DNA from: a virus
Virus record (IMG/VR): IMGVR_UViG_3300037454_000319
Length of the DNA: 64,000 nt
Reading direction: 5' to 3' (one strand)
This document shows positions 1 to 64,000 of this stretch, one piece after another; positions within the stretch are counted from its first letter, which is position 1; each line of letters opens with the position of its first letter. A program made the position numbers and the translations under genes. The notes under the pieces were generated by a model that was given only the letters and a program-made list of their open reading frames with translations, was not told the origin of the DNA and searched no databases.

Positions 1-118
1 ACTGTCTCGTTCCAATTCTTAATGAGCGCCCCATTCATTTCCTGAATAGTGTTGAAACCTCTTGGACCGTAGACAAACTCACGGTCATGGTTAAAATGTG
101 TATCGCTTGTAAAATAAA

Positions 119-379
119 TCATTCATCATTCTCCTTATTCTTCTTATGGAAGCCTATTCTCCAGCACCAAAGGAACTCATCTATTACAAATCCCTCGCCC
201 CACTGGGAAGTATCTCTTTCGTTCACTGACTTAACCAGTTCCTTTATCATAGAACACTTATCCTCTGAACTATTATCAGAGCGTTGTATCTCATTTATTG
301 CCCAAACAACAGCATCATAAAAGTCTTCAAAAACTCGATATTCGCAGTCACTATCTTCTACCAGATAAACCTTATCCAT
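119..379 (-). CDS. hypothetical protein (start trimmed to MDKV, RBS GGAGGA)
   Basis: ORF 119..409 trimmed to internal ATG with SD; tandem minus-strand operon. Confidence 0.45.
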   Translation of the reverse strand: MDKVYLVEDSDCEYRVFEDFYDAVVWAINEIQRSDNSSEDKCSMIKELVKSVNERDTSQWGEGFVIDEFLWCWRIGFHKKNKENDE

Positions 380-687
380 TATATTTCCTCCCTTACTAAG
401 TATCCACAAAACTTATAGCTCTCTCCGTCATAGAGGTTGTCTTCTATTTCATCAGTGAAATAATTGACATATTCGCTCTTAATGCGCTTCCAGTCGTACT
501 CAGAAGCAAATTCTCTGATTATTGCTCCATAGCCAACCTCTCCAGCTTCACATGGGAGGTTAATATATTCATACTCATTAGTTAATGTATCTTCAAGAAA
601 ATCGTCTGACATTAAATCCCAAACGAACTCTTCTACTGAAGGGTATTCAAGTTCCATACTAAGAACTGGTTCAATTACTTTAATCAT
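379..687 (-). CDS. hypothetical acidic protein
   Basis: ORF track; operon context. Confidence 0.5.
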   Translation of the reverse strand: MIKVIEPVLSMELEYPSVEEFVWDLMSDDFLEDTLTNEYEYINLPCEAGEVGYGAIIREFASEYDWKRIKSEYVNYFTDEIEDNLYDGESYKFCGYLVREEI

Positions 688-702
688 GCTGTGCCGCCCT
701 CC

Positions 703-921
703 TTAATCATAGACGTAATGTACATAAACATCTGCGACATCTTCAATACCGAAGTCTTCCTCATCTCTATCGAAGGATGCCGCAAGCTCTTCTCTTAACT
801 CCTCAAAATCAGAGAACTGAGTTATCTTATCGAAAACCCAGTTATAAGCCTCTGCCGCCGAGTCAAAGACTCTTGTTTCAGCATATTTATGAAGCCATTC
901 AACTATCCATTTTCTTTTCAT
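703..921 (-). CDS. hypothetical protein
   Basis: ORF track. Confidence 0.45.
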   Translation of the reverse strand: MKRKWIVEWLHKYAETRVFDSAAEAYNWVFDKITQFSDFEELREELAASFDRDEEDFGIEDVADVYVHYVYD

Positions 922-1121
922 ATCTGAACTCCTCTCTGTCTCATTATTCTTCCGAAACGCTTTGCCATTCTTATCTTAACAAGTTTCTTACGAATGTAAC
1001 AGTTCTTAAATTGAAGTGCATCTTCAAAGGTATAATAACCGTCATCTATCGCTTTCATATAAGATGTAACAAGCACACGCGCTTTATAACTATATGAACA
1101 AGTTCTAAACATCTTTTTCAT
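918..1121 (-). CDS. hypothetical basic protein
   Basis: ORF track; 4-nt overlap with neighbour. Confidence 0.45.
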   Translation of the reverse strand: MKKMFRTCSYSYKARVLVTSYMKAIDDGYYTFEDALQFKNCYIRKKLVKIRMAKRFGRIMRQRGVQI

Positions 1122-1133
1122 AAGGTTCTCCTT

Positions 1134-1505
1134 TCAATCCCAGTAGTAGACATTGTGCATTGAGTAAGTATCGTGGCAATCTTCATCTCTTAAATGGAAA
1201 GATAGTACATAGATATCAAGTCCACAGCTCTCAAACACTTGGTCTATCCAAACTTCACAACTGAAGTCATACATATCACAAAGTTCTTTTATTATTTCTT
1301 CAATTTCGACCTCAAAACCAGTATCGCCCTCACATACGAAAGTCTTTATTAGTCTCTTTGCTTCGTCTGGAGTAAAACCATGCTCTGTAAAAGCCTTCTC
1401 TATATTATCCTCATAGTCATGAAAGTCAAAACAAAGATAATGTCCGTTCTCAGTAAAGAGTTCTTCTATTCTCTTCTGTAAATCCCAAATTTCAACTATC
1501 ATCAT
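1134..1505 (-). CDS. hypothetical protein (start MMIVEIW; ORF-track N-terminus is promoter sequence)
   Basis: RBS AAGGAG 10 nt upstream of ATG; upstream 30 codons of the ORF are the conserved promoter. Confidence 0.5.
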   Translation of the reverse strand: MMIVEIWDLQKRIEELFTENGHYLCFDFHDYEDNIEKAFTEHGFTPDEAKRLIKTFVCEGDTGFEVEIEEIIKELCDMYDFSCEVWIDQVFESCGLDIYVLSFHLRDEDCHDTYSMHNVYYWD

Positions 1506-1551
1506 AATTCCATTTCTCCTTTTAGATATTTTTCTTTTTCCTTTTTCCTTA

Positions 1552-1593
1552 TTTTCTATAATTATTATACCATAAATTTCAAAAAAAGTCAAA
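1552..1593 (-). promoter_or_regulatory. conserved sigma70-type promoter copy 1 (TTGACT-N17-TATAAT in gene sense)
   Basis: -10 at 1564-1569, -35 at 1587-1592 (reverse complement), motif repeated ~30x. Confidence 0.7.
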
Positions 1594-1619
1594 TATAATT
1601 TTTTCTAAAAAAGGAGAAA

Positions 1620-1640
1620 GGGCGGCACAAAATGCCGCCC
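1620..1640 (-). terminator. intrinsic terminator hairpin gggcggca-caaaa-tgccgccc followed by T-run on minus strand
   Basis: perfect 8-bp GC stem then TTTCTCCTTTTTT on minus strand, ends tRNA array 1. Confidence 0.65.
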
Positions 1641-1665
1641 AAGGTACTATGACTATTTGAAACTA

Positions 1666-1740
1666 TTGGCAGGTCGCCAAGGACTCGAACCCTGACCTTG
1701 CGGGTTGGAACCGCATGTGCTACCATTACCACCAACGACC
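1666..1740 (-). tRNA. tRNA-Trp (anticodon CCA)
   Basis: cloverleaf by eye; T-arm GGTTCGAGTCC; loop TTCCAAC. Confidence 0.65.
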
Positions 1741-1756
1741 TATGATTATTTTAAAT

Positions 1757-1830
1757 GGTGGGGCGGGCGAGACTTGAACTCACAACACCTTGGGCTTCAA
1801 CCAAGTGCTCTACCATTGAGCTACCGCCCC
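1757..1830 (-). tRNA. tRNA-Phe (GAA)
   Basis: loop TTGAAGC; D-arm AGCTCAATGGTAGAGC; encoded CCA. Confidence 0.65.
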
Positions 1831-1837
1831 ATTAAAA

Positions 1838-1913
1838 TGGTGCCTATAGCCAGACTTGAACTGACAACTTGTCGCGTATGAGACGACTGTTCTACCAATT
1901 GAACTATACAGGC
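1838..1913 (-). tRNA. tRNA-Met/Ile2 (CAT) copy 1
   Basis: loop CTCATAC; T-arm GGTTCAAGTC. Confidence 0.55.
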
Positions 1914-1916
1914 ATT

Positions 1917-2036
1917 TGGTAGAGTCAATGAGCCTTCCACTCATACCTCGGGGCACCCCTGCCCCGCGTGCTATCTAAATCGACTTCTCAGTGACGTCAC
2001 CTCTGATAGTTTCAATCGCCACTACACTTTGACTCC
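1917..2036 (-). ncRNA. 120-nt tRNA-like element (acceptor GGAGTCA/TGACTCT-ACCA, T-like arm, GC hairpin cggggca-gggg-tgccccg) with ~45-nt extra sequence
   Basis: 7-bp acceptor pairing and encoded ACCA but far too long for a standard tRNA; could not be folded into cloverleaf. Confidence 0.3.
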
Positions 2037-2046
2037 ATTAAAGAAC

Positions 2047-2123
2047 TGGTACTCACAGCCAGACTTGAACTGACAACTTCTTCCACGTCAAGGAAGCACT
2101 CTACCAATTGAGTTATGCGAGTA
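2047..2123 (-). tRNA. tRNA-Val (GAC)
   Basis: loop TTGACGT. Confidence 0.6.
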
Positions 2124-2127
2124 TTAA

Positions 2128-2204
2128 TGGCACCCCATGAAGGACTCGAACCTTCAACCTTCAGATTAGAAATCTGTTGCTCTGTCCAATTGAGCTAATG
2201 GGGC
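2128..2204 (-). tRNA. tRNA-Arg (TCT)
   Basis: loop TTTCTAA. Confidence 0.55.
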
Positions 2205-2207
2205 ATT

Positions 2208-2283
2208 TGGTTGCGGTGGCGGGACTCGAACCCACGGCCTTCAGATAATGACTCTGACGAGCTACCAACTGCTCCACACCGCG
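2208..2283 (-). tRNA. tRNA-Met/Ile2 (CAT) copy 2
   Basis: loop GTCATTA. Confidence 0.5.
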
Positions 2284-2579
2284 ATAAATATGCCTATTGA
2301 AAAGTTTGCAACCATTTCGGAAAGGCTGTCCAAGTCAATTTTACGTCTGAGGCTCAGCGACGGAAACACTGACGTGGTTTCGGGTAACGACTTTCTTCGT
2401 CCGAAAGCAAGACTGGAAATTCCTTTCAATTTCCGAAGTCAACTTATACTTTGCATAAGCAACTCAACCTAACTCAGCATAGGTCGCTGCTCCGTTACTC
2501 TACAACAGAGACAAAACTCATCACCTGCTACGACGGTGAAACGCGTACGTTTAGTGCTTTAAAGAGACACTATCTGAAC
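2284..2579 (-). ncRNA. ~295-nt noncoding element inside tRNA array (candidate structured RNA)
   Basis: no minus-strand ORF; flanked by complete tRNAs; shares motif GGAAAGGCTGTCCA with 5201-5215. Confidence 0.3.
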
Positions 2580-2582
2580 TCT

Positions 2583-2655
2583 TGGTTCCCGTTGAAAGAC
2601 TCGAACTCTCATCGCTGGCGTCAGAAGCCAGTGTCCTACCATTAGACGAAACGGA
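2583..2655 (-). tRNA. tRNA-Gln (CTG)
   Basis: loop TTCTGAC. Confidence 0.55.
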
Positions 2656-2723
2656 ATTATTGGAGTTTTAAACTCCAATCTTGTGAGTAAGTTTAATGTC
2701 CATTAATCTCACATTAGGACAAT

Positions 2724-2800
2724 TGGTCTCCCTGACGGGAATCGAACCCGTGTCTCTGGCTTGAAGGGCCAGCGTCTTTGACCGCTTGACTACAGGGAGA
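2724..2800 (-). tRNA. tRNA-Glu (TTC)
   Basis: loop CCTTCAA. Confidence 0.6.
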
Positions 2801-2832
2801 TTTCTGGCGGAGCTATTGCCCCGCCTTAGGGA

Positions 2833-3246
2833 TTAACCCTCAGTCTTCTCAGGGTTTGTCTTAGCAACGTAAGGTGTACCTGTGAAAGTATAACCCTTAA
2901 CCTTGCCCTTACCGTTTGCAGACTTCTGCTGCTCAGCCTCTACGAAGCAACCCTCTGTAACAAGTGCTCTAAGAAGAGCAGATGCCTTCTGAGTGTTCTT
3001 AAGGTTGAAAGCAGTTGCAATTTCGCCTGCTGTGTAAACCTTGTCGGCTACAGCGTTAGTAACAATCTGCTCCTTAACCTTCTCGTTCTCAAGCTGCTCA
3101 GGAGTAAGCTTTGCACGTCTGTTTGCGTTCTTCTGCTCAATGTCAGCAATTCTATTTGTTGCATAAGCAACAAGGTCAGGCTCAATACCCTCGATAGCAA
3201 GTACTGCATTAAGGAACGCTCTCTCAGTCATTTTCTCGTTAGCCAT
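2833..3246 (-). CDS. hypothetical protein (137 aa)
   Basis: ORF track; own promoter copy upstream; RBS. Confidence 0.55.
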   Translation of the reverse strand: MANEKMTERAFLNAVLAIEGIEPDLVAYATNRIADIEQKNANRRAKLTPEQLENEKVKEQIVTNAVADKVYTAGEIATAFNLKNTQKASALLRALVTEGCFVEAEQQKSANGKGKVKGYTFTGTPYVAKTNPEKTEG

Positions 3247-3317
3247 AATAGCCCTCTCTTTCTGTGGTTTTATCCACGTTTAAAATTGATTTTTGTTTTG
3301 AAAAGTCTTTCTCAACC

Positions 3318-3359
3318 TTTTCTATAATTATTATACCATGTTTTATAGAAAAAGTCAAA
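3318..3359 (-). promoter_or_regulatory. conserved promoter copy 2
   Basis: -10 3330-3335, -35 3353-3358, spacer 17. Confidence 0.7.
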
Positions 3360-3379
3360 TTTTTATTTTCCTTTCGGAA

Positions 3380-3455
3380 TGGTCGGGGTGGAGGGACTCG
3401 AACCCTCAACCTTCAGATTAAGAGTCTGCTACTCTGCCAGTTGAGTTACACCCCG
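3380..3455 (-). tRNA. tRNA-Lys (CTT)
   Basis: loop CTCTTAA. Confidence 0.55.
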
Positions 3456-3730
3456 ATTAATTGCTGTTTGATTGACTTGTATCTTATTCCTAACAGCTTA
3501 GGAAGGATATTGCCCATCAGTGAATATCCAAGACTGCTGGGGCTTTTCGCACCGCGGTTGCGCCAGTTTATTGTCAGTCAAACGGGGCACTGGAACCATT
3601 CCCCACGGATAACTATACCGCGAAGGCAGATAACAACTGCGTGTCCCCTCTTACAACGCCAGCGGAGTTTGCGTTGCTTTGTATGTTAAGGCTTCACAAA
3701 GCGGAGCCACCAACCCGTTTTTACTTCCTG
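3456..3730 (-). ncRNA. ~275-nt noncoding element inside tRNA array 2 (candidate structured RNA)
   Basis: no minus ORF; same size and position class as 2284-2579. Confidence 0.3.
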
Positions 3731-3745
3731 TCGGCACCAGAAGAT

Positions 3746-3820
3746 TGGTCACCCCTACGGGAGTCGAACCCGTGTCTTCAGATTGAGAATCTGACGTCTT
3801 CGCCACTTGACTAAGGGGTG
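3746..3820 (-). tRNA. tRNA-Glu (CTC)
   Basis: loop TTCTCAA. Confidence 0.55.
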
Positions 3821-3928
3821 ATTAGTTCGGTTTTACTTTGCTTCTTTATATAGCGTTTTCCACTAAGCCACATACCAGCTATGCTGTCGGTGGTAGTTTA
3901 AACCGTAAATCCATGTTAACGCTTCTGG

Positions 3929-3945
3929 TGGACAATATGGGAATC
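3929..3945. repeat. 17-bp direct repeat tggacaatatgggaatc (copy 1), truncated tRNA 3' segment flanking GIY-YIG gene
   Basis: identical 17-mer at 4659-4675 inside tRNA-like gene. Confidence 0.7.
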
Positions 3946-3946
3946 T

Positions 3947-4576
3947 TTATCCCCAAGTCCATTTATATCCATAAGCACTTTTTCTTTTACCTCTACAAAC
4001 TGAAGAAATATGAGAAGAAGCACCATTGGAAGTTGTAGTTATTTTTCCCAAAGCTATTGCTGCAGCCTTAGCCGATGGAAAAGATTGTATATATTCGCCA
4101 TCAAGAGAATACTGATTTACAATTTTACCATTAACTTTTTGACTAACTTGACTATGAGAAATTATATTTATTCCTTTTTCTTTAAGGATTAAATAAACAC
4201 TGTCAGCAGAAATATTCATAATTCTTGCAACTTCTTTACAATTCAATGTAGCTTTATATGTTGCTACCACTAAATCGTAATCAATATAAGGACGACCATC
4301 GCCGCCAGTTGTTGCATTATAACCATTTTTAAAAGAACCATAAAATTCAATCCAATACTTTTCTCTCTCTTCTGGAGAAGAAGTTTCTTCAATTAATTCT
4401 ACTGTAAAATTTTCAACTCCATATTTCTGCATAGCATCATATAAAGGTCTCTTTTCACATCGTTCTTTTAAACTATCTTGACAATGTTCTTTAAATCTTT
4501 CCTGAATGGTTTTATAGGTTTTCCCTATATAAATCTTACCATTGATAAGATTTGTAATTTTATAAACGTATGCCAA
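3947..4576 (-). CDS. GIY-YIG homing endonuclease with C-terminal HTH (NUMOD-like) DNA-binding region
   Basis: N-terminal YKITNLINGKIYIGKT (GIY...YIG), conserved R/E/N; C-terminal ...SSHISSVCRGKRKSAYGYKW motif; located in tRNA array like T4 segB. Confidence 0.8.
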   Translation of the reverse strand: MAYVYKITNLINGKIYIGKTYKTIQERFKEHCQDSLKERCEKRPLYDAMQKYGVENFTVELIEETSSPEEREKYWIEFYGSFKNGYNATTGGDGRPYIDYDLVVATYKATLNCKEVARIMNISADSVYLILKEKGINIISHSQVSQKVNGKIVNQYSLDGEYIQSFPSAKAAAIALGKITTTSNGASSHISSVCRGKRKSAYGYKWTWG

Positions 4577-4658
4577 AACTAATCAGCTCCTGTTATTTGT
4601 ATTCTACTACGTTAGTGTTAACCAAGAGTCACCGCGTGGAGGTGTAGTAACGACTCTC

Positions 4659-4735
4659 TGGACAATATGGGAATCGAACCCATCTGATTTCCTGTTTGCA
4701 AAACAGGCGACCACTCCATGCAGTCCCAAAGCCCA
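4659..4735 (-). pseudogene. tRNA-like gene (anticodon TGC, Ala-like loop TTTGCAA) with non-pairing acceptor stem; contains repeat copy 2
   Basis: good anticodon and T arms but 5'/3' acceptor strands not complementary; adjacent HE. Confidence 0.35.
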
Positions 4736-4763
4736 TTTAAAATTGTTTTTGTTCTCTCTTTAT

Positions 4764-4802
4764 TTTCTATATATTATATCATAATATATTAGAAAAGTCA
4801 AA
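4764..4802 (-). promoter_or_regulatory. conserved promoter copy 3
   Basis: -10 4773-4778, -35 4796-4801. Confidence 0.65.
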
Positions 4803-4839
4803 TTTTCTTTTTGCTGTGGGTTGCAGCCGTTATTTGTTC

Positions 4840-4913
4840 TGGAGCGAGATAAGGGAATCGAACCCTCGCCTCCTCCATGGCAAGGAGGAATTCTACCGCT
4901 AAACTAATCCCGC
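4840..4913 (-). tRNA. tRNA-Gly (GCC)
   Basis: loop TTGCCAT. Confidence 0.6.
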
Positions 4914-4919
4914 ATTAAT

Positions 4920-4994
4920 TGGTGGGCCTACGGGGACTCGAACCCCGAACTACTGATTAAAAGTCAGCTGTGTTGCCAATTACACCATAAGCCC
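4920..4994 (-). tRNA. tRNA-Lys (TTT)
   Basis: loop CTTTTAA. Confidence 0.6.
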
Positions 4995-5068
4995 ATTTCA
5001 ACGCTGGTGGTATCCAAGACACCTTTCCGCCGCCAGCTCGACGTTTCATAGGTCTTAAATTCAATAAT

Positions 5069-5155
5069 TGGTCGGCAGGGAAGGACTCGAACCTTCGATG
5101 TTTCAATGTCACGGATTTACAGTCCGCTGGTTTCGCCGCTTTCCACACCTGCCGA
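5069..5155 (-). tRNA. tRNA-Tyr (GTA), long variable arm
   Basis: 87 nt, loop CTGTAAA. Confidence 0.6.
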
Positions 5156-5251
5156 TATTTGCCTATTCATTTTCTACCTTTATAAAGGTACGTCTTATTG
5201 GAAAGGCTGTCCAGTTGACGGAAGGTTTATGAGTACAACCTACAAAACGAT

Positions 5252-5331
5252 TGGCGCCTCCAACGGGGCTCGAACCCGCAACCTCGCTGCGTGACAGGCA
5301 GGTGTTCTATCCTGATTTGAACTACAGAGGC
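5252..5331 (-). tRNA. tRNA-Asp (GTC)
   Basis: loop CTGTCAC. Confidence 0.5.
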
Positions 5332-5461
5332 ATCGTCAGTTGATTAAACGTGTTCATAGCAAATCTTCATTGACGGCGAGGGCTGACAAGTCTAATCTTG
5401 ACTCAGCTTTCCACAAACCACCGACGTGGGTGTGACCCACTACTTATGAACTTTTATTAAT

Positions 5462-5538
5462 TGGCGGGAAGTATAGGACTCGAACCTATGACACCGCGGT
5501 TAACAGCCGCGTGCTCTAACCAACTGAGCTAACAACCC
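5462..5538 (-). tRNA. tRNA-Asn (GTT)
   Basis: loop CTGTTAA. Confidence 0.6.
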
Positions 5539-5547
5539 ATTTTAAAT

Positions 5548-5622
5548 TGGCGGTCCAGAAGGGAGTCGAACCCTCGTCTTTCGGGAGACAACCGAACATT
5601 CTACACGTTAAACTACAGAACC
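5548..5622 (-). tRNA. tRNA, anticodon GTC? (loop TTGTCTC), encoded CCA
   Basis: cloverleaf plausible; pyrimidine at position 37 is unusual. Confidence 0.4.
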
Positions 5623-5666
5623 ATTTGATTGGAAGCTTTTCCTTCAGAGGACGGTTTACCAACCGA

Positions 5667-5708
5667 TTTTCTATATATATTATATCATGTTTTTCAAAAA
5701 AAGTCAAA
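5667..5708 (-). promoter_or_regulatory. conserved promoter copy 4 (drives tRNA array 3)
   Basis: -10 5679-5684, -35 5702-5707. Confidence 0.7.
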
Positions 5709-5715
5709 TTTTCTT

Positions 5716-6015
5716 TTAAAGTTTAATTACATCATCTTTCTCAAATCCTTCATCTTCAAGACGAGTGAAGAACTCATCTTCGTCTACTTCAGTTACTACA
5801 TAATCGCAGTTATCAAAGTAATAATCTTCATCTTCCTGAGAGTCGAAGCCTTCTCCAAAGGTATAGCCTTCAACTCCAATAACATTTTGTTCTGCCCAGT
5901 CATAAAGACCTTCTGCCATATAAGCATATACAGCATCTATATTATCTGCTTCAAAAAAGAAGACATTATCACTATTTTCGCAATAACCGTTATCGTATTC
6001 ACCAATAAACTTCAT
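5716..6015 (-). CDS. hypothetical acidic protein
   Basis: ORF track; RBS. Confidence 0.5.
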   Translation of the reverse strand: MKFIGEYDNGYCENSDNVFFFEADNIDAVYAYMAEGLYDWAEQNVIGVEGYTFGEGFDSQEDEDYYFDNCDYVVTEVDEDEFFTRLEDEGFEKDDVIKL

Positions 6016-6027
6016 TTCTTTTCCTCA

Positions 6028-6069
6028 CTTTCTATAATTATTATATCATAAATTCTAAGAAAAGTCAAA
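6028..6069 (-). promoter_or_regulatory. conserved promoter copy 5
   Basis: -10 6040-6045, -35 6063-6068. Confidence 0.7.
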
Positions 6070-6259
6070 TTTTTCTTTTTGTTTCTCTCCGTAAGCATCG
6101 GCGCCACGTAAAGGCGGAAACATTAGCCGATATTTCCTTACTACTCTCCAAATGGAGAACTTCAGCGGGCTTTCAACCGTACTACTGGCAGGTAGGTGTT
6201 ATAATACTGCCATACTATAACTGAGGGTTCATTTTCCTTTACTCACCCACAAGGGTAAT

Positions 6260-6336
6260 TGGTCCAGCCAGCGAGATTCGAACTCACGACCTCCGCGTTA
6301 TCAGCACGTTGCTCTACCTACTGAGCTATGACTGGA
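6260..6336 (-). tRNA. tRNA-Ile (GAT)
   Basis: loop CTGATAA. Confidence 0.6.
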
Positions 6337-6339
6337 TTT

Positions 6340-6415
6340 TGGAGCTGGTGGACGGATTCGAACCCCCGACCTGCTGATTACAAATCAGCTGCTCTACCGA
6401 CTGAGCTACACCAGC
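6340..6415 (-). tRNA. tRNA-Thr (TGT) copy 1
   Basis: loop TTTGTAA. Confidence 0.55.
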
Positions 6416-6474
6416 ATTTATGAGAGGCTGGGCTGAAGCTCCACTTAGTTTCCTCTCATTGAGGTTGTGCCCTC

Positions 6475-6552
6475 TGGAGGTAGCGGAGGGAGTCGAACCC
6501 TCGTCTTCGGTTTTGCAGACCGACGTCTTAGCCACTTGACTACGATACCTCC
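6475..6552 (-). tRNA. tRNA-Cys (GCA)
   Basis: loop CTGCAAA. Confidence 0.6.
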
Positions 6553-6573
6553 ACAGAGCACAACCATTAAAGG

Positions 6574-6741
6574 TTATGCACCTATTACATTCCAACACTC
6601 ATATTCGTATTTAATGTTCCAAGCACGCTCTTTTTCAAAAGCTTCTTTGTCTCGAAGCATTAAACCTTTGGTCTTATAGACGTCAATCACCTTTCTTGTT
6701 TTAGCAATTTCGTCTACCATATAAAGAATATATACACTCAT
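6574..6741 (-). CDS. small hypothetical protein (55 aa, MSVYILYMVDEIAKTRK...)
   Basis: not in ORF track (<60 aa); follows promoter copy 6 with purine-rich RBS. Confidence 0.3.
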   Translation of the reverse strand: MSVYILYMVDEIAKTRKVIDVYKTKGLMLRDKEAFEKERAWNIKYEYECWNVIGA

Positions 6742-6761
6742 GTTTCTTCTTTCCTTTCCGA

Positions 6762-6803
6762 TTTTCTATAATTATTATATCATAGATTTTGAAAAAAGTC
6801 AAA
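6762..6803 (-). promoter_or_regulatory. conserved promoter copy 6
   Basis: -10 6774-6779, -35 6797-6802. Confidence 0.7.
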
Positions 6804-6977
6804 TTTTCTTTTTGGTTTTTGAAATTCATACTCAGCCCCGCGCTTGCATCGACTTCCTTCTCACCGAATGAGAGCGTTCTACTTTATAAACTATCCCTGC
6901 GTTGGCTCATAAGCAAGGAGTGATAGGCTTAGAAACCTATTCCATATGAACTTCTGTGAGTTTGATTGGTAAACTCT

Positions 6978-7055
6978 GGTCTCCTCCAAGGGACTTGAAC
7001 CCTCATAAGACACAGCTTCGTAGGCTGCCGCATTCTCCATTATGCTAAGAGGAGA
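6978..7055 (-). tRNA. tRNA-Arg (ACG)
   Basis: loop CTACGAA; D-arm GCATAATGGAGAATGC. Confidence 0.6.
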
Positions 7056-7094
7056 TATTAGTGGGAATTAAAGTTTTTCCCACTCTTCATAAGT

Positions 7095-7170
7095 GGAGCT
7101 GATGACAGGAATCGAACCTGCAACCTTGTCCTTACAAGGGACCTGCACTACCTATTGTGCTACACCAGCA
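7095..7170 (-). tRNA. tRNA-Thr (TGT) copy 2
   Basis: loop CTTGTAA; same acceptor GCTGGTG as copy 1. Confidence 0.5.
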
Positions 7171-7200
7171 TAAATAAAAAGAGGGAGATTTTACTCTCCC

Positions 7201-7536
7201 TCAGACTTCATCAAACATCGGTGCATACTTACGAATATGGTCATGAATTACACTACCAAGTAATTTTTCCTTACCGCCCTGCTCTTTAACATAGATAAAG
7301 ACTTTATCTGTAGTTAAAGCGCCGCGTCCTTTTGGTTCGCTAATTCTTTTAGCTGTCTTTTCAACAGCTGCCATATCTAAAGTAGGCATCTCAATTCTCT
7401 TATTCTTAGAGAGTATTACAAATACAGGGAGATTATCCTTATTAAGTTCGATATTACAGTCTTTAATTCGACCTGTCCACTTGACTGTATAATTATCATA
7501 CTGGTCAGTGACGATAAGATGTGTTTTAACAAGCAT
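7201..7536 (-). CDS. hypothetical protein (start MLVKTH; RBS AAGGAGGG)
   Basis: ORF-track start lies in promoter; internal ATG has strong SD. Confidence 0.5.
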   Translation of the reverse strand: MLVKTHLIVTDQYDNYTVKWTGRIKDCNIELNKDNLPVFVILSKNKRIEMPTLDMAAVEKTAKRISEPKGRGALTTDKVFIYVKEQGGKEKLLGSVIHDHIRKYAPMFDEV

Positions 7537-7555
7537 TGTTCTCCCTCCTTTTTGA

Positions 7556-7597
7556 TTTTCTATAATTATTATAACACATTTTTTCGGAAAAGTCAAA
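7556..7597 (-). promoter_or_regulatory. conserved promoter copy 7
   Basis: -10 7568-7573, -35 7591-7596. Confidence 0.7.
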
Positions 7598-7660
7598 TTT
7601 TCAATTTTGCTTTTCCATTTGAAATAGTTGTACTTATATGTGATTTACTTGTGCCGCCCG

Positions 7661-7867
7661 TCAAAAAATTTCATCTTCGGGCACTTCAAGGGTTGCAGTC
7701 AAATTCAGAATGAACCTACTTCCATCTATTTTAGTCATAATTTCCTTACTAAAATAAGGGGCAAAGATAACTGCAGGTATAACCTTAGCATCTTCTGGAC
7801 AATCTTCATTTACTGCGCCAACGATTTTCCCATTTACAACAATGGGAGTAAAACGTCCTATTTCCAT
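7661..7867 (-). CDS. hypothetical protein
   Basis: ORF; RBS GGAGGT. Confidence 0.45.
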   Translation of the reverse strand: MEIGRFTPIVVNGKIVGAVNEDCPEDAKVIPAVIFAPYFSKEIMTKIDGSRFILNLTATLEVPEDEIF

Positions 7868-7870
7868 AGC

Positions 7871-8170
7871 TTACCTCCAGTATCTATCTATCATTCTCTG
7901 CATATTGTCTCGACCAACTATGTTTGCAGTATGGAGCTTAACAGGATAAAAACGCTCTGTCTCGACCATCCAGTCGAGGAGTTTTATTGCGTCGCCGCCG
8001 TCCTTAGCGTAATCGCCGAGGTCATGGTCGAGGTCAAGTTCAATCTGAACGTCCTCAAGTCCTTCGGCGGCACGGATTACAAGCTTTGCCTGATTTACGG
8101 ACTTAAGCGCCCACCATGTCTTGTCTGGGGCAGGACGAATATCGTCGAGCCATATTTTTACTATCTTCAT
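7871..8170 (-). CDS. hypothetical protein
   Basis: ORF track. Confidence 0.5.
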   Translation of the reverse strand: MKIVKIWLDDIRPAPDKTWWALKSVNQAKLVIRAAEGLEDVQIELDLDHDLGDYAKDGGDAIKLLDWMVETERFYPVKLHTANIVGRDNMQRMIDRYWR

Positions 8171-8190
8171 ATTCGTCCTCCTTTATAAAA

Positions 8191-8418
8191 TTATTCGTGG
8201 TATCTGCCGTCTCCCTTCTTTGACGGGAAAATAAAACCTGCAAGAATGAAGGCGATAAATGGAATTATCAATGGCAGAAATACTCCAAGCCAGCCAATAG
8301 TAGCCCAGCCTATAAGTTTTGCAATAATAAGGGCAATAGTTACGATGAAGCCTATCTTAAGACCTAACGTAGCTAATAGACCTATTATAAGGGAAGCCAC
8401 AATTCTAAATGAACTCAT
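8191..8418 (-). CDS. small membrane protein (2 TM)
   Basis: hydrophobic ORF. Confidence 0.5.
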   Translation of the reverse strand: MSSFRIVASLIIGLLATLGLKIGFIVTIALIIAKLIGWATIGWLGVFLPLIIPFIAFILAGFIFPSKKGDGRYHE

Positions 8419-8436
8419 ATTTTTCTTCCTTTCTGA

Positions 8437-8478
8437 TTTTCTATATATATTATACCATGAATTTTAAAAAAAGTCAAA
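8437..8478 (-). promoter_or_regulatory. conserved promoter copy 8
   Basis: -10 8449-8454, -35 8472-8477. Confidence 0.7.
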
Positions 8479-9286
8479 TTTCCTTTTTCTTTAAGATTAA
8501 CTGACAGTGGGTATTGTCAATGAGGTCAATATCAAAATCTTGTTTTACAGTTTCTTTAATGAAAGGAAGAGTGTAGTGATTGATATACTCTATATAATAG
8601 TTTCCATTCTCAGCAACATGATTTAAAAGCTGTTCAAGATATATAGGAAAATAAAATTCTCGTACCTCTCTATCCCAGTTCTCGATATAACGATACTTCA
8701 AAAGAAATTCCAGTTGATTTTTAACATCAAGTTCTGTAAATCCCTTATTGCCCAAATTACGAACTTCACAATAATCTGCTAACTGTGCATCATCCATACT
8801 ATTTCCATATGGATAATAGCCCCTTTTTCTTTGAACAGTTTTGCTAATCATCATATCTCGAATTGTAATATACTTAAAACCAGAATTAAACACATTATCC
8901 CAAAAGCTCAAAATCTCTTCAGCAGAACAATATGAATATACTTCATGTATAACACTACTCAAATTAAGCAAAGCATTTACTTTAAAGGTGCTTGGTACAT
9001 CTTCAAAGCTCTGTGCTCTAAGAATACAACTGTGCTTTTCTCCCATCTTTTTAAGCATTTCGGGGTTATTATCTATTCCTACTAAACACCATAAACGGTC
9101 TATTCGCTTTTCGTCTTTCAACTGTATCTGTTCTTTATCAATAGCATCAAGCAATGTGCCGTCGGCACAACCAAAATCTATAATTGTATCAATGTCATCA
9201 TGTGGGATAATCTTTGTCCAAAATAACTTATCCTGTAATGACATCTGCATACCATAAAGATATGCGCTATAATTACTTATTTTCAT
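8474..9286 (-). CDS. class I SAM-dependent methyltransferase
   Basis: motif I IIDFGCADGTLL. Confidence 0.55.
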   Translation of the reverse strand: MKISNYSAYLYGMQMSLQDKLFWTKIIPHDDIDTIIDFGCADGTLLDAIDKEQIQLKDEKRIDRLWCLVGIDNNPEMLKKMGEKHSCILRAQSFEDVPSTFKVNALLNLSSVIHEVYSYCSAEEILSFWDNVFNSGFKYITIRDMMISKTVQRKRGYYPYGNSMDDAQLADYCEVRNLGNKGFTELDVKNQLEFLLKYRYIENWDREVREFYFPIYLEQLLNHVAENGNYYIEYINHYTLPFIKETVKQDFDIDLIDNTHCQLILKKKEI

Positions 9287-9287
9287 T

Positions 9288-9992
9288 TTAACCTACCTTC
9301 CTTTTCTTAGCGAAGAAAACTGTTTTCGTATCATAACCATATGGCTCAAAGGCTTCGTCTAACTCATCAACTTCTCTTATTTGCTGTGGACCAAGCTTGT
9401 GAGTAATTGTATCTGTAAGCTGGTCATACTTAGCAAAATGGAAATCCCAGTCTGTGCCACGGTAGGCAATTCCATATTCATCAGGGTTGAGTTCATCAAA
9501 AGACTCAATTCTTCTCATGTCTGGAAATGCTTTAAGCATATTAAGGGCGGCGAGTTCCAGTGCCGTCTCTGAGCTGTAATCATGATGCCAGTACAACTGC
9601 TCTGCTTCGTCCATTTCCTCTTCCGAAGCATCGTCGTGAATATCACTTAGTAAATCATAGACATATTCAAGTCCATTATCGCTTTCTCTATCTACATAAT
9701 ATTGAAGTTCAAATTCTGCATCATCATATTCTTCACTCTCATAGAAATCATTAAAATCTGCATAGTTGTGCTCTTCAAGCCAACTTGCGGAAGCATTTTC
9801 TCTTACAGTGCTATCACAAAGTATTGGAAGAAACCAATTGTAAGTTTCAAGAGCATAGCCGCCGCAATTATAAAGAAAGTTATCTGTATTATCTGGTGTA
9901 CGACAATTACTATTATTGTAAAGGTCTTCAATATCACCCTCAAATCCAATCTCTGGAACGAGAGTTGAGTTTACAGCATACACACAGGTCAT
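9288..9992 (-). CDS. hypothetical acidic protein
   Basis: ORF track. Confidence 0.5.
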   Translation of the reverse strand: MTCVYAVNSTLVPEIGFEGDIEDLYNNSNCRTPDNTDNFLYNCGGYALETYNWFLPILCDSTVRENASASWLEEHNYADFNDFYESEEYDDAEFELQYYVDRESDNGLEYVYDLLSDIHDDASEEEMDEAEQLYWHHDYSSETALELAALNMLKAFPDMRRIESFDELNPDEYGIAYRGTDWDFHFAKYDQLTDTITHKLGPQQIREVDELDEAFEPYGYDTKTVFFAKKRKVG

Positions 9993-10459
9993 TAATCATA
10001 GTCCTCCTCATCGAAATCTACTTCGGACATATCGCAGTCCTCATACATTTGCGCTTTTACTTCAAGCTTATTATACTTATCTACAAGTTCGTTATACTCA
10101 AGACGAAGATTTTCATAGAGCGCTTCATAGTCAGGTTCAATATAACCGTATGCAAGACGAGATTCGTAAGACTCCATATCTGTATATTCTGTCTCTGCGA
10201 AGTATTTCTTAAGCTCTATAACCTTATCAATGTTTTCCTGAGTATCAGATAAATGACAAAGCTCAATCATAATTATCTTGGGCTGTGCCGCCACAGCAAG
10301 GTTGAGGACAGTTTTAATGTCGTCCATCTTATCTGTGTCATAGATTACGATACCAGCTAACTTGTTAAGAGAATTAAGGTCGGCAGTCATATCGTAATAA
10401 TCCTGTATTGCGAAAGCGTCCTCACCGAACTCTTCAAAAGTTTTATATTCTAAAATCAT
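9992..10459 (-). CDS. hypothetical acidic protein
   Basis: ORF track. Confidence 0.5.
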   Translation of the reverse strand: MILEYKTFEEFGEDAFAIQDYYDMTADLNSLNKLAGIVIYDTDKMDDIKTVLNLAVAAQPKIIMIELCHLSDTQENIDKVIELKKYFAETEYTDMESYESRLAYGYIEPDYEALYENLRLEYNELVDKYNKLEVKAQMYEDCDMSEVDFDEEDYD

Positions 10460-10477
10460 AATATCGCTCCTTTTTCA

Positions 10478-10519
10478 TTTTCTATATATATTATAACATA
10501 AAATATAAAAAAAATCAAG
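10478..10519 (-). promoter_or_regulatory. conserved promoter copy 9 (-35 variant TTGATT)
   Basis: -10 10490-10495. Confidence 0.6.
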
Positions 10520-10530
10520 TTTTTATAAAA

Positions 10531-10553
10531 AAAGAAGCGCACAAGGCGCTTCT
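10531..10553 (-). terminator. intrinsic terminator gaagcgc-acaag-gcgcttc + T-run
   Basis: 7-bp stem then TTTTTTT on minus strand just after CDS 10557..11168. Confidence 0.7.
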
Positions 10554-10556
10554 ATA

Positions 10557-11168
10557 TCACTTCAATAAATCCTTTAAGTCCATGCCATTCATGACTTCTA
10601 AAGTGGAGAAAGTCCAGTTAAGCAATGCTTCAACTGCTTTAATGAAGTCTTTCTTCTCCTTTGGTGTATCGCACTCATCGAACTTCTCTTCGATTTCTGC
10701 AATTATTTCGTGGAGCTTTGTCTTACTATATGGGTCAGTTTCATCTGCGGCTTTCTCCTGAACAAATCTAACGAGCTTATCTTTAGCCTCTATTGCTTCG
10801 TTCAATTCCTTATCATTTTCACAAAAATTGCTAAGCTTCTGTTCAATAGAGTTAATATCTACTGGCTTACCATGAAGAAATGCTTTACTAAGGTCGATAG
10901 GCTCCTTATCCTTAAGGCATGGACCTTCTGTAAGAACAAGTAACTTATTCTTATGAATAGTAAAGTCATAGTGATATTCTGTTGATATTGCATTATATGC
11001 ATCTACAGCTTCACGAACCTTGTCAATTGCATTGGTAAGGTCTCTATCAAGCTGCTCAAGCTTTCTCTCGTTAGCTTCCTTCTCTATCCTCTGGGCACAC
11101 TTTGTGGCACACTGAGCCATGTCAGTAGCAGTTTCATATGACTTATTACAAATTGGACACTTATACAT
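10557..11168 (-). CDS. hypothetical protein with N-terminal Cys4 zinc finger
   Basis: CPIC...C..C motif. Confidence 0.5.
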   Translation of the reverse strand: MYKCPICNKSYETATDMAQCATKCAQRIEKEANERKLEQLDRDLTNAIDKVREAVDAYNAISTEYHYDFTIHKNKLLVLTEGPCLKDKEPIDLSKAFLHGKPVDINSIEQKLSNFCENDKELNEAIEAKDKLVRFVQEKAADETDPYSKTKLHEIIAEIEEKFDECDTPKEKKDFIKAVEALLNWTFSTLEVMNGMDLKDLLK

Positions 11169-11279
11169 TATTATATTTCCTCCTTATATATGGCTAACAA
11201 TAGCCGTTAATGCTACAACAAAAGTTTCGCCCCATGATGCTACAACTGGGGCATTAAGAACAACAAAGTTCTTTACATC

Positions 11280-11446
11280 AAAAATCATAGTCCTCATAAT
11301 ATGACTCCTCTCTATCGCGCTGTTTCTTGCGGCGATACTGATTACCTCGCGGCATTTCGCCGCGCTCTCGCTGTTCCTTCTTCTTGAACTGATTAATGTC
11401 ACGGCGTTCTTTATTTTGTTCTTTCGTGTAAGTATTCTTAGCCATT
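11280..11446 (-). CDS. small highly basic protein (55 aa MAKNTYTKEQNKERRDINQFKKK...)
   Basis: unlisted small ORF; ORF-track 11184..11402 is a different frame and looks spurious. Confidence 0.25.
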
Positions 11447-11572
11447 AGAACTCTCCACCGTCTTCGACGTCGAAGCAGTCATCAGACCAACGGTCTTCAA
11501 ATAAACCGTCCTCGAATACCTCTTCACACTGTACAAAATCAAAATCGTCCATAAGATTTTCTCCTTTTCTTT

Positions 11573-11614
11573 ATTTTCTATAAATATTATATCATGTTTT
11601 TTAAGAAAAGTCAA
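11573..11614 (-). promoter_or_regulatory. conserved promoter copy 10
   Basis: -10 11585-11590, -35 11608-11613. Confidence 0.7.
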
Positions 11615-11619
11615 TTTTT

Positions 11620-12549
11620 TTATTGCTCTTCCCAAACATAAGAGTCATCGTAACCTGCATAGTCGAATATAACTGGAAGATTATCCTCTGCGAATCCGAA
11701 GTTACCATCATGCATATCGTCAATATTGAGGTAATCTATTGTATTGAGTATCTCATAAGTTGTATCTTCTCCATATGCATGGATTAAAGCATAGATAAAG
11801 CTGTCAGGGAAATTACCTGCCGCCTGAGAAAGTTGACGCATACGCATAATTCTCTCAGCATTTTTAGGCTCCTCCTTCTCCTCACGGAAGATAAAATAAG
11901 CATGGTCCATTGTCAGCTTTGCTTTTCTCTGAACATATACAGGGATTTCATTGTAGTTGCCCCAGAAGAAGTTAGGAAGTAATACCTCAGATATTTTTTC
12001 ACAGCCACCTTCAACGCCCTCTTCAACAAGAGCATTTTCTGTGTCCATGAGGTTATAATCAGAATTTCTCTTTTTGAGCATACAAAACTGTGAGCTATAT
12101 TCTTCCCAAGGAATATCTTCGTATTCATTTACCTCTTCCATGTAATCATCATAGTAATATTCTTTCCAAATATCCATTTCCTCATAGTCAGGACTGCCCT
12201 CAACCTTATCCTTCTCATCTGCGGGGCGGCGCAACGTAATTTTTGTACCACAAATACCAGTGAGCGGTACTTTAATGATAAAGTCTTCATTTTCGGGAAT
12301 GATTGTCAAACGTGATGCTCCACCATATAAGCTGTATTCTGATGTGTCGTCTATGTAGTGACCGAAACCGTTAAGGTTTCCGTCAGCATCGTAGCTAAGT
12401 GTTGAATAATACTCTGGGTATTCAGATTCCTGAGACTGAGTTGATTCAGTTGTATAGATACCTGTTGCATCAGTACCAAGAATTTCATCAAGGATTTCTT
12501 TGACTCTATCATGCACTCTTTCACTAACATAATTGAAATCAAGTTCCAT
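11620..12549 (-). CDS. hypothetical protein (309 aa)
   Basis: ORF track. Confidence 0.55.
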   Translation of the reverse strand: MELDFNYVSERVHDRVKEILDEILGTDATGIYTTESTQSQESEYPEYYSTLSYDADGNLNGFGHYIDDTSEYSLYGGASRLTIIPENEDFIIKVPLTGICGTKITLRRPADEKDKVEGSPDYEEMDIWKEYYYDDYMEEVNEYEDIPWEEYSSQFCMLKKRNSDYNLMDTENALVEEGVEGGCEKISEVLLPNFFWGNYNEIPVYVQRKAKLTMDHAYFIFREEKEEPKNAERIMRMRQLSQAAGNFPDSFIYALIHAYGEDTTYEILNTIDYLNIDDMHDGNFGFAEDNLPVIFDYAGYDDSYVWEEQ

Positions 12550-12570
12550 TTTTAAATACCTCTTTTCTCA

Positions 12571-12612
12571 TTTTCTATATATATTATAACATAAAATATA
12601 AAAAAAGTCAAT
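12571..12612 (-). promoter_or_regulatory. conserved promoter copy 11
   Basis: -10 12583-12588, -35 12606-12611. Confidence 0.7.
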
Positions 12613-12629
12613 TTTTTTATAAGGAAAAA

Positions 12630-12645
12630 GGAGCACAAAGGCTCC
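12630..12645 (-). terminator. intrinsic terminator ggagc-acaaag-gctcc + T-run
   Basis: hairpin then TTTTTCC on minus strand. Confidence 0.6.
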
Positions 12646-12647
12646 TT

Positions 12648-13205
12648 TTAGTATTGAATGGGTTCGTAGTGTTCTATTCTCTCTTGCATTTCATCGTAAA
12701 GAACTCGAAGGTTCTTTAACTCATCAAGCCATTTGGCAAGCTGTAAATAGTTGTAATAATGTTCAGCACATTCACGATAATCTCTTGGATTTGAAGGAAG
12801 GTCTTTTAGATATGGTCTTAAATTTAAAGCCTGTTTCTTGTAATATTCCATTGCTTCGTTTAAGGTACGTTTCTTTAAACCACTAAGGTCGGTAGAAATA
12901 TCTATGTTAATATCACTCCACCAACCTCCTGTGCCGCCCGCCGATACAACTCTCTCTGAACCGTCTCTCCAGTAAGTACATCTATCAGTTTCGCCTAACC
13001 AAGTTGACTTAACAATTAGCCCATCAACTGTTGTCGAATATGCATGGCCTGGTGTGCCTGCATTTGGAGAGTTTTTCGCTCTCCATTCAGCAATTTCTTC
13101 TAAAGCTTCCTTTACAGTAATGTCCTCTTTGGAGAACTTTACTTCATAAACATAGCTCCAGCCGCCACACATCTCTGGGTGTCCACCTATTTCTTTAACT
13201 TCCAC
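12648..13205 (-). CDS. hypothetical protein (185 aa), GTG start overlapping upstream stop
   Basis: ORF; RBS GGGAGG inside 46-bp repeat. Confidence 0.5.
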   Translation of the reverse strand: MEVKEIGGHPEMCGGWSYVYEVKFSKEDITVKEALEEIAEWRAKNSPNAGTPGHAYSTTVDGLIVKSTWLGETDRCTYWRDGSERVVSAGGTGGWWSDINIDISTDLSGLKKRTLNEAMEYYKKQALNLRPYLKDLPSNPRDYRECAEHYYNYLQLAKWLDELKNLRVLYDEMQERIEHYEPIQY

Positions 13206-13206
13206 A

Positions 13207-13356
13207 TTAATCCTCCCAACTTATTTCGCTTGTCTGAATTTGGATAGAATTATCCCCACCTACCTGTTTCTGTTTACGTCCGCCAAAGGTATCTCTATAA
13301 AGATATCCTGTGGCAAAGCCTAATACTAAGCAAAGGATAAAAAGAAATACAACCAT
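13207..13356 (-). CDS. small membrane protein (49 aa) with conserved tail DNSIQIQTSEISWED
   Basis: RBS AAGGAGGG; paralog of 13549..13716. Confidence 0.4.
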   Translation of the reverse strand: MVVFLFILCLVLGFATGYLYRDTFGGRKQKQVGGDNSIQIQTSEISWED

Positions 13357-13357
13357 A

Positions 13358-13546
13358 TTATCCCTCCTTGTATGGGTCTGTGGTGTCATGTTCATACGGA
13401 CATCCCTTGCATGAGGCACGGGTACACTCACCATGCCAGATACCATGAGGGTTCCAGCCAATAGCTGCATCATGGTAGCCACCGACCTCATCGTAGTATC
13501 CGTCATCATCATCGAACTCATGCTTATCCGTAAGATTTTCGCTCAT
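13358..13546 (-). CDS. hypothetical acidic Cys/His-rich protein (62 aa, MSENL...)
   Basis: RBS GGGAGGG; start trimmed from ORF 13358..13561. Confidence 0.4.
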   Translation of the reverse strand: MSENLTDKHEFDDDDGYYDEVGGYHDAAIGWNPHGIWHGECTRASCKGCPYEHDTTDPYKEG

Positions 13547-13548
13547 AA

Positions 13549-13716
13549 TTATCCCTCCCAACTTATTTCGCTTGTCTGAATTTGAATAGAATTGTCCTTT
13601 GCTTTCTGAATTTGTCGCTTAGTCTGTGCCCCAATTCGATATCCCAAAGGGATACCGAAGGCAGCACCTATAAGCGTTCCTATAAAAACTGCAAGAATTA
13701 TACCTAATACTTCCAT
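13549..13716 (-). CDS. small membrane protein (55 aa) with conserved tail DNSIQIQTSEISWEG
   Basis: RBS AAGGAGGA; paralog of 13207..13356. Confidence 0.4.
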   Translation of the reverse strand: MEVLGIILAVFIGTLIGAAFGIPLGYRIGAQTKRQIQKAKDNSIQIQTSEISWEG

Positions 13717-13717
13717 A

Positions 13718-14848
13718 TTAATCCTCCTTTGGCAGTTCTATCTTAAATAATGAAATGAACTTAGATGTGGTCATATCAGTAAATAAAGAATCTAAACGAC
13801 CGTCAAAAGCAGCGAAGTAAAGTGCCGCAGCCTTGTTCTTTCCGAAGTCCTGCGCGAACCACTTACGAGCAGTACGGTCGCCCTCTCCAAATGGGTGCTC
13901 CTTCTTCCATAATGATACAACTCTCTTTATTTCATATACTAATATATCTATTGCTTCAAGCTGTAATCTAACCTTAGTAAATGTATCCTCATACTCAGGA
14001 AAGTATGATAAAAACTCTGCGTCATCATTCTCACGAATTAAATCTACAATACGCTCTAAAGTAATTACTCCGTTGTTCTTTGCCTTGTGCATTTGGAAGT
14101 AAAGTAAAGTCTTAATCTTAACACGCTCATAGTTCTTGTCACATACAACAATACCTTCATGACCTTCAGGCATATTTGCGACAAGCTGACGATATTCTGC
14201 TTCATCTTCAAGGAGATATGTCTTAGGACAGCTAACTCCTAATTCTTTTGCAATTTGCCGAGCCGCAGGAGTTTCGTGAAGGTCTTCAGATAGCATATTA
14301 CGTGCAGAAAGAAGATATACCTTAGTCTCAGGATAGTCAATAACAACCTTGTTATAAGGAGATACAAGCTCGAAAGTTAAGCAATAAGGCTCATAACGGT
14401 TACCCACGAAGGCGGATAGAGGAAGTACAGACTCGAAGAGGTCTCCGAAAGTCTTATAAGGACCTACGCCGTTAAGCTCAGCCTTGAAAGCATCTATCTT
14501 GCCGTTTGTTGATATATGCCACTTGCCGCGAGCAAACCATACAGACATTATAGAGCCATCTATCTTCTCAGATGCAACGGCAGTATCCCAGTCTATATGA
14601 GCTGCATAGGACTCGTCTATATTGAAGAACTTCTTGAACGCATAGCGAACTACCTTGAAGTCATCACGAGCATCAAGGATAAGACCACGAGCCTCGCGGC
14701 AAATTTCCTCGTTAAAGTCAGAGTCTATCTGGCTATACTTGAAAAGAACGAAGCCGTCGTCCTCAGAAATTTTTAAGTTGTAAGGCGCATCAGCTAAAAG
14801 TTCACGCCAGTTATCATGTGCAAGGATAAACTCCTGTATTTTTAACAT
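13718..14848 (-). CDS. ATP-dependent RNA ligase, T4 Rnl1-like
   Basis: nucleotidyltransferase motif I EKIDGS (KxDG); ~375 aa like T4 Rnl1; genome rich in tRNA and other RNA-repair genes. Confidence 0.55.
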   Translation of the reverse strand: MLKIQEFILAHDNWRELLADAPYNLKISEDDGFVLFKYSQIDSDFNEEICREARGLILDARDDFKVVRYAFKKFFNIDESYAAHIDWDTAVASEKIDGSIMSVWFARGKWHISTNGKIDAFKAELNGVGPYKTFGDLFESVLPLSAFVGNRYEPYCLTFELVSPYNKVVIDYPETKVYLLSARNMLSEDLHETPAARQIAKELGVSCPKTYLLEDEAEYRQLVANMPEGHEGIVVCDKNYERVKIKTLLYFQMHKAKNNGVITLERIVDLIRENDDAEFLSYFPEYEDTFTKVRLQLEAIDILVYEIKRVVSLWKKEHPFGEGDRTARKWFAQDFGKNKAAALYFAAFDGRLDSLFTDMTTSKFISLFKIELPKED

Positions 14849-14849
14849 T

Positions 14850-15092
14850 TTATTTCCTCACTTTCTTATCAACTATTTTTTTACTAACAGTTATCCGTGC
14901 ATTATAAAATCTGTTACCACCCTCTTTTTTGCAATCCGCATAAGCTTTTTCAATTATACGATATGCTTCTATATCAAGAAAATTATTTTCCTTATAATAG
15001 CTTTCAACATACTGCCAAGCTTTTTCAATTGTTGAAAATACATCTGTAGCATAGGTATCACAATTAGAGAACTGTACTATCCAAACTTCCAT
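14850..15092 (-). CDS. hypothetical protein
   Basis: ORF. Confidence 0.45.
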   Translation of the reverse strand: MEVWIVQFSNCDTYATDVFSTIEKAWQYVESYYKENNFLDIEAYRIIEKAYADCKKEGGNRFYNARITVSKKIVDKKVRK

Positions 15093-15098
15093 TTTATA

Positions 15099-15383
15099 TT
15101 ACTCCTCTCCAACAACAACCCAAAACTTTTTCTTACCCCACTTTAACCAAAAGCAATCAGGCTGAGTAAGTGGTTCACAAAGCTTAGGCTGATTTCTCTT
15201 TACTTCACTAATAGATTTGACTACACCAAGCTCTTTTAAAATCTTGGCTGGTATACGTTCATTGGTAAATAAGGTAAAAGCTTTCTCAAACATGATTTCA
15301 TTTCCCGAAGGATTTGAAATACAACACACCTCATGCCACGGAACAAGTGGTTTACCAATGACGATATTAATAACATCACTCAT
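15099..15383 (-). CDS. hypothetical protein
   Basis: ORF. Confidence 0.45.
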   Translation of the reverse strand: MSDVINIVIGKPLVPWHEVCCISNPSGNEIMFEKAFTLFTNERIPAKILKELGVVKSISEVKRNQPKLCEPLTQPDCFWLKWGKKKFWVVVGEE

Positions 15384-15596
15384 TTATTTATTCTTCTCCA
15401 TTGGTCTCTTATAAGAAAACACAAAATCATAGCACTCTGGACACTGACATCTTCTTTGTCTTACTAAATGACCTTGCTTGTCCCAAAAATCGGGAAATTT
15501 ATCGCACTCTTTATCAAGAGCAATAAATTCACAACCACAGTGAGTGCACTTAAATTCTATTTCAGTATATCTCTTACCATGTTTAGTTACCTTCAT
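15384..15596 (-). CDS. zinc-ribbon protein (start MKVTKHGK, RBS AAGGAGAA)
   Basis: CxxC...CxxC. Confidence 0.45.
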   Translation of the reverse strand: MKVTKHGKRYTEIEFKCTHCGCEFIALDKECDKFPDFWDKQGHLVRQRRCQCPECYDFVFSYKRPMEKNK

Positions 15597-15597
15597 T

Positions 15598-15846
15598 TTA
15601 ATTCTCCTTAAAACCCCAAGCGTTACGCTTCTCAGCATAGACTATAATGCCATCAGAAAGCTCCACGCTCATCTCATCATCAGCGATAATTGCAAAGTCA
15701 TACATCTCCTTGAATGCCGCCCACTTCTCAGAATCGGACATATCATCTCCTGCTATTCTATTAATGAGATAGCACATTGCGGCTTCCTTAGTTTTATAAA
15801 CGTCAAAAACATTTCCATCGTTATCGCTTATAACCCAGCACTCCAT
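15598..15846 (-). CDS. hypothetical protein
   Basis: ORF. Confidence 0.45.
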   Translation of the reverse strand: MECWVISDNDGNVFDVYKTKEAAMCYLINRIAGDDMSDSEKWAAFKEMYDFAIIADDEMSVELSDGIIVYAEKRNAWGFKEN

Positions 15847-15847
15847 T

Positions 15848-16117
15848 TTAATCCTCCTTTATATAGCTTATCTCATAAAGACCTGTACAACCTATGCCGC
15901 CGTCTCTGAAGTCTGCATAAAGCTCTTCTTCAGTAGACATATACTTGCAGACTACTAAGTCCTCGAACTCTTCCAAAGCCTTTTTAACTACCTTTTTTGG
16001 AAATATGTCTTCGTGGTCTAAGAGATATTTCATCTCCTTATATGCAAAATCAATGGCTTCTTTCCAAGTCTTAAATGTTTTTGAGTTTCTGAAAAAATAA
16101 CCTTCATATAATACCAT
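15848..16117 (-). CDS. hypothetical protein
   Basis: ORF. Confidence 0.45.
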   Translation of the reverse strand: MVLYEGYFFRNSKTFKTWKEAIDFAYKEMKYLLDHEDIFPKKVVKKALEEFEDLVVCKYMSTEEELYADFRDGGIGCTGLYEISYIKED

Positions 16118-16138
16118 AATTTTACTTCCTTTCCTTAA

Positions 16139-16180
16139 CTTTCTATATATATTATATCATAAAATATAAAAAATGTCAAA
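16139..16180 (-). promoter_or_regulatory. conserved promoter copy 12 (-35 TTGACA)
   Basis: -10 16151-16156. Confidence 0.7.
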
Positions 16181-16194
16181 TAAAAAAAAGAAAA

Positions 16195-16210
16195 GGAGCA
16201 TTACTGCTCC
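16195..16210 (-). terminator. intrinsic terminator ggagca-ttac-tgctcc + T-run
   Basis: hairpin followed by TTTTCTTTTTTTT on minus. Confidence 0.65.
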
Positions 16211-16212
16211 TT

Positions 16213-16785
16213 TTAAAATCTTCTTCCAGAGAAGAAGCCTTCTTCTGTATAGTCAATATTGTGATTATATGGAACGACTCTTATCTTGAAACGATAGTGA
16301 GTGTCGTCAGGGTTAACGAATGAACGCTCTACTGTTAAATCGAAGTTATTATCTTCCTGCATAATATCACGTGCAAATTCCTGTGCCACCCTATCAAGGA
16401 ACTGTTTCTTGGCATCGGGCACGTTTAAGAAGAATGAGCCGTCAACATGGATATCACGCACATATTCAATTGGCTGTGTCATAAAGGTTTCAAACTTCAA
16501 AGGACGGTTTTTATATTCATTAATTTGGTCTTGAAGGAACGCATTATTACGAGACAGTTCTTTGTTATTTTTCTTCATACGGACGGCAGTTTCATATAAT
16601 TCACTAATTTCATGGTTTTTTTGCAAGATTATGTCGTTTTTATTGTCAATTCTTTTGTCTCTTATTTTTACTTCATTCTCCAAGTCAGCAATCTTTTCAT
16701 CTCTGTCGGCAATCTTTATAACGAATATACAACCTTCAATGAAGAGAAAACCTATTAATAGGATAATATCTAATACTGGGTTCAT
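16213..16785 (-). CDS. membrane-anchored coiled-coil protein
   Basis: N-terminal TM helix then heptad-rich region. Confidence 0.5.
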   Translation of the reverse strand: MNPVLDIILLIGFLFIEGCIFVIKIADRDEKIADLENEVKIRDKRIDNKNDIILQKNHEISELYETAVRMKKNNKELSRNNAFLQDQINEYKNRPLKFETFMTQPIEYVRDIHVDGSFFLNVPDAKKQFLDRVAQEFARDIMQEDNNFDLTVERSFVNPDDTHYRFKIRVVPYNHNIDYTEEGFFSGRRF

Positions 16786-17705
16786 TAACCTTCCTCCTTA
16801 TCTGCCTTACCCTCAACGAAATCCATGAAGTCAAGATGTCCACCTGTTGATGTGTATGCGTAGTAAGCCAATATCTGAGAAGCATCGACTGCATTGATGA
16901 AACCGTCATTATTTACGTCGCCGCGCTCAAGGCTTATATCCATTATAAGAATTTCATACATTTCTATTTCATCTTCATATGCCATTATCTGAGCGAGATA
17001 TGTTGCGTTTTGAGCTTTAAGCTTTTCATTTTCTGCTTCATACTGAGCTGTATCGGAATGATACTCCTCAATTTTATAACCGTCCATGTTGAGGATGTCT
17101 GGTGTGATTACAATTTCATGTCCGAAGATTTGGAAAGTATATGTACCTGTTGGCTCTACGGTTGGAGTAAATGTTATACTATGAAGCGCATTACCATTAG
17201 TTCCAGATTTAGGTCTCTCTTCAGAAAAACCTAATGTTGGAAGTGTTGTTGGCATATAAATTGAACCTACATCAAGTATCGCACAACCATTATAAAAATA
17301 TTCTTTTTTATATTCTTTAGGATACAAGTTAACATGGAAATCTTCAACATCAAATGGTGTTCTATCTTTTATTATTAAATCAATAGTTGCATCTAAATTT
17401 GCATCACCGTCTGGTTGCTGAGAAAAAGGGAGTTCGCCAAAAGTCAATCTATGTGAAATAGTTGCGAAACCATCCCACTCATGGGTATTCCACCAATAAA
17501 CCTTAACTTCTCCGTCATTATAAATATCCGCTTCGACAGCAATATAAGGATACTTCATATCTGCGTTGTCATCAATCCAATATGAAGTTGTCCACTTCTC
17601 TGTCTTAACAACCTCTGGCTCAATAACTTTCGCATCAACACTCAGCAAGCTGAGGTTGCAAAAAGCTATTGCAAATGCCATTAATATACCTATAAACTTC
17701 TTCAT
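16785..17705 (-). CDS. secreted protein with signal peptide and C-terminal dockerin-like repeat (GDVNNDGFINAVDASQILAYYA)
   Basis: N-term MKKFIGILMAFAIAFCNLSLLSVDA; C-term Ca-binding dockerin motif. Confidence 0.6.
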   Translation of the reverse strand: MKKFIGILMAFAIAFCNLSLLSVDAKVIEPEVVKTEKWTTSYWIDDNADMKYPYIAVEADIYNDGEVKVYWWNTHEWDGFATISHRLTFGELPFSQQPDGDANLDATIDLIIKDRTPFDVEDFHVNLYPKEYKKEYFYNGCAILDVGSIYMPTTLPTLGFSEERPKSGTNGNALHSITFTPTVEPTGTYTFQIFGHEIVITPDILNMDGYKIEEYHSDTAQYEAENEKLKAQNATYLAQIMAYEDEIEMYEILIMDISLERGDVNNDGFINAVDASQILAYYAYTSTGGHLDFMDFVEGKADKEEG

Positions 17706-17716
17706 AATACTTCTCC

Positions 17717-18046
17717 TTACTTATAAATATGGTTATCTTCGATTGAATTATCTTCCATTAGCTTATATCCGCAATTAGAACAGAACCTATCTTCTACTTC
17801 AATTACTTCCTCACATTTAGGACATCTTGGTTCTTCTTTTTTTAGTTTCAATTTCTCTCCTATATAAATAGGAGATATTAAGCCGCCTATTAATACTACC
17901 AGAGACAAAAATGTAAGAACGAATCCCATTATAGGATGCTCGTCTTCAATATCTAAAACTTTTTCAAAGATGAACATAAATCCAAAAAAGCCTATTGACG
18001 CACAAATAATAATCAAGATAAAGAATAAAATTAATTTTAAAATCAT
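17717..18046 (-). CDS. membrane protein with C-terminal zinc ribbon
   Basis: 2 TM + CPKC...CSNC. Confidence 0.5.
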   Translation of the reverse strand: MILKLILFFILIIICASIGFFGFMFIFEKVLDIEDEHPIMGFVLTFLSLVVLIGGLISPIYIGEKLKLKKEEPRCPKCEEVIEVEDRFCSNCGYKLMEDNSIEDNHIYK

Positions 18047-18693
18047 ACTCTTTTACCTGCCTTTCTGCCAAAAGTTATATCAAATAACTTATCGCCAAAT
18101 CTTAACTTTTTAAACTGTATTGTGCCGCCCTGCTCAATCTTCTCCCAATCAGCCTTATCAACTTCAAAGGTTGAAGTCTTTTCATTATAAAGTCCTATTA
18201 CTTCATAACGCTCCGTATGGTCGCGGCGGCGCAGGTCACCAAGCTGTGGATTGGGAACATCAAATGGCTTATCACATTCAGGCTCATGTGGTTTCTTATC
18301 AAAGCCCATTTCGCAAACTGAATGTGACTTACACCACTCATTTCTTTTATAATGATAACGTGTTGTGTAATAAACTTCTTGATGTGTCCGTGCTGCATGG
18401 TAATGTCCATCTGAGTCTGTATAAGCTGGACTATCTGTTACAGTTCGATAATGCGTATCAAGTGTAGTATAAACATCATATGCATCAGAAGGTGGACATG
18501 ATTCCGAAGAATGGGAGCAAACTTTGTATTCCTCAATAGGAATTGTCCATATCCACCGTGTACGGTCTACTTTCATTTCGCCACTGATTGGAATTGCAAG
18601 GAACAAAATTAGTGCGGCGAGCACTGTAAGTATCCCGCCGCCAATGCAAGCTTCCGAGTGGTCGTAGTAGAAATCTTTAATTTTCTCCCACAT
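18043..18693 (-). CDS. membrane-anchored hypothetical protein, Cys/His/Tyr-rich ectodomain
   Basis: ORF; N-terminal TM. Confidence 0.5.
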   Translation of the reverse strand: MWEKIKDFYYDHSEACIGGGILTVLAALILFLAIPISGEMKVDRTRWIWTIPIEEYKVCSHSSESCPPSDAYDVYTTLDTHYRTVTDSPAYTDSDGHYHAARTHQEVYYTTRYHYKRNEWCKSHSVCEMGFDKKPHEPECDKPFDVPNPQLGDLRRRDHTERYEVIGLYNEKTSTFEVDKADWEKIEQGGTIQFKKLRFGDKLFDITFGRKAGKRV

Positions 18694-18694
18694 C

Positions 18695-19006
18695 TTAATT
18701 CTCCTTTACTGGAAGTTCGAATGTTTTATCGCCAATTGTATAAGTAATTTTAACTACCTTATCATTCTCTCTGTACTCATTAACTTGTACCTGAGACCAA
18801 TCAATCGACTCAATTTTTGTAGCTGTTATCTGTTTATAAGCTGCAATGATACTGTCCATTGTGGCGAGACACATGAACACAGTTAAAGGAATACCAATAA
18901 AAGTTCCTAATTTATTTATATCGGTATCTTCACATGAGAGCATAGCAGTTAAAAGCATAGCAAGAAGTGGAGTGACGATTGTTCCTATTATTGCAATTAT
19001 TAACAT
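18695..19006 (-). CDS. membrane protein (start MLIIAII, RBS AGGAGGG)
   Basis: ORF trimmed. Confidence 0.45.
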   Translation of the reverse strand: MLIIAIIGTIVTPLLAMLLTAMLSCEDTDINKLGTFIGIPLTVFMCLATMDSIIAAYKQITATKIESIDWSQVQVNEYRENDKVVKITYTIGDKTFELPVKEN

Positions 19007-19007
19007 C

Positions 19008-19244
19008 TTAACCCTCCTGTGCTCTGAGGATAAGGAGAGTCTTATTATCATTCTTACTCCAAGAGTAATAACCTACCTTTGTGTCCTTAGAGTAGAAACC
19101 ACCAGAGATTTGAATAAATGTTCCATTTGCCCAATATGTGCCACCTATGAAGATTAAGCCATCACCATAGCGCTCATATTCCTTAATATAGATACCATTT
19201 GTACCTTCGAGGATTTCGCCTAAAGTCATTACCTTATCCATCAT
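19008..19244 (-). CDS. hypothetical protein
   Basis: ORF. Confidence 0.45.
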   Translation of the reverse strand: MMDKVMTLGEILEGTNGIYIKEYERYGDGLIFIGGTYWANGTFIQISGGFYSKDTKVGYYSWSKNDNKTLLILRAQEG

Positions 19245-19263
19245 TTTCTCCTTTCAGAAAATC

Positions 19264-19518
19264 TTAGTCGTTGCCCTTAACGTTCTTTACAATAGTTCTA
19301 AGGAAGCCCAGTGCAATCTCAATAACGAGCGCCCACAGTGCTGCCTGCTTCCATGTCCATGCGGCAATTACGCCAAGCTTACAAAGTGCCCACATTCCAG
19401 CTCCAACAAACAATACTGATATACCATAGCCAATGGCAAGGGCTACCAGAAGAATAAGAAGGAATACGAGACAACCTCCAAGTGTGTACTTTGAACCTCT
19501 GTTGTAATTAATTTTCAT
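19264..19518 (-). CDS. small membrane protein (start MKINYNRG, RBS AAGGAG)
   Basis: ORF-track N-terminus is promoter. Confidence 0.45.
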   Translation of the reverse strand: MKINYNRGSKYTLGGCLVFLLILLVALAIGYGISVLFVGAGMWALCKLGVIAAWTWKQAALWALVIEIALGFLRTIVKNVKGND

Positions 19519-19554
19519 AGCTTTACTCCTTTCAAATAAATGGTTTTCTTTAAC

Positions 19555-19596
19555 TTTTCTATAATAATTATACCATGATTTATAAAAAAAATCAAA
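19555..19596 (-). promoter_or_regulatory. conserved promoter copy 13 (-35 TTGATT)
   Basis: -10 19567-19572. Confidence 0.6.
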
Positions 19597-19607
19597 TTTT
19601 CTTTTCT

Positions 19608-19985
19608 TTACCACCAAACATGAAGTACAAATTCATCGGGTATTTCGCCATCTTCAACAAGTTTGATAACTATCCTATCTATTTTGTTAAAAAGTTCGGC
19701 TTCTTCTTCTGTTAAATTATAGCAGTAAGCGTCATCACGTGCTGTCCAATCTGCTCTAAAGTTATCTAAAACGTCCATATCATAGAAAGTTCCATTTCCA
19801 TATATGTCTACTATACTCCAGCCGATATGGTCACGAACCTTATCTAATGTAGAATAACTCTCATACTCTTCCTTACGCAAAGACTTATGAAAAGCATCTG
19901 TGTCCTCATAACCCATTTTCTGAGCTATGAGATTTTCAAAGTCATGAATATCTACAACTGGAAGCATCTTAACTATTCTGTTCAT
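19608..19985 (-). CDS. hypothetical protein
   Basis: ORF. Confidence 0.5.
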   Translation of the reverse strand: MNRIVKMLPVVDIHDFENLIAQKMGYEDTDAFHKSLRKEEYESYSTLDKVRDHIGWSIVDIYGNGTFYDMDVLDNFRADWTARDDAYCYNLTEEEAELFNKIDRIVIKLVEDGEIPDEFVLHVWW

Positions 19986-20217
19986 CTGTATCCTCCTTAA
20001 CCCAAGGGGTTATAACCTGTACCAAAATTGTCTTATACTTCTTCTTCTCTTTAAAGAAAAAGAGCTTTTTCTGCTTTACTTCAATTTCTTTTGCTTTAAT
20101 CACCTTAATATTGCCGCCATTAATAAGCTTAATAAAAGTATCATCAATTGCATTAGCAGTAATCCAATATAAATCACCTGACTCAATAGAAGCCAATCTT
20201 ATTTCTTGCTGTTCCAT
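19969..20217 (-). CDS. hypothetical protein
   Basis: ORF. Confidence 0.45.
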   Translation of the reverse strand: MEQQEIRLASIESGDLYWITANAIDDTFIKLINGGNIKVIKAKEIEVKQKKLFFFKEKKKYKTILVQVITPWVKEDTDEQNS

Positions 20218-20226
20218 TACTCCTCC

Positions 20227-20811
20227 TTACCAACCATTCTTTAGGTCGCATACAAGTTTATAAATCTCCGCCCAGTTCTTTGCCCAGTAAACGTGCCAAA
20301 GGTCCTGCATAGTGTACATCTCCACGGCGGCACCTGTATTCCAAGGATAAGCTAAACAGATAGAAGTATAAAGTCTTTCGCCAGTTAGGTTATCTAAGTA
20401 GTCGTCAATCATAATGTCAATGTTAAGGAGCTGCTTCTTCTTCATACTAATGGCGTGCTGTTTAACATATCCTTCGGGGAAGAAGGGGAAGCTTCTTGTT
20501 AAGAAGCTGACTTTCTTACGGAAATTATGCTCTGTTGTAGCAGTTACAAAGTAAATCTCATGTCCATCTTCATACAATTTCTGTATGTACTGTGCCGCCC
20601 CATCAATGAGTTTAACCTTTTTCCACATACGCGGGTCCTCAAAGATTAGAGGAATTACATTACTGTACTCATCAGGAATACAGCTCTCCATCCAATAGGC
20701 AGTAATATCTTCTATTTTTAAATCCAAAGCTGGGAATAACTCATTCATATGCTGAAGGACACATTCTGTAGTATTTGTTATAATGTTGTCAATATCTATA
20801 CCTATTTTCAC
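20227..20811 (-). CDS. HAD-superfamily 5'(3')-deoxyribonucleotidase-like phosphatase
   Basis: N-terminal MKIGIDIDNIIT (DxDxT motif I). Confidence 0.5.
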   Translation of the reverse strand: MKIGIDIDNIITNTTECVLQHMNELFPALDLKIEDITAYWMESCIPDEYSNVIPLIFEDPRMWKKVKLIDGAAQYIQKLYEDGHEIYFVTATTEHNFRKKVSFLTRSFPFFPEGYVKQHAISMKKKQLLNIDIMIDDYLDNLTGERLYTSICLAYPWNTGAAVEMYTMQDLWHVYWAKNWAEIYKLVCDLKNGW

Positions 20812-21363
20812 TTACATCTCACCCTTTTCAATCATTTTAAACCATTCTCTCTTGCTATAAACCTTACCCAAACGAGTATAAAGGTCTTGATAACATACTT
20901 CATAGATAACGGTATTGCAAAGAACTCTATTCATTGGCGCGGCATTATCACGGAGTATTCCAACTCTTCTTCCGCCATATCTTTCAATTAGCCAGTCATA
21001 AACTCCGACAGCTTCTTCATTATCCTCATAACAACGCCACTCGGCACTATGTATGCCATACTTCTCAAACATATCTTTGAACATCTGAACGGCATCTTTT
21101 ATAAAAGTTGTACTACCTTTCTTAAAAGACATAAGTCCGAAGTTTAGGGCGCGGCGGGACGGTTCATATACCCAGTATGAGAAGAAGCCGAGAACATTAC
21201 CGTTTTCGTCAACAGAAACGAACTGATACTGATTATCTGGTTTATCTGCAATATCGGGTATGCCAGGCGTGGTATCGTAGTAATACATATACTCAGGGTC
21301 ATACCAAGTTTCAGCGATTAGCTGAGCAAGCTGGTCTTTATAAAGAATTGCTGGTTTAATCAT
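20812..21363 (-). CDS. hypothetical protein
   Basis: ORF. Confidence 0.45.
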   Translation of the reverse strand: MIKPAILYKDQLAQLIAETWYDPEYMYYYDTTPGIPDIADKPDNQYQFVSVDENGNVLGFFSYWVYEPSRRALNFGLMSFKKGSTTFIKDAVQMFKDMFEKYGIHSAEWRCYEDNEEAVGVYDWLIERYGGRRVGILRDNAAPMNRVLCNTVIYEVCYQDLYTRLGKVYSKREWFKMIEKGEM

Positions 21364-21581
21364 TCCTTTTCCACCTTTCTTAAATAGAACTCATATCCAC
21401 AATTGCAAACGAAGCCCTTATAGAGTTTGCCTGAGCGAGGCGGCGAAAAGATTACGAACTTTAACCAATGCTTAGGCATTTTCTCTCGTCCTGTATTGCC
21501 ACCCTGTAGGCCCACGTGGGTACGAAATTCTTTACTTAATTCGTCAAGTTCCTCTTTAGAGAAACCATATGCGTCTTTCAT
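21360..21581 (-). CDS. hypothetical protein
   Basis: ORF. Confidence 0.45.
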   Translation of the reverse strand: MKDAYGFSKEELDELSKEFRTHVGLQGGNTGREKMPKHWLKFVIFSPPRSGKLYKGFVCNCGYEFYLRKVEKE

Positions 21582-21760
21582 TCGTCTTCCTCCACAAACT
21601 TGGCAGACTCAATATGTATTCTGGTATATCTCCAGTTGTTATCATTCTCTATACTCTGAGCGATAGCTACCGCTGTTGGATAGCTTTCACAGACCTTAAT
21701 AACCTCTTCTTTCGGTATTGCCTGATTAGTCTTGCCAAAGATTATATATACTTCTTTCAT
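21578..21760 (-). CDS. hypothetical protein
   Basis: ORF. Confidence 0.4.
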   Translation of the reverse strand: MKEVYIIFGKTNQAIPKEEVIKVCESYPTAVAIAQSIENDNNWRYTRIHIESAKFVEEDE

Positions 21761-22296
21761 TCCTTATCCTCCCTCTTGACAGGAACCCACTTCTTTACTA
21801 ATACTTCTCTAAGTTCGACCTCTTCAAAAATTAAATCATAATCATCTTCTCTACCATAGTCATCGTGGTAATATACTGTAGACAAATACTTCTTATCCCC
21901 AATTGAAACGATTATCTCTCTTTCTACCCAGCCATGATTCATGAAGTCAAGTGTGTCGCCATAGTCATAGTCATATTCATAATAACCATAGAGCTGTTCA
22001 AGCTCAACTCCATCAATGGGTTCTCCAGCTTCTATCCTCTTTGCCGCATGAAGTGCAAGATATACTATTTTATCGTCGTCTATCTTTCCGTCCTGCCACT
22101 CATCAAAAATAACTTCAAAATCGTAGCTATCATAGAGTTCTTTATCTGCTTTGAGAGCGTCCATTATAAATTTCTGCTTACCCTCTTCGCATCTCCATGC
22201 GAGTTCACGGTCACAAGTCATTCCTTCATCTTCAGTGAAATGAATACATTCATCACACCAATCATTTATCTTTGATTTGAGTTCTTCTTTAGTCAT
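21757..22296 (-). CDS. hypothetical protein (start MTKEELKS)
   Basis: RBS GAGGAGG. Confidence 0.45.
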   Translation of the reverse strand: MTKEELKSKINDWCDECIHFTEDEGMTCDRELAWRCEEGKQKFIMDALKADKELYDSYDFEVIFDEWQDGKIDDDKIVYLALHAAKRIEAGEPIDGVELEQLYGYYEYDYDYGDTLDFMNHGWVEREIIVSIGDKKYLSTVYYHDDYGREDDYDLIFEEVELREVLVKKWVPVKREDKE

Positions 22297-22681
22297 CGTA
22301 TTCGTCCTCCTCGTCCTCTTCATCATTTGCATCTTCAAGGTCTTTACAGTCTTCATACAGGTCTTCGATTCTATCTTTTAATCTCCACCCTTCAAATCCA
22401 AATTTAATAAGAACCTGATATTCATTTTCAGTTATTTCCTGAATATCAAATGCATTAAGATATTCTGCCCCAGTCTCATACTCTATGAACTCATTTGTGC
22501 CTACTCCATAAGATGTCTCTTCTCTATGCTTTCTTTTTATGACGTCAATATGCTCCATAAAGGTATTATACTCTTCTTCAGTCATTTCATATACCTCACG
22601 AGTATCAACATCAAACTCATCAGCATAATTATCACAAAATTCGATATAAAGATAAACCATATAATCTCTCCTTTTATTCAT
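22289..22681 (-). CDS. hypothetical acidic protein
   Basis: ORF. Confidence 0.5.
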   Translation of the reverse strand: MNKRRDYMVYLYIEFCDNYADEFDVDTREVYEMTEEEYNTFMEHIDVIKRKHREETSYGVGTNEFIEYETGAEYLNAFDIQEITENEYQVLIKFGFEGWRLKDRIEDLYEDCKDLEDANDEEDEEDEYDD

Positions 22682-22722
22682 TTTCTATAAATATTATATC
22701 ATAAAATAAAAAAAAAGTCAAG
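22681..22722 (-). promoter_or_regulatory. conserved promoter copy 14
   Basis: -10 22693-22698, -35 22716-22721. Confidence 0.7.
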
Positions 22723-22738
22723 ATTTTTCAATCTTGAC
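22717..22738 (-). terminator. terminator hairpin gtcaagatt-ttt-c-aatcttgac; 3' stem supplies the -35 TTGAC of promoter 14
   Basis: 9-bp stem followed by T9 on minus strand. Confidence 0.65.
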
Positions 22739-22748
22739 TCTTTCATAA

Positions 22749-22988
22749 TTAACCGTCACAGTAATCTGGAATTGGCATATTCTCTATCGCAATAACCCTA
22801 TCAATTGCGAGCTTCATTTCTGTGGGTGTTACGGGGTTGATTGCTGGAAGCTCAGCCAATGTGTCGATGATTTTAGTCTCTGCTTTTGCGCTTTCAAGCT
22901 CCCGCTGAAGCTGCTTAATGTAAGCAAATGCTTCAGTAGGACGAGTTGCTATCATATCTCTGATTTCCCAGTCAGTCATTTTATTCAC
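22749..22988 (-). CDS. hypothetical protein
   Basis: ORF. Confidence 0.45.
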   Translation of the reverse strand: MNKMTDWEIRDMIATRPTEAFAYIKQLQRELESAKAETKIIDTLAELPAINPVTPTEMKLAIDRVIAIENMPIPDYCDG

Positions 22989-22991
22989 TCC

Positions 22992-23876
22992 TTATTTATT
23001 TACATCAATAAGCATATTCGTACCGTCGCCACTAACAACGCTTGGGTACTGTCCATTCCACTTTCCAATAGCTTCATTCTGAAGAACCTTATCACTAAGT
23101 GAGTCATTAAGTTTCTTATTAGCTTCTGCCTGTGCCTCAGCTTCGGTCAAGATTGCCTTTGCATTACCCTCAGCCTTAATCTGAACAGCATAAGCTTCTG
23201 CATCAGCATCAATCTGCTTCTTCTTTGCATTAGCTTCTGAAATAGCAATCTCCTGCTCCTGCTCAGTCTTAGTCTTAATAAGGTTCTGCTCAGCAACGAG
23301 CTTCTGCTCAATAGCATCATCAAATGCCTTTGAGAAGCTGAAGTTAGTAATATTGAACTCATCAATTATAATTCCATAATTTGTAACCTTATTTGAAATC
23401 TCGTCCATAATGAGATTTGATACCTCGCCGCGGCTCTTAATGAGCTCCTCAGCGCGGAACTGTGCCATTACAGACTTAGTAGCCTCCTGAATAGCAGGCT
23501 GGAGGATAGTGTCTTCATAGCTAAGACCTACATTTCTGTACATATCAACAGAAGCTTCCTTAGCAAGATGGAAGTTTACAGCAAGTGTTGAGTCAACAGA
23601 CTGGAGGTCCTTTGATGTAGAGCCTGCATTAACCTCTACCTTCTGAACACGGTTATCCATCTCGATTACCTTTTCAATAAACGGAACCTTCATGTGAAGA
23701 CCTGCGGCATATGTATCTTCCTGTACTGCGCCCATATATGTTCTGACACCAGTATAACCTGTGTCTATCTTAGTGCATGATGAAAGTCCTGAAGCAAGTA
23801 AACCTAAACCAAGAATACCTGCAAAGATTGCTGAGCCAATGCGAATGTCTCCGTCCTTATTAGTAAAAATTCCCAT
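22992..23876 (-). CDS. SPFH/band-7 (prohibitin/HflK-C-like) membrane protein
   Basis: N-terminal TM, TGYTGVRTYMGAVQ...GLHMKVPFIEKV, C-terminal coiled coil. Confidence 0.6.
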   Translation of the reverse strand: MGIFTNKDGDIRIGSAIFAGILGLGLLASGLSSCTKIDTGYTGVRTYMGAVQEDTYAAGLHMKVPFIEKVIEMDNRVQKVEVNAGSTSKDLQSVDSTLAVNFHLAKEASVDMYRNVGLSYEDTILQPAIQEATKSVMAQFRAEELIKSRGEVSNLIMDEISNKVTNYGIIIDEFNITNFSFSKAFDDAIEQKLVAEQNLIKTKTEQEQEIAISEANAKKKQIDADAEAYAVQIKAEGNAKAILTEAEAQAEANKKLNDSLSDKVLQNEAIGKWNGQYPSVVSGDGTNMLIDVNK

Positions 23877-23893
23877 AATTATAATTCTCCTTA

Positions 23894-24070
23894 AACATAA
23901 ATATAGATTGTGTCGTTTCTCGATTTAATCATTTCAACGGTATAAGCATCAAACTGTTGCCAGTTGATGTCAAATCCCATACCTGCATATAGAGTTTCCT
24001 CTGTGAAGCGCCGCTTTATACAAAGTGGCGCAAAGCTTTCAAGTCTTTCTACTAAGTCACGAAGTTTCAT
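23894..24070 (-). CDS. small hypothetical protein (58 aa MKLRDLVERLESF...)
   Basis: unlisted ORF with RBS GGGAGG. Confidence 0.3.
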
Positions 24071-24266
24071 CCTCCCACTCCTTTTCTACCGTAACCATGT
24101 CCTTATTGACGCCTGTCTTCATTACGAAGTCGTTGAGCAAGGCGGCAACAGTGTTGTCAAACTCGACCTGAGTTTCCTTAGTAACGTAAGCCCAACTACG
24201 ATGGTTGAGATTACCGCCTACGCCCTCTACTGATGGTGCTGTAAAAATAACTTTTGCTGAATACAT
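24057..24266 (-). CDS. hypothetical protein
   Basis: ORF; RBS AAGGAGAGG. Confidence 0.45.
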   Translation of the reverse strand: MYSAKVIFTAPSVEGVGGNLNHRSWAYVTKETQVEFDNTVAALLNDFVMKTGVNKDMVTVEKEWEDETS

Positions 24267-24278
24267 ACAATCCTCTCC

Positions 24279-25211
24279 TTATCTATTCTTAAGCATATCT
24301 CTTACATATGTCATTGTAAGTGAACCACAAACCTTACCGAAGTTCTCGCAAGCGGTAACTACCTCTGGCTCCTCCTTACGGCAGTCCTCATACATCATCT
24401 TAGGAAGAACCTTTGCAATCGCACTCATGTCATGCTCGTCCCAATCAGGTCTGAGTTGCCCCTCGTCCACAAGCTTCTGGAGACACTTCTCAACTCTACG
24501 CTCAGTAGCGATTGATGCGACATACTGTCTCTCAGCCTCTCTCTTCTTAAGCTCCTCGGGGTCAACAGGCTTCTTATGGTCATGATGAACCTCAGAAAAC
24601 TTCTCTGCGACAATCTTGAGGTATGTAGGAAGTCTATTGCTCTTGTCATCAAGTCTATCCTGAGACTTAATTACAATACCCTCACCGCAAGGCTCTGCTC
24701 CGAGCATTGTTTGACCAACAAGCTCATATACAGTATCCCAACCTCTGAACTCGCCTGTGTAGAAAACAGGTACGAAACGGATTACTTGCTGTGTAAGCTG
24801 TGCCGCCTTCTCAAGTCCATTAAAGATTGCAAGTGTGTCGATATGTGGAAGGTATTGCTCAGTCTCAGTATCCCATACGTCGAACATATAGAAGTTCTTG
24901 TACTTGTCATCAGGATAACGGATAGTATGCTTTGTAAGCCACTCACCGAAGATTACGTATCTGCCGTGCTGAGTGAGCATGTCAATTTGAGATACCTTAA
25001 GTTGCTGTGCCCAATTCCAAAAACCATTGAGGTTATTGCTCTCATTGAGCTGGTTCTTACGAGAAAACGCAAGAACAGTATTTGTGTCGGGGTCGTATGT
25101 GAAGGAAGCGTTTGAACCGTCAACCTTCTCAGTAATTGTTATCTGCTCTCCAATGGTAAAAGCAACATCGTACTTCTCCTTGAAGCGCTCAATATCCATG
25201 TAATGCTTCAT
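24279..25211 (-). CDS. nucleotidyltransferase ligase, Rnl2-like RNA ligase (or ATP-dependent DNA ligase)
   Basis: motifs I EKVDGSN, III YVIFGEWL, IV EGIVIK, V YLKIVAEK. Confidence 0.55.
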   Translation of the reverse strand: MKHYMDIERFKEKYDVAFTIGEQITITEKVDGSNASFTYDPDTNTVLAFSRKNQLNESNNLNGFWNWAQQLKVSQIDMLTQHGRYVIFGEWLTKHTIRYPDDKYKNFYMFDVWDTETEQYLPHIDTLAIFNGLEKAAQLTQQVIRFVPVFYTGEFRGWDTVYELVGQTMLGAEPCGEGIVIKSQDRLDDKSNRLPTYLKIVAEKFSEVHHDHKKPVDPEELKKREAERQYVASIATERRVEKCLQKLVDEGQLRPDWDEHDMSAIAKVLPKMMYEDCRKEEPEVVTACENFGKVCGSLTMTYVRDMLKNR

Positions 25212-25227
25212 TATTTTCTCTCCTTAA

Positions 25228-25431
25228 TTAAAGTATTCCCCACCCTACCTTAAGGGAAGTAATACCCCTTAAAGCAACATTGTAATGTTCGTTCTTTAGC
25301 TTATGATATACAGTAGGAACTGCCTCTTCGAGGTCATCAATTTCAAAGAGGACAATAGTCTCTGTTTCTCCGCGGTCCGCCGCTTCCTTTATAGCTTTAC
25401 GAACAGTCTTTTCAAACTCTCTTACAGTCAT
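25228..25431 (-). CDS. hypothetical protein
   Basis: ORF. Confidence 0.45.
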   Translation of the reverse strand: MTVREFEKTVRKAIKEAADRGETETIVLFEIDDLEEAVPTVYHKLKNEHYNVALRGITSLKVGWGIL

Positions 25432-25452
25432 TTCCTTTTCTCCTTTCCTTGA

Positions 25453-25494
25453 TTTTCTATAAATATTATAGCATAAAATATATTAAAAATCAAG
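25453..25494 (-). promoter_or_regulatory. conserved promoter copy 15 (-35 TTGATT)
   Basis: -10 25465-25470. Confidence 0.6.
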
Positions 25495-25498
25495 TTTT

Positions 25499-25717
25499 TT
25501 ATTTGCTTTGTTCACGCATTTCACGCTTTAAACGTCGTACATATTTACCCCATTGTTCAGTAGCTTCTTTCAACGTCATTTTATACATATGCATTTCAGC
25601 GGGGCAATTAAAGGTTCTACACTTAACTCTCCAATAGAACATAGGACCTACTCCTACTGCATCATCAAGTCTTTTATTTATACTAACTTCATTTCCACAA
25701 ATTGGACATTTTTCCAT
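25499..25717 (-). CDS. Lar-like zinc-ribbon protein (restriction-alleviation family-like)
   Basis: MEKCPICGNEV...FYWRVKCRTFNCPAE...EATEQWGKY. Confidence 0.45.
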   Translation of the reverse strand: MEKCPICGNEVSINKRLDDAVGVGPMFYWRVKCRTFNCPAEMHMYKMTLKEATEQWGKYVRRLKREMREQSK

Positions 25718-25965
25718 TATTCTTTTTCCTCCTCAAAGTCTTTCACACCGATGCCAATAAGGTCGCCGATACCATAAAAAATATCGTCGTGAGAGTGCCA
25801 TGGAATACCCGAACATTTCTTATGTCTTACGGTATTTGGCGGTCCCATATCTCTGACTTGTGGCTCGAAACTTACTTTATCAATAGTAAATTTTTCAGTA
25901 AAGACAAGTCCACAACTTCGGCATCTGTAATAGCGTGTGCCGTCATAATATCTCTCTCTTCCCAT
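25717..25965 (-). CDS. zinc-ribbon protein
   Basis: CRSC...C..C. Confidence 0.4.
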   Translation of the reverse strand: MGRERYYDGTRYYRCRSCGLVFTEKFTIDKVSFEPQVRDMGPPNTVRHKKCSGIPWHSHDDIFYGIGDLIGIGVKDFEEEKE

Positions 25966-25975
25966 TATATTCTCC

Positions 25976-26338
25976 TTAAAAGCACCAAGCGGGTGGGTTA
26001 ATCCACCACGGGTAACAAAGTTCTTCTACTACAAAATTAGCTACATTAACAGTCCCGCATTTTGGACAGTTTACTCTCCAGTAATACTCACGACTTTCAA
26101 TTTTAAAATCTTCATCATGAGGTTGAAGACGTCTACATTTTACAACAGGGCGTCTTTCTTTCTTATTAGTAGGACGAATTTGAGAAAAATCTATGTCACA
26201 TGACTTGCAATGGAGAACTGTCTCTGTTGGTTCATTAAAATGTTTTATATACATTTTCTTAGAGACTTCTTCATTACTGATTTCTCTAACAACAGTTTCC
26301 CTTCCTGTTAATATATCCTCTTCAACAATTTTAGGCAT
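25976..26338 (-). CDS. zinc-ribbon protein, paralog of 25499..25717 (YYWRVNCPKCG)
   Basis: start MPKIVEED with RBS AAGGAGGAG. Confidence 0.45.
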   Translation of the reverse strand: MPKIVEEDILTGRETVVREISNEEVSKKMYIKHFNEPTETVLHCKSCDIDFSQIRPTNKKERRPVVKCRRLQPHDEDFKIESREYYWRVNCPKCGTVNVANFVVEELCYPWWINPPAWCF

Positions 26339-26349
26339 AGTACTCCTCC

Positions 26350-26754
26350 TTAATATACAAGACCAGAATGACACATTCCAAACACAAGAGTTTCGGGAGT
26401 GTTCATTATTTCCTTAAACATATTAACTTCTACAAGATAATCTTTGAAAGTCTTTGCGATGTGCCGCCCTGCCTTACCAAGTATGATATTCTTTGGCGGC
26501 TCATAAAAGCCGTACACACTCCAGTCTTCAGGCTCCTTCACGAAGAGATGGTCAACGTCAAGGATAACAAGCGCAATGCGACTCATTCCGATAAGTTTAA
26601 CCATATCCTGAATCTGAGCGTCACTGGTGTCTGCGTCAGGCTTAATGTAGATTGCGGAGTTTACTTCTGTATTAATCGGCAGTATAAACTCCTTCTTGTA
26701 CTTTTCAAGAATAGTACAGGGTATATCCTTTAATTTCATTACTGTAAACTCCAT
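26350..26754 (-). CDS. hypothetical protein
   Basis: ORF. Confidence 0.5.
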   Translation of the reverse strand: MEFTVMKLKDIPCTILEKYKKEFILPINTEVNSAIYIKPDADTSDAQIQDMVKLIGMSRIALVILDVDHLFVKEPEDWSVYGFYEPPKNIILGKAGRHIAKTFKDYLVEVNMFKEIMNTPETLVFGMCHSGLVY

Positions 26755-26764
26755 TTAGTCCTCC

Positions 26765-27178
26765 TTACTGGAAAGCGTTTTTGTTTTTAAAAGTATCTGA
26801 GTTCATTTCTTTTTGAAGCTGTCTTAAAACTTCAAATCCTGTCGTATCAAGCCAGTAATTCTTTTCAACCAAAATTTCTTGTGTAAGTTCAACAGGAAAT
26901 CCCATTGTATCAAACATTGTAAAACCAACGAAACCAGATACAACATTATCTCCTATAAATGGAGAAAGAACAATTGAGTCTTCATTTCGTCTTATTGATA
27001 AATGAGATATAACATCATTTTTGACTGTAAATATTCTATCTGTGTCAAGATAAAATTGGGTTTCATTTTTATTCTGTTTTGTCTTTGTAATTGTGCCGCC
27101 CACTGATAAAATACAGTCATTCTTATTAAATCTAAATATCACATGGCGGCCTTTCAGCATACCAAAATTATATTTCAT
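26765..27178 (-). CDS. hypothetical protein
   Basis: ORF. Confidence 0.5.
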   Translation of the reverse strand: MKYNFGMLKGRHVIFRFNKNDCILSVGGTITKTKQNKNETQFYLDTDRIFTVKNDVISHLSIRRNEDSIVLSPFIGDNVVSGFVGFTMFDTMGFPVELTQEILVEKNYWLDTTGFEVLRQLQKEMNSDTFKNKNAFQ

Positions 27179-27198
27179 TTTCCTTTCTCCTTTACTAA

Positions 27199-27240
27199 TT
27201 TTCTAAATATATTATATCATAAAATATCAAAAAAGTCAAA
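27199..27240 (-). promoter_or_regulatory. conserved promoter copy 16
   Basis: -10 27211-27216, -35 27234-27239. Confidence 0.7.
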
Positions 27241-27258
27241 TTCTTTTTAAAAGAAAAA

Positions 27259-27276
27259 GGGGCATTACTGCCCCTT
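27259..27276 (-). terminator. terminator ggggca-ttac-tgcccc + T-run (stop codon of upstream CDS inside loop)
   Basis: hairpin then TTTTTCTTTT. Confidence 0.6.
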
Positions 27277-27660
27277 TATATCTTCAATTCTTATTTCATC
27301 AAACTCTTGACAAATGCCTTCATTAAGCCAATTTGTCCATATATTCTCATTCCAATATTTAGCATTTCTGAGTTTGATATTATATTCTTGAATATCATGT
27401 CCTAACATATCATCAGGTATATCACATGAGCATCTTGCTAAAAGATTATCACGTTCTGCTTGCCATTCAAGACGATGGCGTTCATCACAAGTATTCTCAA
27501 TTATTATAATTGGAGATATAGAAATTAATGCAATACTGCCCATACCAATTAGAAATACAGCAGTTATACCGAGAGCTGTAAAATCCCAGTCCTTTCCTGC
27601 TATCTTAATTAGGATAGCTCCAATAATAATCAATGCAATGAATAATAAAACTAACAGCAT
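27265..27660 (-). CDS. membrane protein (3 TM) with Cys-rich C-terminal domain
   Basis: ORF. Confidence 0.5.
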   Translation of the reverse strand: MLLVLLFIALIIIGAILIKIAGKDWDFTALGITAVFLIGMGSIALISISPIIIIENTCDERHRLEWQAERDNLLARCSCDIPDDMLGHDIQEYNIKLRNAKYWNENIWTNWLNEGICQEFDEIRIEDIKGQ

Positions 27661-27674
27661 ATTATTTTCCTTTC

Positions 27675-28892
27675 TTACTTGTTCTGATTAAAAGCGTTCA
27701 TAAGCATGAATGTGCTAAGAAAATCATTGTCGCCGCCCTTATTCATAAGCAGGAATGGAAGCATGTTATTACCCTCGAAGGCTGTGCCGCCACCCATCAT
27801 AGCAAGCATAAGCATTGCATTGTCATCGAACTTGCCATCACCGAGCATAAGGAATGGGAGTATATTACCAAAAGGATTGTCAGCATTTGCAGTTGCTGCG
27901 CCGCCAAACATATCCATTGGAGTTACAATCTTAGTATAGAAGTCAAAGCCGAAGATAGACTTTCTTGGAACGAATGTCTTAACCTGAGTTGTATAAGGCT
28001 CAACTGCAACTATCTGCTCATCGCTGATTTCCTTAACAACAAGTGGCTTATTACCGTCTGGAGAAAGGATTACATCACCGACAGCTATCTTAGTCTTAGA
28101 AACAGGCATAGCAAATACAGGAATATCCATTACCAAATCTGATACATTGGTAAGCGAGCCGTCATTTTCATATACATTATATGTACCATCGGCACCAAGA
28201 AATGCGATACCGTTAAATGAATACTTGATAGTAGAACTGTCATACTTACCAAATAATACATTACCCATAATCTTCTTCATATTCATATTATTTTCCTCCT
28301 CAGAAATTTCATTTGTATTAACTCTTATTAATCTGCCGTTTTCAAAATGTATTAAAGGACTTTCTGCCATTTTACGCAATTCTTCTAAGTTCTTCTCTGA
28401 TACTTTTATTTCTACATTTCGTGGAGAGAAGTCCATTAATTTCTCGCCATTATGTCCATAAGCTATTCCAGATTTAAGCTCAAGCTCAGCAAATACATCG
28501 CCAACTGTTTTCATTCCCTCAGTATCTTTAGGAATACAATCTGTATTTCTTCCAACTTTTGTCCAGCTTGTGATAATTCTCCATGCGCCCGTTGCTGCAA
28601 TATGGGACATCTCAGTAGGCATTTTCCCTATATCGACATCACGCCATATATTTTCAATGTAAATATAATCTTCATCTTCTGGTATTTTTGTCTCTGTTCC
28701 ATAAGTTAATTTATAAGGTTCTACTAAATCCTGCTTGACATTCCGAACGTAGTGGCGAGTAAGTATATCACCAATTTCAATTTTTAAATCCTTGCTGTCT
28801 CTAACCTCATAAATATAGCGTTTACGATTAGCAACTGAACTCATAGATGGAGCTACAGAGTCTACAAAAACTACACTAATAAAACTATGCAT
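27675..28892 (-). CDS. hypothetical protein (405 aa)
   Basis: ORF. Confidence 0.55.
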   Translation of the reverse strand: MHSFISVVFVDSVAPSMSSVANRKRYIYEVRDSKDLKIEIGDILTRHYVRNVKQDLVEPYKLTYGTETKIPEDEDYIYIENIWRDVDIGKMPTEMSHIAATGAWRIITSWTKVGRNTDCIPKDTEGMKTVGDVFAELELKSGIAYGHNGEKLMDFSPRNVEIKVSEKNLEELRKMAESPLIHFENGRLIRVNTNEISEEENNMNMKKIMGNVLFGKYDSSTIKYSFNGIAFLGADGTYNVYENDGSLTNVSDLVMDIPVFAMPVSKTKIAVGDVILSPDGNKPLVVKEISDEQIVAVEPYTTQVKTFVPRKSIFGFDFYTKIVTPMDMFGGAATANADNPFGNILPFLMLGDGKFDDNAMLMLAMMGGGTAFEGNNMLPFLLMNKGGDNDFLSTFMLMNAFNQNK

Positions 28893-28896
28893 ACCA

Positions 28897-29739
28897 TCAC
28901 TCCTTTAATTCCTTCTGTAAAGCTAACTTAATAATTGCAAATTTATATCTATCCATCTTTCCAATAAGCTCTTCATTTACCTTTGGTGCAACTTTAAGTA
29001 ATTCATCAACCTGTGCCTTAGACCAATCTCTTAAAGCCTGACCGAAAGCAATAGCCTCTTCTTTTGAAAAGCAACCTTTCTGTGTCTTTACGGCATAAAT
29101 ATCATCCCACTCTTTAAGAGCTTCCTCATCAATACCAGATGGCTTCAATAACTCTGCATATGAGCTATGCATAAATCTTTTCAACATTGAAGCCAATCTC
29201 ATTTCGTGAGAAAGTTGCTTTGCCGCGTAACCAAACTTATTTACCTCATCAACTTGAACTGGGTATGGGTGGTCAAGAGCATGGAACTTTTCCTCAATCA
29301 TACCGCCCATTGCCTTGACAGCAGATGGAGCATTTGCAAAAGCAATTTGTTCTGCATTTTCTCTAAACCATGACATAAGCAAGTAGTATTCTGGGTTAAT
29401 CCAAAACCAGTCTGAGAACAAAAGCTCAACAAAGTTTGAAGCGCCCTTCTTCCACTGGTCAATCATAAGACGAATATCCTTAACATCAACCTGACCATTA
29501 ATCTCAGGAAGGTCAAGTGTTACACTTGTAGGTTTAACATTAAATACTACATCTTCAAGCTTAGGAACAACTACTGCCTTATAATCGAAGTCACTACCTT
29601 CTCTTTGGAGGTTGTAGTTCTGAGCACCGTAGAGCGCGACATAAACTACTTCGTAACCTTGGTCTTTAAGAAACTCTACTGTTTTAAGCAAGTTCTGACC
29701 TTCAAGAGAAGCCAGTGCCTTTGAACGCATTTCTTCCAT
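28897..29739 (-). CDS. putative minimal nucleotidyltransferase (Pol-beta-like GS...DxD)
   Basis: YGAQNYNLQREGSDFDY motif. Confidence 0.4.
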   Translation of the reverse strand: MEEMRSKALASLEGQNLLKTVEFLKDQGYEVVYVALYGAQNYNLQREGSDFDYKAVVVPKLEDVVFNVKPTSVTLDLPEINGQVDVKDIRLMIDQWKKGASNFVELLFSDWFWINPEYYLLMSWFRENAEQIAFANAPSAVKAMGGMIEEKFHALDHPYPVQVDEVNKFGYAAKQLSHEMRLASMLKRFMHSSYAELLKPSGIDEEALKEWDDIYAVKTQKGCFSKEEAIAFGQALRDWSKAQVDELLKVAPKVNEELIGKMDRYKFAIIKLALQKELKE

Positions 29740-29759
29740 TCACATTTCTCCTTTCCATT

Positions 29760-29801
29760 TATTATACATATATTATATCATATAATATAAAAAAAGTCAA
29801 A
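29760..29801 (-). promoter_or_regulatory. conserved promoter copy 17 (spacer 16)
   Basis: -10 29773-29778, -35 29795-29800. Confidence 0.6.
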
Positions 29802-29803
29802 TT

Positions 29804-30289
29804 TTAACTATATTTGTAAGCAACAAAAATAACGTTTTGGTCTTTCTCAATTTCCTCAAGTACACTTTTCATAATTGACCAGTCGCCGCCACCAAGACCG
29901 CAACCAAAATAACAAGGTATTGCTATTGGAATTTGGTTTTCCCAGTTACAATGTTCACTACATCTCCAATTCTCTATTTCATTAGTAAATGCTTTCTTAA
30001 CTGCATCATAATCAGTATAACACTTATCTGTACCATAATCTTCTTGTCCGAAAACATTCCAAATACATCTATTTTCGTCAACACGATAATAGCATACAGT
30101 TCCAAGAGGTGACTCGCCATAGTTACACTCTTTATAATCTTGAATAAAAGTAGCATATTCTTTAAACACATTTGGATAGCGGTCTCTTATCTGCTTTGCT
30201 AAGCCGCCACCCATAACTCCTTTACAGTTGACTTGATGAGCTATGATTTTAATATCTGTATTTAATAAATCACCATGTGTAATTATCAT
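29804..30289 (-). CDS. macro-domain protein (ADP-ribose binding/processing)
   Basis: MIITHGDLLNTDIKIIAHQVNCKGVMGGGLA classic macro motif; RBS GGGAGGAA. Confidence 0.65.
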   Translation of the reverse strand: MIITHGDLLNTDIKIIAHQVNCKGVMGGGLAKQIRDRYPNVFKEYATFIQDYKECNYGESPLGTVCYYRVDENRCIWNVFGQEDYGTDKCYTDYDAVKKAFTNEIENWRCSEHCNWENQIPIAIPCYFGCGLGGGDWSIMKSVLEEIEKDQNVIFVAYKYS

Positions 30290-30624
30290 TCTCGTTCCTC
30301 CCAATTTACAATTACTCTGAAACAGTCTGGTATGTCATATCCATGGAGAACATGATAATCTGCTTTATACCCAACTGATGCATATATGGTCACAAGGTCA
30401 TCAGCAATTTTTCTATTCTCTTCTGTAGTATTTCCTTGTGGCCATATATCTACTGAAGCTTCAGTCATTCCACTAAAACTACATTGAGCAATTTCATTTT
30501 TTAATTTCTCATTATACACCCATAAATCTCGCATTACCTTATCAGAAAAATGCTCTGTCCTCATTCTTGCCAATGTTATATCATAAGCACCAATACTATC
30601 CCAAAAAGCATTAAAACTATTCAC
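30286..30624 (-). CDS. hypothetical protein
   Basis: ORF. Confidence 0.45.
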   Translation of the reverse strand: MNSFNAFWDSIGAYDITLARMRTEHFSDKVMRDLWVYNEKLKNEIAQCSFSGMTEASVDIWPQGNTTEENRKIADDLVTIYASVGYKADYHVLHGYDIPDCFRVIVNWEERE

Positions 30625-30626
30625 TC

Positions 30627-30902
30627 TTATTCCTCCTCAAACCACAAATGTGTTCCGTCCATTGCGTTAATCCTATCCAGTGCCGCCTCAAGGCTCATTC
30701 CGCCATCATAATATAACTCGCCGTCTTCTTCTATGCGACCTATACCATAATGAACGAGTTCATCTTTAAGTTCATTTAGTTCACAATCAAGTCTATCATG
30801 TGGAGTTAAATACTGTATATTTGATTTTACATATCCGACAGCATATGCCAGACAATCAAATCCCTCATTATATCCTATGCTAATGCAATTATACAGTGTC
30901 AT
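30627..30902 (-). CDS. hypothetical protein
   Basis: ORF. Confidence 0.45.
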   Translation of the reverse strand: MTLYNCISIGYNEGFDCLAYAVGYVKSNIQYLTPHDRLDCELNELKDELVHYGIGRIEEDGELYYDGGMSLEAALDRINAMDGTHLWFEEE

Positions 30903-30920
30903 AATTAGTCCTCCTTTTTA

Positions 30921-30962
30921 TTTTCTAATAAAATTATACCATAAAAAATAAAAAAAGTCAAG
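30921..30962 (-). promoter_or_regulatory. conserved promoter copy 18
   Basis: -10 30933-30938, -35 30956-30961. Confidence 0.7.
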
Positions 30963-30977
30963 GTTTTTAACCTTGAC
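30957..30977 (-). terminator. terminator gtcaaggtt-ttt-aaccttgac fused to promoter 18
   Basis: stem + T-run. Confidence 0.65.
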
Positions 30978-30979
30978 TC

Positions 30980-31234
30980 TTAGAAAATGTGATAAGGCGG
31001 CACAACCATATCTCCGCCACTCGTGTCCCAATAGAATCTTCTCCACATGGATTTAGAATCCCATTGCATTTCACTAACTTTTATATGTCTTTTCTTAAGT
31101 TCTTCTTTCATCTCAGAAGTTAATGGCGGTAAGTACAATGCATAATAAACTGTAACTCCACCGTAACCATTCGAACTTGCTTTGTTAAGCCAGTGCTGTA
31201 TCTGCTTTTTTCGCACAAGTTCTACAAGCCCCAT
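30980..31234 (-). CDS. hypothetical protein (start MGLVELV, RBS AGGAGGAA)
   Basis: ORF trimmed. Confidence 0.45.
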   Translation of the reverse strand: MGLVELVRKKQIQHWLNKASSNGYGGVTVYYALYLPPLTSEMKEELKKRHIKVSEMQWDSKSMWRRFYWDTSGGDMVVPPYHIF

Positions 31235-31252
31235 TACTATTCCTCCTACCAA

Positions 31253-31616
31253 AAAAAATAGAGCAAACTAACGTCTGCTCTTTTTAAAACGATAGTTAAA
31301 ACTCGACTCAGTACCGCTCTCGGATTTCGGTGTCTCTCTGTTCGACACTAACAGAATAAGCTTACTACCCTTATTCATCAATGCAATTCATTCTGAATTG
31401 CCAAATATCAGGTTGTTCTAACCTGCAACTCTGGTAGTTCCACTTTCGTGTCGCCGAAGCGATAAATCACTATTCGCTCCCTACCTCCTTGTTATCATCT
31501 TTTATACTTTCAAAAAATGATTTGCTGATGAGCCGAAAATATATATACAAAGACTATTGCCCTCGTAACTTTGTATAGAGAGGTAGTCTTTTTAAACTAC
31601 CTCTCTAAATTTTTCA
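31253..31616 (-). ncRNA. 364-nt structured noncoding region without the canonical promoter (candidate ncRNA or long leader)
   Basis: no ORF; UUCG tetraloop hairpin atcgcttcggcgac; bidirectional terminator-like hairpin 31262-31283; hairpin 31588-31613. Confidence 0.3.
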
Positions 31617-33065
31617 TCACTTCCAAGAGAACTCTGGACGGCTAAGTATTTCTACCATAGCCTGATAAGCGTTCTTCTCAATGAGTTCAAGCAAGAACTT
31701 GAAAGGACCTACACCAGCACCACTACAGTAACTGATGTTATCTGAAGTTGTAGCCATATAGTTATCCTGACGAGCATCAACATTCCAACTTACGACCTTA
31801 GTCTCTGGAAGACCAGCTTCACGGAGTCTTCTGTTCCACTTACCAACAATAGACTCGCCCTGATTACGGCCACAGTCATAGTCAAACTGACCATCTGAAA
31901 TTACAACAAGAGCCTTTGGTACTTCTCTTGTTCTAACTGCAACCTCATAAATCTTTGCGAAAGCCTTATCGAGGTCTGTATTGTAACCAACACCGACACT
32001 CTTAGCTCTATTTACGCAACGAGTGATGTCCCAGCTATCCTCAATCTTGACAAAGTAAGGGTCACGAGAATAAGTCATATACAAACCATGATATGCACCC
32101 TTATTACGCTGAGCGAAATAAGTTGCAAGACCAATAGATGTAGCCATAGGCTTACCAGTCATAGACTCAGAAACATCTGCCATAACAACAACGTCAAAGT
32201 CGCCCTTTACATAGTTAGGAAGTTTGTTCCACTGAGCCTTATCAAGAACACTATTTGTATCATTCTTATAAAGTATATTGTATACTATATCATATGGATA
32301 AAGAGTTGACGCTTTTACATCAGCTTCACCCTTATCAAGGGCCGCCATGTAAGCTGAATATCTTTCATTGTCATTCTTATTAAATGCCTTAGAATATCTA
32401 CGTGCAGCAATTGATGGAACAGTCTCGTAGTTAATATTACTCCAGTTCTTAGCACTCATATCTACCTCAACAACGTCAAGATACTTACGAAGCTTAGAAA
32501 GAGTCTTACGATATGTTCTTGGCTTAATACCAGCTACCTTACAAATACGACGTGCGCGAGCGCAAGTCTCCTTAGATGAAGTGTTAATAGAAGGCATCCA
32601 CTTAGCAAGAAGTGAAATAGGAGCTTTTGCGGCTACACCTTCGATATCCTTCATAAGCTGTGCAATAACAAAGTTAATTACATCATCGCCGATAGAAGTA
32701 TCAAGCAACTCAAAAAGGTCATCATATCTACCAACATTTACAAGAGTCTGGAAATTACGCTTTACCTTCTCAGGGTTAAGACGTACAAGCTCCTTCAAAA
32801 GGATACGACCGATACGTCTCTCACCAAGACCAGCATTACGAATATCACGAGCATAAAGAATGAGGTTGTCTGCCAACTCTTCATTCTCAAGACGAGCATC
32901 TCTCCAGTCCATTATTATATCCTGCTCATTACGATTTCTCATGCCACCTATCTTAGCATAAAAATCAAGAAGTGCGCCGCCATTTGTAGAACGATATGCT
33001 ACAGCACCATTCTCAGTATAAGTCTCATTAGCCATTGTCTTACATACATTTGCAAAATTACTCAT
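31617..33065 (-). CDS. DUF2828/TROVE-like N-terminal domain + C-terminal von Willebrand A (vWA) domain protein
   Basis: vWA MIDAS DVVVMADVSESMTG...ALVVISDGQ; N-term TENGAVAYRSTNGGALLDFYAKIGG. Confidence 0.55.
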   Translation of the reverse strand: MSNFANVCKTMANETYTENGAVAYRSTNGGALLDFYAKIGGMRNRNEQDIIMDWRDARLENEELADNLILYARDIRNAGLGERRIGRILLKELVRLNPEKVKRNFQTLVNVGRYDDLFELLDTSIGDDVINFVIAQLMKDIEGVAAKAPISLLAKWMPSINTSSKETCARARRICKVAGIKPRTYRKTLSKLRKYLDVVEVDMSAKNWSNINYETVPSIAARRYSKAFNKNDNERYSAYMAALDKGEADVKASTLYPYDIVYNILYKNDTNSVLDKAQWNKLPNYVKGDFDVVVMADVSESMTGKPMATSIGLATYFAQRNKGAYHGLYMTYSRDPYFVKIEDSWDITRCVNRAKSVGVGYNTDLDKAFAKIYEVAVRTREVPKALVVISDGQFDYDCGRNQGESIVGKWNRRLREAGLPETKVVSWNVDARQDNYMATTSDNISYCSGAGVGPFKFLLELIEKNAYQAMVEILSRPEFSWK

Positions 33066-33107
33066 TACACATTACTCCTTCAAGATAAATTATTTTTAGT
33101 TTGCTGT

Positions 33108-33153
33108 TTTATCTTACTTATATATTATACTATAAAATATTAAAAAAGTCAAA
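33108..33153 (-). promoter_or_regulatory. conserved promoter copy 19
   Basis: -10 33124-33129, -35 33147-33152. Confidence 0.65.
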
Positions 33154-33343
33154 TTTTTGGGGGGAAAATAAGGGCAACGTCGCAACGCCACCCTTACTCG
33201 GCTACTGCCGATAGTGCTTATCTCCCTGCACGGGCTCGCTATCCTTACGAATAGCTATCCTTTTAACGTCTTGATGGACGAGCGTGGATTTACCACATAC
33301 GCTACCACTTAATTTTTTATAGACGGAAATTAAGAAAACCAAC

Positions 33344-33436
33344 TGGCGCCTACTCTCGGACTCGAACCGAGACACCGCTTGCGCGACTACTACTGGTTTT
33401 CAAGACCAGTCCCTTACCAGTTAGGGTTAAGTAGGC
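33344..33436 (-). tRNA. tRNA-Ser (TGA), long variable arm
   Basis: 93 nt, loop CTTGAAA. Confidence 0.6.
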
Positions 33437-33457
33437 AAAAACAAGATACGTTTTTTC

Positions 33458-33488
33458 TCGTGCCTCTACCAATTGGGCTACTCCCCGA
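33458..33488 (-). pseudogene. tRNA 5'-half fragment (acceptor CGGGGAG + D-arm GCCCAATTGGTAGAGGC)
   Basis: D-arm identical to tRNA 34495..34571; no anticodon or T arm follows. Confidence 0.5.
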
Positions 33489-33491
33489 TAT

Positions 33492-33568
33492 GTTGCCCAT
33501 GACGGACTCGAACCATTATTCTCCCTACTTTCGTAGGGCGTAAACACCATGTATACTACATAGGCAAT
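33492..33568 (-). tRNA. atypical tRNA-like gene (acceptor GCCTATG/CATGGGC, TA at 8-9, GNRA hairpin CCCTAC-GAAA-GTAGGG, T-loop GGTTCGAGTCC)
   Basis: cloverleaf-like fold but anticodon loop CGAAAGT lacks U33. Confidence 0.3.
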
Positions 33569-33569
33569 C

Positions 33570-33615
33570 TGGTCGGGGAGGATGGGATTCGAACCCACAC
33601 TCTCGTGCTCCTAAA
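33570..33615 (-). pseudogene. tRNA 3'-half fragment (TAG loop, T-arm GTGGGTTCGAATCCCAT, acceptor CTCCCCG-A-CCA)
   Basis: 3' acceptor strand perfectly complementary (8 nt) to 5' fragment 33458-33488 located downstream: permuted order. Confidence 0.45.
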
Positions 33616-33644
33616 CGCAATAGATAGTTGCTGACGTATCTTTA

Positions 33645-33720
33645 TGGTGCCGAGGGGGAGACTCGAACTCCCAACGCGAGGCTCTTCAGGCCTCCGCTCT
33701 ACCGTTGGAGCTACCTCGGC
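33645..33720 (-). tRNA. tRNA-Phe (GAA) copy 2
   Basis: loop CTGAAGA. Confidence 0.55.
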
Positions 33721-33744
33721 ATTATCAAGACAGTTATACTTATA

Positions 33745-33805
33745 ACTCTACCATTGAGCTACGCGGCACTCTCGTACCACGGTGGGATTCGAACCCACAT
33801 CCTCC
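33745..33805 (-). pseudogene. tRNA fragments: 3'-like (GTGGGTTCGAATCCCAC) followed by 5'-like (GCCGCGTAGCTCAATGGTAGAG)
   Basis: partial arms only, no complete cloverleaf. Confidence 0.35.
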
Positions 33806-33859
33806 TTCAGACAAAAAGAAAAAGTTAAATGTTTTAAATGTTTTGCTGAACTGTCTTAT

Positions 33860-33936
33860 TGGTCGGAGCGGCGGGATTCGAACCCGCAAGAAACTGTTTT
33901 TGAGACAGCCGTGTCTGCCAATTGCACCACGCTCCG
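33860..33936 (-). tRNA. class-I (short variable arm) tRNA with anticodon CAA (Leu codon UUG)
   Basis: acceptor CGGAGCG/CGCTCCG perfect, A73, loop CTCAAAA, 5-nt variable loop. Confidence 0.5.
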
Positions 33937-33939
33937 ATT

Positions 33940-34015
33940 TGGGTGGAAAGATGAGACTCGAACTCACACCTTCATGGGCCACAACCATGCGCTCTACCGT
34001 TAAGCTACTCACCAC
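33940..34015 (-). tRNA. tRNA-His (GTG)
   Basis: loop TTGTGGC, C73. Confidence 0.5.
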
Positions 34016-34170
34016 ATCAATAAGACATACTATTGCGAACTTGCCGTATGTCAGGGCGGCTCATTTAATTTCTCCTCGTTAGGGATGTGCCGCGATGCCA
34101 TAACCGCGGAGTTGTCATATTGATTCTCCCAAACCAATAGGACGTAATAAAAATGCAATTGCCTTTCGGC

Positions 34171-34244
34171 TGGTCGGCACAGGAAGATTCGAACTTCCGC
34201 TCCTTTCTTGTAAGGAAAGGTGACTCCCTTTATCGTATGCGCCG
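34171..34244 (-). tRNA. tRNA-Val (TAC)?
   Basis: loop CTTACAA; atypical D-arm. Confidence 0.4.
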
Positions 34245-34271
34245 ATTAACAAGACTCTTTATACCTTTACG

Positions 34272-34345
34272 GTCCGGAAGAGGGATTCGAACCCTCATAT
34301 GTACGATTTTAGGTCGTATGACTTAGCCACTTTGTCTATTCTGGA
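34272..34345 (-). tRNA. class-I tRNA with anticodon TAA (Leu codon UUA), C33
   Basis: stem TACGA/TCGTA, loop CCTAAAA. Confidence 0.4.
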
Positions 34346-34494
34346 AAGAAATGTTGCTGAAGAGTCTTTAATTTGGTTCGGGTATGCTTATCGGAGTCAA
34401 GTACTCGCAGTTCCTCTTTCGAGGTATTTTCTTCGGAGTAAAGACCTTAAGGTTCGCGTAACCTCTTGTGCCCTAACCCATATCCGAAACCCGA

Positions 34495-34571
34495 TGGTGC
34501 CGATAGAGGGATTCGAACCCACACTGTCCAGTTCCTAAGACTGGTGCCTCTACCAATTGGGCTATGTCGGC
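34495..34571 (-). tRNA. class-I tRNA with anticodon TAG; D-arm and anticodon arm resemble bacterial tRNA-Leu(TAG) but long variable arm absent
   Basis: GCCCAATTGGTAGAGGC + CCAGTCTTAGGAACTGG, A73, 77 nt. Confidence 0.5.
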
Positions 34572-34594
34572 ATTAATGTCGGACAAACCGACAT

Positions 34595-34846
34595 TTATTT
34601 TGCTAATACTACTATTAGTGGAATGTGTCCTGTTTTATCATATGCCATAGCTAAAGGATATTTTTCAATTAGTTCTTTGTTATTTACTACTATCTGAGTC
34701 ATCACCATAGCAATACTTTCTTTTAATCCATCTTCATTGCAGAAGTAAGGACCGCCAGAATCTCCGCCATGGTCTACAGCATCTATAATAGTGCTATTAT
34801 AGGCTTTTATAAAATTAAGAAGGTCATAACTATCTTTAAAAACCAT
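34595..34846 (-). CDS. hypothetical protein
   Basis: ORF. Confidence 0.45.
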   Translation of the reverse strand: MVFKDSYDLLNFIKAYNSTIIDAVDHGGDSGGPYFCNEDGLKESIAMVMTQIVVNNKELIEKYPLAMAYDKTGHIPLIVVLAK

Positions 34847-34857
34847 AATATTCTCCT

Positions 34858-35412
34858 TTACTTAGAAAGCATATTTGCGATACCAGAAGCCGCATAGCTG
34901 TCTGGCTTAATACGAGACTCAAAACCCATGCTATCAATATAGCCACAGATTTCTGTAATCATCTCATGTGTCTTGCCGCGCTTACCAATGTCAGCGTGAA
35001 TAGCAAAACCAAGCTGTTCCTTATTGTGCATCTCGTCAAGGTCAATATCATAATCAATTAACTCATATGCAAGAGCATCATAGAAACCTGTTGCATTTTG
35101 AATAGAACGGAATGTCTCTTCATAAATTTTTGTCTTTAAAACAGATATTCTTGGAATATCCTCTACCTTGTAAAAGAAAATGCCGCCATCACCAACACGG
35201 CAGACAGCAATTACTTCTACCATTCTTGTATACTTGTGGTTCTGAGAGTCAGTTCCTATTGTAATATCATATTCGGCATCAGGCTTATCTGCAATAAATT
35301 TTGCAATAATCTTAATAACCTCATCAAACTTTACCTTAGTCTTTGCTCTGTTGCCACGAGTAAATATCTTGTCGGCAATCACGTCAATCTCTCCTTTTCT
35401 AACTATATTCAA
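34858..35412 (-). CDS. hypothetical protein, possible RNase H-like fold (motif ITIGTDSQ)
   Basis: ORF; weak motif only. Confidence 0.4.
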   Translation of the reverse strand: MNIVRKGEIDVIADKIFTRGNRAKTKVKFDEVIKIIAKFIADKPDAEYDITIGTDSQNHKYTRMVEVIAVCRVGDGGIFFYKVEDIPRISVLKTKIYEETFRSIQNATGFYDALAYELIDYDIDLDEMHNKEQLGFAIHADIGKRGKTHEMITEICGYIDSMGFESRIKPDSYAASGIANMLSK

Positions 35413-35546
35413 GACGATTTTATAAATTGGGCTCTTCTTAATGGAAAAAAAAGAAATTCAATTTGAAAAGTTTGCAGAAATCGTCTTAGTGGTGATAATA
35501 CGTGCCGCGGCACCACAGACCGCTATATGTGGTCGCACGTATTCTC

Positions 35547-35632
35547 TGGTCGGCTCGGTGGGACTCGAACCCACATGCCCTTACGGGCACCAGAACCTTA
35601 ATCTGGCGCGTATACCAATTCCGCCACGAGCC
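35547..35632 (-). tRNA. tRNA-Leu (AAG), class II with Leu-type variable arm; A34 unusual for bacteria
   Basis: 86 nt, loop TTAAGGT, variable arm GCCCGTAAGGGCA. Confidence 0.5.
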
Positions 35633-35711
35633 GTTGGTTGCTGATAAAGTCCAGCTTACTACATATCTGTCTTTAATAAACGAGGACAACATTTGTTCTT
35701 ACACTCGTAAG

Positions 35712-35787
35712 TGGTCGGAGATGCGGGACTCGAACCCACAGCCTCTGCGTCCCAAGCGCAGCCGTCTACCAAATTGGCGTAATCCCC
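35712..35787 (-). tRNA. tRNA-Pro (TGG)
   Basis: loop CTTGGGA. Confidence 0.6.
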
Positions 35788-35796
35788 GATTTTAAA

Positions 35797-35872
35797 TGGT
35801 GGACCTGAAGGGAGTCGAACCCTCGACCTCCTGCTTGCAGGGCAGGCGCTCTCCCAATTGAGCTACAGGCCC
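35797..35872 (-). tRNA. tRNA-Ala (TGC) with G3-U70
   Basis: acceptor GGGCCTG/CAGGTCC, loop CCTGCAA. Confidence 0.55.
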
Positions 35873-36490
35873 ATTAATTCTTGACAACTTTATAAAAAGA
35901 ACATTGTCGGTTTTTATTCGCCGTACTCATACAACGCTGCACATTATTCAGTCACAGTGGCGATAAGTCTGAGCCCCAGAGCCGTCGCTCTGAAACTTCT
36001 TACCGCGAGTCCGAAGACTCCAAGCACTGAGGGGAATCTTTCTACCCCCAACTTTCACCCATCATTCAGAATTTGATAATTATAATACTTTCTATCATCA
36101 AAACCAAATCTGAGCCTTGGGCTACTCGTACCACCATCGGGTTTCCTTTCCATTTCTGAAAAGGTTATAGGCTCAACCCCATTGCTTTGCATTCCCTGTA
36201 TTTGCTCACATCTTGCGGACGTGGTCTGCAGGGTTCTTCCCATCTGGGCGTCTATTGTTGGGGCAACCAGTTTAGGTGTACCATTGCTTCACGTTGCACC
36301 TGTGCCACTACTTCTTCATTGGTGGCTGGTATACCACCTGCCCATATCCCCTTTCGGTTCAATGGCCGCTCCCGTTTTGAGGTATCCCTCTGACGAAAAC
36401 GAGACAGTTCCATAGTGCCCATGCAGAGTTGATTAGACCCTCATTTTAACACATGGTTACAACATACTTTTTATGAAGTTGTCAAGATAA
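35873..36490 (-). ncRNA. ~620-nt GC-rich (~48%) noncoding island between tRNA-Ala and a tRNA fragment; possible TTGACA-N17-TTGTAA promoter near 36440-36470
   Basis: no ORF >62 aa in any frame; many GC hairpins; adjacent HNH endonuclease. Confidence 0.3.
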
Positions 36491-36491
36491 G

Positions 36492-36560
36492 TGGTCGGCG
36501 AGATGGGATTCGAACCCACACTGAATGGATTTTCGTACTACTCTATATCGCTATAGCCGC
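36492..36560 (-). pseudogene. tRNA 3'-fragment / pseudo-tRNA (GTGTGGGTTCGAATCCCATCTCGCCGACCA)
   Basis: good T-arm and CCA but 5' half not tRNA-like. Confidence 0.4.
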
Positions 36561-36608
36561 ATAATGCGTTGTAGTCTGGACTTAGTCTTTACCATATTCA
36601 TATAGAAC

Positions 36609-37124
36609 TTAGGTAGCTGGTGTAAAGTCTCTACACATAGATTTTAGACGTACATTTCTACCACGATAAGTTTCTGTAAGAGCATGACAATTTGGGCATA
36701 AATAACGAAGATTAGATAATTCATTATTAGTATTATCTCCATCAATATGGTCAATTTCTAATGAAATTATCCCACCTTGCCAAGAACCATCACAACCACA
36801 ATTAATACATTTATAATCAAGAAGTTTATATCTTTCAACATATCCTCTTAATCCTTTTTGGCTAATTGGGCTGTTTTTAATGAAGACTTCTTCTAATGTA
36901 TATTTCTCTTTACGTTTAAGTGAAGCATTATCATCTTTTGTAAGACCTTTACTCCAACCTTGACCTTTAAAATGAGAAACATCAATTCCAAATTCTTCAA
37001 TTTTGTTCTTTAGAGTTTTTTGTGCTCCACCGCCTTGTGCACGTCCCGATTTTCTCAGAACTTCTGCATAAGAAAAGCTTTCTGCACAAACTTTCTCTAA
37101 CCACTCTTTAGTATATTTCTGCAT
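36609..37124 (-). CDS. HNH homing endonuclease
   Basis: C-terminal EIDHIDGDNTNNELSNLRYLCPNCHALTE HNH motif; sits in tRNA region. Confidence 0.75.
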   Translation of the reverse strand: MQKYTKEWLEKVCAESFSYAEVLRKSGRAQGGGAQKTLKNKIEEFGIDVSHFKGQGWSKGLTKDDNASLKRKEKYTLEEVFIKNSPISQKGLRGYVERYKLLDYKCINCGCDGSWQGGIISLEIDHIDGDNTNNELSNLRYLCPNCHALTETYRGRNVRLKSMCRDFTPAT

Positions 37125-37420
37125 TTTATCACCTCAATTATAAGGTAGGAAGACGCAGAAATTACTCAAAACTTTTCGTCTGCCTAAAATCCTTGCACGG
37201 CGTTCTGTGTTCGCCTTCGCCGTTTTAGCCAGCTTCTACTCTCAGAGTTTTCCTCTGAGGCACTCTCTACTATTGAAGTAGCATTACATAGTAACAGAAC
37301 ACATCAAAGTCCATTGCCTCTGCCTGTTGCGCTACTCGCCGTTTGGTTGCCATAAGGTTCGCAAGCCACACATCAACTTTTTATTAAAGTGAGAGTTTCA
37401 TTTGTTCTAAAACTCACTAT

Positions 37421-37494
37421 TGGTTGCGGCCCAAGGATTCGAACCAAGAACTTCTGGTAATGAGCCAGATATTATGCCTTTTCACTAAACCGCA
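37421..37494 (-). tRNA. tRNA (CAT) copy 3, weak T-stem
   Basis: loop CTCATTA, acceptor TGCGGTT/GGCCGCA. Confidence 0.4.
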
Positions 37495-37510
37495 ATATAT
37501 TCTCTTTAAC

Positions 37511-37552
37511 TTTTCTAAAATTATTATATCATAATTTCTAAAAAAAGTCAAA
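37511..37552 (-). promoter_or_regulatory. conserved promoter copy 20
   Basis: -10 37523-37528, -35 37546-37551. Confidence 0.7.
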
Positions 37553-38290
37553 TTTTCTTTTGTCTAAGTCATTTCGTAAGCACTCTCACCACGTGAAGGT
37601 AGACTTAATTGAGAGTATTTTTTGTTAATGTCTGGTGCCGCCACATCATCCTGCACACAGGAGACAGGGTACTCGAACCCCTCAACAACCTTAACAAGGG
37701 AATTTCAACCCATCTTGACAATTATAAAGCCGCCAAGCGAAACGGCTTTGGCATTTTATCCTCTTAATCGAGAGGCGCTTACCATCGCGCGGTCATACCT
37801 TCTGTATGAGCCTTTGTAATGTCGTCAGGTTCCCACACTATCGCAGTAAACTCGCCGCTTAACCATCAAGTTTAAGGATTATAATATATTCAAACTTGAA
37901 AAATATATACTTCATTCTTCCTTTTTACATCGTCAGCAGTAGATGTGTAGCATATTATCGAAATGCCATCACGCCGCTTATCCAACAGCGGTAGTAGAAC
38001 CGTATCGTAGGCAAACGCCGCTTAACCAACCGCGGTAGTAGGAAAAGAGAAACAGTTTATACTGCCATCACACAGTCGGGTAGGTCTGTGATGGGTACTA
38101 CCCAATTAGGGCTTTTAGAGTTTGGTACGGTCTCAAAAGATAAACCCATAGAACTCATACCGTGGCAATTTAGTGTCATCGTCTCGCACGACGAGAGTTT
38201 TAACGTCTTTACTTTGACAGCGCCGCAACCAGCAACGTTGCACTTGTTTTGCATTTCATTTTGCAGGTCTGTGAAAACAAGAAACCTTTG
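37553..38290 (-). ncRNA. ~740-nt noncoding region upstream of tRNA-Gly with tandem hairpin repeats (acgccgcttaaccaaccgcggtagtag x2-3 at 37850-38045)
   Basis: no credible ORF; direct repeats 37971-38002 and 38014-38045 each form CCGC...GCGG hairpins. Confidence 0.3.
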
Positions 38291-38294
38291 ACCT

Positions 38295-38369
38295 TGGAGC
38301 GGAATACGAGACTCGAACTCGCAACACCTGCTTGGAAGGCAAGGATGTTCCCAATTACACCAATTCCGC
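38295..38369 (-). tRNA. tRNA-Gly (TCC)
   Basis: loop CTTCCAA. Confidence 0.6.
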
Positions 38370-38449
38370 ATTAACAAGACACTTATAAATAGCTACTTTT
38401 GATTAACCGTCAAATGCTTTTTTCTATAAGAAATTTGCTGAATGTGTCT

Positions 38450-38490
38450 TTCAATATAAATATTATATCATAATTTATTTTAAAAGTCAA
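38450..38490 (-). promoter_or_regulatory. conserved promoter copy 21 (spacer 16)
   Basis: -10 38462-38467, -35 38484-38489. Confidence 0.6.
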
Positions 38491-38504
38491 ATTTTCGACT
38501 TCTA

Positions 38505-38790
38505 AATTTCTTTAAAACCCTTGCTTGTACATCGAATCCTCGTATTATATCCACAGTCACATCGTGATTTACTCCCACACAAGAGGGCTACCATGGAGAA
38601 GGGGCACGCCCCGAGGTGGGCGGCAATTACAGAGAGCGCTATATTGGCTGATATAACGCCCAAAGGAACTCTGTCTACACGTGGTAGATGAGCTATCGCA
38701 TTTCTGCGACCCCGCACAGCGGGTAGCGGTGTCGGATACTCCGCCTTAAGAGATGAACTACATATCATCGTAGAGGTTATAATAACCTCT
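38505..38790 (-). ncRNA. ~285-nt GC-rich noncoding region downstream of promoter 21 and upstream of tRNA-Ser (candidate structured RNA / leader)
   Basis: ORF 38502..38768 has implausible composition; hairpins ggggcacgcccc, cccgcacagcggg. Confidence 0.3.
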
Positions 38791-38884
38791 TGGCGCGGAG
38801 AGAGGGACTCGAACCCTCGCGGCGGTTATTAGCCGCCCTACTCCCTTAGCAGGGGAGCCTCGTCACCAACTTGAGTACCTCCGC
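38791..38884 (-). tRNA. tRNA-Ser (GCT), long variable arm
   Basis: 94 nt, loop CTGCTAA. Confidence 0.6.
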
Positions 38885-38985
38885 ATTAATATCCGCTGAG
38901 CATCTTATTGGAACGCTTTCACCTTGCGAGACCTCTATTGTTTATTTGCTGGCAGAATTTGAACCATTAACCATAGCGAATATCT

Positions 38986-39058
38986 GGTGGGACTGGGAAG
39001 ATTCGAACTTCCGTACGACCGTTATGAGCGGTCAGTCCTGCCATTAGACGACAGTCCC
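38986..39058 (-). tRNA. tRNA-Met/Ile2 (CAT) copy 4
   Basis: loop CTCATAA. Confidence 0.55.
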
Positions 39059-39113
39059 ATAAAGAAAGGAAAGGGGCATACTTTACAAATGGCTATGCCA
39101 GACCAGAATCAGT

Positions 39114-39187
39114 TGGCTTCTGCGAAGGGAGTCGAACCCCTATTCTAAGAGCCAAAATCTTATGTCCTACCATTAGACGACGCAGAA
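39114..39187 (-). tRNA. tRNA-Gln (TTG)
   Basis: acceptor TTCTGCG/CGCAGAA, loop TTTTGGC. Confidence 0.5.
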
Positions 39188-39203
39188 ATAAATTTGTGAC
39201 TGA

Positions 39204-39253
39204 TTTTCTCAATCACTATAAATATTATATCATAAAATTATAAAAAAGTCAAA
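39204..39253 (-). promoter_or_regulatory. conserved promoter copy 22
   Basis: -10 39224-39229, -35 39247-39252. Confidence 0.7.
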
Positions 39254-39713
39254 TTTTTGAGAACTCTTTTATATCATAATCGTGGCTATTAAACCACTTA
39301 TGTATCATTATTCTTTCTGAACATAGTTGCTCAGGCTTCTCATAAACTATCAGTGCCGCCACGGGGTCGCCTTCAAATCCCAAGAACTCTTTTGCTCGTT
39401 TACCAAATGACTCAAATCGAGAGATAATATCTTCATAATCTAAGTATTTTAGCTGTACATAATAATCATGTAAAAACGGACAAACTTGAGGATTCGACTT
39501 ACAACCCTTGCCGCCACATTCTGCGATGTTCTGAAAGTCTGGTACGAAAGGCTCAGCGCGGCAACCAATTAAAACTCCATTCTTATCAACATAAGTTGAC
39601 TTCATATCTCCATTGATATGATACCACGCTGGGTCAAATGCCGCCGTGCTAAGTGGAATTATATTAGGAGTAAAAAATCTTATTTGATAGAAGTATGAAG
39701 TTATAATTTCCAT
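39249..39713 (-). CDS. hypothetical Cys-rich protein (start MEIITSYFY)
   Basis: ORF trimmed. Confidence 0.45.
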   Translation of the reverse strand: MEIITSYFYQIRFFTPNIIPLSTAAFDPAWYHINGDMKSTYVDKNGVLIGCRAEPFVPDFQNIAECGGKGCKSNPQVCPFLHDYYVQLKYLDYEDIISRFESFGKRAKEFLGFEGDPVAALIVYEKPEQLCSERIMIHKWFNSHDYDIKEFSKI

Positions 39714-39838
39714 TACTCGCCCTTGCCTTCTCCTGCGATTATCTTCTCCCAGCAGTCTGGGCAAAGAGTAGCTTCCTCGTCAACTGACTCAAATGTCTTT
39801 CCACATTCGCTACAAATTATCTCATAAGTATCACTCAT
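39713..39838 (-). CDS. small zinc-ribbon protein (MSDTYEIICSECGK...)
   Basis: RBS AAGGAGGA. Confidence 0.4.
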   Translation of the reverse strand: MSDTYEIICSECGKTFESVDEEATLCPDCWEKIIAGEGKGE

Positions 39839-40154
39839 TTGTTTCGTCCTCCTTAGACTTCTCAGTATATACCCATGCCTGCTTACCGTCAGCAAGAATA
39901 TATATAGCATTAAGTTTAAATGTTTCAGGCTTCTGATTTACTATTTCAACAGTATGCTTTACGCCTGCGAGTCTGTCTTCTTCAAGACTTACTCTAAATT
40001 CCTTTCCACTCATGTTCTGGACGATGGATTTTGTACTTGAAAGTGACAACTTGCCATCTACTCCTACAATTTTTTCGACCACATTTATATGGAAACGAAT
40101 TTTTGCTTTAACAATATCCCAAGGCTGAAATCCTCTTGTTCCTTTTGGTTCCAT
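39831..40154 (-). CDS. hypothetical protein (start MEPKGTRGF, RBS AGGAGGAG)
   Basis: ORF trimmed. Confidence 0.45.
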   Translation of the reverse strand: MEPKGTRGFQPWDIVKAKIRFHINVVEKIVGVDGKLSLSSTKSIVQNMSGKEFRVSLEEDRLAGVKHTVEIVNQKPETFKLNAIYILADGKQAWVYTEKSKEDETNE

Positions 40155-40175
40155 GTGTTTTCTCCTCCTGTTTGA

Positions 40176-40216
40176 TTTTCTATATATATTATACAATAAA
40201 ATATAAAAAAAGTCAA
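40176..40216 (-). promoter_or_regulatory. conserved promoter copy 23
   Basis: -10 40188-40193, -35 40210-40215. Confidence 0.65.
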
Positions 40217-40233
40217 ATTTTTAGGAAAAGAAA

Positions 40234-40257
40234 AGAGGGGTTATTGAAAACCCCTCT
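40234..40257 (-). terminator. terminator agaggggt-tattgaaa-acccctct + T-run
   Basis: 8-bp stem. Confidence 0.65.
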
Positions 40258-40262
40258 CGCTA

Positions 40263-40784
40263 TTAACCAGTAATAGCAGTCTCTGTGCCGCCACCTGCTT
40301 CTACTTCGTCATCGAGCTGGTCTGCGAGACTCTTAATCTGAGCCTGGATGAGACTGCGCTGATGTTCAAGAATAGGAAGAATTGTAGCTGCATAGCTTCC
40401 ATCTGCCCAACCGCTTATCTCAGCGTCAATGTTACCGAAGTCGTAACTTGCGTCACCAATCTTAATGATAACATCTTTCTTCTTTTCATTGAGATTATCA
40501 ATCATACGATTGATAACGGCTGCTTTCTTAGAAAGTTTGCAGATTTGTCCTTCAATACTACTCTTCTTTGGCTCTGGCTCAGGTTCTGGCTGAGGAGCTG
40601 GTGGAAGAGGAGGTACAGGACAAGGAGGAAGAGGGTAATATGGAGGTGGAGGTGGGAATGGAGGGCATGGACATGCCGGTCCGTACACGAGTCCACTTGG
40701 ATTTGGGTTAGCAGGAACTGCTGATTGCCCATTCTGTCCATATATTGCTAAGTCGCTGTTATGTACACAGTCAATTTGTGGCAT
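40263..40784 (-). CDS. proline-rich hypothetical protein
   Basis: PPFPPPPPYYPLPPCPVPPLPPAP low-complexity. Confidence 0.5.
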   Translation of the reverse strand: MPQIDCVHNSDLAIYGQNGQSAVPANPNPSGLVYGPACPCPPFPPPPPYYPLPPCPVPPLPPAPQPEPEPEPKKSSIEGQICKLSKKAAVINRMIDNLNEKKKDVIIKIGDASYDFGNIDAEISGWADGSYAATILPILEHQRSLIQAQIKSLADQLDDEVEAGGGTETAITG

Positions 40785-40822
40785 TTAATCTACCTCCCTT
40801 AAATAAATTTGGGTATCCGAGG

Positions 40823-40841
40823 ATACCCTTCTTTATTAAGG
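40823..40841 (-). terminator. hairpin gggtatcc-gag-ggataccc (possible terminator)
   Basis: 8-bp stem, weak T-run. Confidence 0.4.
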
Positions 40842-40870
40842 TGAAATTTTAAATCAAATTATCTAATAAA

Positions 40871-41788
40871 TTAGTGCGCTGCTCTATCTGCTTCGTTAAG
40901 TAATGCAAGGTGTGCCATAAATTCTGCATCAAAACGCTGAGCAAGTTTCTCTACATAACCAGACTTATAGTGGTCCATATGGTGTTGAATTAAGTTTGCA
41001 ATGTATAAGCTCTGCCACTGGTCTGATGCATGAGATAAGTACATATATGCACTAACGTTTTCGTGATTGTAGTAGTGAGCTTCTTCTGTCGGCTCATTAC
41101 GTGCATTATGGAATACCTTACAATAAGGCTTTCCAAGGTCATGATAACGTGCCGCCACCTGAATCCACCAGAACTCTGCCCCTGGCATACGGTTATTGAG
41201 CTTAAGTTCCTGACGCTTTCTCTTTATAATGAAGTCCTCTGCAAGAACCATGTGGTGTCCGATTGTCTCAGAATGGTGGTGATTATCATGGGAAATTTTC
41301 ATTGCCTTAGCAAGTTCATCTTCCAAATATTCATTATCTAATGAGTTACCGTACATAACGATTTCATCCCAACCCTCAGACTCATGTGGCACTTCGAAGT
41401 TTCTCAACATACGGTCAAGAGCATAATCAGGAACTTGACGCTCACGACCTGCATTCTGCTCCTTCACAACCTCGAAAGGCGGCACAACAAGTACGCAAAT
41501 CTTTTGAACATTAGGAATATGTGAAAGTTCCTTTAATAAGTTAATACGACGCTTAGCATTAATGTTTGTTGCATCATAGAATACATCTGCACCCGCCTTT
41601 AAAAATTCTCTTGTTCTCTTTAACATTATGTCAAATACTTCGCCATTATGCTCTTGGTCATTTACATCTCCGAATACTTCTTCACGAATTGCATCTGAAG
41701 AAACATACTCAGCATATAAATAATTTTCAGCATAAACCGTGGACTTACCAGCTCCTGCAATGCCAACAGCCATATAAAATCTTGCCAT
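40871..41788 (-). CDS. polynucleotide 5'-kinase (P-loop) fused to HD phosphohydrolase domain; putative RNA-repair kinase-phosphatase
   Basis: Walker A GIAGAGKST; HD motif HSETIGHHM...HDLGK. Confidence 0.6.
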   Translation of the reverse strand: MARFYMAVGIAGAGKSTVYAENYLYAEYVSSDAIREEVFGDVNDQEHNGEVFDIMLKRTREFLKAGADVFYDATNINAKRRINLLKELSHIPNVQKICVLVVPPFEVVKEQNAGRERQVPDYALDRMLRNFEVPHESEGWDEIVMYGNSLDNEYLEDELAKAMKISHDNHHHSETIGHHMVLAEDFIIKRKRQELKLNNRMPGAEFWWIQVAARYHDLGKPYCKVFHNARNEPTEEAHYYNHENVSAYMYLSHASDQWQSLYIANLIQHHMDHYKSGYVEKLAQRFDAEFMAHLALLNEADRAAH

Positions 41789-41791
41789 ATT

Positions 41792-42016
41792 TTAATCTCC
41801 TTTCCACTTTAAAAATCCGCCTATATTAATAATGAAATAAACTATATACATTAATACCATAGGGAGATTAAATACTCCTATAATATTAACTGCAATCCAA
41901 AGAAAATTTCCTACTATCCAAGCAAGCCACCCACTACGCTTTTTCAGCATAATTAAGATGTTGCCACCAATAGAAAAGATAAATCCTAAGATTGAAAGAA
42001 TTAAAATCCAATTCAT
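41792..42016 (-). CDS. small membrane protein
   Basis: ORF, 2-3 TM. Confidence 0.45.
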   Translation of the reverse strand: MNWILILSILGFIFSIGGNILIMLKKRSGWLAWIVGNFLWIAVNIIGVFNLPMVLMYIVYFIINIGGFLKWKGD

Positions 42017-42025
42017 CTAATCACC

Positions 42026-42067
42026 TTCAATATAAAAATTATATCATAAATGAAAGAAAAAGTCAAA
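42026..42067 (-). promoter_or_regulatory. conserved promoter copy 24 (upstream half divergent)
   Basis: -10 42038-42043, -35 42061-42066. Confidence 0.6.
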
Positions 42068-42085
42068 GGTTTTATTCCTTTGACT
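42061..42085 (-). terminator. terminator agtcaaagg-ttttatt-cctttgact fused to promoter 24
   Basis: 9-bp stem + T-run. Confidence 0.65.
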
Positions 42086-42098
42086 TTTAAATAATTAG

Positions 42099-42419
42099 TT
42101 ATGCCTCTGCGTCATCTTTCTTAGGCTCTTCCTCTTCCTTGTTATCTTCAGCAGGAGCAGTAGCATTTGCAGCGAAAACCTGTGCCGCCTCAGCAACACA
42201 AACTACGCCAGCACCCATCAATTCCTGCTTAGTACCAGGCTGTGGATAGATTGATTTTTCAAAGCCTTCAATTGTGTTCTTCTCTAAATTGCCAACTGCT
42301 AATGCCTGTGCCTTTTCAGGTTTACCTGAAGCCGCCTGCTGGTACTGAGCTTCTGCATATGCAGCAGGTCCATAGAAAGACTGCTTAATACCATAGGTTG
42401 GTCTTGAGTTATATGTCAT
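42099..42419 (-). CDS. hypothetical protein
   Basis: ORF. Confidence 0.5.
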   Translation of the reverse strand: MTYNSRPTYGIKQSFYGPAAYAEAQYQQAASGKPEKAQALAVGNLEKNTIEGFEKSIYPQPGTKQELMGAGVVCVAEAAQVFAANATAPAEDNKEEEEPKKDDAEA

Positions 42420-42643
42420 TTATATCCCTCCTTTATAAAATTAGCAGAAACTCTGCTTCATTATAAAGTGAAATTAGACATATTCTCCTCTAATTAAAGG
42501 CTGTTTCTCAACGTAATAATAGCCAATTTGCCCCATAGCTTGCAAATAAATTCCCGTATCAATGGCAAAGCACTCTTCTTCATATACACTATGAACCCTT
42601 GCTGTGCCGCCGTTCTTGTCTCCTACGTAAAGTAAATAAACCA

Positions 42644-42979
42644 TCACTTCTCATCTCCATAAATAAAATATCCCAAACCTTTTGATGTCATGTAGTTGAC
42701 ATAATTAGTCCAGTTTGTGTTTATAATTGTACATATTTTTTCAGCCTTTGCCTTAGAAGGAAAGACTACATATATAAAGTTGTCTACCTTTCTAATTACA
42801 GCACCATTGACGGCACAATAACGGATATAATCTGCATAAGAAAATCCAAGAAGTCGTGCCGCGAGGTTGGAATATGAGAAAGGCATTACTACTTTGGGGT
42901 AATGTGCAAAGAAGTCTTCATCAAGACCGATTATATAATTTTTGAGGTTATTGTCCTCTCTTACTGTAAATGCTTTCAT
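42644..42979 (-). CDS. hypothetical protein
   Basis: ORF. Confidence 0.45.
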   Translation of the reverse strand: MKAFTVREDNNLKNYIIGLDEDFFAHYPKVVMPFSYSNLAARLLGFSYADYIRYCAVNGAVIRKVDNFIYVVFPSKAKAEKICTIINTNWTNYVNYMTSKGLGYFIYGDEK

Positions 42980-43323
42980 GCGTCTACCTCCATTGGTAAG
43001 AAATGATATTCTAATGTTTCGGGGTCAATAATTGCTTGATAGCATTTAACATCATACTCATAACAGCAATTAAATTCAATTCTACACCCACGAGACTTTT
43101 CCCAATTTGGAGCAAAGATTGCGATAGCTGCTTTTGAAAGCTCTTGTATAGCATGACCAAGACAGAATAAAGGATTTACATTCTCTGCGCCCTTTATAAA
43201 TGAGTCAAGGAAATAATTTGTGCCGCCAAAGACATCATTAAAAGCTTCTATCATTCTTGTTCTTTCTTCAAGTATTTGATTTTGTGTTAAGCCATTCATG
43301 GGCTGAGATATAAATACATTCAT
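42976..43323 (-). CDS. hypothetical protein
   Basis: ORF. Confidence 0.45.
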   Translation of the reverse strand: MNVFISQPMNGLTQNQILEERTRMIEAFNDVFGGTNYFLDSFIKGAENVNPLFCLGHAIQELSKAAIAIFAPNWEKSRGCRIEFNCCYEYDVKCYQAIIDPETLEYHFLPMEVDA

Positions 43324-43652
43324 TACACTTCTCCTATTAATTTAATCATATCCTGAAATTCATCATTCTTTGGGCGGCACACTTCTTCATAAAGAAATTC
43401 AGAGTCAATCGGCTGAATAGGAGCATTATTAATCATTGCTTCGATTTCTTTAATAAAAGCTGTGCCGTCGTCAGGCTCACCGTCAAAAGTTATTTCAACT
43501 CTTTCAGATTTTGGTTTATAGTCTTTAATAATGTATTTTGATACCGTAGAAGCAGAACAGCCAATGATTTTAGCAACCTGAGACTTTACGCCTATCTGAC
43601 AATAGAGTTCATTAATCTGTTCGATTATTTCTGGTGTAACTTTAATTGCCAT
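43323..43652 (-). CDS. HTH DNA-binding protein (possible transcription regulator)
   Basis: SQVAKIIGCSASTVSKYI helix-turn-helix. Confidence 0.45.
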   Translation of the reverse strand: MAIKVTPEIIEQINELYCQIGVKSQVAKIIGCSASTVSKYIIKDYKPKSERVEITFDGEPDDGTAFIKEIEAMINNAPIQPIDSEFLYEEVCRPKNDEFQDMIKLIGEV

Positions 43653-43849
43653 TATCTTCTCGCCTTCCTTTTCACAAAGTCACGAAACTCCTGTTTATTT
43701 TTCTCATGTATACTGTCTGAATTAGAAGCTTTTTCTCTTAAAGGGGTAGCGTCTAAAATTTCAGTCAACAAGTTAATAGAATATACTGCATCTTCAGCTG
43801 CATCTTCTAATTCATCTGTAGCTTTTATAAGTCTTTTTGCTTCTTCCAT
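43652..43849 (-). CDS. hypothetical protein
   Basis: ORF. Confidence 0.4.
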   Translation of the reverse strand: MEEAKRLIKATDELEDAAEDAVYSINLLTEILDATPLREKASNSDSIHEKNKQEFRDFVKRKARR

Positions 43850-44044
43850 TTACTTCTCCTCCCTCATATTTTCTATATGTTGCTTTATAATTATTGCAGG
43901 AGTGTTTGTATGCGGTTCAAGATATTTCATTATATCTGTTATTGCTTCTATATATCCATCTCTTTTTCCTACATAATATCCAGCATCATATCCTCTGTCA
44001 TAAGCATCTTCCCGCGCCATTCTTTCTTCAAATGTCCTACTCAT
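43850..44044 (-). CDS. hypothetical protein
   Basis: ORF. Confidence 0.4.
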   Translation of the reverse strand: MSRTFEERMAREDAYDRGYDAGYYVGKRDGYIEAITDIMKYLEPHTNTPAIIIKQHIENMREEK

Positions 44045-44245
44045 TTACTCATTCTCCTCCCAATCTTTCTTGGTTTTATTACTCATCTTTTCAAGAAGCT
44101 CTCTTAATTCCATTACATCTGATGAATAAGCTGAAATACGATAATTCCTCTGCTCTGTAACGATAAGAACTTCTTGGTCGTGCGGGATAATACTTATAGC
44201 ATTATCAAGATTAACATACTCTTTACCAATTCTAATAATATTCAT
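44045..44245 (-). CDS. hypothetical protein
   Basis: ORF. Confidence 0.4.
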   Translation of the reverse strand: MNIIRIGKEYVNLDNAISIIPHDQEVLIVTEQRNYRISAYSSDVMELRELLEKMSNKTKKDWEENE

Positions 44246-44523
44246 AGTTCCTCCTTGTATGATAACACAAGGTCATTCCAGTCTACAATAGCATACATAT
44301 ATGCTCTTTCCCAAGATGCCTTGCCCTCTTCTACTTTTAGATGTGGTTTACCAAATAATGGTTTGCATTGAATTGTACACCATGCCCCGAATGACATTGA
44401 CTCGTATTCAGTGTCTCGAATAACTCGCGGCATTTTACCGCAGATTGGGCAAGGCATTAATTTGATTTTATGTTCTTGAGCCATTACTCTACACCAGTAA
44501 ACAAAGCGCCACAATTTGCACAA
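44242..44523 (-). CDS. Lar-like zinc-ribbon protein (third paralog)
   Basis: LMPCPICGKMPRVI...FGAWCTIQCK...AIVDWN. Confidence 0.45.
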   Translation of the reverse strand: MCKLWRFVYWCRVMAQEHKIKLMPCPICGKMPRVIRDTEYESMSFGAWCTIQCKPLFGKPHLKVEEGKASWERAYMYAIVDWNDLVLSYKEEL

Positions 44524-44771
44524 TAATTGGTTCTAAAACCAAATTCATAATGACACGCTTTGCACTCATAACAAGTATCTCCTGCTCTTGTGCTCCATTT
44601 TATCATCTTTGTTTCAGTTTTATAAGGTGGATGAACTTCATTAAGAGTTGCAAGAACTTCACGGATTTCTTTTCCATTTAACTGCCACTCTTCACCTATA
44701 TGAAATCTTTTTGAGTGCTGTCCTTTTTCTATAAAAAGAACTTCTAATTCATCTTTTGTAATTGCTATCAT
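44484..44771 (-). CDS. zinc-ribbon protein
   Basis: CYECKAC...CANCGAL. Confidence 0.4.
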   Translation of the reverse strand: MIAITKDELEVLFIEKGQHSKRFHIGEEWQLNGKEIREVLATLNEVHPPYKTETKMIKWSTRAGDTCYECKACHYEFGFRTNYCANCGALFTGVE

Positions 44772-45259
44772 TCTAATTCTCCTTCTCCTAAGTAATACTG
44801 CATACCGCAGAACTTACAAGTTAATGTCTGAAAATCTATTGTGCCGCCACAGCATGAGCACTGTAATGGTTTAAGTTCCTTGTATTCAATACGAGGTTTT
44901 CTGCCGCCCTGTACTCTTTTAATGAAATCTTCAATAAGTTCTATTAAAAAAGTTTCTTCAAACTGCTGTCTGGAAGGCTCTATGGCTATATAATAACCAA
45001 TTATTTTATCATCGCAGTCTATACAAAATTCACTTCTACCATAATAACGGTCAAAATAATAATGAACAAGAACCTCTCTTTTAATTCTCGTTTCTATTGC
45101 TTTTTTAAGCATATTCTGTATTCGTTCTATTGCATCACACCAATCATCATATGGCTTATTAAAATAGTAATAGTCATACTTAGGTACTTTAATTTGAATT
45201 ATTTCATGTCCGTCCTTATGATAAGATGTACTTTCCCACATACGGAAATCTCCCTTCAT
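44768..45259 (-). CDS. hypothetical protein with zinc ribbons
   Basis: ORF. Confidence 0.45.
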   Translation of the reverse strand: MKGDFRMWESTSYHKDGHEIIQIKVPKYDYYYFNKPYDDWCDAIERIQNMLKKAIETRIKREVLVHYYFDRYYGRSEFCIDCDDKIIGYYIAIEPSRQQFEETFLIELIEDFIKRVQGGRKPRIEYKELKPLQCSCCGGTIDFQTLTCKFCGMQYYLGEGELE

Positions 45260-45263
45260 TTAA

Positions 45264-45305
45264 TTTTCTAATAAAATTATACTATAAAATAAAAAAAAAG
45301 TCAAG
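45264..45305 (-). promoter_or_regulatory. conserved promoter copy 25
   Basis: -10 45276-45281, -35 45299-45304. Confidence 0.7.
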
Positions 45306-45322
45306 GATTTTTAATCCTCGAC
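45300..45322 (-). terminator. terminator gtcaaggatt-ttt-aatcctcgac fused to promoter 25
   Basis: stem + T9. Confidence 0.6.
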
Positions 45323-45634
45323 TTTTTCCTCAACTTCCTCTTCGGGCTGAACAAGGTCCATATACATCTCGTCATCAACGATATTCGCCATACGAATAAC
45401 TGCGTCATCAGTAACGTCAATTCTTATTGGCTTACCTACGAGATTCTCCCAGTAGCCTGCTTCTGTCATTGCTAAAATCATTGCAATAGCCTGTACATTA
45501 TCTATCGGAACTGGACCTATCTGATACTGTTTATCCTTTGTTCCAACCAATATGCTTACCCCAACATATGAGTTTTTCTCTTCTGCGTCGGTTACCTTAC
45601 CAAGGTATGTACCTACAATCTTTGCATTAATCAT
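45311..45634 (-). CDS. hypothetical protein
   Basis: ORF. Confidence 0.45.
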   Translation of the reverse strand: MINAKIVGTYLGKVTDAEEKNSYVGVSILVGTKDKQYQIGPVPIDNVQAIAMILAMTEAGYWENLVGKPIRIDVTDDAVIRMANIVDDEMYMDLVQPEEEVEEKVED

Positions 45635-45716
45635 AAAACAATTCCTCCTTCATAATTTGATTTAGTCTTATATCTTCAGTTATATTACAAACTGCTCCGA
45701 GATATAGCTCGTCCTT

Positions 45717-46430
45717 TCATGTGTTTGGCTTATCAAGTGCTATTAATAATACATCATTAAATAAAATGCGTGTATCTGCCGCCATCATATCTTTATGATA
45801 ATGACCGCAAAAATGCTTTTGATAAATAGCCTTATCCAAAATTCTGTCGAGCCTTTTATCAGAAATTGTCGGTTCAAAGCCAAGATAATTACAAACCTTT
45901 GAACCTCCAGTATGACTGAACACAAAATCTACTGTGCCGCCAGCCCTCTCCAAATTGATTTCGGCGACGGCAATGTTCTCTTCGGTAATCTGCTCCTGCT
46001 CCCACCAAGACTCGTGGGGCCAACGATAACGCTTACCATTAACGAAGATGTCATGTGACTCTGCTCCATTAACAACAAGGCACTTCTGACCGCAAAGGTC
46101 ATATACCTTGCCACTTATTGCATAGAAAATAGAGTCAGCAACTTGATAACACATCTCGCCACCGAAAGTTGTTGTTGGAAGGTTCTCAATTCTATCATAG
46201 TTTTCGTGATTACCAAGTACACAAAAAGTAGTCCAAGGCTTAGAATTAAGCCAATCTATCCACCACTGTTCTCTTGGTGTACTCTTATCCTTAGACCAGA
46301 TAAGACCTGCGTCACCCATTATAACGAGTATATCATCTTTAGTTAAACCATCACATTTAAAATGTGCAGTATTAAGTTTATCAATATTAATGCTCTGGTG
46401 TATATCACCAGTTACGAATAATCTTCTCAT
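45717..46430 (-). CDS. calcineurin-like metallophosphoesterase
   Basis: GDIHQ...GDAG...GNHE motifs. Confidence 0.6.
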   Translation of the reverse strand: MRRLFVTGDIHQSINIDKLNTAHFKCDGLTKDDILVIMGDAGLIWSKDKSTPREQWWIDWLNSKPWTTFCVLGNHENYDRIENLPTTTFGGEMCYQVADSIFYAISGKVYDLCGQKCLVVNGAESHDIFVNGKRYRWPHESWWEQEQITEENIAVAEINLERAGGTVDFVFSHTGGSKVCNYLGFEPTISDKRLDRILDKAIYQKHFCGHYHKDMMAADTRILFNDVLLIALDKPNT

Positions 46431-46514
46431 TTCTTATCTCCCTTTCCAAAAATCGCATCTAAAAACTCTGCTGTAAAAAATGCGATAAATATAAATAGTA
46501 TAATGTAGCCCATA
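46428..46514 (-). CDS. small hydrophobic peptide (28 aa MGYIILFIFIAFFTAEF...)
   Basis: unlisted; RBS GGAGAA; ATGA overlap with downstream start. Confidence 0.25.
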
Positions 46515-46530
46515 AAATTCTCCTTTCGAT

Positions 46531-46573
46531 TTTTACTATAATAATTATAGCACATCGAGAGGAGAAAGTCAAA
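46531..46573 (-). promoter_or_regulatory. promoter variant copy 26 (spacer 18)
   Basis: -10 46543-46548, -35 46567-46572. Confidence 0.5.
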
Positions 46574-46580
46574 TATTTAA

Positions 46581-47621
46581 TTATCCTTTTCTAATGTTAT
46601 ATCCATATTGGTCAGAGTGATAGAACTCAATCCAGTATTTTTCTTTTTCAGTCTGCTCTTCTTTTGGACAAACTTCAACTATTTCCCAAGTAAAGTTTTC
46701 TAATCCTTCATCAAACATAGCGTCATATATTTGACCGCTTATACGCTCGATATTACAACCGCGCTTCGCATGGGTGCGCCAACGGTCAATGAACTTGGTA
46801 GTCTTACCAATATAAACCTTTTCGTTATTTATGTTGGTAATCTTATAAATGCCGCCCTTCTCTTTATTTTCTCCAAGAACTTGTTTGAAAAGATTTTCGA
46901 TTGCTGTTTTATAGTAAGTCTCATATAAAAGTTTGTAGAATATCTCAGGGCGGGAAAACCCAGGCGCCATCGACTTCAGCTTCTTAATATCGCTCTCAGA
47001 AAGAGAGTCAATAGTTATGTGATAGAAGTCACGTTGTTTTCTAAGTTCTTCATCTTTCTTAAACTGCTCAACGATTGCTGCTTGTTTTTGTTCAAAGGCT
47101 TTAATTTCTTCAGTCAACGCCGCCTTTTTCATATTTATCTCGTCGCTGAAGTTCAAAAAATTTACACGGAGTTCCTCCTGTTTCTTTTCATAATCAGCAT
47201 TGAGACAAGCAAGTTTAGCTTCTCTTGATTTTGTTGCTTTAGAAATTATCTCGGCGTTTTCTTTCTGACGTTCAAGTTCAAGTTGTTCGTCCATTTCTTG
47301 ATAGCGCTGACGAGTTTTTTGATAATCTTCCTCAAGTTGCTGTGCCGCCTCTTGATAAGACTTTTCCTTATAATCATATTCTTTCTCTACTTCATGTAAA
47401 GCTTCTTTCTTTTTCTGAATAACTGCTTCAATTTCATCGGACATTTCCTTTTCTGTCGCAGTTTTCTTTTCAACCAGCTCTTGCTTAACTTTCTGCTGTT
47501 CTGCGGTAAAGTTAATAGACTTACTCCACTTCCTTGCAGCCAAGTAATCGTAGCCAGCGTGGAGTAAAACGCCGACTACTAAACAGGCTATACCAATTAA
47601 AATAATCATTATCGCTTGCAT
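46581..47621 (-). CDS. N-terminal TM helix + long coiled coil + C-terminal GIY-YIG nuclease domain
   Basis: C-term GGIYKITNINNEKVYIGKT...YWIEFY paralogous to 3947..4576 N-domain. Confidence 0.6.
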   Translation of the reverse strand: MQAIMIILIGIACLVVGVLLHAGYDYLAARKWSKSINFTAEQQKVKQELVEKKTATEKEMSDEIEAVIQKKKEALHEVEKEYDYKEKSYQEAAQQLEEDYQKTRQRYQEMDEQLELERQKENAEIISKATKSREAKLACLNADYEKKQEELRVNFLNFSDEINMKKAALTEEIKAFEQKQAAIVEQFKKDEELRKQRDFYHITIDSLSESDIKKLKSMAPGFSRPEIFYKLLYETYYKTAIENLFKQVLGENKEKGGIYKITNINNEKVYIGKTTKFIDRWRTHAKRGCNIERISGQIYDAMFDEGLENFTWEIVEVCPKEEQTEKEKYWIEFYHSDQYGYNIRKG

Positions 47622-47624
47622 ATC

Positions 47625-47822
47625 TTACTCCTCTTTATGATTTTCTTTATAAAACTCAACAAACTTCTCGTACCATTTTTGAGCACAAGCCGCACACATC
47701 ATTTTTTCTAATTCATTATTTAAAACAATTCCATTAATTTGAGTTGGAACAAACAATCTACGAAGCTCATGTTTATCAAGGTCTATTTCTTTTTCGCATA
47801 TATCACAAAAGTATTTAATCAT
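47625..47822 (-). CDS. zinc-finger protein
   Basis: CDIC...CAAC. Confidence 0.4.
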   Translation of the reverse strand: MIKYFCDICEKEIDLDKHELRRLFVPTQINGIVLNNELEKMMCAACAQKWYEKFVEFYKENHKEE

Positions 47823-48610
47823 TTCTCATACCCCGTCATTTCGGCGCCACAACATGGGCAGAAAGCAAAGTTACCATCTACACCACTACCGCACGCACTA
47901 CAATACCACAAGAATGTATCGCGACCCTGCCACACAGCCTTTGGACGCCATACAAATTCCTTAAGTGGCTTATGTCTGCCACAGCCTTTAAATTCTGGAC
48001 AAGCCTTAATTACTCCTGCTTCACACTTTGGTACAAGAACTTCACTGAGAATTGTTTTTTCTTCAATCGAAATATTCTCTGCCCACATTACTTGTTCTTT
48101 CATTAGAGAAGCAACTTCACGAATTTCTTTCTGTGCTCTTGTACACATACGCTCGTTACAGAAGTGCATTAATGCTCTTAAATTAAATGTAACATAGACA
48201 ATTGTTGGAGTTGCATTTGGAAGAACTTCGCGAGCATCTTCGGGTTTTACCCCTTTCTTAATCATTAGTTTATACTCAGTAAGAGCATTATCACAATAAT
48301 ATTCAAGTTCTTCCTTAATGTCTTCTGGTGTTCCATCTAATGCCCATTCTAAGTCATCATATGTAACATAGCGCTGAGACTGCTGTGAATATGAAGCAAT
48401 TCTATGTCTTACAAGCTGATGACTACAAGCTCTTGAAATTCCCTCTACTTTAAATGTAAAACTACAATGTTCAAGAACTGATTGATGACCTGAACGAATA
48501 CAACCTTTAACTATCTTTAAGTCAGGTTCGCTATCATAACAAACCGCTGCCGCCTCAGCACAAACATAAAGCGGATTAGGTGTATAGCCGACTAAAGTAA
48601 CTTTAATCAT
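47819..48610 (-). CDS. thyX: flavin-dependent thymidylate synthase ThyX with C-terminal zinc-ribbon extension
   Basis: ThyX signature LVRHRIASYSQQSQRY (RHRxxxxxxxS); C-term WYCSACG...CPCCG. Confidence 0.75.
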   Translation of the reverse strand: MIKVTLVGYTPNPLYVCAEAAAVCYDSEPDLKIVKGCIRSGHQSVLEHCSFTFKVEGISRACSHQLVRHRIASYSQQSQRYVTYDDLEWALDGTPEDIKEELEYYCDNALTEYKLMIKKGVKPEDAREVLPNATPTIVYVTFNLRALMHFCNERMCTRAQKEIREVASLMKEQVMWAENISIEEKTILSEVLVPKCEAGVIKACPEFKGCGRHKPLKEFVWRPKAVWQGRDTFLWYCSACGSGVDGNFAFCPCCGAEMTGYEK

Positions 48611-49173
48611 TTTAATTCCTCCTTTTCTACATTTTCCATTCTTTCATAAGTAAGCATACCATCAATTAAATATGGGATTGATTTATATTCAACAGGAGAA
48701 TAACCCCAATGTTTAATTGATAAATTCAAAACATTCTTATCAAAACGTTTCTTACTCTTAATAAGGTGTTGTGCCGCCACGTAATAATCTGCCTTGATAT
48801 TAAAATCCTTAGACGACATTGCAAGAACGATTGAACTCGGTTTCCCATCGACAGTACCTTGCATCCACCCGCCGGTCGAAGCAACACGATTTATGCCGAT
48901 TTTTAGCCACTCGTTTTCGGAAAATTTTTTTGAATAGAAAAATTGTCCATAGTCTATGAGGTGCTTAGTGCCTGTGAGCTGCGTTATGACGTTTTTTGTT
49001 TCAGTTAATAAACCTGATGTAACATTTCCGATTAGAAGAACTGTATCTTCTGGTTGAACAATGCTGTTCCAGTTTTTAATAATCATTTGATTATACGCAG
49101 GAACTTTATCTTTTCCGCCAGCCTCTATGGAACTAAACAGGTTTAAATCTGCACATATATATAGATTTCCCAT
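48607..49173 (-). CDS. hypothetical protein
   Basis: ORF. Confidence 0.45.
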   Translation of the reverse strand: MGNLYICADLNLFSSIEAGGKDKVPAYNQMIIKNWNSIVQPEDTVLLIGNVTSGLLTETKNVITQLTGTKHLIDYGQFFYSKKFSENEWLKIGINRVASTGGWMQGTVDGKPSSIVLAMSSKDFNIKADYYVAAQHLIKSKKRFDKNVLNLSIKHWGYSPVEYKSIPYLIDGMLTYERMENVEKEELK

Positions 49174-49188
49174 TACATTCCTCCCTTT

Positions 49189-49230
49189 TATTTTCTATTA
49201 TTAGTATATCATAGATTGTTAAAAAAGTCA
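49189..49230 (-). promoter_or_regulatory. conserved promoter copy 27 (-10 TATACT)
   Basis: -35 49224-49229. Confidence 0.6.
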
Positions 49231-49238
49231 AATAAAAA

Positions 49239-49263
49239 AGAGTAGCCTTATTAGACTACTCTC
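49239..49263 (-). terminator. terminator agagtag-ccttattaga-ctactct + T-run
   Basis: 7-bp stem. Confidence 0.55.
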
Positions 49264-49372
49264 CTGTTTGCGTGTTCCCATTCGATATTTTCTGTTTTTG
49301 TCTTTGAGCAATTTTCTTGCTTACGCAATTGAAGTGCCAATTTCAATCACATATCTTTTCTACTGGGTCTTA

Positions 49373-50311
49373 TTATTGATAATAGAAGTGGTTCTGGTAC
49401 CCATCGCCCCACCAGCTATTATCTGAATTGAACTCATTAGTATGAGCAAAGTAATAGTCTACTGCGTCATAGCACGCCTGTGAAGGAGTGCAACAACCTG
49501 GCCAATAACCTGTAAATTGATTTGGCGCTACCAATACAGAATAAACTGTATTTGGGAAACGTGGGTCATTAACGCGGTTCATTACACCAGCAACGACTTT
49601 TGCTTTGTTATACTGACTTATCCAGTTTGAGCCTGCCTCATGCCAAGTAATCTCAGCGAGAAGCTGTCTACTGTAATCATCAATTCCTGCCGCAACAGGA
49701 GTAGGCTCTACATAAGGTGTTATAATTTCTATCTCTGGATTACATTCTGTACATTTTCGACATTCAATTCCTTCTGTTGTTTCAATTTCAATTAACTGTT
49801 CATTCGCCCCAAGGTCTGCATTACACCAATGGCAAGACGCTTTATGAATGTAATGTGTGTTTGGTTTGAAATAGATTTTTTCTTTTGTTACTGCTGAAAC
49901 CTTCGGGTGAGCATTAATATAATGGCTCTTAACACACAAAGGCTCCTCATCAGTAGTCGTAGATATATAGCAGTAGTATGAGAGGATTGCGGAAGCATCA
50001 ACTGAGTCGATACTCCCATCCTCATTTACATCTGCTGCTTTTTTCTGCGCATCTGTTAATATGTTTTTGTCTGTTGAAGAAGCTGCATATGCGCTTAATA
50101 CATATGAAGCATCAATTGCATTTACATATCCATCTCCATTTACATCACCGAGGCTTAGTTCTTTTTCAACAGTTGTTTCCTCAACTATTTCGGTAATAGT
50201 TGTTTCTGAAATAAGATTTTCAGACCCCGCTGTTGTTAACGGTTTAGTTGCCAGCATAAGCGCGATAAATGCTATCACGCATAGGGCTACACATATAATT
50301 TTCTTTTTCAT
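49373..50311 (-). CDS. secreted dockerin-containing SleB/CwlJ-like cell-wall hydrolase
   Basis: signal peptide MKKKIICVALCVIAFIALMLA; two dockerin repeats DVNGDGYVNAIDASYVL / DVNEDGSIDSVDASAILSYY; C-term AEITWHEAGSNW...VVAGVMNRVNDPRFPNTVYSVLVAPNQF (Hydrolase_2-like). Confidence 0.65.
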   Translation of the reverse strand: MKKKIICVALCVIAFIALMLATKPLTTAGSENLISETTITEIVEETTVEKELSLGDVNGDGYVNAIDASYVLSAYAASSTDKNILTDAQKKAADVNEDGSIDSVDASAILSYYCYISTTTDEEPLCVKSHYINAHPKVSAVTKEKIYFKPNTHYIHKASCHWCNADLGANEQLIEIETTEGIECRKCTECNPEIEIITPYVEPTPVAAGIDDYSRQLLAEITWHEAGSNWISQYNKAKVVAGVMNRVNDPRFPNTVYSVLVAPNQFTGYWPGCCTPSQACYDAVDYYFAHTNEFNSDNSWWGDGYQNHFYYQ

Positions 50312-50416
50312 TATAAATTCCTCCTTTTCGGTCCTTTCGGACTTCGAGGGGAACACGCAATTTCGTCTCGCGACGATATATTTAAGTAGATATTTAATGG
50401 GTTTTATCTACAAAAA

Positions 50417-50929
50417 TCATTCAACTTCAAAGTCTTCAATGATTAAATCATTGAATCCCCAGAATAGAATTAAACATTCATCATCAATGATATGAGCACA
50501 ATATCCTTTTATTCCAAAAAGTTCTTCGTGAAAAATGGCAACTTGAAGGTACTCATTTTCATTTTCAGTTGGTGGATATAACCCACTAATTTCATCTACT
50601 ATTTGCTGATAGTCGTCAGGGTTATCCAATGTGTTGTAAGTCGTCAGCCAATTTAAGGCTGTCGTAAATATATCAAAAGGTTGGTCAAAAAATAGTTCTG
50701 TACCGGGCTCCAATAGCGGGGCTAAACCACTGATACTAAATTTAGTTTTATCAGTAATATGCCCCTGCTCAAAGAGCCACTTCCTAACCATACCCATTAA
50801 AACTATTTTATGTTGTTTTGTTAATGGAATTAACGGAGAAGTAGCTCCCACTAAAGCTTCATGGAAACCTATTTGTATACCAATCTTCATATTTTCATCT
50901 GAATAAATAACCTTAGCTTTCAAAGTCAA
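50417..50929 (-). CDS. hypothetical protein
   Basis: ORF. Confidence 0.45.
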   Translation of the reverse strand: MTLKAKVIYSDENMKIGIQIGFHEALVGATSPLIPLTKQHKIVLMGMVRKWLFEQGHITDKTKFSISGLAPLLEPGTELFFDQPFDIFTTALNWLTTYNTLDNPDDYQQIVDEISGLYPPTENENEYLQVAIFHEELFGIKGYCAHIIDDECLILFWGFNDLIIEDFEVE

Positions 50930-52040
50930 TCATCCCTATCGCAGACTTATCGAATAATTTTCCAGCTTCAGCACTACGTGGAACTGGGTGACCATTCTTA
51001 CGTCTAATTTTAGAAACTCTGCTACACCAATACAAAGCATTTTCTGCTCTTGTCGCGGCAACGTATGCAATCTTACGCTCCTCCTCACTATAAAGAAGAG
51101 CACCTGTTACAATAACATTTTTATTCTCAAGTCCTTTTGCAGAATGAATTGTAAGAACTTTAACTCTGTTGTCTTTCATTAAAAGCTGAAGCTCTTCTTC
51201 ATCAAGGTCTCCCTTTTTAAATGTTACGTTTGGAATTTCTTCGTCGTCAAGAAGGTCTTGTACAGCCGCGAGGTCTTCATTTGTTCGAGTTAAAATGAAC
51301 CATGAACCCCATTTCTGAGAGTCCTTTAAATCTTCAAGAGCATCTCTAAATGGGAACAAGTCGCCAGGTCTTCCTTCAACTATTCCATTCTTTGTTTTTA
51401 CGGCACTTGAAGAAGGACTTAATTTAATAGAAGTAGATATAAGCCCCTCGGCAAATGCTACAATATTTGGTGCATTACGATAATTTTCCGTTAAATAATA
51501 CTTGGTGAAATTAATATCTTCATACATACTAACAAGGTATTCATCTGAACAACCTCGGAAACCGTAAATTGCTTGTCGGTTGTCTCCTACGAAGAAGATA
51601 TTTTCAGTCGGAATTTTGGTTAAAAACTTATACTCCAACGAACTCAAATCCTGACACTCATCAATTAAAAGATGTTTTATCTTTGGATATTTTGATGAAG
51701 GGATTTTTGAAGCTTTTAAAAGTATATTATCAAAATTATGATTTAATAAATCATCATCAGTATCTACACCATTTAAAATACAAATTTTATTTGCATAGGA
51801 ATGAATAGTTCCAATGAAACTGGATTGTGCCACGTCGCCTATACGACGGCGCATTTCCTCTGCCGCCATATTTGTAAATGTAATAGCAACAATATCTTCT
51901 GGCTTATTTCCTTTTTCTTCTATTAGAACTCTAATTCTTTCAGTAAGTACACGAGTCTTTCCACAAGCGGCACAAGCTAAACAAAGAATTTTAGGTTCTT
52001 CAGCATAGATAACTTTAGTTTGTCTTATGTTAAAATTCAT
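50913..52040 (-). CDS. UvrD/PcrA-like SF1 DNA helicase (compact)
   Basis: Walker A ACAACGKT, Ia ITFTNMAAEEMRRR, II LIDECQD, III VGDNRQAIYGFRG, IV ENYRNAPNI, V IHSAKGLE, VI YVAATRAENAL. Confidence 0.7.
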   Translation of the reverse strand: MNFNIRQTKVIYAEEPKILCLACAACGKTRVLTERIRVLIEEKGNKPEDIVAITFTNMAAEEMRRRIGDVAQSSFIGTIHSYANKICILNGVDTDDDLLNHNFDNILLKASKIPSSKYPKIKHLLIDECQDLSSLEYKFLTKIPTENIFFVGDNRQAIYGFRGCSDEYLVSMYEDINFTKYYLTENYRNAPNIVAFAEGLISTSIKLSPSSSAVKTKNGIVEGRPGDLFPFRDALEDLKDSQKWGSWFILTRTNEDLAAVQDLLDDEEIPNVTFKKGDLDEEELQLLMKDNRVKVLTIHSAKGLENKNVIVTGALLYSEEERKIAYVAATRAENALYWCSRVSKIRRKNGHPVPRSAEAGKLFDKSAIGMIDFES

Positions 52041-52057
52041 TCGCTTTCCTCCATAAC

Positions 52058-52100
52058 TTTTATTATCATAATTATATCATAGAAAAAAAGAAAAGTCAAT
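52058..52100 (-). promoter_or_regulatory. promoter copy 28 (spacer ~15, weaker)
   Basis: -10 52073-52078, -35 52094-52099. Confidence 0.45.
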
Positions 52101-52113
52101 CTTTTGGATTGAC
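52095..52113 (-). terminator. terminator gtcaatc-ttttg-gattgac fused to promoter 28
   Basis: 7-bp stem + T-run. Confidence 0.55.
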
Positions 52114-52124
52114 CTTTCTATTTA

Positions 52125-52646
52125 TTATCTCATTTCATCTCTTGTCTGCTGAATTAAAAGAATAAGTTGATTTAAACTTGCCGCAGGTCCATGAAAGGTT
52201 TCGTCATATCTTTCGAGTAACTGTTCTTGAGTTGGTTCGTCAGGATTAAACCAAGGACGTGTAGGGTCTGTATACCCCTCTGTTATGAAGTAAACATAGC
52301 GACTGTTTTCATCAGTAAACATAGAAGGAAGTTCCTGCCATTGCTGATATGTAACGTCGAAGTGGAAACCCTGTGGGTCCCATTGGTACTGTACTTCTTC
52401 AGCTCCTCTATCCTTTAAAATCTCATACTCCTGAGCAATTTGTTCTTTCTTTGCGTTAGTAAGTGCAACCATAAAGTTGTACATTGTGCCGCCCGGCACA
52501 TTAGGAAGTTTAGTATCGAATACGAATCCGATACTAACTTCTTTTTGAGCTTCTGAATCAAGTTCTATTTGAGGCGGCTCAGAGTCTTTTTCAATGGTGT
52601 CGTAACTAAAATCGACATCATTTTCCATTAATTCATCTCTGTTCAT
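52125..52646 (-). CDS. hypothetical acidic protein
   Basis: ORF. Confidence 0.5.
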   Translation of the reverse strand: MNRDELMENDVDFSYDTIEKDSEPPQIELDSEAQKEVSIGFVFDTKLPNVPGGTMYNFMVALTNAKKEQIAQEYEILKDRGAEEVQYQWDPQGFHFDVTYQQWQELPSMFTDENSRYVYFITEGYTDPTRPWFNPDEPTQEQLLERYDETFHGPAASLNQLILLIQQTRDEMR

Positions 52647-53758
52647 TTAAGCCCTCCGTATAATTCTTTAAGGTAATCTTCTGTCACCTTTCCATGAATA
52701 TAGAAATCCTTTCCAAGAGTATCAGGAAGAATTGTAGGCCAATCCCACCAAAATACGCCAGCGAAGTATGGGTCGTTTAAAAATACTTCCATACATGACT
52801 CATAGAAGTGCTTCTGTTCCCACTCATCATATGCAAGGTCTGCTGTGAAGTCCCAAGGATGACGAGAAGCACCCATTACTGAACGACAGCCAATCTCCAT
52901 AAAGATAAACTGTTTATTACGCTGTGCCGCGATAGAGTCGAGACGATAACGAACTTCCCACCAACCTTTAACCATTTCTTCATATGAAGTAACATGAGCA
53001 TTTTCACAGATTGGGTAGTATGCAGAAGTTGCAATATAATCAAGAGTATCGAACCAGCCTTGGTCATCTTCGTGTCCATGATTTGTATTATAAATGATAA
53101 TACCTCTATAAACACGACGAACCTCACTAATTAAGTAAAGCCAATCATCTTTTCGATTTTCTGAACCAAGCATTTCACAGCCAATACAAAGCATTTCAAT
53201 TCCACAATGCTGAGCAAGTTCTGCATAGTGAAGAAGGAAGTTCTTATAGCTCTCAAACCAAGGGCCCCAGTAAGAATTTTTGTCGTCCATATCGAGTTCA
53301 GGGAATGAGATATATGCTCTCCAAACATTATCTTCGCAATGAACCATAGGCTTTAAGCAGACTTTTACTCCCCTATCATGTGCCGCCTTAGCAAATGTTT
53401 CTATGTCATGGTCTGACGGTGTACGAAGATGGTCTGCATATATACGTGTTGAATGATATGTTTCTTGATAATTTACTACTGTTAAACAAGTCCAGTTAAT
53501 GTTTAAGTCATACATTGCAGCCTGTGACTGCTGCCCTTTTATAGAAGTTATTTCTCCACGATTGGCAAAGTATCCATATGACATACCAAGAAATTTCTCG
53601 GATTTATCGACTGGCGGCACAGTAGCCTTTGCGGTTTCAAAAGGTTCCCATATTAATTGACCATCTGAATAGCCAACTTCACGATGTTTATGATTATTAA
53701 ATTCAATGTCTCCGCCATCTGAGCCAAATGTAGCATTATGTTTGAAATCATACTCCAT
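52643..53758 (-). CDS. TIM-barrel glycoside-hydrolase-like protein
   Basis: Trp/aromatic-rich, NTNHGHEDD and MEIGCRS motifs typical of (beta/alpha)8 glycosidases; family unassigned. Confidence 0.4.
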   Translation of the reverse strand: MEYDFKHNATFGSDGGDIEFNNHKHREVGYSDGQLIWEPFETAKATVPPVDKSEKFLGMSYGYFANRGEITSIKGQQSQAAMYDLNINWTCLTVVNYQETYHSTRIYADHLRTPSDHDIETFAKAAHDRGVKVCLKPMVHCEDNVWRAYISFPELDMDDKNSYWGPWFESYKNFLLHYAELAQHCGIEMLCIGCEMLGSENRKDDWLYLISEVRRVYRGIIIYNTNHGHEDDQGWFDTLDYIATSAYYPICENAHVTSYEEMVKGWWEVRYRLDSIAAQRNKQFIFMEIGCRSVMGASRHPWDFTADLAYDEWEQKHFYESCMEVFLNDPYFAGVFWWDWPTILPDTLGKDFYIHGKVTEDYLKELYGGLK

Positions 53759-53760
53759 TA

Positions 53761-54744
53761 TTATCCCTCCATTTCTTCAATATGTTTAAGCCATGCGTCA
53801 ATAGTAATAGCTTCCATCATCATTCCTTCCATTACAACTCGTCCTCTTATCTGATTACTAATTATAACTTTATCTTGTGGAGTTAAGCTATCCCATAATT
53901 CTTTTCTTTTTTTATAATAAGTAGAAAAACGTTTCTCTGTTTTATCTCGATATTCTTTATTTTCTTGGTTTATCCATTCTGGTTTATTCATCATATAATA
54001 AGCGTCAAAGATAAGGGTTGCAACAAAAACTATTGCTTTATCCATTACGCCGCGCTTAATAAATTCATCAATTAAAGCATCATTTGAATCTATCATATTA
54101 TTATATGTTTTAAGTATGTACTTTGGGTCATGACGACAAACTGAATTATCTCTCCATTTCCATAAGTAGAATGGAGTTGGACAGAATTTAACATTCTTAG
54201 AAAGATTTTGACAGAGTATATTGAAGAAACTATCTTCATGTATTGTTAAATTATTATTCCAACGAATTTTATTATCAAGAAGGTATTGACGTCTATGAAC
54301 CTTACCATGAACGAATGTCGAGTCTGTTTGATGAGTGATATAATCAACTGACTTATCAGATTTCCTTGATTCTTCAATGAATGAAGAAACAAGACTATCA
54401 AAACCTCCATTATCAAATTCTCGATATAAAATCCACAATCCACAAACATTGCAGAACATATCATCTGCATCACAGAACATTACATAATCACCTTGTGCTG
54501 CGTCCAGTGCTGCATTACGTGCCGCACTTACCCCTGGAATTTCTGCTTGGGTATAGCGAATTGCAAATGGATAATGATAACCATTCATTATGGTTTTTGA
54601 TAATGGCCTTCCTTTTGCGTCATCTGCAATTATAACCTCAAGAGTTGAAAAGTCTATATTCTGTTGAATTGCTATACTATCAAGTAAAGGTTTAATTATT
54701 TCAAAACCTTCATCATAATGAGGTATTAATATACTTAATTTCAT
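53761..54744 (-). CDS. family 2 glycosyltransferase (start MKLSILIP, RBS AAGGAGGAA)
   Basis: LSILIPHYDE, IIADDAKG, DAAQGDYVMFCDADD (DxD). Confidence 0.65.
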   Translation of the reverse strand: MKLSILIPHYDEGFEIIKPLLDSIAIQQNIDFSTLEVIIADDAKGRPLSKTIMNGYHYPFAIRYTQAEIPGVSAARNAALDAAQGDYVMFCDADDMFCNVCGLWILYREFDNGGFDSLVSSFIEESRKSDKSVDYITHQTDSTFVHGKVHRRQYLLDNKIRWNNNLTIHEDSFFNILCQNLSKNVKFCPTPFYLWKWRDNSVCRHDPKYILKTYNNMIDSNDALIDEFIKRGVMDKAIVFVATLIFDAYYMMNKPEWINQENKEYRDKTEKRFSTYYKKRKELWDSLTPQDKVIISNQIRGRVVMEGMMMEAITIDAWLKHIEEMEG

Positions 54745-54784
54745 ACCTATTCCTCCTTTTATATTAAAATGCGGTATTACATTC

Positions 54785-54825
54785 CTTATAAGAATATAAT
54801 ACCACATATAATATAAAAAGTCAAG
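54785..54825 (-). promoter_or_regulatory. promoter variant copy 29 (-10 TATTAT)
   Basis: -35 54819-54824. Confidence 0.5.
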
Positions 54826-54828
54826 AAA

Positions 54829-56484
54829 TTAAATCATTGAAACGAATGTGCCTGGATGTGATGTTTCAATTGCTGCCCAAGAAGCATTTGCTAAATAATC
54901 ATTATAAAGTGCCGCAGGAACATAAATTGAACCATAGACTCCATTAAGTCCGCCTGGTTTTAATGGCGAACTGTTAAATACATTTGCAGCAGAACTATTA
55001 AGTTGTATTATTGCATCTGTATTAAGTAAGTATAATGAAGTTAATACCGTGCAACCAGCAAATGCCGATTTTCGTATATAACCAAATGTGCCGCCCAATG
55101 AAACCGTTTGTAAACTCTTACAATCCAAAAAGTTATTTCCACTTGTTGACATTGTAGAAAGATTAGGCAAATTAACTTCAGAGAGTCCAGTATTTTGTAA
55201 TGCTCCATATCCAAGATTTGTTACATAACTTAAATTAGTAATTTCTGATAAACTTACACAACCAATAAAAGCGCCTTGACTTAATGTAATGTTATTAGTT
55301 CCAAATGAAACTTTTGATAGAGCTATACAGTCCATAAAGCAAGAATAAGGAACACTCGAAACTAATGATAAATTAATCTCTTGTAACATTTTGCAACTTT
55401 GGAAAGTATATTGATTAAGATTTTGAAGTGAAGGAAGATTAACTGTAGTTAAAGAGCTGCACATAACAAAGCATCTATCATAAAGTGAAGTTATTGAAGG
55501 ATGACTAACAAGGGTTAATGATGAATTTCCATAAAAACAATATTGTGGGAAGGTTGTCATTAATGGAAATTCTGTATCAGTAATTTCTGAAAAACCGCAA
55601 TTTCTAAATGCATAACCAGCAATTGAAGTTAAATTTGGAGCATAGAAATCAGATAATGATATACAACCATCAAAAGTATTGTTGCTTATAGCTGTTAATA
55701 TTGGAAAACTTGCACTACAAAGGCTCTTGCAACCAGCAAAAGTTGAACTATTAAAAAAGGATGATAATATTGGTAATTCAATTGAAGTAAAACCAGTATT
55801 ACCAAAGGTAGTTGTTCCAATATAATCCATGCTTTCAAAATTCAAACTTGTTAATCTTGAGCAATTTGCAAAAGCTTCTTTATACGCCCTTGATAATATA
55901 CCTTCTACTTTTGAAAGTTGCGAGCAACCAGTGAAAGCATTTGAACCAATAGAAGCACAATATTCAAATGTAACTTTTTGTAAGGCAGAGCAGCTACCAT
56001 TAAAAGCGGCATCATCAATTTTTGTAAGAGAACCAAATGTTACCTCTGATAATTGACGACAATTTGCAAAGGCATTCGTTCCAACAAATGCACAACTTGG
56101 AGCACTGAATTCCGATATTGCCGCTCCATAAAATGCATTACTTCCAACATATTCACATTTAGGAAAACTTGCTGTAGCAAGACTTGGACAATTAAAAAAA
56201 GCAGAACTTCCAATTGTCAATACATTTTCAAAATTTACGCCCGTTACCTTCGGGTCGCTATAAAAACAATATGGCTTTAATACACTACATTGAGTATCAC
56301 TTAATGAATAATAATCAATAGCTTCTATTTCTAATTTAAAATTACCATTATCGCCGCCAGTAGGAATTGATAATATATCTGAAGCCATATCAGTTGTCAG
56401 AATGGGAGCTACTGTCCCATTCTGACTTCTTATTGCATCAGCGATATCTGTCAATATAGAGCCATCAATTTTATAATAGCTCAT
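54829..56484 (-). CDS. tail fibre / receptor-binding protein with BspA-type leucine-rich repeats
   Basis: repeats IGSSAFFNCPSL.../VGSNAFYG.../IGSNAFTGCSQL (LRR_5-like). Confidence 0.55.
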   Translation of the reverse strand: MSYYKIDGSILTDIADAIRSQNGTVAPILTTDMASDILSIPTGGDNGNFKLEIEAIDYYSLSDTQCSVLKPYCFYSDPKVTGVNFENVLTIGSSAFFNCPSLATASFPKCEYVGSNAFYGAAISEFSAPSCAFVGTNAFANCRQLSEVTFGSLTKIDDAAFNGSCSALQKVTFEYCASIGSNAFTGCSQLSKVEGILSRAYKEAFANCSRLTSLNFESMDYIGTTTFGNTGFTSIELPILSSFFNSSTFAGCKSLCSASFPILTAISNNTFDGCISLSDFYAPNLTSIAGYAFRNCGFSEITDTEFPLMTTFPQYCFYGNSSLTLVSHPSITSLYDRCFVMCSSLTTVNLPSLQNLNQYTFQSCKMLQEINLSLVSSVPYSCFMDCIALSKVSFGTNNITLSQGAFIGCVSLSEITNLSYVTNLGYGALQNTGLSEVNLPNLSTMSTSGNNFLDCKSLQTVSLGGTFGYIRKSAFAGCTVLTSLYLLNTDAIIQLNSSAANVFNSSPLKPGGLNGVYGSIYVPAALYNDYLANASWAAIETSHPGTFVSMI

Positions 56485-56497
56485 TTAATCACCTCAA

Positions 56498-59400
56498 TTA
56501 AAATTGCTGGTCAGCAGCATTAGGTAATTGGGCGCCGCCTCCTGAGATTGCTGCAGCAAGCTGAGCAAGTGTGAAGGAAACGGGTGGTTCATTTGATGTT
56601 GTTGAACCGAATGTAAATACTGTCTCACCATATTTTGTCTCGCCTTTGATATATGCGCCGCCATACATACGGAGTTCTGAACGACCAACCATTTCGAGAA
56701 CAGGGTCATCTGTTACAGGTGTCTTGATATATTCAGTATATGAAGCGTCCTTAAGAGTAAAGCGAATTATTAAATCTCCGCCTGTGCCAGAAGCTATATC
56801 AACTATTCTCCAAAGCTCTTTATCTGGATAAGTTGTTGTTAAATATGTTGTAAATGCTGAATAGTCAGCACCATTGATAAATGTATTAAGTTGAGTACCA
56901 ATTGCAGTCTTCTGACTTAATTTCTTATATGTTACAGTATAAGCATAAGGACTTGATGAATTTGTTCTCTCAATACTTGTAATACCCCAAACACCATCAT
57001 GTTCAGTTGTTTTAACATATTCGACAAAATCCTTATAGTCAGTTGCAGTTCCATATGTGCCACCTTGGATAAACATATTAATTCCTGATTCTGATGTTAT
57101 AACGCCAGAGCCATAACTTGTAGTAGATGTAAATTGGTATGTGCTATCTGTTGGAACTGTGTAAGTTTCAGATGGAGTAAATGTATACTCATAAACATCC
57201 GTACAAGGTCTTTGTACATATTCATTACAATATGGCTTGTTAATAGTATCAGCACGCATCATTAAGTTTGCACGGTTATACATCTGAAAAATAGTTTTTG
57301 TATCTCCGCTTTCTCCAGTCTGAACTGGCTGTGACCATGCTACATTAGCTTGCGGGTCATTTGTATAATTAACGTATGCTCCTCTTCTCCATTTATCTAA
57401 ACCAGTTACACTACCTGCTTCATATGTTTGAAGTCTCCAACGAGTATGTATTGTACCACTCTTTTGGTTTGTATATAATTCCCAGTTAGCAGGTAATGTA
57501 TTAGAATTATATAGTGCTGCAATTGATGTATATGGCTCATCATAAGTAGGTATTTGATATCCGCTTGATGGAGCACCTGGAGTAGCAGTAGAATCCCACA
57601 ATTTATGTACAGTAAATGATTGATGTAAAATTACACACATATAAGCAATTTTATAATGATAACCATTTTCTGTTGTAGTTCTTTGATATTTAGCATTATA
57701 AAAATCAAGTTCATATTTATATTGCCAAATGTCTGCTCCCAAAAGTGTTGAAAGAGCACTTATAAAATCTGCATTATTGACAATAGCATTTTTAGTTGCA
57801 GTCTGCATACTATACCAATATGAATAATCACTTGTACCAGCTATTGCTTCTGTAGAGTCAAATTCTACATTTACAGCAGAATCTGCGCCCTTTAATGTAA
57901 TACGCATTGGATATACAAAATCAAAATAACGATAATAATTAGTATTATATGGACTATAATAAGTATCTGGTTTTCCATAATAATTCAATTTAGCATAGAA
58001 TACTACATCAGGATTATCTATATATGCTCCATTTGGTAAACTACTTTTGGCACTATTAAACTGTGCCATTGCAGTTGAATACATATCTGAAGAAACAAAA
58101 GCTGCCTCATCTGCTGGTAAAGATGTAATATCTTGAAGAGCCGTTCCACTTGGCTGATAGCCGCCCCTAAATGCATATCCTGTATAACTTGGGTCTTGTC
58201 CTTCTCTTTCGGCGTAAAGTTCTTTAGTAGTATCATCTCTCATAATAAAAGCATTACCAACATTCTCAAGGTGAGTTTGAGCACCATCAAGTAATGCATA
58301 GTTATTATTACCTTGGAAGAAACCATACATTCCAGTCCATTGGAATAACATTTCTGTATTAGAGCAATCCACATTTGCAAGAAATTTTTCTTTAGGATTA
58401 AATCTAAACAATGTATTTCCATGAGGAGTAAATTCGTATTTTGTTGCCGCGTTAGGTCCTGCACCATGATGGAATGTTGTAAATGAATTAGATTCATTTG
58501 CTATATTAATTACATCAGCAGAATATCCTGCAGAAGCCATATAAATTTCAGTAGATGACATAGATTGTGGTTCCATAGAAATTGAAACATTACCCATTCC
58601 GCCAAGTACAGCTGAAAATGTTCCACCGTCACCTATCTTTATTCTTGATTTTCCTTGCATCCAAACAACTGGACCTACATTCTTCCCAGGACCATCGCCC
58701 CAAACTCCGCTATATGCCCATGAACCTATTCTGTTATTCATGGTAGATGCATCCCACTTAGCTATAGGGCCACTGTAAAAATTAAACAAACCAGATGTAC
58801 CACTATTCGATGTATACTTAAATGGGAATAATTCACCTTCATAGCTTGTTGCATAACCATTTGTTGTATCCATATATAATTGAGAAATACATGATGTACT
58901 TGAAACATCTGTCTCTTTTGGTAATGCAGATGCTACAACAAGTTGATTTTTTGTAAGTCTTATCATTGAAGTTGTAGGATTTGATGAAGTTGATTCTTGA
59001 CCAGTACCAATTTGAATTGCTGTACCTGGTCTTATATCAATTGCTACGTCTCCATAACCGGCGCCCGCGCTGCCAAAAGACCCTCTATTAATCGGATTTC
59101 TACCATTAATATCAATACAAACATCACCATTAATACTTAACATTGAATTACCGCGCATATTTAAAATAGGTGCGCCATCCATTAATATAGTACTCTCATC
59201 ATGCATATGTAAGTATGGATAAGCAACAGTATTAGTATTTAGACGTTTTGTTGAGTCAAATGGGTCTTGCTCATATGAGTCCATAGCATGAGGCCACCAT
59301 GAAGCAGTTCTTGCTCTACCATATCCAACTTCTTGAGTTCCTGTTACACGAGAACCGCACATATCAACAAGACATCTACCTCTCATTGAAAGAACTGGAG

Positions 59401-60055
59401 TGTCGCTATCAGAGCTGCCTTTACCAGTTCCGTTCATTTCAATAACTGCTGTGCCGCCAATATCAATCTTTGGACCAGTTAAACTTGTACTCCAAAACTT
59501 TCTATTATCTGAAGTATAATCAGAACCAATATCGCCAATATTAATTTTAGCAGCACCAGCTATTCTTTGTGAAGCGCTATTCTGAACAATATATCCGTTC
59601 TTAAAAGAAGGAACAGAAGCTGGTGTAGTAGTTGAAGGTCCGATATAACCAAAAGCTGCTGGATAATAGTCTGAACTAACATCTGTACCAACCACGAACT
59701 CAGTTGGCGCTCCAGGTAATGTCTCTCCTGTTCTTGTTCCCATAACATAATAGTTATATCCATTTTGAACTGCCCAATTTGCAGGGTTACCGCTTGGTCC
59801 AGTTGCTACAAGTATTTTATTAGCATCTCCTAAAATTGTTGATATTGGTTTAAAAGCTTCTTCAGTTGCATCGTAATAATAAGCTTTATTAACCTTATAG
59901 TTAGCAGCACTTGTATTAGTAGCATTTTTTACAATGTATATGTGGTCTGACTGTTTAACTGCCAAATCTGCAAGGTCTGAATACTTTTCAACAGTAGTTA
60001 CGTCTTTAGAATCTGCCGCACCATATGGAATTCCATTACGGATTATAATTCCCAT
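56498..60055 (-). CDS. large tail fibre / host-specificity protein (1185 aa)
   Basis: size, Gly/Ser/Thr/Tyr-rich beta composition, position in structural block. Confidence 0.55.
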   Translation of the reverse strand: MGIIIRNGIPYGAADSKDVTTVEKYSDLADLAVKQSDHIYIVKNATNTSAANYKVNKAYYYDATEEAFKPISTILGDANKILVATGPSGNPANWAVQNGYNYYVMGTRTGETLPGAPTEFVVGTDVSSDYYPAAFGYIGPSTTTPASVPSFKNGYIVQNSASQRIAGAAKINIGDIGSDYTSDNRKFWSTSLTGPKIDIGGTAVIEMNGTGKGSSDSDTPVLSMRGRCLVDMCGSRVTGTQEVGYGRARTASWWPHAMDSYEQDPFDSTKRLNTNTVAYPYLHMHDESTILMDGAPILNMRGNSMLSINGDVCIDINGRNPINRGSFGSAGAGYGDVAIDIRPGTAIQIGTGQESTSSNPTTSMIRLTKNQLVVASALPKETDVSSTSCISQLYMDTTNGYATSYEGELFPFKYTSNSGTSGLFNFYSGPIAKWDASTMNNRIGSWAYSGVWGDGPGKNVGPVVWMQGKSRIKIGDGGTFSAVLGGMGNVSISMEPQSMSSTEIYMASAGYSADVINIANESNSFTTFHHGAGPNAATKYEFTPHGNTLFRFNPKEKFLANVDCSNTEMLFQWTGMYGFFQGNNNYALLDGAQTHLENVGNAFIMRDDTTKELYAEREGQDPSYTGYAFRGGYQPSGTALQDITSLPADEAAFVSSDMYSTAMAQFNSAKSSLPNGAYIDNPDVVFYAKLNYYGKPDTYYSPYNTNYYRYFDFVYPMRITLKGADSAVNVEFDSTEAIAGTSDYSYWYSMQTATKNAIVNNADFISALSTLLGADIWQYKYELDFYNAKYQRTTTENGYHYKIAYMCVILHQSFTVHKLWDSTATPGAPSSGYQIPTYDEPYTSIAALYNSNTLPANWELYTNQKSGTIHTRWRLQTYEAGSVTGLDKWRRGAYVNYTNDPQANVAWSQPVQTGESGDTKTIFQMYNRANLMMRADTINKPYCNEYVQRPCTDVYEYTFTPSETYTVPTDSTYQFTSTTSYGSGVITSESGINMFIQGGTYGTATDYKDFVEYVKTTEHDGVWGITSIERTNSSSPYAYTVTYKKLSQKTAIGTQLNTFINGADYSAFTTYLTTTYPDKELWRIVDIASGTGGDLIIRFTLKDASYTEYIKTPVTDDPVLEMVGRSELRMYGGAYIKGETKYGETVFTFGSTTSNEPPVSFTLAQLAAAISGGGAQLPNAADQQF

Positions 60056-60255
60056 TAAGCATTACCTCCGTGTATAAATTCGTCGACTTGGTCTTTAAGA
60101 GCCTGTACTTCCGCGATTAGTTCCGCAACAATCTCGTTGAAGTCCATATCTGTTATAAAATATATATAATCTTCGGCTATCTGATTGTTTTCAACAATCT
60201 GTCTATACTCGGCCCAAGTCAAGTCTCTATGAAGTCTGTTTTGTTCGTCTGCCAT
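60055..60255 (-). CDS. small acidic protein (possible fibre assembly factor)
   Basis: ORF directly upstream of fibre gene. Confidence 0.4.
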   Translation of the reverse strand: MADEQNRLHRDLTWAEYRQIVENNQIAEDYIYFITDMDFNEIVAELIAEVQALKDQVDEFIHGGNA

Positions 60256-60319
60256 TTAAACACCTCCATTGTTTATTCCTACATAATAAAGTATTTTTCT
60301 TTAGAAGGTCGTCTAATAC

Positions 60320-60362
60320 CTTAATTATTTATATTATAACATAAAAATCGAGAGAAGTCAAG
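60320..60362 (-). promoter_or_regulatory. conserved promoter copy 30
   Basis: -10 60333-60338, -35 60356-60361. Confidence 0.65.
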
Positions 60363-60376
60363 TGAAAGACTTCTCT
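60351..60376 (-). terminator. terminator agagaagtc-aagtgaaa-gacttctct fused to promoter 30
   Basis: 9-bp stem + T-run. Confidence 0.6.
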
Positions 60377-60384
60377 CTTTAATT

Positions 60385-62826
60385 TTATGAGTATTGATAG
60401 TTACCTGCACCAACGCCACGATTGAATAAACGACAACCACTACGATAGCCATTCATTGTCGGAATTGTATTCTCAGGTTTAACATTATCAAGTGCCGCCT
60501 GCTGAGGACCGCTTATAGAAGGACCACTAATATTCTCATAACGAAGATTAATTGTTCCTGCATTTTGGTCTTGAGGCTGAGTAATAAAGTTTCCACCAAA
60601 GATTAACTGTGAGCCATCTTCAGCAACACTGAATGTGTAATCACAAATCTTTAATGTATTTCCAGCTTGTGCATTTATATCATTGATAGTAACTTTACCA
60701 TCATTAACAATTAAACGTCCTGATGTTGGGTCGTATTCACCATCGGTTACTGTAAAGATATATTGTCTTGCTTTTGTATTTCCTTGTGAAACATAACGAG
60801 GACGCCATAAAGCTTCATTCCAGAATCCTTCAACTCTCTTTACGAAGCCAAGATGTTTAACCTCTCCATTTAAGACGCCAACTATCGTTCCATAGTAGCC
60901 TTTATACCAAACACATGTGCCGCCACTCATCCAAGGTTCAATACCCATATGAGTGAGGAAGATTTTTAATGTTGAAGTATCAGGCTGAACATCGTTTATA
61001 TAGTCTTGAACTATTTTAACACCGAGGTTCTTTAGGTAATTGTCATCATTAAATATCTTATCACAACTTACAAGATTATTTCTACTAAGAGGAACTGTAC
61101 GGTCATTAGGAAGGAACTTGATAGCTCCAAAACATTGGCCGCCGACACCGCTTGTTTTAATAGTTCTTGCATAGACACCATATTTACTAACTTCGCCGCC
61201 CTCAACCCATTCTGCATTGTAGTTGAAGACTGACTCAGGTACAATATGTCCAATATTAATTGTTTGGAAGTCAACATTCTGAACTGGAACTAATGAACCA
61301 GTCAACTTGTACCATGACATTACTTCACCCATATAAACCGCATCTTTAATCTGATTATAGTTTATATCATGGAATGTTTGGTAGTAAGGGAATGGAGGTC
61401 TTTCAGTTATTAGTTTAACTAAATTCATTGAGCAAGTTGTATTATGCTGTATTGATGTAGGTTCAACTTCAAGTTTAAATACAGTCTTATCATAACTTGC
61501 TTTACTTCCCCATACCTGTGCCGCGGCATCAATGTACTTCAACTCAAACTTATCTATTCTCAAATTATCTCCGTCAAATCCTACTTCGATATCTGGTATC
61601 ATTCTAAGCATAGCATACATGCGTTTACCAGCATTTGCATAAGCTTCTACATCTGAATATGGAGAAAATGCCTGATATGTAACCTCTTCTTCTCTTATTG
61701 AGACAAGATATTTCTCATATTCATAATCAACAATAGTATGCTGTCTAAGGTCTATTGTCGGTTCTAAGTTGTTGATATTTAAACGAGCATATTGCCATCT
61801 ACCGAGTCCTCTAAAGTACCAGAAGATAAATGGATAATTTTCTGCTGAATACCAGTTTCTTTGATAGTTATTCTTTCTTATAACTGGAAGAACTACGAGG
61901 TCTTGGTTACTATATTTTTCTTTTAAATAATCAATGCGGTCAATTATATCTTGAACATTTAATGTTTCAGTCTCAAAGTTATCAAACTTTCTATAAGGCT
62001 GGAGTTCATTATTTGAAAGATAAACAACTTGAATAGAAATCTCCTTACCAGTTTTTTGAGTAATTGAAGCATATTCCATCCAAAGGTATGCAATGTTTTC
62101 CCAAAGCTGAGTACACTCATCGAATACTCTCTTCATCATCTCTTTCAATTCACTCTCAGGGTCAAATAAATACTTACAAAGTGCCGCGAGAACCTGGGCA
62201 ATAACCCAAAAGTTTCTATTCAAATCCTCAACCTCAACATGGTGAGAGTTCTGAGGCATTAGTAAACGTATCCATTTGCTGTTCTCATTATCGGGTGGCG
62301 GCAAGGTCTCAGGCTGAGTATGTGTATACTGCATAGCGGCATATTTCTTTAAAGCGTCAAGTGCCGCGTCGTCACCACGAATTGACTCATACATACGTCT
62401 ATCAACATTTCTACTTGGTTCAACCCAAGGCCAGTCTATGAAACTAACACCTGCATCAGCTTCCTTAAGGTCTTGAATTATATCTTTTGTAATACCCTGA
62501 TAATCGGGGTCTTCATAGTTTGCAATATTATCATTGAAATACTGAATAGCACTCTCTACTGACTCATTCCAAAAGTCAGTAGAGGTATCTTCAATGTCTC
62601 TATATAAAACACTATTTGTTAAGTGATTAGCATAGTCAGAATAGGTCTGAATGTAATCAAGAACAGAATCAGCGGTTGGAGGATTAATACTCATATTACC
62701 ATTTTTAATTTCATCGAGTATTTCTTTCCAAACCTTTGCAATATCTGCTGGACCTAAGTCTAATTCTTTAGCGAGGTTAGTGATTAGACCATCATAATCC
62801 CTCAATTTTGCAATTATATTTTCCAT
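60385..62826 (-). CDS. large tail/baseplate protein (813 aa)
   Basis: central region paralogous to 62838..>64000 (EDLNRNFWVIAQV...). Confidence 0.55.
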   Translation of the reverse strand: MENIIAKLRDYDGLITNLAKELDLGPADIAKVWKEILDEIKNGNMSINPPTADSVLDYIQTYSDYANHLTNSVLYRDIEDTSTDFWNESVESAIQYFNDNIANYEDPDYQGITKDIIQDLKEADAGVSFIDWPWVEPSRNVDRRMYESIRGDDAALDALKKYAAMQYTHTQPETLPPPDNENSKWIRLLMPQNSHHVEVEDLNRNFWVIAQVLAALCKYLFDPESELKEMMKRVFDECTQLWENIAYLWMEYASITQKTGKEISIQVVYLSNNELQPYRKFDNFETETLNVQDIIDRIDYLKEKYSNQDLVVLPVIRKNNYQRNWYSAENYPFIFWYFRGLGRWQYARLNINNLEPTIDLRQHTIVDYEYEKYLVSIREEEVTYQAFSPYSDVEAYANAGKRMYAMLRMIPDIEVGFDGDNLRIDKFELKYIDAAAQVWGSKASYDKTVFKLEVEPTSIQHNTTCSMNLVKLITERPPFPYYQTFHDINYNQIKDAVYMGEVMSWYKLTGSLVPVQNVDFQTINIGHIVPESVFNYNAEWVEGGEVSKYGVYARTIKTSGVGGQCFGAIKFLPNDRTVPLSRNNLVSCDKIFNDDNYLKNLGVKIVQDYINDVQPDTSTLKIFLTHMGIEPWMSGGTCVWYKGYYGTIVGVLNGEVKHLGFVKRVEGFWNEALWRPRYVSQGNTKARQYIFTVTDGEYDPTSGRLIVNDGKVTINDINAQAGNTLKICDYTFSVAEDGSQLIFGGNFITQPQDQNAGTINLRYENISGPSISGPQQAALDNVKPENTIPTMNGYRSGCRLFNRGVGAGNYQYS

Positions 62827-62837
62827 TCACTCACCTC

Positions 62838-64000
62838 TTAAGTAGTTATTATTTCTGAACTAACAAGCTCTCCTTGATAATAACCTTTGGTTATATCTAA
62901 AAGAGTTTTATTTGCACTTGGTGCTTCAGCAGGAGTTACAAATGAACCATTCTGCCATATTACTGTAGACTCACCTGTTATGATTTCCTGTGCCGCGTCG
63001 CTATATGAAATATCTACATTAACTGTAAATAAATCATTATCGGCATCATACTCTGCATCAATCTCATATGTAGGTCTAAGCAACTCAAAATATACATCTC
63101 CTGCAACATCAGTAGGTGCTGCACTGAATGGAGCATAGTATTCATATTGGCTTTCAGAATATTCTCTAATACCATATGTATAATCCTTATGTCCAGACTC
63201 AGTAAGGTCAATTGTATAATTGATAGTCTGCCAACTTGTTACTCCAGTATTGCGATTTGCAATGAGAACGCCGGGATATATAACCTTTGAGTAATAATTA
63301 CTACGATAATTATTAACACGGACTTCAGGAATAATTACAAGATGACACTCTTCATATTGCTTAAGCAAACCTTCAAGTCTTTCTTCACAAAGCTCTTGTA
63401 AATCACCAATTGAACTAATATCAAAGTTATCATACTTTAAATATGGGTATTCAGCGCCAACAGTAAGCGGCACAACTTCTTTGTGGATTTTAGTTACTAC
63501 TGGGTCTTGACCTAAAACAGCAAGTGCCGCCCAAAGACCGTCAACATTTTCCCACATATCTATAATTGCTTCGGTTAAGTCTTTAAAAGCCTTACCCATG
63601 CCGCCGCCCTCATCAAAAAGATAAGCACTAATACCTGTTATAACTTGAGCAATAACCCAGAAGTTACGATTAAGGTCTTCAATCTCTACATTTCGAATAT
63701 TCTCAGGCATGATTAAACGAACCCACTCTTGGTCTACATCATCTTGTGTAAATTGAAGATTTACAGCATTTGTTAATGCATTAAGGTTCTTATCATTTCC
63801 ACGAACTGTTGCATAAGATTTTCCATTGATATTATACCAAGGGATAACCCAAGGTGCTGTTACAGGATAACAAGCAATGCCAGGTTTTATATCATCGAGA
63901 TTATCAACTGGATTTACCTTTATTGTATATTGGTCATTAAACTGGTCAATTAAAGCAATCCACTTGTCATGGCTTTCTTGTGCATTTTCTAAGAATTGAA
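62838..64000 (-). CDS. paralogous large tail/baseplate protein, 5' end beyond window (ORF-track 62838..63710 is truncated at an internal Met)
   Basis: open frame continues upstream of 63710 to window end; ...EWVRLIMPENIRNVEIEDLNRNFW aligns with ...KWIRLLMPQNSHHVEVEDLNRNFW of 60385..62826. Confidence 0.5.
   Translation of the reverse strand, partial: QFLENAQESHDKWIALIDQFNDQYTIKVNPVDNLDDIKPGIACYPVTAPWVIPWYNINGKSYATVRGNDKNLNALTNAVNLQFTQDDVDQEWVRLIMPENIRNVEIEDLNRNFWVIAQVITGISAYLFDEGGGMGKAFKDLTEAIIDMWENVDGLWAALAVLGQDPVVTKIHKEVVPLTVGAEYPYLKYDNFDISSIGDLQELCEERLEGLLKQYEECHLVIIPEVRVNNYRSNYYSKVIYPGVLIANRNTGVTSWQTINYTIDLTESGHKDYTYGIREYSESQYEYYAPFSAAPTDVAGDVYFELLRPTYEIDAEYDADNDLFTVNVDISYSDAAQEIITGESTVIWQNGSFVTPAEAPSANKTLLDITKGYYQGELVSSEIITT

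Follow-up and report, generated by a model that had tools for sequence, protein, structure and literature searches.

An over-represented, asymmetric octamer in a large AT-rich phage, tentatively read as a Chi-like signal

The Chi words recognized by AddAB enzymes of Firmicutes include AGCGG in B. subtilis, GAAGCGG in S. aureus, and GCGCGTG in L. lactis; these words of 5 to 7 nt were established by biochemical or genetic work in the host. KOPS/SRS, the polar eight-base words read by FtsK/SpoIIIE, converge on one chromosomal site. KOPS guide chromosome segregation in cells, and we know of no role for them in lytic phage DNA. Chi-rich lambdoid phages comprise LLS, MD8, and about 70 others (Zheng et al., Genome Res 2025, PMC12315714; Bobay et al. 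2013, PMC3784561), a class without a recombination module (PMC12315714). LLS carries one Chi per 1.86 kb with an orientation ratio of 20:3, the ratio in MD8 is 32:0, and in both phages the copies are concentrated near the end entered by RecBCD (PMC12315714). Localized single-strand nick sites are found in phages tf, T5/BF23, and the phiKMV-like phages; those of tf are 9-mers with degenerate positions, present in 14 copies in 46 kb (PMC3517423).

The octamer GGCGGCAC analyzed here occurs in a large, AT-rich phage that probably originates from the rumen. With Chi of the Chi-rich lambdoids it shares its asymmetry, its rank as the phage's most frequent 8-mer, a density of about one copy per 1.8 to 1.9 kb, a skew of 4-7:1 in which the rarer, opposite copies still exceed chance, abundant one-letter variants, and a concentration of copies toward one specific DNA site; both kinds of phage lack a recognizable recombination module or RecBCD inhibitor. 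The lambdoid word, however, is an experimentally known host Chi (GCTGGTGG, GCTGGCGC) with demonstrated RecBCD dependence, whereas the present word is a candidate signal that is missing from the sampled candidate-host DNA. Moreover, the lambdoids are temperate, whereas the present phage is a tRNA-rich siphovirus of ~159 kb with a probable host among the Clostridia, and its word displays two orientation domains, near-saturated synonymous slots, and a family-wide core. AddAB Chi words are likewise short, G-rich, and asymmetric, contain GCG(G), combine a shared core with genus-specific flanks, and predominate on the leading or coding strand. The octamer resembles KOPS in being a polar eight-base word that converges on one site, but the skew of KOPS is near-absolute and their reverse orientation is not selected. 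Like the tf nick sites, it is a phage-specific word far above chance with conserved positions common to relatives; the tf sites, in contrast, are confined to a single DNA strand throughout two convergent transcription units, whereas both orientations of the present word are selected and its preferred strand switches. A literature search found no report of GGCGGCAC or GCGGCA as Chi.

Copies of the octamer and their enrichment

The window, i.e., the whole stretch of 64,000 nucleotides analyzed, has a GC content of 37.9%, and not about 35% as stated in the preliminary description. All real genes of the window are located on the − strand, so that GTGCCGCC on the + strand corresponds to GGCGGCAC on the coding strand, and strand and gene orientation are inseparable inside the window. 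An exact search retrieved 36 copies, one per 1.78 kb, of which 29 have GTGCCGCC on + and 7 have it on −. They are listed below with their sense relative to the − strand genes, the encoded residues, and their state in the related loci L013 and L015.

691..698, +, intergenic, between RBS and ATG of a 102-aa gene, GGCGGCAC on coding strand
1621..1628, −, opposite orientation, 3' arm of an intrinsic-terminator-like hairpin, GGGCGGCA-TTTT-GTGCCGCCC
7651..7658, +, sense
8066..8073, −, antisense
10285..10292, +, sense, A-A-Q
12931..12938, +, sense, G-G-T
18122..18129, +, sense, G-G-T
20326..20333, −, antisense, G-A-A
20592..20599, +, sense, A-A-Q
24800..24807, +, sense, RNA ligase gene, conserved in L013
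26461..26468, +, sense, G-R-H, orthologous site GGCGGCGC in L013 and L015
27093..27100, +, sense, G-G-T
27784..27791, +, sense, G-G-T, conserved in L013
30680..30687, +, sense, conserved in L013
30996..31003, −, antisense, V-P-P, conserved in L013
37635..37642, +, sense, intergenic in tRNA cluster, conserved in L013
39353..39360, +, sense, conserved in L013
40285..40292, +, sense, G-G-T
41149..41156, +, sense, kinase/HD gene, conserved in L013
41478..41485, −, antisense, V-P-P, conserved in L013, GCGCCGCC in L015
42182..42189, +, sense, GGCGGCGC in L013
42604..42611, +, sense, G-G-T, conserved in L013
43220..43227, +, sense, G-G-T
43373..43380, −, antisense, C-R-P
44841..44848, +, sense, G-G-T
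45934..45941, +, sense, G-G-T
47342..47349, +, sense, A-A-Q
48771..48778, +, sense, A-A-Q
52486..52493, +, sense, G-G-T
53380..53387, +, sense, GH113 gene
53613..53620, −, antisense, V-P-P, GH113 gene
55088..55095, +, sense, G-G-T
59451..59458, +, sense, G-G-T
60492..60499, +, sense, A-A-L
60917..60924, +, sense, G-G-T
63524..63531, +, sense, A-A-L

The 28 + strand positions given in the preliminary description all match real copies to within 50 nt (12941 corresponds to 12931, and 60867 to 60917), lacking only the copy at 691 outside the range it covered; the five opposite copies it reported are real, but those at 8066 and 20326 had escaped notice, the total being seven. The hairpin containing the copy at 1621..1628 is followed by a T-run and then a promoter. 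Within genes, 13 copies read GGC-GGC-ACN (G-G-T), 12 read xxG-GCG-GCA-Cxx (A-A-Q/L/H/R), and one reads G-R-H; all three frames are thus used, as had been claimed, but nearly all copies fall into two of them.

The massive over-representation described earlier was confirmed. The octamer is the commonest 8-mer of the window, and 100 dinucleotide-preserving shuffles produced 0.35 copies on average and 2 at most. Against an order-3 Markov background, a check named beforehand in the preliminary description, 2.1 copies are expected (z = 18.5); order-5 and order-6 models soak up the signal because nested sub-words are enriched, too. Shuffling of synonymous codons within genes yielded 2.3 ± 1.3 sense copies and 0.36 antisense copies compared to 25 and 5 observed, so the enrichment also holds under protein-preserving nulls and reflects a DNA-level signal, not a codon or peptide artifact, as had been proposed. 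The word tops a graded preference centered on GCGGCA. Its one-letter neighbors are enriched rather than depleted, and the one-mismatch variant GTGCCGCG (coding strand CGCGGCAC), real but previously put at about six, was counted 8 times in sense and 2 times in antisense orientation. The GCGGCA hexamer occurs about once per 0.7 kb (1..64000, 66 coding-strand copies and 25 on the opposite strand). With tRNAs masked, 59 and 21 copies remain (4.6 and 3.2 expected). The GCGGC pentamer reaches 90 and 36 (12.9 and 9.6 expected).

Selection on the DNA and on the encoded proteins

Selection acts on the DNA itself and in both orientations: the octamer occupies 25 of the 46 sense slots and 5 of the 22 antisense slots permitted by the protein sequence, compared to 0 to 3 slots for 30 composition-matched control words. 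Antisense copies are positively selected as well, three of four antisense V-P-P slots being filled. The proteins, in turn, have been altered so that more copies fit. Gly-Gly-Thr is 4- to 5-fold over-represented (16 observed versus 3.3 to 3.8 expected), and the residue following A-A is L, P, H, Q, or R in 41% of cases versus 20%.

A signal at the level of RNA or translation, such as an mRNA stability element, an RNase site, or a codon-pair effect, would agree with the location of most window copies on the coding strand inside ORFs. Its chance is minimal, however, as two reading frames are used, antisense copies with wholly different codons are also selected, intergenic copies exist, and copies in arm C (see below) are preferentially antisense to genes; the filling of antisense slots and the arm C orientation effectively refute it. 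Very improbable, too, is a functionless by-product of mutational or repair bias (Vsr-type very-short-patch [VSP] repair or GC-biased gene conversion) driving near-cognates to GGCGGCAC. Synonymous slots filled both ways and family-wide could, in principle, result from such a drive, and a shared repair enzyme could underlie the family-wide GCGGC excess. Yet filling a G-G-T slot takes both A-to-C and T-to-C changes, at the third positions of two codons. Moreover, proteins were changed, one-letter neighbors are not depleted, orientation varies by region, and the 10- to 100-fold magnitude far exceeds the modest word excess that is associated with VSP repair in E. coli; neither Vsr nor a Dcm-like gene was detected.

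Orientation and site X

The strand bias reported earlier (29:7) is real, but within the window most of it is roughly what orientation-blind selection would yield given the coding constraints. In arm A of the genome, both orientations are similarly enriched over the codon-shuffle null (6-mer, 4.7- and 5.1-fold). Once sequence outside the window is added, the copies prove to be oriented differently in regions whose genes run the same way, which reveals true DNA-level polarity. On the circle, arm C has the same gene direction as arm A, yet the 8-mer is found 38 times in sense and 9 times in antisense orientation in arm A compared to 2 and 6 times, a small count, in arm C (Fisher P = 0.003), and sense/antisense slot occupancy is reversed from 53%/25% to 20%/67%. 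For the 6-mer core, three regions with a common gene direction gave ratios of 69:34, 5:13, and 13:4 (P = 0.003 and 0.007), the latter two again being small counts from outside arm A and one regional boundary being the chance start point of a retrieved locus. These data show that a regional DNA-level polarity exists, independent of gene direction. The preferred strand switches at the non-coding site X, which combines GC palindromes with about seven direct repeats of CAGCTCAC, and again at ~45 kb. All 11 copies within ±7 kb of X, about one per 1.3 kb, are directed toward it. A uniform version of the packaging signal considered in the preliminary description is rejected because polarity varies along the genome.

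An orientation-blind target in double-stranded DNA, be it for a methyltransferase, a restriction-related enzyme, a host-factor decoy or sponge, or a nucleoid protein, would attribute the orientation patterns to coding constraints plus chance. It would account for the similar enrichment both ways in arm A, for near-equal orientations in relatives (L017, 16:12; L160, 16:11; L182, 6:9), and for the classical restriction-site cores in some relatives' words (GCCGGC, CCGCGG, GCGGCCGC). We nevertheless consider it unlikely: it does not predict significantly different ratios between regions of the same gene direction, and for 8 of the 9 antisense copies in arm A, a sense copy follows 140 to 930 nt downstream (P ~0.004, post hoc). 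In every lineage the word is asymmetric, the relatives' palindromes being overlapping inverted pairs. Restriction targets, furthermore, are usually avoided and not 10- to 100-fold enriched, and no methyltransferase was detected in ~137 kb of the genome. The restriction-modification word suggested earlier is unlikely.

Relatives, candidate hosts, and the reader of the word

GCGGC is 5- to 10-fold enriched in 17 of 17 related loci tested, whereas candidate-host DNA and unrelated phages of Ruminococcus reach only 1.2- to 2-fold. The letters flanking it differ lineage by lineage, such that the extended words deviate by single letters (GGCGGCAC, GGCGGCGC, GCGGCA, GCGGCC, CGCGGCR, CCGGCA); sites are kept in place between relatives, with letter 7 switched at identical physical sites. 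These features, together with selection on both orientations, would suit a reader specific for the GCGGC core and encoded by the phage family, e.g., a site-specific nickase, a protein that coats DNA, a helicase-nuclease, or a factor acting in replication or priming. In that case, the word would serve to label phage DNA as "self" or to organize replication, and its flanking letters would co-evolve with the reader. The family-wide GCGGC fits such a reader at least as well as a host reader, and the tf nick sites, phage-specified oriented 9-mers common to relatives, offer a precedent (PMC3517423). Were replication to start at the divergent switch, the word would lie on the lagging-strand template, making a priming signal, another alternative of the preliminary description, geometrically possible. 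Still, a phage-encoded reader appears possible rather than likely: no nickase, methyltransferase, helicase-nuclease, or primase gene was found in the ~137 kb covered of the ~159-kb genome, where most genes are unannotated, the one-strand rule of T5 and tf is broken at X and ~45 kb, known primase sites comprise 3 to 5 nt, and near-saturation of synonymous slots is unprecedented among known systems of this kind.

That the phage carries a host Chi, as had been proposed, found no support in the sampled candidate-host DNA, which may not represent the true host. GGCGGCAC has no copy in 50 kb of Ruminococcus albus 7 DNA and is absent from ~83 kb of low-GC Oscillospiraceae/Acutalibacteraceae/Ruminococcus loci of an endolysin-related clade; two other Ruminococcus phages contain 1 to 2 copies per 50 kb. 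As the true host may differ, this absence counts as weak evidence against a host Chi and does not refute it.

The best available explanation, which we favor tentatively, is the Chi-like signal already envisaged in the preliminary description, although its skew argument is weaker than it looked: GGCGGCAC may be the optimal form of an asymmetric, protein-read word with the core GCGGC/GCGGCA. This reading is favored because density, skew, and rank match those in Chi-rich phages, with one-letter variants enriched in both, because slot filling shows selection of the type "the more the better," because orientation belongs to the DNA and not to the genes, and because the copies cluster and converge on X in the manner of Chi in LLS and MD8. 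It is further favored by the random-like spacing (CV 0.84 to 0.94) expected of a density-selected signal, by an asymmetric word whose constant GCGG-containing core and variable flanks resemble AddAB Chi, and by the failure to detect, as in the Chi-rich lambdoids, a recombinase or RecBCD/AddAB inhibitor in ~137 kb of the ~159-kb genome, where DNA polymerase and primase were not detected either. Counted against the Chi-like reading are the lack of the word in sampled candidate-host DNA, the equal enrichment of both orientations in arm A with selected "wrong-way" copies and less polarity than in MD8, the GCGGC enrichment in all 17 relatives' loci whatever the host, the small counts behind polarity beyond arm A, and the distance of a large tRNA-rich phage from the temperate lambdoids with documented Chi enrichment. 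In one GCGGC-enriched relative, a Sak4-like AAA_24 gene adjoins the locus, so GCGGC and possession of a recombinase are not anticorrelated.

For a Chi-like signal, we infer a host-owned, end-processing nuclease as the reader and either a DNA end or a replication terminus at X. A helicase-nuclease, most likely AddAB or RecBCD of the Clostridia host, would track along the phage DNA from a double-strand end and, on reaching the word from its 3' side, would stop degrading and switch to recombination and repair. The more copies present, the shorter the distance over which phage DNA would be destroyed, and the spared DNA could serve recombination-dependent replication and concatemer formation, functions that the phage itself appears not to encode.

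An oriented octamer under selection at the DNA level

The most frequent octamer of the window is GTGCCGCC, which reads GGCGGCAC on the coding (−) strand. An exact search located 29 copies on the + strand and 7 on the − strand, i.e., 36 copies compared with 0.35 expected (maximum, 2) in dinucleotide-preserving shuffles of the window, whose GC content is 37.9%. The over-representation claimed in the preliminary description was confirmed and is stronger than its author could know; the copies listed there are real, each coordinate being at most 50 nt from an actual copy, but three others (at 691, 8066, and 20326) had been missed. The copies are isolated words and not fragments of a longer repeat, and their flanks are not conserved, except for an A directly following the word in 23 of 29 cases. 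Regular spacing was rejected, as the spacing is random-like (CV, 0.84 to 0.94). Counts of single-substitution variants showed that changes are tolerated at positions 1, 7, and 8 only, the rest forming a sharp core; the word is asymmetric, short, and sharply defined by position. The hexamer GCGGCA occurs 66 times in sense and 25 times in antisense orientation relative to the coding strand of the genes, and in the tRNA-masked window 59 and 21 copies were counted, compared with 4.6 and 3.2 expected. Because the letters flanking GCGGCA (a preceding G in 67% of copies, a following C in 61%) are roughly independent, the octamer represents the top of a graded preference.

On the coding strand, GGCGGCAC encodes G-G-T in 13 cases, A-A-Q/L/H/R in 12, and G-R-H in 1, depending on the frame. 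When synonymous codons were shuffled within genes, 2.3 ± 1.3 sense and 0.36 antisense copies were expected, whereas 25 and 5 were observed. Slots were defined as positions at which synonymous changes would suffice to fit the word to the encoded peptide; of these, 25 of 46 are filled in sense (12 of 16 for G-G-T) and 5 of 22 in antisense orientation (3 of 4 for V-P-P), and 30 composition-matched control words filled 0 to 3 slots. The peptide G-G-T occurs 16 times compared with 3.3 to 3.8 expected, the control peptides being near expectation (GTG, 4; TGG, 7), and Ala-Ala is followed by L, P, H, Q, or R in 41% of cases compared with 20% expected. Selection acts on the DNA word, with the proteins altered as well, and both orientations of the word are under positive selection.

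In the literature, the octamer matched only unrelated primer or miRNA sequences. A search of IMG/VR for pairs of copies 100 to 130 nt apart gave at least 120 matches and was uninformative; every short-gap match inspected belonged to a gene with Gly-Gly-Thr repeats or to one for a collagen-like tail fibre, in mid- to high-GC phages, and such matches say nothing on the question because they are a coding artefact of the short-gap design.

Gene content and extension of the genome map

The window was extended with JGI and IMG/VR contigs to a map of ~137 kb. Contigs from JGI, Logan, and ENA (ERZ27257203 k141_2564544, 158,845 bp) also encode proteins identical to those of the window; the gene just beyond the end of the ENA contig is carried by a contig of 50 to 200 kb as well, which fits a circular map of ~159 kb. 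No match was obtained for DNA-level relatives of the window in INPHARED (blastn) or in an exact 61-mer scan of IMG/VR, nor was an IMG/VR relative of the 1185-aa protein found. Essentially all genes of the window lie on the − strand. Annotated among them are ThyX, a UvrD-like helicase, two RNA ligases, a kinase/HD protein, a DUF2828 protein, GIY-YIG and HNH homing endonucleases, GH113, GT2, and two dockerin-bearing proteins.

Features of the window
1667-7169 and 33344-39187; − strand; two clusters with 38 tRNA genes
13718-14848, 24279-25211, 40871-41788, 31617-33065, and 29804-30304; − strand; RNA-repair-like gene set beside the tRNAs
46581-47621, 3947-4576, and 36609-37124; GIY-YIG/HNH homing endonuclease genes (at least three GIY-YIG and one HNH, besides the GIY-YIG gene of L153)
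49373-50356; − strand; dockerin protein 1, Pfam Dockerin_1 match fused to a cell-wall hydrolase domain
16785-17705; − strand; dockerin protein 2, repeats recognised by eye only

Hardly any copies of the octamer fall within the tRNA blocks. For the tRNA at 33492-33566, ARAGORN gives a 2-base anticodon, and three further tRNAs are located in the other arm (L152, 5593-5986). The RNA-repair-like set consists of two RNA ligases, an AAA_33 kinase/HD protein, a DUF2828/DUF7788 protein ("RNA-binding" in PHROGs), and a putative Macro-domain protein, for which a faint Pfam match was obtained on the orthologue in the related locus L013; the presence of this gene set beside the tRNAs suggests counter-defence against host anticodon nucleases. 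In the extension locus L153 (15237-18285), ORFs of 239 and 392 aa (no Pfam match) lie on either side of a GIY-YIG gene, directly followed downstream by a 514-aa ORF; to judge from their location, they may represent a split large terminase and then a portal gene.

Promoter-like words are abundant on the − strand throughout the window (e.g., 1570-1600, and also 12600-12640 of the extension locus L007). AAATTTGACTTTTT corresponds to a −35 region with an A/T-rich upstream element (sub-word AAAGTCAA, 28 copies on the + strand) and TATGATATAATA to an extended −10 region (sub-word TATATCAT, 22 copies); such sigma-70-like words suggest many strong promoters for host RNA polymerase. In the region 1621-1660, one antisense copy forms, in the − strand reading, the 3′ arm of an intrinsic-terminator-like hairpin, GGGCGGCA-TTTT-GTGCCGCCC, followed by TTTCTCCTTTTTT; this hairpin is built from the word plus its complement, with a TTGACT promoter directly after it.

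The ~137 kb examined (the window, L005, L007, L152, L155, L157, and L179) revealed neither a DNA polymerase nor a primase, replicative helicase, SSB, or recombinase, but only a DnaQ-like exonuclease (L152, 13964-14707) and the UvrD-like helicase (window, 50913-52040). The missing replisome is either too divergent to be recognised or located in the remaining ~22 kb of ~159, or else the phage relies on its host. Likewise, neither a recombination module nor a RecBCD/AddAB inhibitor was found by Pfam or PHROGs in the ~137 kb, which is weak evidence, since most of the genes there are without annotation and ~22 kb of the genome lie outside the map.

Polarity of the word around site X

The map comprises three gene arms and a non-coding site, X. 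An exact-tag scan of JGI metagenomes for lengthening arm C gave only 2 kb of already known sequence.

Arms of the ~137-kb map
Arm A; 80 kb including the window (L005 1-8826, window, and L007 5413-12900); genes toward X
Site X; L007 12550-13170, ~7.5 kb past the left end of the window; 620-bp non-coding site of convergence of two gene arms
Arm B; ~17 kb on the far side of X; genes toward X
Arm C; structural genes; genes away from X, i.e., in the same circular direction as arm A

The strand bias, which the preliminary description had taken as an argument for a Chi-like signal, is largely a coding effect within the window, where it is inseparable from the direction of the genes, whereas a real polarity emerges at the scale of the whole genome only. 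In arm A, GCGGCA exceeds the codon-shuffle null 4.7-fold in sense and 5.1-fold in antisense orientation; because both orientations are similarly enriched, most of the 29:7 skew is the coding expectation under orientation-blind selection. In arm C, 2 sense and 6 antisense copies were counted, compared with 38:9 in arm A (Fisher P = 0.003), and slot occupancy (sense/antisense) reverses from 53%/25% in arm A to 20%/67%. In the tape-measure region, which lies farther out in arm C, the sense orientation prevails again (9:1 for the 7-of-8 family). For the 6-mer core, the ratios are 69:34 in arm A, 5:13 in the first part of arm C, and 13:4 in the second (P = 0.003 and 0.007). GC skew tracks the genes and not the word. 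Hence, albeit on small counts, there is a polarity at the DNA level, convergent at X and, ~45 kb from there, divergent within a run of genes that share one direction.

This regional orientation, together with the slot and protein-preserving tests, excludes RNA-level and peptide-level explanations, and a uniform packaging signal is excluded as the orientation changes along the genome. Nick sites of the T5/tf/phiKMV type all lie on one strand; here, the preferred strand flips at X and ~45 kb away, and 20 to 25% of the copies have the minority orientation and are selected. In arm B, too, most copies lie on the coding strand, which breaks the one-strand rule of T5 and tf. Sites of the KOPS/SRS type (FtsK/SpoIIIE) combine a near-absolute skew, converging on a dif site, with an unselected reverse; the present word does not match them, since its skew is 65 to 80% and its reverse copies are positively selected. 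A primase site, a 3- to 5-nt word on the lagging-strand template, fits poorly as well, the present word having 6 to 8 nt and no primase being detected in ~137 kb; its geometry would be compatible only if an origin were located at the divergent switch. For a restriction-modification or methylation target, neutral or avoided sites would be expected, but the word is enriched 10- to 100-fold rather than avoided and is asymmetric, and no methyltransferase domain was found in the ~137 kb examined, making this explanation unlikely.

In arm A, 8 of 9 antisense copies are located 140 to 930 nt upstream, in the direction of transcription, of a sense copy (P ~0.004 for random placement, post hoc), the coding strand reading GTGCCGCC...GGCGGCAC; the upstream distances are ordinary, and arm B does not show the same arrangement (1 of 3). 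X itself comprises a terminator, a strong sigma-70-like promoter directed into the site, and, in a stretch of 140 bp, ~7 direct repeats of (G)CAGCTCAC, as well as the GC-rich palindromes GGCCCGGG/CCCGGGCC. It could be a pac/cos site or DNA end, a replication terminus, an origin, or a non-coding RNA locus.

Variant words in relatives and candidate readers

Homology to the DUF2828 protein and to a 772-aa structural protein led to more than 20 relatives, with contigs of 135 to 187 kb; an attempt to treat P0042 and P0128 as two arms of one relative failed, the loci returned being from different phages. GCGGC/GCCGC is enriched 5- to 10-fold in 17 of 17 related loci tested, compared with only 1.2- to 2-fold in unrelated Ruminococcus phages, R. 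albus DNA, and Oscillospiraceae genome loci. Each lineage has an extended word of its own: GGCGGCAC in L013, GGCGGCGC in L015, GCGGCA in L160, GCGGCC in L172, CGCGGC(R) in L182, and CCGGCA in L017. Words of the CCGCCACC type in L017 were discarded, as they stem from one proline-rich gene, and apparent palindromes in relatives are overlapping inverted copies of asymmetric words. In L013 (87% nucleotide identity), the positions of 7 of 11 sense sites and of 2 of 3 antisense ones are conserved; several orthologous sites show the relative's own letter (GGCGGCGC).

The GCGG core is reminiscent of AddAB Chi sites in Bacillus and Staphylococcus. Phage LLS carries 23 Chi sites, one per 1.86 kb and oriented 20:3, and in both LLS and MD8, which have no recombination module, the sites are concentrated near the RecBCD entry end (PMC12315714). 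Such Chi-rich lambdoid phages are the closest precedent, their density and skew being matched by the present phage. Because of this match, the AddAB-like core, and the absence of detected recombinase, inhibitor, or replisome genes in ~137 kb, we tentatively favour the reading that the word may be a Chi-like, density-selected signal controlling a nuclease. The evidence from orientation is divided: there is regional polarity, with 11 of 11 copies within ±7 kb of X pointing toward X, yet both orientations are selected and the skew of arm A equals the coding expectation.

The Chi-like reading of the preliminary description is plausible and has a precedent, but host-side support was absent from the candidate-host DNA sampled. 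The endolysin is closest to Ruminococcus phage endolysins (61%) and points to Ruminococcus/Oscillospiraceae at only 49 to 61% identity, and the dockerin-bearing proteins point to a cellulosome- or amylosome-bearing host, the dockerin repeats possibly serving attachment via host cohesins. A dockerin-bearing protein had no match in PLSDB. The single homologue obtained from NCBI derives from the assembly of a bulk metagenome. No copy of the word is present in 50 kb of R. albus 7 pRUMAL01 or in ~83 kb of low-GC loci of the endolysin-related clade, both from candidate hosts only, and two other Ruminococcus phages are nearly devoid of it (1 to 2 copies per 50 kb). In pRUMAL01 (L019, 1-50000), AGGCGTTT (6:0) and GGGCGTTT (4:0) are over-represented on one strand and may constitute an oriented word of R. 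albus itself, unrelated to that of the phage.

Alternatively, the reader of GCGGC-core words could be encoded by the phage. The core is conserved family-wide, even in the relative L183, which adjoins an AAA_24 (Sak4-like) gene and is still enriched, so that an anticorrelation of the word with a phage recombinase was not seen; a phage-encoded reader fits these data equally well, though we consider it somewhat doubtful. A specific form of it, which appears improbable, would be a self-marking system in this family of ~155- to 180-kb AT-rich phages: a DNA-tracking enzyme of the phage (a phage-borne Chi/AddAB-like pair or another polar reader) would recognise GCGGC-core words, its specificity drifting by lineage and the genomes re-tuning hundreds of sites to follow, and the phage would thereby tell its own from host DNA in degradation, replication, or recombination.

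For a phage genome, such strong selection is unusual: more than half of the sense slots are used, proteins are bent to accommodate the word, and sites are kept with one letter swapped between relatives. If the word is a host Chi, the phage family would reveal which sequences the AddAB/RecBCD enzymes of uncultured Clostridia from rumen and gut recognise, one variant per lineage (GGCGGCAC, GCGGCA, GCGGCC, CGCGGCR, CCGGCA), and the strategy of "no recombination genes, many Chi sites" would reach beyond the small temperate lambdoid phages of Proteobacteria, to large phages that infect Firmicutes. Were the reader instead encoded by the phage, it would be a new kind of phage self-recognition system.

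Follow-up and report, generated by a model that had tools for sequence, protein, structure and literature searches.

An uncultured phage of about 159 kb, whose host is probably a gut or rumen Firmicute, carries a coherent core for the repair of RNA breaks, comprising an Rnl1-type ligase, an Rnl2-type ligase, a kinase–HD fusion protein and a divergent RlaP-type nucleotidyltransferase. The four genes lie in a stretch of 64,000 nucleotides (hereafter the window), beside a very large tRNA complement. Homology, catalytic residues and gene neighbourhoods uphold the proposal of the first-pass annotation that they form a T4 Pnkp/Rnl1-like set for end healing and sealing. It is likely that the phage guards translation both by replacing tRNAs and by repairing those that have been cut.

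From the domain identities, invariant catalytic residues, kinase and HD folds and gene linkage that we observe, we infer the enzymatic activities, their substrates and the order of steps. Replacement would draw on 37 tRNA genes that cover all 20 amino acids. The kinase–HD protein would heal both ends of a cut tRNA, with its P-loop kinase supplying the 5′ phosphate and its HD domain stripping a cyclic or 3′ phosphate. Where a nucleotide has been lost, the nucleotidyltransferase may restore one or two nucleotides at the 3′-OH, and sealing would fall to the Rnl1-type ligase in single-stranded loops or to the Rnl2-type ligase at nicks in duplex RNA. A Ro-like vWA protein and Y-RNA-like RNAs probably provide a platform for damaged or misfolded RNA, and a metallophosphoesterase (MPE) may act as a second 2′,3′-cyclic/3′-phosphoesterase. 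For a DarG-like macro protein, removal of ADP-ribose from nucleic acid is more probable than a role in the ligation chemistry.

The concept of such a kit is not new. Comparative genomics has identified similar kits (Burroughs & Aravind 2016; Iyer et al. 2021) and the whole kit has been described for jumbo phages (PMC7824862). In comparison with T4 the enzyme set is 'different and expanded', as had been claimed, but for large phages it has already been catalogued (PMC7824862, section 3.4.9), and it is present in Tsamsa-like phages.

Ligases, end-healing enzyme and nucleotidyltransferase

The six ORFs originally flagged are all real, lie on the minus strand with the boundaries first assigned to them, and retain their domain calls. 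We place four of them, encoding the two ligases, kinase–HD and the nucleotidyltransferase, in the healing and sealing set because homology, invariant residues, high-confidence folds and conserved neighbourhoods agree.

The Rnl1-type ATP-dependent RNA ligase (13718..14848, 376 aa) matches Pfam RNA_lig_T4_1 (55 bits) and, over residues 28–362, phrog_562 (E = 9e-42). It aligns with T4 Rnl1 (2C5U; E = 7e-7) with the catalytic residues in register (R53, K72/F74, K95 in the EKIDGS motif, E160, E231-G232 and K244/K246). The Rnl2-type ligase (24279..25211, 310 aa) matches Pfam RNA_ligase PF09414 (96 bits), phrog_548 (E = 4e-54) and, full-length, the NCBIfam Rnl2 model (residues 26–308 on 29–318 of 326). 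Motifs I, III, IIIa and IV are all present, and motif V reads K-I-V instead of K-x-K throughout the clade. The second motif V lysine, essential in T4 Rnl2, is missing from this clade, a point against the repair reading. Profile searches assign the two proteins to RNA-ligase families (Rnl1 and Rnl2) and to no DNA-ligase family.

The end-healing enzyme (40871..41788, 305 aa) combines an N-terminal polynucleotide 5′-OH kinase with a C-terminal HD phosphoesterase in place of a HAD phosphatase. The kinase half belongs to AAA_33, and the HD domain is matched weakly in a single-sequence search (19 bits, under the Pfam cut-off). The family contains more than 1,000 proteins, and across an alignment of 35 sequences the kinase residues G14, K15, D32, R35, R115 and R117 and the HD residues H179, H216-D217, H242, H270 and D301 are invariant. 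A family profile matches the Cth Pnkp kinase (2.6e-21) as well as PSTK, Pnkp1 and T4 Pnkp; through its HD portion it matches a 3WFO-type tRNA-processing enzyme (1e-5). Both folds are predicted with high confidence, and the kinase is fused to HD and not to a HAD phosphatase, as first proposed. The fold matches of the HD domain are generic (PhnZ, phosphodiesterases and exopolyphosphatase) and specify no substrate. The Runella HD-Pnk is a characterised 2′,3′-phosphoesterase/5′-kinase (cited in PMC6097658).

The nucleotidyltransferase (28897..29739, 280 aa) is a divergent member of the RlaP (Pol-β) family. The ORF alone scores below the RlaP cut-off (17.8 bits), but 19 of 28 family members match Pfam RlaP (best 1.1e-6), with no competing family, and G38, S49, D50, D52, D85 and D88 are invariant. 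It had been called a minimal nucleotidyltransferase on the basis of a 'GS...DxD' motif; the call stands, although the motif is actually LYGAQ-x10-SDFD. RlaP adds one or two NMPs onto damaged RNA 3′-OH ends (bioRxiv 10.64898/2025.12.29.696909). In one related locus (L010) Thg1 is encoded two genes from the nucleotidyltransferase. A 405-aa protein of a 'dark' family (27675..28892, minus strand) travels with the nucleotidyltransferase, adjoining it in three of four co-occurring loci. This protein has at least 442 metagenomic homologues, among which those listed contain no Pfam domain; no profile family could be assigned to it, and a fold search with its AF2 model (mean pLDDT 60) returned no significant match.

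Gene linkage in related phages

The description of the repair genes as dispersed is true for this window, where they are scattered across 33 kb with unrelated genes between them, an arrangement that counts against the repair reading. In relatives they are clustered. Among dereplicated loci of related phage contigs, kinase–HD is present in 25 of the 38 nucleotidyltransferase loci, and in 18 of these 25 the two genes adjoin (within 300 bp; median gap 1 bp). Rnl1 or Rnl2 is found in 26 of 39 kinase–HD loci, and Rnl1 lies within 2 kb of kinase–HD wherever the two co-occur (13/13). By comparison, each of seven control genes is present in 0–26% of the loci and is hardly ever found within 2 kb.

Individual loci show the same arrangement. 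L007 has kinase–HD followed directly by Rnl1. A 9-kb cassette in L009 contains, in order, Ro-like, nucleotidyltransferase, a homologue of the 405-aa protein, Rnl2 (61% identical to that of the window), MPE, kinase–HD, one further gene and Rnl1. L008 has a nucleotidyltransferase–Macro–MPE run with kinase–HD, Ro-like and Rnl1 within 17 kb, and in L020, L038 and L046 kinase–Metallophos–Rnl1 fusion proteins adjoin the nucleotidyltransferase. Cultured Tsamsa-like Bacillus phages have the same kinase–HD/Rnl1/Rnl2/DUF2828 set with kinase–HD beside Rnl1; in Tsamsa itself Rnl1 (gp174) and kinase–HD (gp175) overlap by 4 bp and Rnl2 is 3 kb downstream. The genes thus stand side by side in related phages, and the copy in the window is a dispersed version of a cassette that is usually compact.

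Macro domain protein and metallophosphoesterase

It is quite possible that the two ligases, kinase–HD and the nucleotidyltransferase alone make up the repair pathway, and that the macro protein and MPE are independent counter-defence functions in a shared early 'accessory' region. The macro protein would then undo the ADP-ribosylation that DarT-like or other host ADP-ribosyltransferases impose on phage DNA or RNA, and MPE would degrade a nucleotide signal or serve as a phosphatase.

The macro protein (29804..30289, minus strand, 161 aa from ATG) is of the DarG/TARG1/Poa1p type. A TTG at 30304 is an alternative start. The ORF matches Pfam Macro (24 bits), and its best family match is the macro region of NCBIfam antitoxin_DarG, a DNA ADP-ribosyl glycohydrolase (1.9e-15); PDB matches include 5M3I (1.6e-8) and 6LFU (1.2e-6). 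Among its best matches, 5M3I, 5M31 and 7OMU are DarG/DarTG structures. Processing of ADP-ribose-1″-phosphate, one of the two roles originally suggested, needs a Tpt1/KptA-type 2′-phosphotransferase, and none was found among the about 85 window ORFs scanned. Given this result and the DarG match, the other suggestion, that the protein counters host ADP-ribosylating defences, fits better. Macro is one of the enzymes that Iyer et al. name as countering signals derived from ADP-ribose (PMC7824862).

MPE (45717..46430, minus strand, 237 aa) is a calcineurin-type enzyme whose membership of the kit is uncertain. It matches Pfam Metallophos (48 bits), with GD, GNH, H173 and GHxH invariant in its family and an N-terminal D-x-H in most full-length members. 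The idea that it recalls bacterial Pnkp does not hold up at sequence level: no similarity is detectable between it and the Metallophos domain in the kinase–Metallophos–Rnl1 fusions (E = 3.3), and it has no significant match among solved structures, the sole weak one in the PDB being the Listeria phosphoesterase Lmo2642 (E = 0.011). Its linkage to the kit is loose: it is within 2 kb of kinase–HD in 1 of 13 co-occurring loci, similar to the synteny controls, and outside L008 and L009 the linkage is only syntenic.

Against a separation of these two proteins from repair, the nucleotidyltransferase, Macro and MPE genes are consecutive in L008, MPE sits between Rnl2 and kinase–HD in L009, and in five of seven co-occurring loci no more than 2 kb separates Macro from the nucleotidyltransferase. 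Related phages also have calcineurin-type domains fused to a kinase and Rnl1, so within this gene pool the fold does serve to heal RNA ends.

tRNA arrays and non-coding RNAs

ARAGORN makes 38 tRNA calls in the window, in agreement with the original count of more than 35, of which 37 are ordinary and one is an aberrant element. Cluster 1 (1667..7169, minus strand) has 22 tRNA genes and cluster 2 (33344..39187, minus strand) has 15 plus the aberrant element, both also detected with Rfam. Against the repair reading weighs that 35 of the 38 carry an encoded CCA and that the window has no CCA-adding enzyme. Cluster 2 contains an HNH endonuclease gene (36609–37124) and houses two Y-RNA-like elements, a ROOL RNA and a structured RNA of about 720 nt. 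The first-pass annotation had overlooked the Y-RNA-like and ROOL RNAs, as well as the Ro-like protein and the 405-aa protein.

The Y-RNA-like elements are upstream of the gene for the Ro-like RNA-binding protein (31617..33065, minus strand, 482 aa, DUF2828 plus DUF7788/vWA). This protein matches phrog_850, 'RNA-binding protein' (E = 1e-109), its MIDAS residues D297, S299, S301, T363 and D391 are invariant, and mycobacteriophage homologues are labelled 'Ro-like RNA binding protein'. Element 1 (33721..33859, minus strand; fold z-score −4.4) is of the YrlA type, with a 10-bp outer stem and a permuted tRNA-like module (T-arm, closed acceptor hairpin and D-arm). It scores 31.5 bits against Rfam YrlA, under the gathering score (E = 5e-5 in a 441-nt stretch). 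Homologues in L006, L015 and L107 have a covarying outer stem and lie 1.3–2.6 kb upstream of Ro-like genes, and that of L006 reaches 37.9 bits over the full YrlA model. Element 2 (33437..33644, minus strand; fold z-score −3.3), called 'tRNA-???' by ARAGORN and recognised by direct reading of the sequence, is found in this phage alone. It has an outer stem, a T-arm and an acceptor stem (CGGGGAG/CUCCCCG) around a nested cloverleaf in which GAAA caps the anticodon stem. The ROOL RNA (35889..36480, minus strand) is full length (263 bits against RF03087; gathering score 99), and nhmmer finds homologues about 8 kb from kinase–HD in seven other loci.

The physical interleaving of the kit with both tRNA arrays and the four non-coding RNAs raises the prospect, which we consider improbable, that the enzymes mature the phage's own transcripts (from the long tRNA arrays, ROOL, the ~720-nt RNA and the Y-RNA-like RNAs) rather than countering defence. 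They would trim, heal or join the ends that arise in processing, for example 2′,3′-cyclic phosphate ends left by ribozymes or metal-independent nucleases. In gut phages with theta ribozymes, which are HDV-like and tRNA-linked, ORFs annotated 'RNA ligase, DRB0094 family' are about 140-fold enriched and CCA-adding enzymes about 250-fold (PMC10879173). The Rnl2-type protein of the window matches the DRB0094 model (2.5e-10), and in L009 a tRNA is followed immediately by a weak, sub-threshold HDV-like ribozyme match (31.6 bits). However, even permissive scans detected no ribozyme in either tRNA cluster of the window, and 35 of the 38 tRNAs encode their own CCA and resemble ordinary RNase-processed genes. 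Close relatives of the kit in Tsamsa-like phages have few such RNAs nearby, and both the T4 precedent and the preference of RlaP for damaged RNA favour repair.

Action on DNA, with kinase–HD healing 5′-OH/3′-phosphate breaks and the ligases sealing nicks in DNA or in hybrids, either in replication or following damage by restriction, is very unlikely: Runella HD-Pnk is described as a DNA/RNA end-healing enzyme in a title cited in PMC6097658 and the DNA-repair enzyme mammalian PNKP is among the fold matches, but the ligases belong to RNA-ligase families, an ATP-dependent DNA ligase (gp178) is encoded separately in the same region of Tsamsa, and the partners of the kit (RlaP, Thg1, the Ro-like protein and the Y-RNA-like RNAs) are RNA-directed.

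The newest item of the region is a by-product of the analysis, the conserved and previously undescribed ~720-nt RNA (37530..38260, minus strand), which is without an Rfam family (no match at E ≤ 10). The largest ORF in this region is at most 97 aa, and nhmmer detects the RNA in relatives at 216–268 bits. Base pairs covary, and the RNA contains at least one pseudoknot and probably two.

Enzymes and tRNA genes of the proposed repair kit

Defences that target tRNA (PrrC, RloC, PARIS, Cas13 and Schlafen-type nucleases) are now regarded as widespread, and phage tRNA sets together with RNA-repair enzymes are the presumed counter-measures. The best-supported reading of the window is a tRNA replace-and-repair strategy in which all of the activities are predicted. 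A kinase-HD protein would heal the ends of a cut tRNA, an RlaP-type nucleotidyltransferase (NTase) would restore lost nucleotides, and two RNA ligases, Rnl1 and Rnl2, would seal the break. Nucleotide-restoring activity has been shown for a Pseudomonas RlaP protein (bioRxiv 10.64898/2025.12.29.696909).

The first-pass annotation had proposed more than 35 tRNA genes, an Rnl1-like ligase with the motif EKIDGS, a P-loop kinase fused to an HD domain, a nucleotidyltransferase and a metallophosphoesterase, and all of these assignments stand. The G+C content of the window is ~37%, its strand bias is uniform and every gene discussed here lies on the minus strand. ARAGORN calls two clusters of tRNA-like genes, at 1667-7169 and at 33344-39187, with 38 genes in total. 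All 20 amino acids are served by the 37 ordinary tRNAs among them, and the remaining gene shows an 'anticodon' of only two bases. Rfam agrees on 37 of the 38 calls, the sole one left uncalled being the aberrant element, and 35 of the 38 genes encode a 3' CCA.

The kinase-HD protein (40871-41788) has its kinase at residues 1-150 and its HD domain at residues 165-305. The kinase carries the P-loop GxxGxGK[ST], a catalytic Asp and Arg, and an RxxxR-type phosphate clamp within a polynucleotide-kinase fold, as expected of a Pnkp-type 5'-OH kinase, and T4 Pnk is among its fold matches. Structure comparison also confirms the HD fold, whose metal site (H179, H216-D217, H242, H270 and D301) is invariant in 35 kinase-HD sequences. 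From these features the protein is predicted to heal both ends, as a 2',3'-phosphoesterase and a 5'-kinase. Its domain order is not the Runella-type arrangement of an N-terminal HD and a C-terminal kinase, which phrog_6931 appears to represent in phages. The kinase-then-HD family has more than 1000 members.

Rnl1 (13718-14848) scores 55 bits against Pfam RNA_lig_T4_1, above the cut-off, and matches phrog_562 (9e-42) over residues 28-362 of 376. Its relation to T4 Rnl1 (2C5U) is distant (E 7e-7). Residues R53, K72/F74, K95 of the KxDG motif, E160, E231-G232 and K244/K246 occupy T4 catalytic positions, with K95 in EKIDGS paired to T4 K99, E160 to E159, E231-G232 to E227-G228, and K244/K246 to K240/K242. 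The covalent nucleotidyltransferase motifs (the lysine nucleophile KxDG, III, IV and V) are all present. In the C-terminal part, the NCBIfam model aligns over residues 43-317 with a score far below its equivalog cut-off, and phrog_562 reaches residue 362.

Rnl2 (24279-25211) matches Pfam PF09414 at 96 bits and phrog_548 at 4e-54 over residues 1-308, and aligns to the NCBIfam Rnl2 model TIGR02307 over residues 26-308 of 310, including the C-terminal domain. It had been read as an Rnl2-like ligase with motifs I, III, IV and V. The family holds, as do motifs I, III, IIIa and IV (EKVDGS, FGEW, FYMFDV and EGIVIK), but motif V is K199-I-V201 in place of the two-lysine K-x-K that we take to be motif V of T4 Rnl2. 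The whole phage Rnl2-like clade, including Tsamsa gp182 and metagenomic relatives, has K-[IL]-V at this position, followed by a conserved [EK][KE]F[SK]E.

The NTase (28897-29739) is of the Pol-beta type, with the motif LYGAQ-x10-SDFD. By itself it scores 17.8 bits against RlaP (PF10127), for which the cut-off is 23. RlaP is nevertheless matched by 19 of 28 members of the NTase family (best 1.1e-6) and no other family competes. The Pol-beta core expected of RlaP proteins is hG[GSA]x9-13 DxD plus a third carboxylate, and G38, D50, D52 and D85/D88 are invariant in the family. A search of the PDB found no RlaP structure.

Two further genes are less readily placed. Macro (29804-30289) had been offered either as a processor of ADP-ribose-1''-phosphate left by 2'-phosphotransferase-type repair or as an antagonist of host ADP-ribosylation. 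That it is a macro domain is clear: the glycine-rich ADP-ribose loops GVMGGGLA and GCGLGGG can be read from the sequence, and its fold, loops and best similarity are of the DarG/TARG1 type. NCBIfam DarG matches the macro region at 1.9e-15, with 57 bits against an equivalog cut-off of 250. PDB matches are 5M3I, 5M31 and 7OMU, which we take to be DarG/DarTG structures, as well as 2FG1 and the ADP-ribose-1''-phosphate phosphatase 6LFU. The first option finds no Tpt1/KptA among the ~85 ORFs, and the second fits better, given DarG as the best match; Macro is more likely an anti-ADP-ribosylation factor, as predicted from these similarities. The metallophosphoesterase (MPE, 45717-46430) has all metal-binding motifs and a family-specific GA(D/E)SxD...R...WW..E block. 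The suggestion that it recalls bacterial Pnkp fails, because it is a stand-alone protein with no detectable similarity to the Metallophos domain of phage kinase-Metallophos-Rnl1 fusions (BLAST E 3.3) and no significant solved relative in the PDB. Nor does it show the homology expected of a phosphoesterase of the Pnkp/lambda-phosphatase type. Its membership of the repair kit is uncertain.

Gene neighbourhoods

We assembled 159 viral loci around the NTase or kinase-HD and ran iterated HMMs against them. Dereplication left 38 NTase loci and 39 kinase-HD loci. Kinase-HD is present in 25 of the 38 NTase loci, lying within 300 bp in 18 of these 25 with a median gap of 1 bp. Rnl2 occurs in 17 of the NTase loci and either ligase in 23, so that the association of RlaP-type proteins with RNA ligases and end-healing enzymes holds for this NTase. 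Around kinase-HD, either ligase is found in 26 of 39 loci, and Rnl1 is less than 2 kb away in 13/13 cases. Seven window genes served as controls; their frequency across the loci is 0-26%, and they hardly ever lie within 2 kb.

Macro lies within 2 kb of the NTase in 5/7 cases, a modest linkage. MPE is found in 33% of loci and within 2 kb in only 1/13, a linkage little better than that of the synteny controls. On the neighbourhood statistics, the partners open to testing come down to NTase, kinase-HD, Rnl1/Rnl2 and two proteins described below, the Ro-like protein and one of 405 aa. The same statistics set the Macro and MPE genes apart as doubtful members.

Individual loci show how compact the set can be. 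In the Bacillus phage Tsamsa, a 4-bp overlap joins an Rnl1-like gene to the kinase-HD homologue, with Rnl2 3 kb downstream; on a 228-kb contig (L007), Rnl1 directly follows kinase-HD. A related 152-kb contig (L009) packs the Ro-like gene, NTase, a 405-aa homologue, Rnl2, MPE, kinase-HD, one further gene and Rnl1 into 9 kb. A 168-kb contig (L008) has NTase, Macro and MPE consecutively, with kinase-HD, the Ro-like gene, a cREC domain and Rnl1 within 17 kb, and on a 313-kb contig Thg1 lies two genes from the NTase.

The iterated HMMs labelled several long ORFs as kinase-HD-Rnl1 fusions. Pfam shows them to be kinase-Metallophos-Rnl1 proteins, and the mislabelling arose because the HMMs were contaminated by these fusions. 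The trifunctional proteins (717-730 aa; L020:5565-7718, L038:7780-9966 and L046:6148-8340 in three related loci) adjoin an RlaP-like NTase, which marks the calcineurin fold as a healing partner in this gene pool. They look like a phage version of bacterial Pnkp logic with an Rnl1-type ligase.

Ro-like protein and structured RNAs

The ORF at 31617-33065 combines DUF2828 with a DUF7788/vWA domain and matches phrog_850 'RNA-binding protein' at 1e-109. Its MIDAS residues D297-x-S299-x-S301, T363 and D391 are invariant, and a vWA match in the PDB has an E-value of 7e-5. DUF2828 proteins are known from 708 phage records, some of which bear the annotation 'Ro-like RNA binding protein', and our label 'Ro-like' follows these depositors' annotations and PHROGs. 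Kinship to Ro60 by sequence was not recovered, as the sole PDB matches are to the vWA domain and none is to a Ro60 structure.

Two Y-RNA-like elements lie upstream of this gene. Element 1 (33721-33859), ~700 nt upstream, is a sub-threshold match to Rfam YrlA (RF02553; 31.5 bits against a threshold of 69). Its alignment to YrlA places a permuted tRNA-like core consisting of a T-arm, a closed acceptor hairpin and a D-arm. The element is 139 nt long with a closing stem of 10 bp and a fold z of -4.4. Counterparts occur in three related loci, L006 (37.9 bits over the full YrlA model, below the threshold of 69), L015 and L107, 1.3-2.6 kb upstream of Ro-like genes. All of these elements end UAAG(A/G)C...GUCUUG and covary beyond the core, with the outer stem covarying in four lineages. 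The YrlA architecture of a permuted tRNA-like module, a long closing stem and a nearby Ro gene recurs 0.7-2.6 kb upstream of Ro-like genes. Element 2 (33437-33644, minus strand) follows the same logic, except that its acceptor stem holds a whole cloverleaf whose anticodon stem is capped by a GAAA tetraloop; this nested cloverleaf is ARAGORN's 'tRNA-???' at 33492-33566. We know of no description of such a nested, anticodon-less cloverleaf.

Bacterial Rsr (Ro60)-YrlA modules likewise pair a vWA Ro-like protein with RNAs that have a circularly permuted tRNA-like module and a long closing stem. They differ from the window in that the window protein belongs to the DUF2828 family and its RNA falls below the YrlA threshold, with an outer stem unlike the model. 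The juxtaposition of these sub-threshold Y-RNA-like RNAs with DUF2828 proteins supports the view that the very widespread DUF2828 protein is a Ro-type RNP, and the Ro-like/Y-RNA-like RNP is likely an accessory to repair. Just upstream of the Ro-like gene (33120-33200, minus strand), a terminator-like hairpin (GGGTGGCGTTGCGACGTTGCCC) can be read by eye, trailed by T-rich sequence and next by a near-consensus TTGACT-17-TATAAT promoter. A similar TTGAC(T/A)-17-TATAAT, also read by eye, follows the ~720-nt RNA described below.

A full-length ROOL RNA (RF03087; 263 bits, model positions 1-574 of 574) lies at 35889-36480 on the minus strand, between tRNA-Ala and an HNH endonuclease gene, above the gathering score and near phage tRNA genes. 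ROOL near phage tRNA islands is already known (PMC12286853), and the setting in the window agrees with that account. By nhmmer, homologues lie ~8 kb from kinase-HD in seven other loci (L136, L147-L150, L160 and L166). ROOL is not a conserved part of the kit: although present in another clade, it is missing from the syntenic relatives L005 and L006.

In tRNA cluster 2 there is also a candidate non-coding RNA of ~720 nt (37530-38260, minus strand), within a gap of ~800 nt (37495-38294) where ORFs do not exceed 97 aa and an Rfam search up to E 10 returns nothing. It is kept at 216-268 bits in relatives whose proteins share only 50-64% identity, and its best-conserved stretch, of 37 nt, can be found on 4 contigs of IMG/VR and 18 from metagenomes. 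GOLLD and other known large RNAs were rejected as identities on the same Rfam search, and no copy was found in cultured phages. Five close sequences yield 123 pairs in RNAalifold, and compensatory changes occur at 33 of these. Across an alignment of 15 sequences, five hand-drawn helices are 85.9% paired against 76.6% in shuffled alignments, with a covariation score of 0.336 against 0.179 (0/500 shuffles reach either value), and all slid registers drop to 30-52% paired. Helices H2 and H3 interleave, as do H6 and H7, indicating pseudoknots. The RNA would have at least one pseudoknot and probably a second. H3 and H7 have support by eye only, because MAFFT shifts them between clades, and RNAalifold on the 15-sequence core missed the crossing helix. 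The element is probably a new RNA, large and structured, that accompanies ROOL in phage tRNA arrays.

The 405-aa protein (27675-28892, minus strand) adjoins the NTase in the window and in relatives. Its family counts at least 442 proteins from metagenomes, and those listed show no Pfam domain. A structural model, of low confidence overall and with no significant fold match, suggests a beta domain, modelled with confidence, at the N terminus, together with a disordered linker, SH3/KOW-like barrels and a hydrophobic tail rich in Met and Gly.

An alternative, which we consider improbable, is that the repair enzymes mature the phage's own RNAs: RNA ligases are reported to be enriched in phages with tRNA-linked ribozymes (PMC10879173), but no ribozyme was found in the window, its two tRNA clusters included. 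Equally doubtful is a broader scheme in which the enzymes are the protein half of an RNA-centred 'tRNA maintenance island', with the Ro-like protein and Y-RNA-like RNAs, ROOL, the ~720-nt RNA and the 405-aa protein joined to kinase-HD, RlaP and the ligases. Such an island might take up damaged tRNAs, shield or present them, or serve as a decoy for host tRNA nucleases, and if real it would give ROOL-class RNAs and the ~720-nt RNA their first functional context.

Relation to known systems and host

T4 offers a close parallel to the replace-and-repair reading, as it likewise has a 5'-OH kinase-3'-phosphoesterase fusion and Rnl1 (Pnkp and Rnl1 acting against the anticodon nuclease PrrC), Rnl2 and tRNA genes, and its RlaP member NrdC.11 would correspond to the window NTase. 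The T4 phosphoesterase is of the HAD/DxD type whereas that of the window is HD, and T4 has a small set of eight tRNAs where the window has a full set of 37. To our knowledge the Ro-like protein, Y-RNA-like RNAs and ROOL are absent from T4.

The characterised HD-Pnk of Runella slithyformis joins an HD 2',3'-phosphoesterase to a P-loop 5'-OH polynucleotide kinase (Munir & Shuman 2017, as cited in PMC6097658). Its gene adjoins and overlaps a ligase gene, and kinase-HD of Tsamsa and L007 likewise has a ligase gene as neighbour. The order is HD then kinase in Runella and kinase then HD in the window. The window ligases are Rnl1 and Rnl2, and it has no Tpt1 or MTase-HIT partner. Clostridium thermocellum Pnkp/Hen1, a kinase-metallophosphoesterase-ligase, differs in that the window kinase is fused to HD; its phosphoesterase is not detectably related to the stand-alone Metallophos protein of the window, in which no Hen1 methyltransferase was seen.

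The inventory itself is shared with jumbo phages. Section 3.4.9 of Iyer et al. [quoted passage not shown] Compared with these phages (~200 kb range), the window phage is smaller, uncultured and Firmicute-type, with HD for the usual HAD. RtcB, 2H, Tpt1/KptA, a CCA-adding enzyme, Thg1 and cREC were all missing from the ~85 window ORFs scanned.

Tsamsa-like Bacillus siphophages (Joanripponvirinae, 160-170 kb) have a similar genome size and are the closest cultured carriers of the window proteins, with identities of 31-37% over the full length of kinase-HD, 35-39% for Rnl2 and ~40% for DUF2828. They share no DNA-level similarity with the window. BLAST of the window Rnl1 and MPE against a 25-kb Tsamsa stretch found no link, and collection searches with the window MPE subfamily and the 405-aa family returned no Tsamsa-like phage.

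The composition of the kit is therefore known already, from the jumbo-phage section of PMC7824862, the Runella fusion in opposite order as given in PMC6097658, and the Tsamsa-like kinase-HD. The window adds a well-documented case beyond jumbo phages and the T4 group. The parts worth pursuing are the reversed-order kinase-HD family, the DUF2828/Y-RNA-like pairing and the new ~720-nt RNA, and the by-products (Y-RNA-like RNAs beside DUF2828 and the ~720-nt RNA) may outweigh the kit in worth.

An identical kinase-HD protein is encoded by a metagenome contig of 158,845 bp (ENA ERZ27257203) and is also present in JGI sample 3300028887. No cultured phage with DNA-level similarity to the window was found, and the search for a close annotated relative by DNA returned only tRNA-sized matches, to Streptomyces phages. 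Genes at 49373-56484 (minus strand) encode a dockerin-containing cell-wall hydrolase, GH113, a GT2 glycosyltransferase and a BspA-type LRR protein, which suggest a cellulosome-bearing Clostridia/Oscillospirales host. The dockerin, GH113 and BspA-type LRR genes also suggest a Firmicute of gut or rumen as the host, and so does an Oscillospirales phage that is one of the few to carry the MPE.

HNH and GIY-YIG homing-endonuclease-like genes (36609-37124, 3947-4576 and 46581-47621, minus strand) lie within or beside the tRNA clusters and adjoining the MPE. Directly upstream of kinase-HD is a 74-aa ORF (41792-42016, minus strand) matching Pfam NMN_transporter (3.3e-8). Over its last 52 residues this ORF shares 92% identity with the one at the equivalent position in L005, a conservation far above that of its neighbours. 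One of 50 small or medium window ORFs matches the alanyl-tRNA-synthetase family tRNA-synt_2c (Pfam, 8.8e-8), and this ORF is not among the ten largest unassigned ORFs of the window. HDV-like ribozymes leave 2',3'-cyclic phosphate ends, and L009, the contig with the compact repair cassette, has a weak match to one (F. prausnitzii type; L009:5951-6021, 31.6 bits, below threshold, E 0.047) directly after a tRNA. The counter-defence character of the region is reinforced by two window ORFs that match the Lar restriction-alleviation family (7.9e-5).

Follow-up and report, generated by a model that had tools for sequence, protein, structure and literature searches.

The locus described here probably encodes a Ro60/Y-RNA ribonucleoprotein module in a divergent phage form. 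In the window, by which we mean the whole 64,000-nt stretch of DNA that was analyzed, a 482-aa protein with the predicted fold of Ro60 is accompanied by a family of small RNAs encoded on the gene strand, in which a stem of 8-10 bp joins the 5' and 3' ends and is followed, after 0-4 nt, by a conserved CAGCAA. The phage also encodes two RNA ligases, both inside the window, as well as an RlaP-like nucleotidyltransferase and a kinase-like protein. A preliminary description of this DNA had proposed that a phage rich in tRNA and RNA-repair genes pairs a Ro60-like protein with partners resembling Y RNAs. The proposal is partly supported: its core stands, in agreement with the predicted fold, a sub-threshold YrlA match and the RNA ligases, but the coordinates given for the RNAs and the expected TROVE sequence did not hold.

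Features of the locus and the adjoining tRNA array (L numbers denote related loci; R1 scores are those of the RNA family model described in the text)
Feature	Position	Strand	Remarks
Ro60-like protein gene	31617..33065	(-)	482 aa; N-terminal helical-repeat DUF2828, C-terminal vWA/MIDAS DUF7788
Hairpin 1	31576..31607	(-)	right behind stop codon; 14 bp, no U tract; stem kept by compensatory changes in L083 and L100
Hairpin 2, weak, terminator-like	31546..31567	(-)	UACGAGGGCAAUAGUCUUUGUA + UAUAUAUUUU; sequence kept among relatives at 64% protein identity or more
236-nt structured RNA cassette	31302..31537	(-)	P1 31529-31537/31302-31310; CAGCAA 31522-31527; multi-hairpin cargo
Intrinsic terminator	31253..31281	(-)	GAGCAGAC...GUUUGCUC + U8; ends 3'-flank RNA; abuts Shine-Dalgarno of next ORF
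Minimal stem-CAGCAA hairpin in 5'UTR	33082..33115	(-)	AAGAUAAAACAGCAAACUAAAAAUAAUUUAUCUU; R1 22.3 bits, E=0.023-0.024
Sigma-70-type promoter of Ro60-like gene	33124..33152	(-)	TTGACT-17-TATAAT; 11/12 matches; conserved in L081, L083 and L084
Terminator-like hairpin ending upstream tRNA/Y-like RNA array	33165..33195	(-)	read from alignment; kept in relatives
YrlA-like RNA 2	33443..33642	(-)	stem AAGAUACGU/ACGUAUCUU + CAGCAA; T-arm 33582-33598; D-arm 33462-33480
YrlA-like RNA 1	33726..33858	(-)	stem UAAGACAGUU/AACUGUCUUG + CAGCAA; R1 25.4 bits
Stem-CAGCAA cassette around tRNA-Leu(taa) 34271-34345	34251..34368	(-)	R1 15.6 bits (weak)
Short stem-C(U)GCAA cassette	35411..35487	(-)	abuts start of RNaseH_like (PF04308) gene; R1 37.7 bits, E=8.6e-6
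Short stem-CAGCAA cassette	38376..38450	(-)	beside tRNA-Gly 38295-38369; R1 34.0 bits, E=5.7e-5

The Ro60-like protein

The open reading frame exists as first described, with the quoted peptides TENGAVAYRSTNGGALLDFYAK, DVVVMADVSESMTG and VISDGQ all present, and both domain assignments were borne out. Pfam places DUF2828 (PF11443; 113 bits, cut-off 29; E=2e-32) ahead of the vWA-type DUF7788 (PF25043; 55.6 bits, cut-off 27.1; E=5.8e-15), and residues D297, S299, S301, T363 and D391, which make the MIDAS motif DxSxS...T...D complete, are invariant in 38 relatives. Furthermore, PHROG 850 matches residues 1-480 with E=1.3e-109.

The relation to TROVE that had been suggested for the N-terminal domain stands for the predicted fold but not for the sequence. 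Fold comparison recovered the Ro60 architecture, a HEAT-like helical-repeat ring followed by a vWA domain, from the predicted fold of the protein, and was the only route that worked. Ro60 itself takes up Y RNA at the outer surface of its ring and single-stranded RNA ends in the central hole. Pfam gave no TROVE match (PF05731) at E<=1, and searches of PDB sequences with phmmer and a 38-sequence profile returned weak integrin vWA domains only, with no solved Ro60 chain among them. Based on these comparisons, the relation of the DUF2828 protein to Ro60/TROVE shows only at the level of the predicted fold.

Over 700 sequenced phages encode proteins of the PHROG 850/DUF2828 type, among them Felixounaviruses, Listeria A511-like phages, Bacillus Tsamsa-like phages and cluster-L mycobacteriophages; a metagenome scan with the single protein as query found two distant loci only. 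The protein type is already suspected by phage annotators. The 'Ro-like RNA binding protein' of cluster-L mycobacteriophages (Rumpelstiltskin gp54), which shares 35% identity over 95% of the protein and likewise has DUF2828 and DUF7788, and the PHROG 850 'RNA-binding protein' belong to the same family, these names being annotation labels only. We found no paper giving an RNA partner or a structure for the DUF2828/PHROG 850 family. In the cluster-L mycobacteriophage, a weak stem-CAGCAA match lies in the gap 3' of the gene, and no tRNAs are nearby.

The stem-CAGCAA RNA family and its genomic neighbors

Members of the RNA family share the closing-stem consensus UAAGAC-NNNN ... NNNN-GUCUUG, whose inner pairs covary. 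The cargo enclosed by this stem may be one hairpin (55-90 nt), a tRNA-like body permuted to the order T/closed stem/D, as in YrlA (~130 nt), or a multi-hairpin body, as in the 236-nt RNA behind the gene. Our model R1 gave 76 matches at E<=0.01 in 461 kb, every one of them on the gene strand, and none in 203 kb of unrelated viral DNA. The closing stem (P1) was paired in 92.8% of cases compared with 72.5% in shuffles, double-change cells numbered 136 compared with 44, and the covariation score of 0.573 fell to 0.02-0.12 when the pairing was slid, with compensatory changes at 8 of the 9 pairs. These counts rest on a model-fitted Infernal alignment, since MAFFT misaligned the cassette interiors. 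No description of a stem-CAGCAA RNA family was found in the literature.

The Y-RNA-like partners that had been expected beside the gene are present on its strand but lie inside the tRNA array, outside the coordinates first proposed. YrlA-like RNA 1 sits between tRNA-Leu and tRNA-Phe with spacers of 1 and 5 nt and comprises a T-arm (33782-33798), a closed acceptor-like stem-loop (33762-33781) and a D-arm (33744-33761). It matches Rfam YrlA (RF02553) with 31.5 bits, below the gathering threshold of 69 (E=5e-5 locally); positions 33798-33744 align with model positions 26-82 in the order T/closed acceptor-like/D, and all pairs are standard. YrlA-like RNA 2 has no Rfam YrlA match, and the order T/acceptor-like/D is seen there by inspection. 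Its long acceptor-like stem (33573-33580/33481-33488) carries an inserted tRNA-like element, and L081 has a compact ortholog without the insert. The two RNAs lie ~660-790 and 380-580 nt upstream of the coding sequence, respectively, within a limit of ~4 kb.

Four relatives have further YrlA matches of 32.5-42.4 bits, each within a cassette and each short of the threshold (L098, 42.4 bits over the full model; L034; L024; L088), and none of 20 loci contained YrlA at the gathering score. The motif GNCGAAN0-1G near the 5' end of YrlA is the proposed Ro60 contact (Chen et al. 2014, PMC4201824). This motif is absent from the 5' stem region of 33726-33858 and 31302-31537, where CAGCAA is found at that position. 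The metazoan-type Y RNA model (RF00019) gave no match at E<=10 in 30900-33700 or at E<=5 in 33300-36600.

Cassettes are concentrated around the gene. Twenty-four lie in the last 300 nt ahead of the start codon and another 16 in the first 600 nt behind the stop, compared with 2-5 per bin elsewhere, and the peak persists in loci that have no tRNA within 3 kb. When 120 loci were chosen solely by the cassette pattern, 31 carried the gene, on the same strand in all and within 450 nt in 23. R1 matches were also found beside the gene in the cultured phages Tsamsa (36.6 bits), Rumpelstiltskin, Alf5 and A511; those outside Tsamsa are weak (E 0.02-0.04). In the window, the cassettes cluster at 33.0-38.5 kb.

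Alternatively, the cassettes could serve polycistronic tRNA-array transcripts as modules for processing or stability, with the gene nearby only because it lies in a tRNA array. Their stems would protect ends, act as spacers that insulate tRNA folding, or offer sites for a nuclease such as the neighboring conserved RNaseH_like protein, and the real ligands of the Ro60-like protein would be something else, for instance misfolded tRNAs. Such a role is possible because the DUF2828 gene was not seen in 89 of the 120 cassette-selected loci (~10 kb examined per locus), because cassettes stand ahead of RNA ligase, PTH2 and other genes as well, and because 23 of 58 well-paired cassettes lie within 20 nt of a tRNA (39 within 1 kb). 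Additionally, one cassette encloses a normal tRNA-Leu, and the tRNA region of phage T5 holds stable RNAs without a DUF2828 protein. We nevertheless regard this explanation as unlikely, at perhaps one chance in a few, because the cassettes peak right beside the gene even where tRNAs are missing, and because neither the other, distal 22-tRNA array of the window nor the 25-tRNA region of T5, our sole tRNA-rich negative control phage, contains a single one. Some cargos, moreover, are tRNA mimics of YrlA type, the signature partner of Ro60. A classical RNase III site also needs a stem longer than 9 bp, which counts against processing.

The two flanks of the gene

The gene had been described as bracketed by two long structured noncoding regions free of promoters. 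For the 3' flank, structure was confirmed: read on the minus strand, 31253-31616 has a minimum free energy of -114.8 kcal/mol (z = -7.76), and 0 of 100 shuffles were as stable. The UUCG hairpin noted there, C(UUCG)G at 31451-31462, falls within the cargo of the 236-nt RNA, and the terminator-like hairpins were located at 31546-31567 and 31260-31281, the latter compensated in L100 (GAGUAAAC/GUUUACUC). The cassette at 31302-31537 fits the family descriptor with a 9-bp stem, 1 nt and CAGCAA; R1 misses it because its cargo measures 218 nt. P1 pairing survives C-G to U-A and A-U to C-G changes in L002 and L087 and is kept with entirely different sequences in L006, L008, L018 and L025. As the P1 5' strand of L002 and L087, UUGACUUA was rejected, the true strand lying further downstream. 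No common structure emerged for the large downstream cargos, which have P1 alone in common.

In 752 kb scanned, the 3'-flank signature occurs solely downstream of the Ro60-like gene. The RNA is wholly absent from L088 and L090 (61% identity), and a long downstream gap is missing in about half of the protein family. An IMG/VR search with hairpin 2 and both P1 halves of the window RNA gave chance matches only. Greater conservation of the 3' flank than of the coding sequence was rejected as an argument for selection, since it holds in L083 (90% versus 83%) but is reversed in L100 (54% versus 70%), and since the next gene is even more conserved, so that mosaicism could explain the pattern. The Rfam Y_RNA and YrlA models, proposed as a check on both flanks, matched neither 31253-31616 nor 33160-33340 even at E<=10. 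We conclude that the 3'-flank RNA is real, that it fits no Rfam Y RNA model, and that nothing but the common closing stem and CAGCAA signature links it to the YrlA-like RNAs.

There is no promoter between the coding sequence and the 3' RNA. The terminator of the RNA abuts the Shine-Dalgarno sequence of an 84-aa ORF (30980-31234), with no promoter in between. This arrangement would suit a cis-acting leader, attenuator- or riboswitch-like, that governs read-through into this ORF and the genes behind it, as would the occurrence of RNA and 84-aa gene together in the window, L081, L083, L102, L100, L002 and L087 and their joint absence from L088 and L090. We consider a leader improbable, however, since a related RNA in L003 has its own terminator, behind which lie a promoter and another gene, L001 and L101 carry the 83-aa gene behind a different, shorter leader, and, in clades whose downstream genes differ, equivalent large cassettes likewise stand 3' of the Ro60-like gene. 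No alternative antiterminator pairing was obvious either.

On the 5' side, the description as promoter-free fails, as the gene has its own promoter at 33152-33124. The minimal hairpin occupies the space between the -10 box and the Shine-Dalgarno sequence GAAGGAG (33075-33081), recurs in L081, L083 and L100, and is possibly an autoregulatory or 5'-end-protecting copy. The hairpin at 33165-33195, whose U tract is short, was missed by the terminator scan. The fold stability of 33066-33343, which includes 33160-33340, is not unusual (z = -1.94), and the part adjoining tRNA-Ser (33344-33436, next to this flank as noted before) is deleted in the close relatives L083 and L084. We therefore rejected the 5' flank as an RNA gene, the terminator, promoter and untranslated region accounting for its sequence; 33160-33340 is a variable tRNA-array trailer with a terminator.

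It is very improbable that the inverted repeats work at the DNA level, as sites of recombination or mobility through which tRNA and small-RNA gene cassettes are reshuffled, with RNA structure incidental: cassette content between tRNAs does vary by insertion and deletion among close relatives, and the surroundings often contain homing endonuclease genes (HNH, GIY-YIG), but the strand bias is strict (76/76), CAGCAA is conserved on one strand only, G-U pairs are tolerated with a frequent closing U-G, and the inner pairs covary as RNA would.

Comparison with known systems and implications

Phage Ro60 genes of canonical type likewise adjoin Y-like RNAs (PMC4201824, PMC12135203), as in Thermus phage phiLo, where Ro60 is found with Yrl1 and Yrl2 (PMC12135203). 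The present locus resembles the bacterial and phage Ro60 (Rsr)-YrlA/YrlB systems in the predicted ring and vWA/MIDAS fold, in same-strand small RNAs within ~1 kb that have a 5'/3' stem and a conserved 5'-side motif, in at least one RNA with a T/closed acceptor-like stem/D tRNA mimic, and in RNA ligases encoded by the same genome. It differs in that the protein, of ~480 aa, lacks the TROVE sequence signature, the stem motif is UAAGAC...CAGCAA instead of GNCGAAN0-1G, the RNAs score 31-42 bits against a YrlA threshold of 69, and many RNAs with varied cargos are interleaved with true tRNAs in one genome.

Similarly, the tRNA region of T5 (NC_005859) contains stable RNAs between tRNA genes (RNAI, RNAIII, RNA1, RNA2, RNA3 and RNAX), non-tRNA or tRNA-like and presumably freed by tRNA processing, but it lacks both a DUF2828 gene and the stem-CAGCAA signature. 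ROOL RNA (RF03087), a large structured phage RNA found among tRNAs, also occurs here, 2.8 kb upstream and on the gene strand, and in Listeria phage A511 a ROOL-like match adjoins the homologous gene. ROOL differs in its size (~590 nt), its unrelated structure and its own 11-bp enclosing stem without CAGCAA.

If the locus is a Ro60/Y-RNA module, the small RNAs would be made as parts of the tRNA-array and Ro60-like gene transcripts. Given the tRNA/cassette/tRNA packing with spacers of 1-5 nt, RNase P and 3'-trimming enzymes would free the cassettes, whose ends the stem would protect. The stem and CAGCAA form a putative protein-binding site, the counterpart of the Ro60-binding stem of Y RNAs, and the variable cargo, above all the tRNA mimic, may recruit tRNA-handling or RNA-repair enzymes. 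As RNA ligases and RlaP-like and kinase-like proteins are encoded, the particle could serve, during infection, to survey damaged or misfolded tRNAs or to rescue them. The protein's own mRNA could come under feedback control through the 34-nt copy that sits between its -10 box and Shine-Dalgarno sequence.

A bolder reading, which we offer tentatively and hold at somewhat under an even chance, is that stem-CAGCAA RNAs are an undescribed, widespread class of phage Y RNAs that travel as passengers of tRNA arrays, are excised by the tRNA-processing machinery and are bound, via stem and CAGCAA, by Ro60 proteins of the DUF2828 type, while the copy in the 5'UTR of the gene would serve autoregulation. 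Depending on which of the swappable cargos it carries (tRNA mimics, hairpins, large multi-stem bodies), the particle would be sent to one or another task in RNA repair or tRNA surveillance, and ROOL-type RNAs in similar stems are perhaps also cargo.

The role of Ro60 in bacteria and phages is poorly understood, and few phage cases are known. Carriers of the family include phages that are easy to grow on E. coli, Salmonella, Listeria, Bacillus and Mycobacterium smegmatis, which makes the hypothesis directly testable. If it is true, the TROVE signature greatly underestimates how common the Ro60/Y-RNA system is in phages, a simple motif would be enough to recognize its RNA partners, and the system would have a physical, and probably a functional, link to phage tRNA arrays and RNA ligases. 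This would point to tRNA quality control or repair during conflict with host anticodon nucleases, and many gaps that lie unannotated among the tRNA genes of phages would gain a function.

The Ro60-like gene and its flanks

The preliminary description had recognized an open reading frame at 31617-33065 and proposed that it forms a Ro60/Y-RNA-like module with structured, promoter-free flanks at 31253-31616 and 33160-33340. The gene is real and lies on the minus strand, which is shared by all its neighbors; this puts the 5′ flank at 33066-33343 and the 3′ flank at 31253-31616. The window is clearly a piece of a large phage, with 38 tRNA genes in three arrays and related contigs of up to 119-190 kb. 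Pfam searches of the protein placed DUF2828 (E=2e-32) in front of a vWA-type domain, DUF7788 (E=5.8e-15), and no generic vWA model reached its own cut-off. An alignment of 38 relatives shows no variation at the MIDAS residues D297, S299, S301, T363 and D391 or at nine basic N-domain residues. The product is predicted to adopt a Ro60 fold, and it belongs to a family previously labeled Ro-like.

Features of the Ro60-like locus and of the surrounding window
Feature	Position	Strand	Remark
tRNA-Ser	33436-33344	-	first element of the 5′ flank, in gene-strand order
Stretch after tRNA-Ser		-	deleted in relatives L083/L084
Terminator-like hairpin	33195-33165	-	
Promoter TTGACT-17-TATAAT	33152-33124	-	
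34-nt hairpin	33115-33082	-	between promoter and Shine-Dalgarno
Shine-Dalgarno GAAGGAG	33081-33075	-	then start codon
14-bp hairpin		-	directly behind stop codon
Weak terminator-like hairpin	31567-31546	-	
236-nt body of 3′ RNA	31537-31529 with 31310-31302	-	closed by 9-bp stem P1
Strong intrinsic terminator	31281-31260 + U8	-	abuts Shine-Dalgarno of 84-aa ORF
84-aa ORF	30980-31234	-	
R1 matches, filters off	33082-33115, 33727-33857, 34251-34368, 35411-35487, 38376-38450		
ARAGORN 'tRNA-???'	33492-33566	-	two-base anticodon
tRNA-Leu(taa)	34271-34345		inside cassette 34251-34368 (-)
RNaseH_like gene	34858-35412	-	PF04308, E=3e-40
ROOL RNA	35889-36480	-	263 bits
RNA ligases (Rnl1-type and PF09414)	13718-14848, 24279-25211	-	
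Other RNA-repair-type genes	28897-30304, 40871-41788	-	
HNH and GIY-YIG homing-endonuclease-type genes	36609-37124, 46581-47621	-	in or near tRNA arrays

Of the two flanks, only the 3′ one is strongly structured as had been proposed (fold z=-7.76). Region 33160-33340 is a variable array trailer plus terminator, and we conclude that it is not an RNA gene because of the flank layout (a deletable stretch, a terminator-like hairpin and a promoter) and because the 5′ flank overall shows no unusual stability (z=-1.94). The promoter-free character proposed for this flank does not hold. The stretch between the CDS and the 3′ RNA has no predicted promoter; thus the RNA would arise by read-through from the Ro60-like mRNA. 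It is nearly unchanged in the close relatives L081, L083 and L102, while in L100 (66% protein identity) the framework is kept with compensatory changes in several stems. In L002/L087 and L003, P1 and the flanking hairpins are kept around different interiors, and the RNA is absent altogether from L088 and L090. Raw sequence conservation of this flank was judged a poor argument. The 84-aa ORF, situated between two terminators, has no family match and lacks a promoter of its own; its DNA is 97-98% identical in close relatives, and its presence or absence parallels that of the 3′ RNA in several relatives.

Several other genes were recorded in the window and its relatives. The RNA-repair type comprises, besides the two ligases, a weak RlaP-like nucleotidyltransferase (PHROG 388), a Macro domain protein and an AAA_33 kinase-like protein. 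A cassette abuts the start of the RNaseH_like gene, a conserved upstream neighbor of the Ro60-like gene in L081, L083, L087, L088, L090 and L098. Homing-endonuclease-type genes likewise occur in several relatives. A tmRNA gene close to the Ro60-like one, and tRNAs whose anticodon is CTA or TTA (called Pyl/Stop), were noted among relatives (L016, 6313-6651; L093, 1568-1904; L023, L034, L065, L072), a hint that stop codons may be suppressed or recoded in certain of these phages.

A covarying stem-CAGCAA RNA family

In every variant of the 3′ RNA, CAGCAA comes 1-4 nt after the 5′ strand of P1, and across 752 kb of related loci this signature is located solely downstream of the gene. Distant relatives (43-49% protein identity) have RNAs at the same place with wholly different closing-stem sequences, CAGCAA again coming next. 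A descriptor search located the stem-CAGCAA signature at other positions as well; counting stems of 9 bp or longer, 152 instances lay on the gene strand versus 24 on the opposite strand. These cassettes follow the consensus (U)AAGRC-NNNN-(0-2 nt)-CAGCAA ... NNNN-GYCUU(G) and range from 54 to ~250 nt.

R1, a covariance model derived from 30 short members, was run against 461 kb of DUF2828 loci, where it gave 76 matches (E<=0.01), every one on the gene strand; in unrelated viral DNA (203 kb) it gave none at E<=1. In the alignment of these matches, which was fitted to R1 and hence is biased toward structure, the margins are nonetheless large: 92.8% of P1 cells are paired versus 72.5% in shuffles, double-change cells number 136 versus 44, the covariation score is 0.573 versus 0.02-0.12 with partner columns slid, and compensatory changes occur in 8 of the 9 stem pairs. 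A covarying RNA family exists on the gene strand, and the 3′-flank RNA is one member of this Y-like family.

YrlA-type cargos and other structured RNAs

Some cassettes carry cargos of the YrlA type. The cassette at 33726-33858, set between tRNA-Leu and tRNA-Phe with spacers of 1 and 5 nt, contains a T-arm (GUGGGUUCGAAUCCCAC), a closed stem-loop and a D-arm (UAGCUCAAUGGUAGAGUU), the permuted order that defines the YrlA tRNA-like domain (PMC4201824). The Rfam YrlA model (RF02553) matched it over positions 26-82 with every pair standard, at 31.5 bits (local search E=5e-5), which falls short of the gathering score (69), the outer Ro60-binding stem of the model being unmatched. The adjacent cassette, 33443-33642, is arranged likewise except that its middle stem carries a long insert; L081 has the compact form. 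Sub-threshold YrlA matches were found in 4 of 9 further loci, each within a cassette, the one in L098 being full-length at 42.4 bits. Canonical YrlA was absent at the gathering threshold from 20 loci and at E<=0.05 from four cultured phages. RNAs of this kind lie next to the canonical Ro60 genes of bacteria and phages, two of them being bound by phiLo Ro60 (PMC4201824, PMC12135203). The proposed module is upheld in substance and misplaced in position, the true YrlA-like members lying just outside the regions first put forward.

The ARAGORN call lies inside the middle stem-loop of the second YrlA-like RNA and is missing from the compact L081 ortholog. tRNA-Leu(taa) is enclosed by a 9-bp stem and CAGCAA, so a normal-looking tRNA can serve as cargo. 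In some relatives tRNA-like fragments uncalled by ARAGORN and Rfam directly follow the gene (L004, ~3055-3135, with T-arm GGUUCGAUUCC and then AGUCGAGCGCCA; L099, ~1920-2000). A full-length ROOL RNA (RF03087) lies 2.8 kb upstream of the gene, inside a perfect stem of 11 bp (CUUGACAACUU / AAGUUGUCAAG) with flanks to ~36530; an orphan T-arm and UCGCCGACCA precede it, as though it were inserted in a tRNA-like frame. In Listeria phage A511 a ROOL-like match (L128, 2507-3058; 87.5 bits, threshold 99.1) occurs ~950 nt upstream of the gene homolog.

Position and possible role of the cassettes

Cassettes are concentrated beside the gene: the 300 nt ahead of the start codon hold 24 and the 600 nt behind the stop codon 16, versus 2-5 per 300-nt bin elsewhere. 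Among cultured carriers, Tsamsa has an R1 match (36.6 bits) 95 nt upstream of the gene, and Rumpelstiltskin, Alf5 and A511 have weak matches adjoining it. In the reverse direction, at least 120 IMG/VR loci were chosen solely by the pattern TAAGAC-N5-CAGCAA-N25-55-GTCTTG. Among the matches listed, 31 of 120 loci held a DUF2828-family gene, always on the cassette strand and in 23 of the 31 no more than 450 nt away. Genes directly behind cassettes include RNA ligase (six loci) and PTH2 peptidyl-tRNA hydrolase.

The main alternative holds that the cassettes serve tRNA-array transcripts as processing or stability elements and only share a neighborhood with the gene. That many cassette loci lack the gene fits this reading, as does tRNA abutment, a same-strand tRNA lying within 20 nt of 23 of 58 well-paired cassettes. 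However, an adjacent cassette was found in 33 loci, some lacking any tRNA within 3 kb, and the peak beside the gene persists in tRNA-free loci. Furthermore, a separate 22-tRNA array in the window (1.6-7.2 kb) has no R1 match with filters off, and phage T5, with 25 tRNAs, has neither cassette nor DUF2828 gene. The T5 record (L251, 28-42 kb) does list eight stable RNAs, some tRNA-like, between tRNA genes and so sets a precedent for phage tRNA arrays that carry passenger RNAs, though with neither the protein nor the motif studied here. Cis-regulation of the 84-aa ORF by the 3′ RNA, or action of the repeats at the DNA level, is less likely.

We favor a role tied to the Ro60-like protein, for which the stem and CAGCAA module is a putative binding site. 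Processing of the tRNAs would release cassette RNAs, the 5′UTR copy may feed back on translation, and the particle might act on tRNAs jointly with the phage RNA ligases, RlaP-like nucleotidyltransferase and kinase-like protein. The label of the protein family already existed; the new side appears to be the RNA, a recognizable and widespread Y-like family embedded in phage tRNA arrays.
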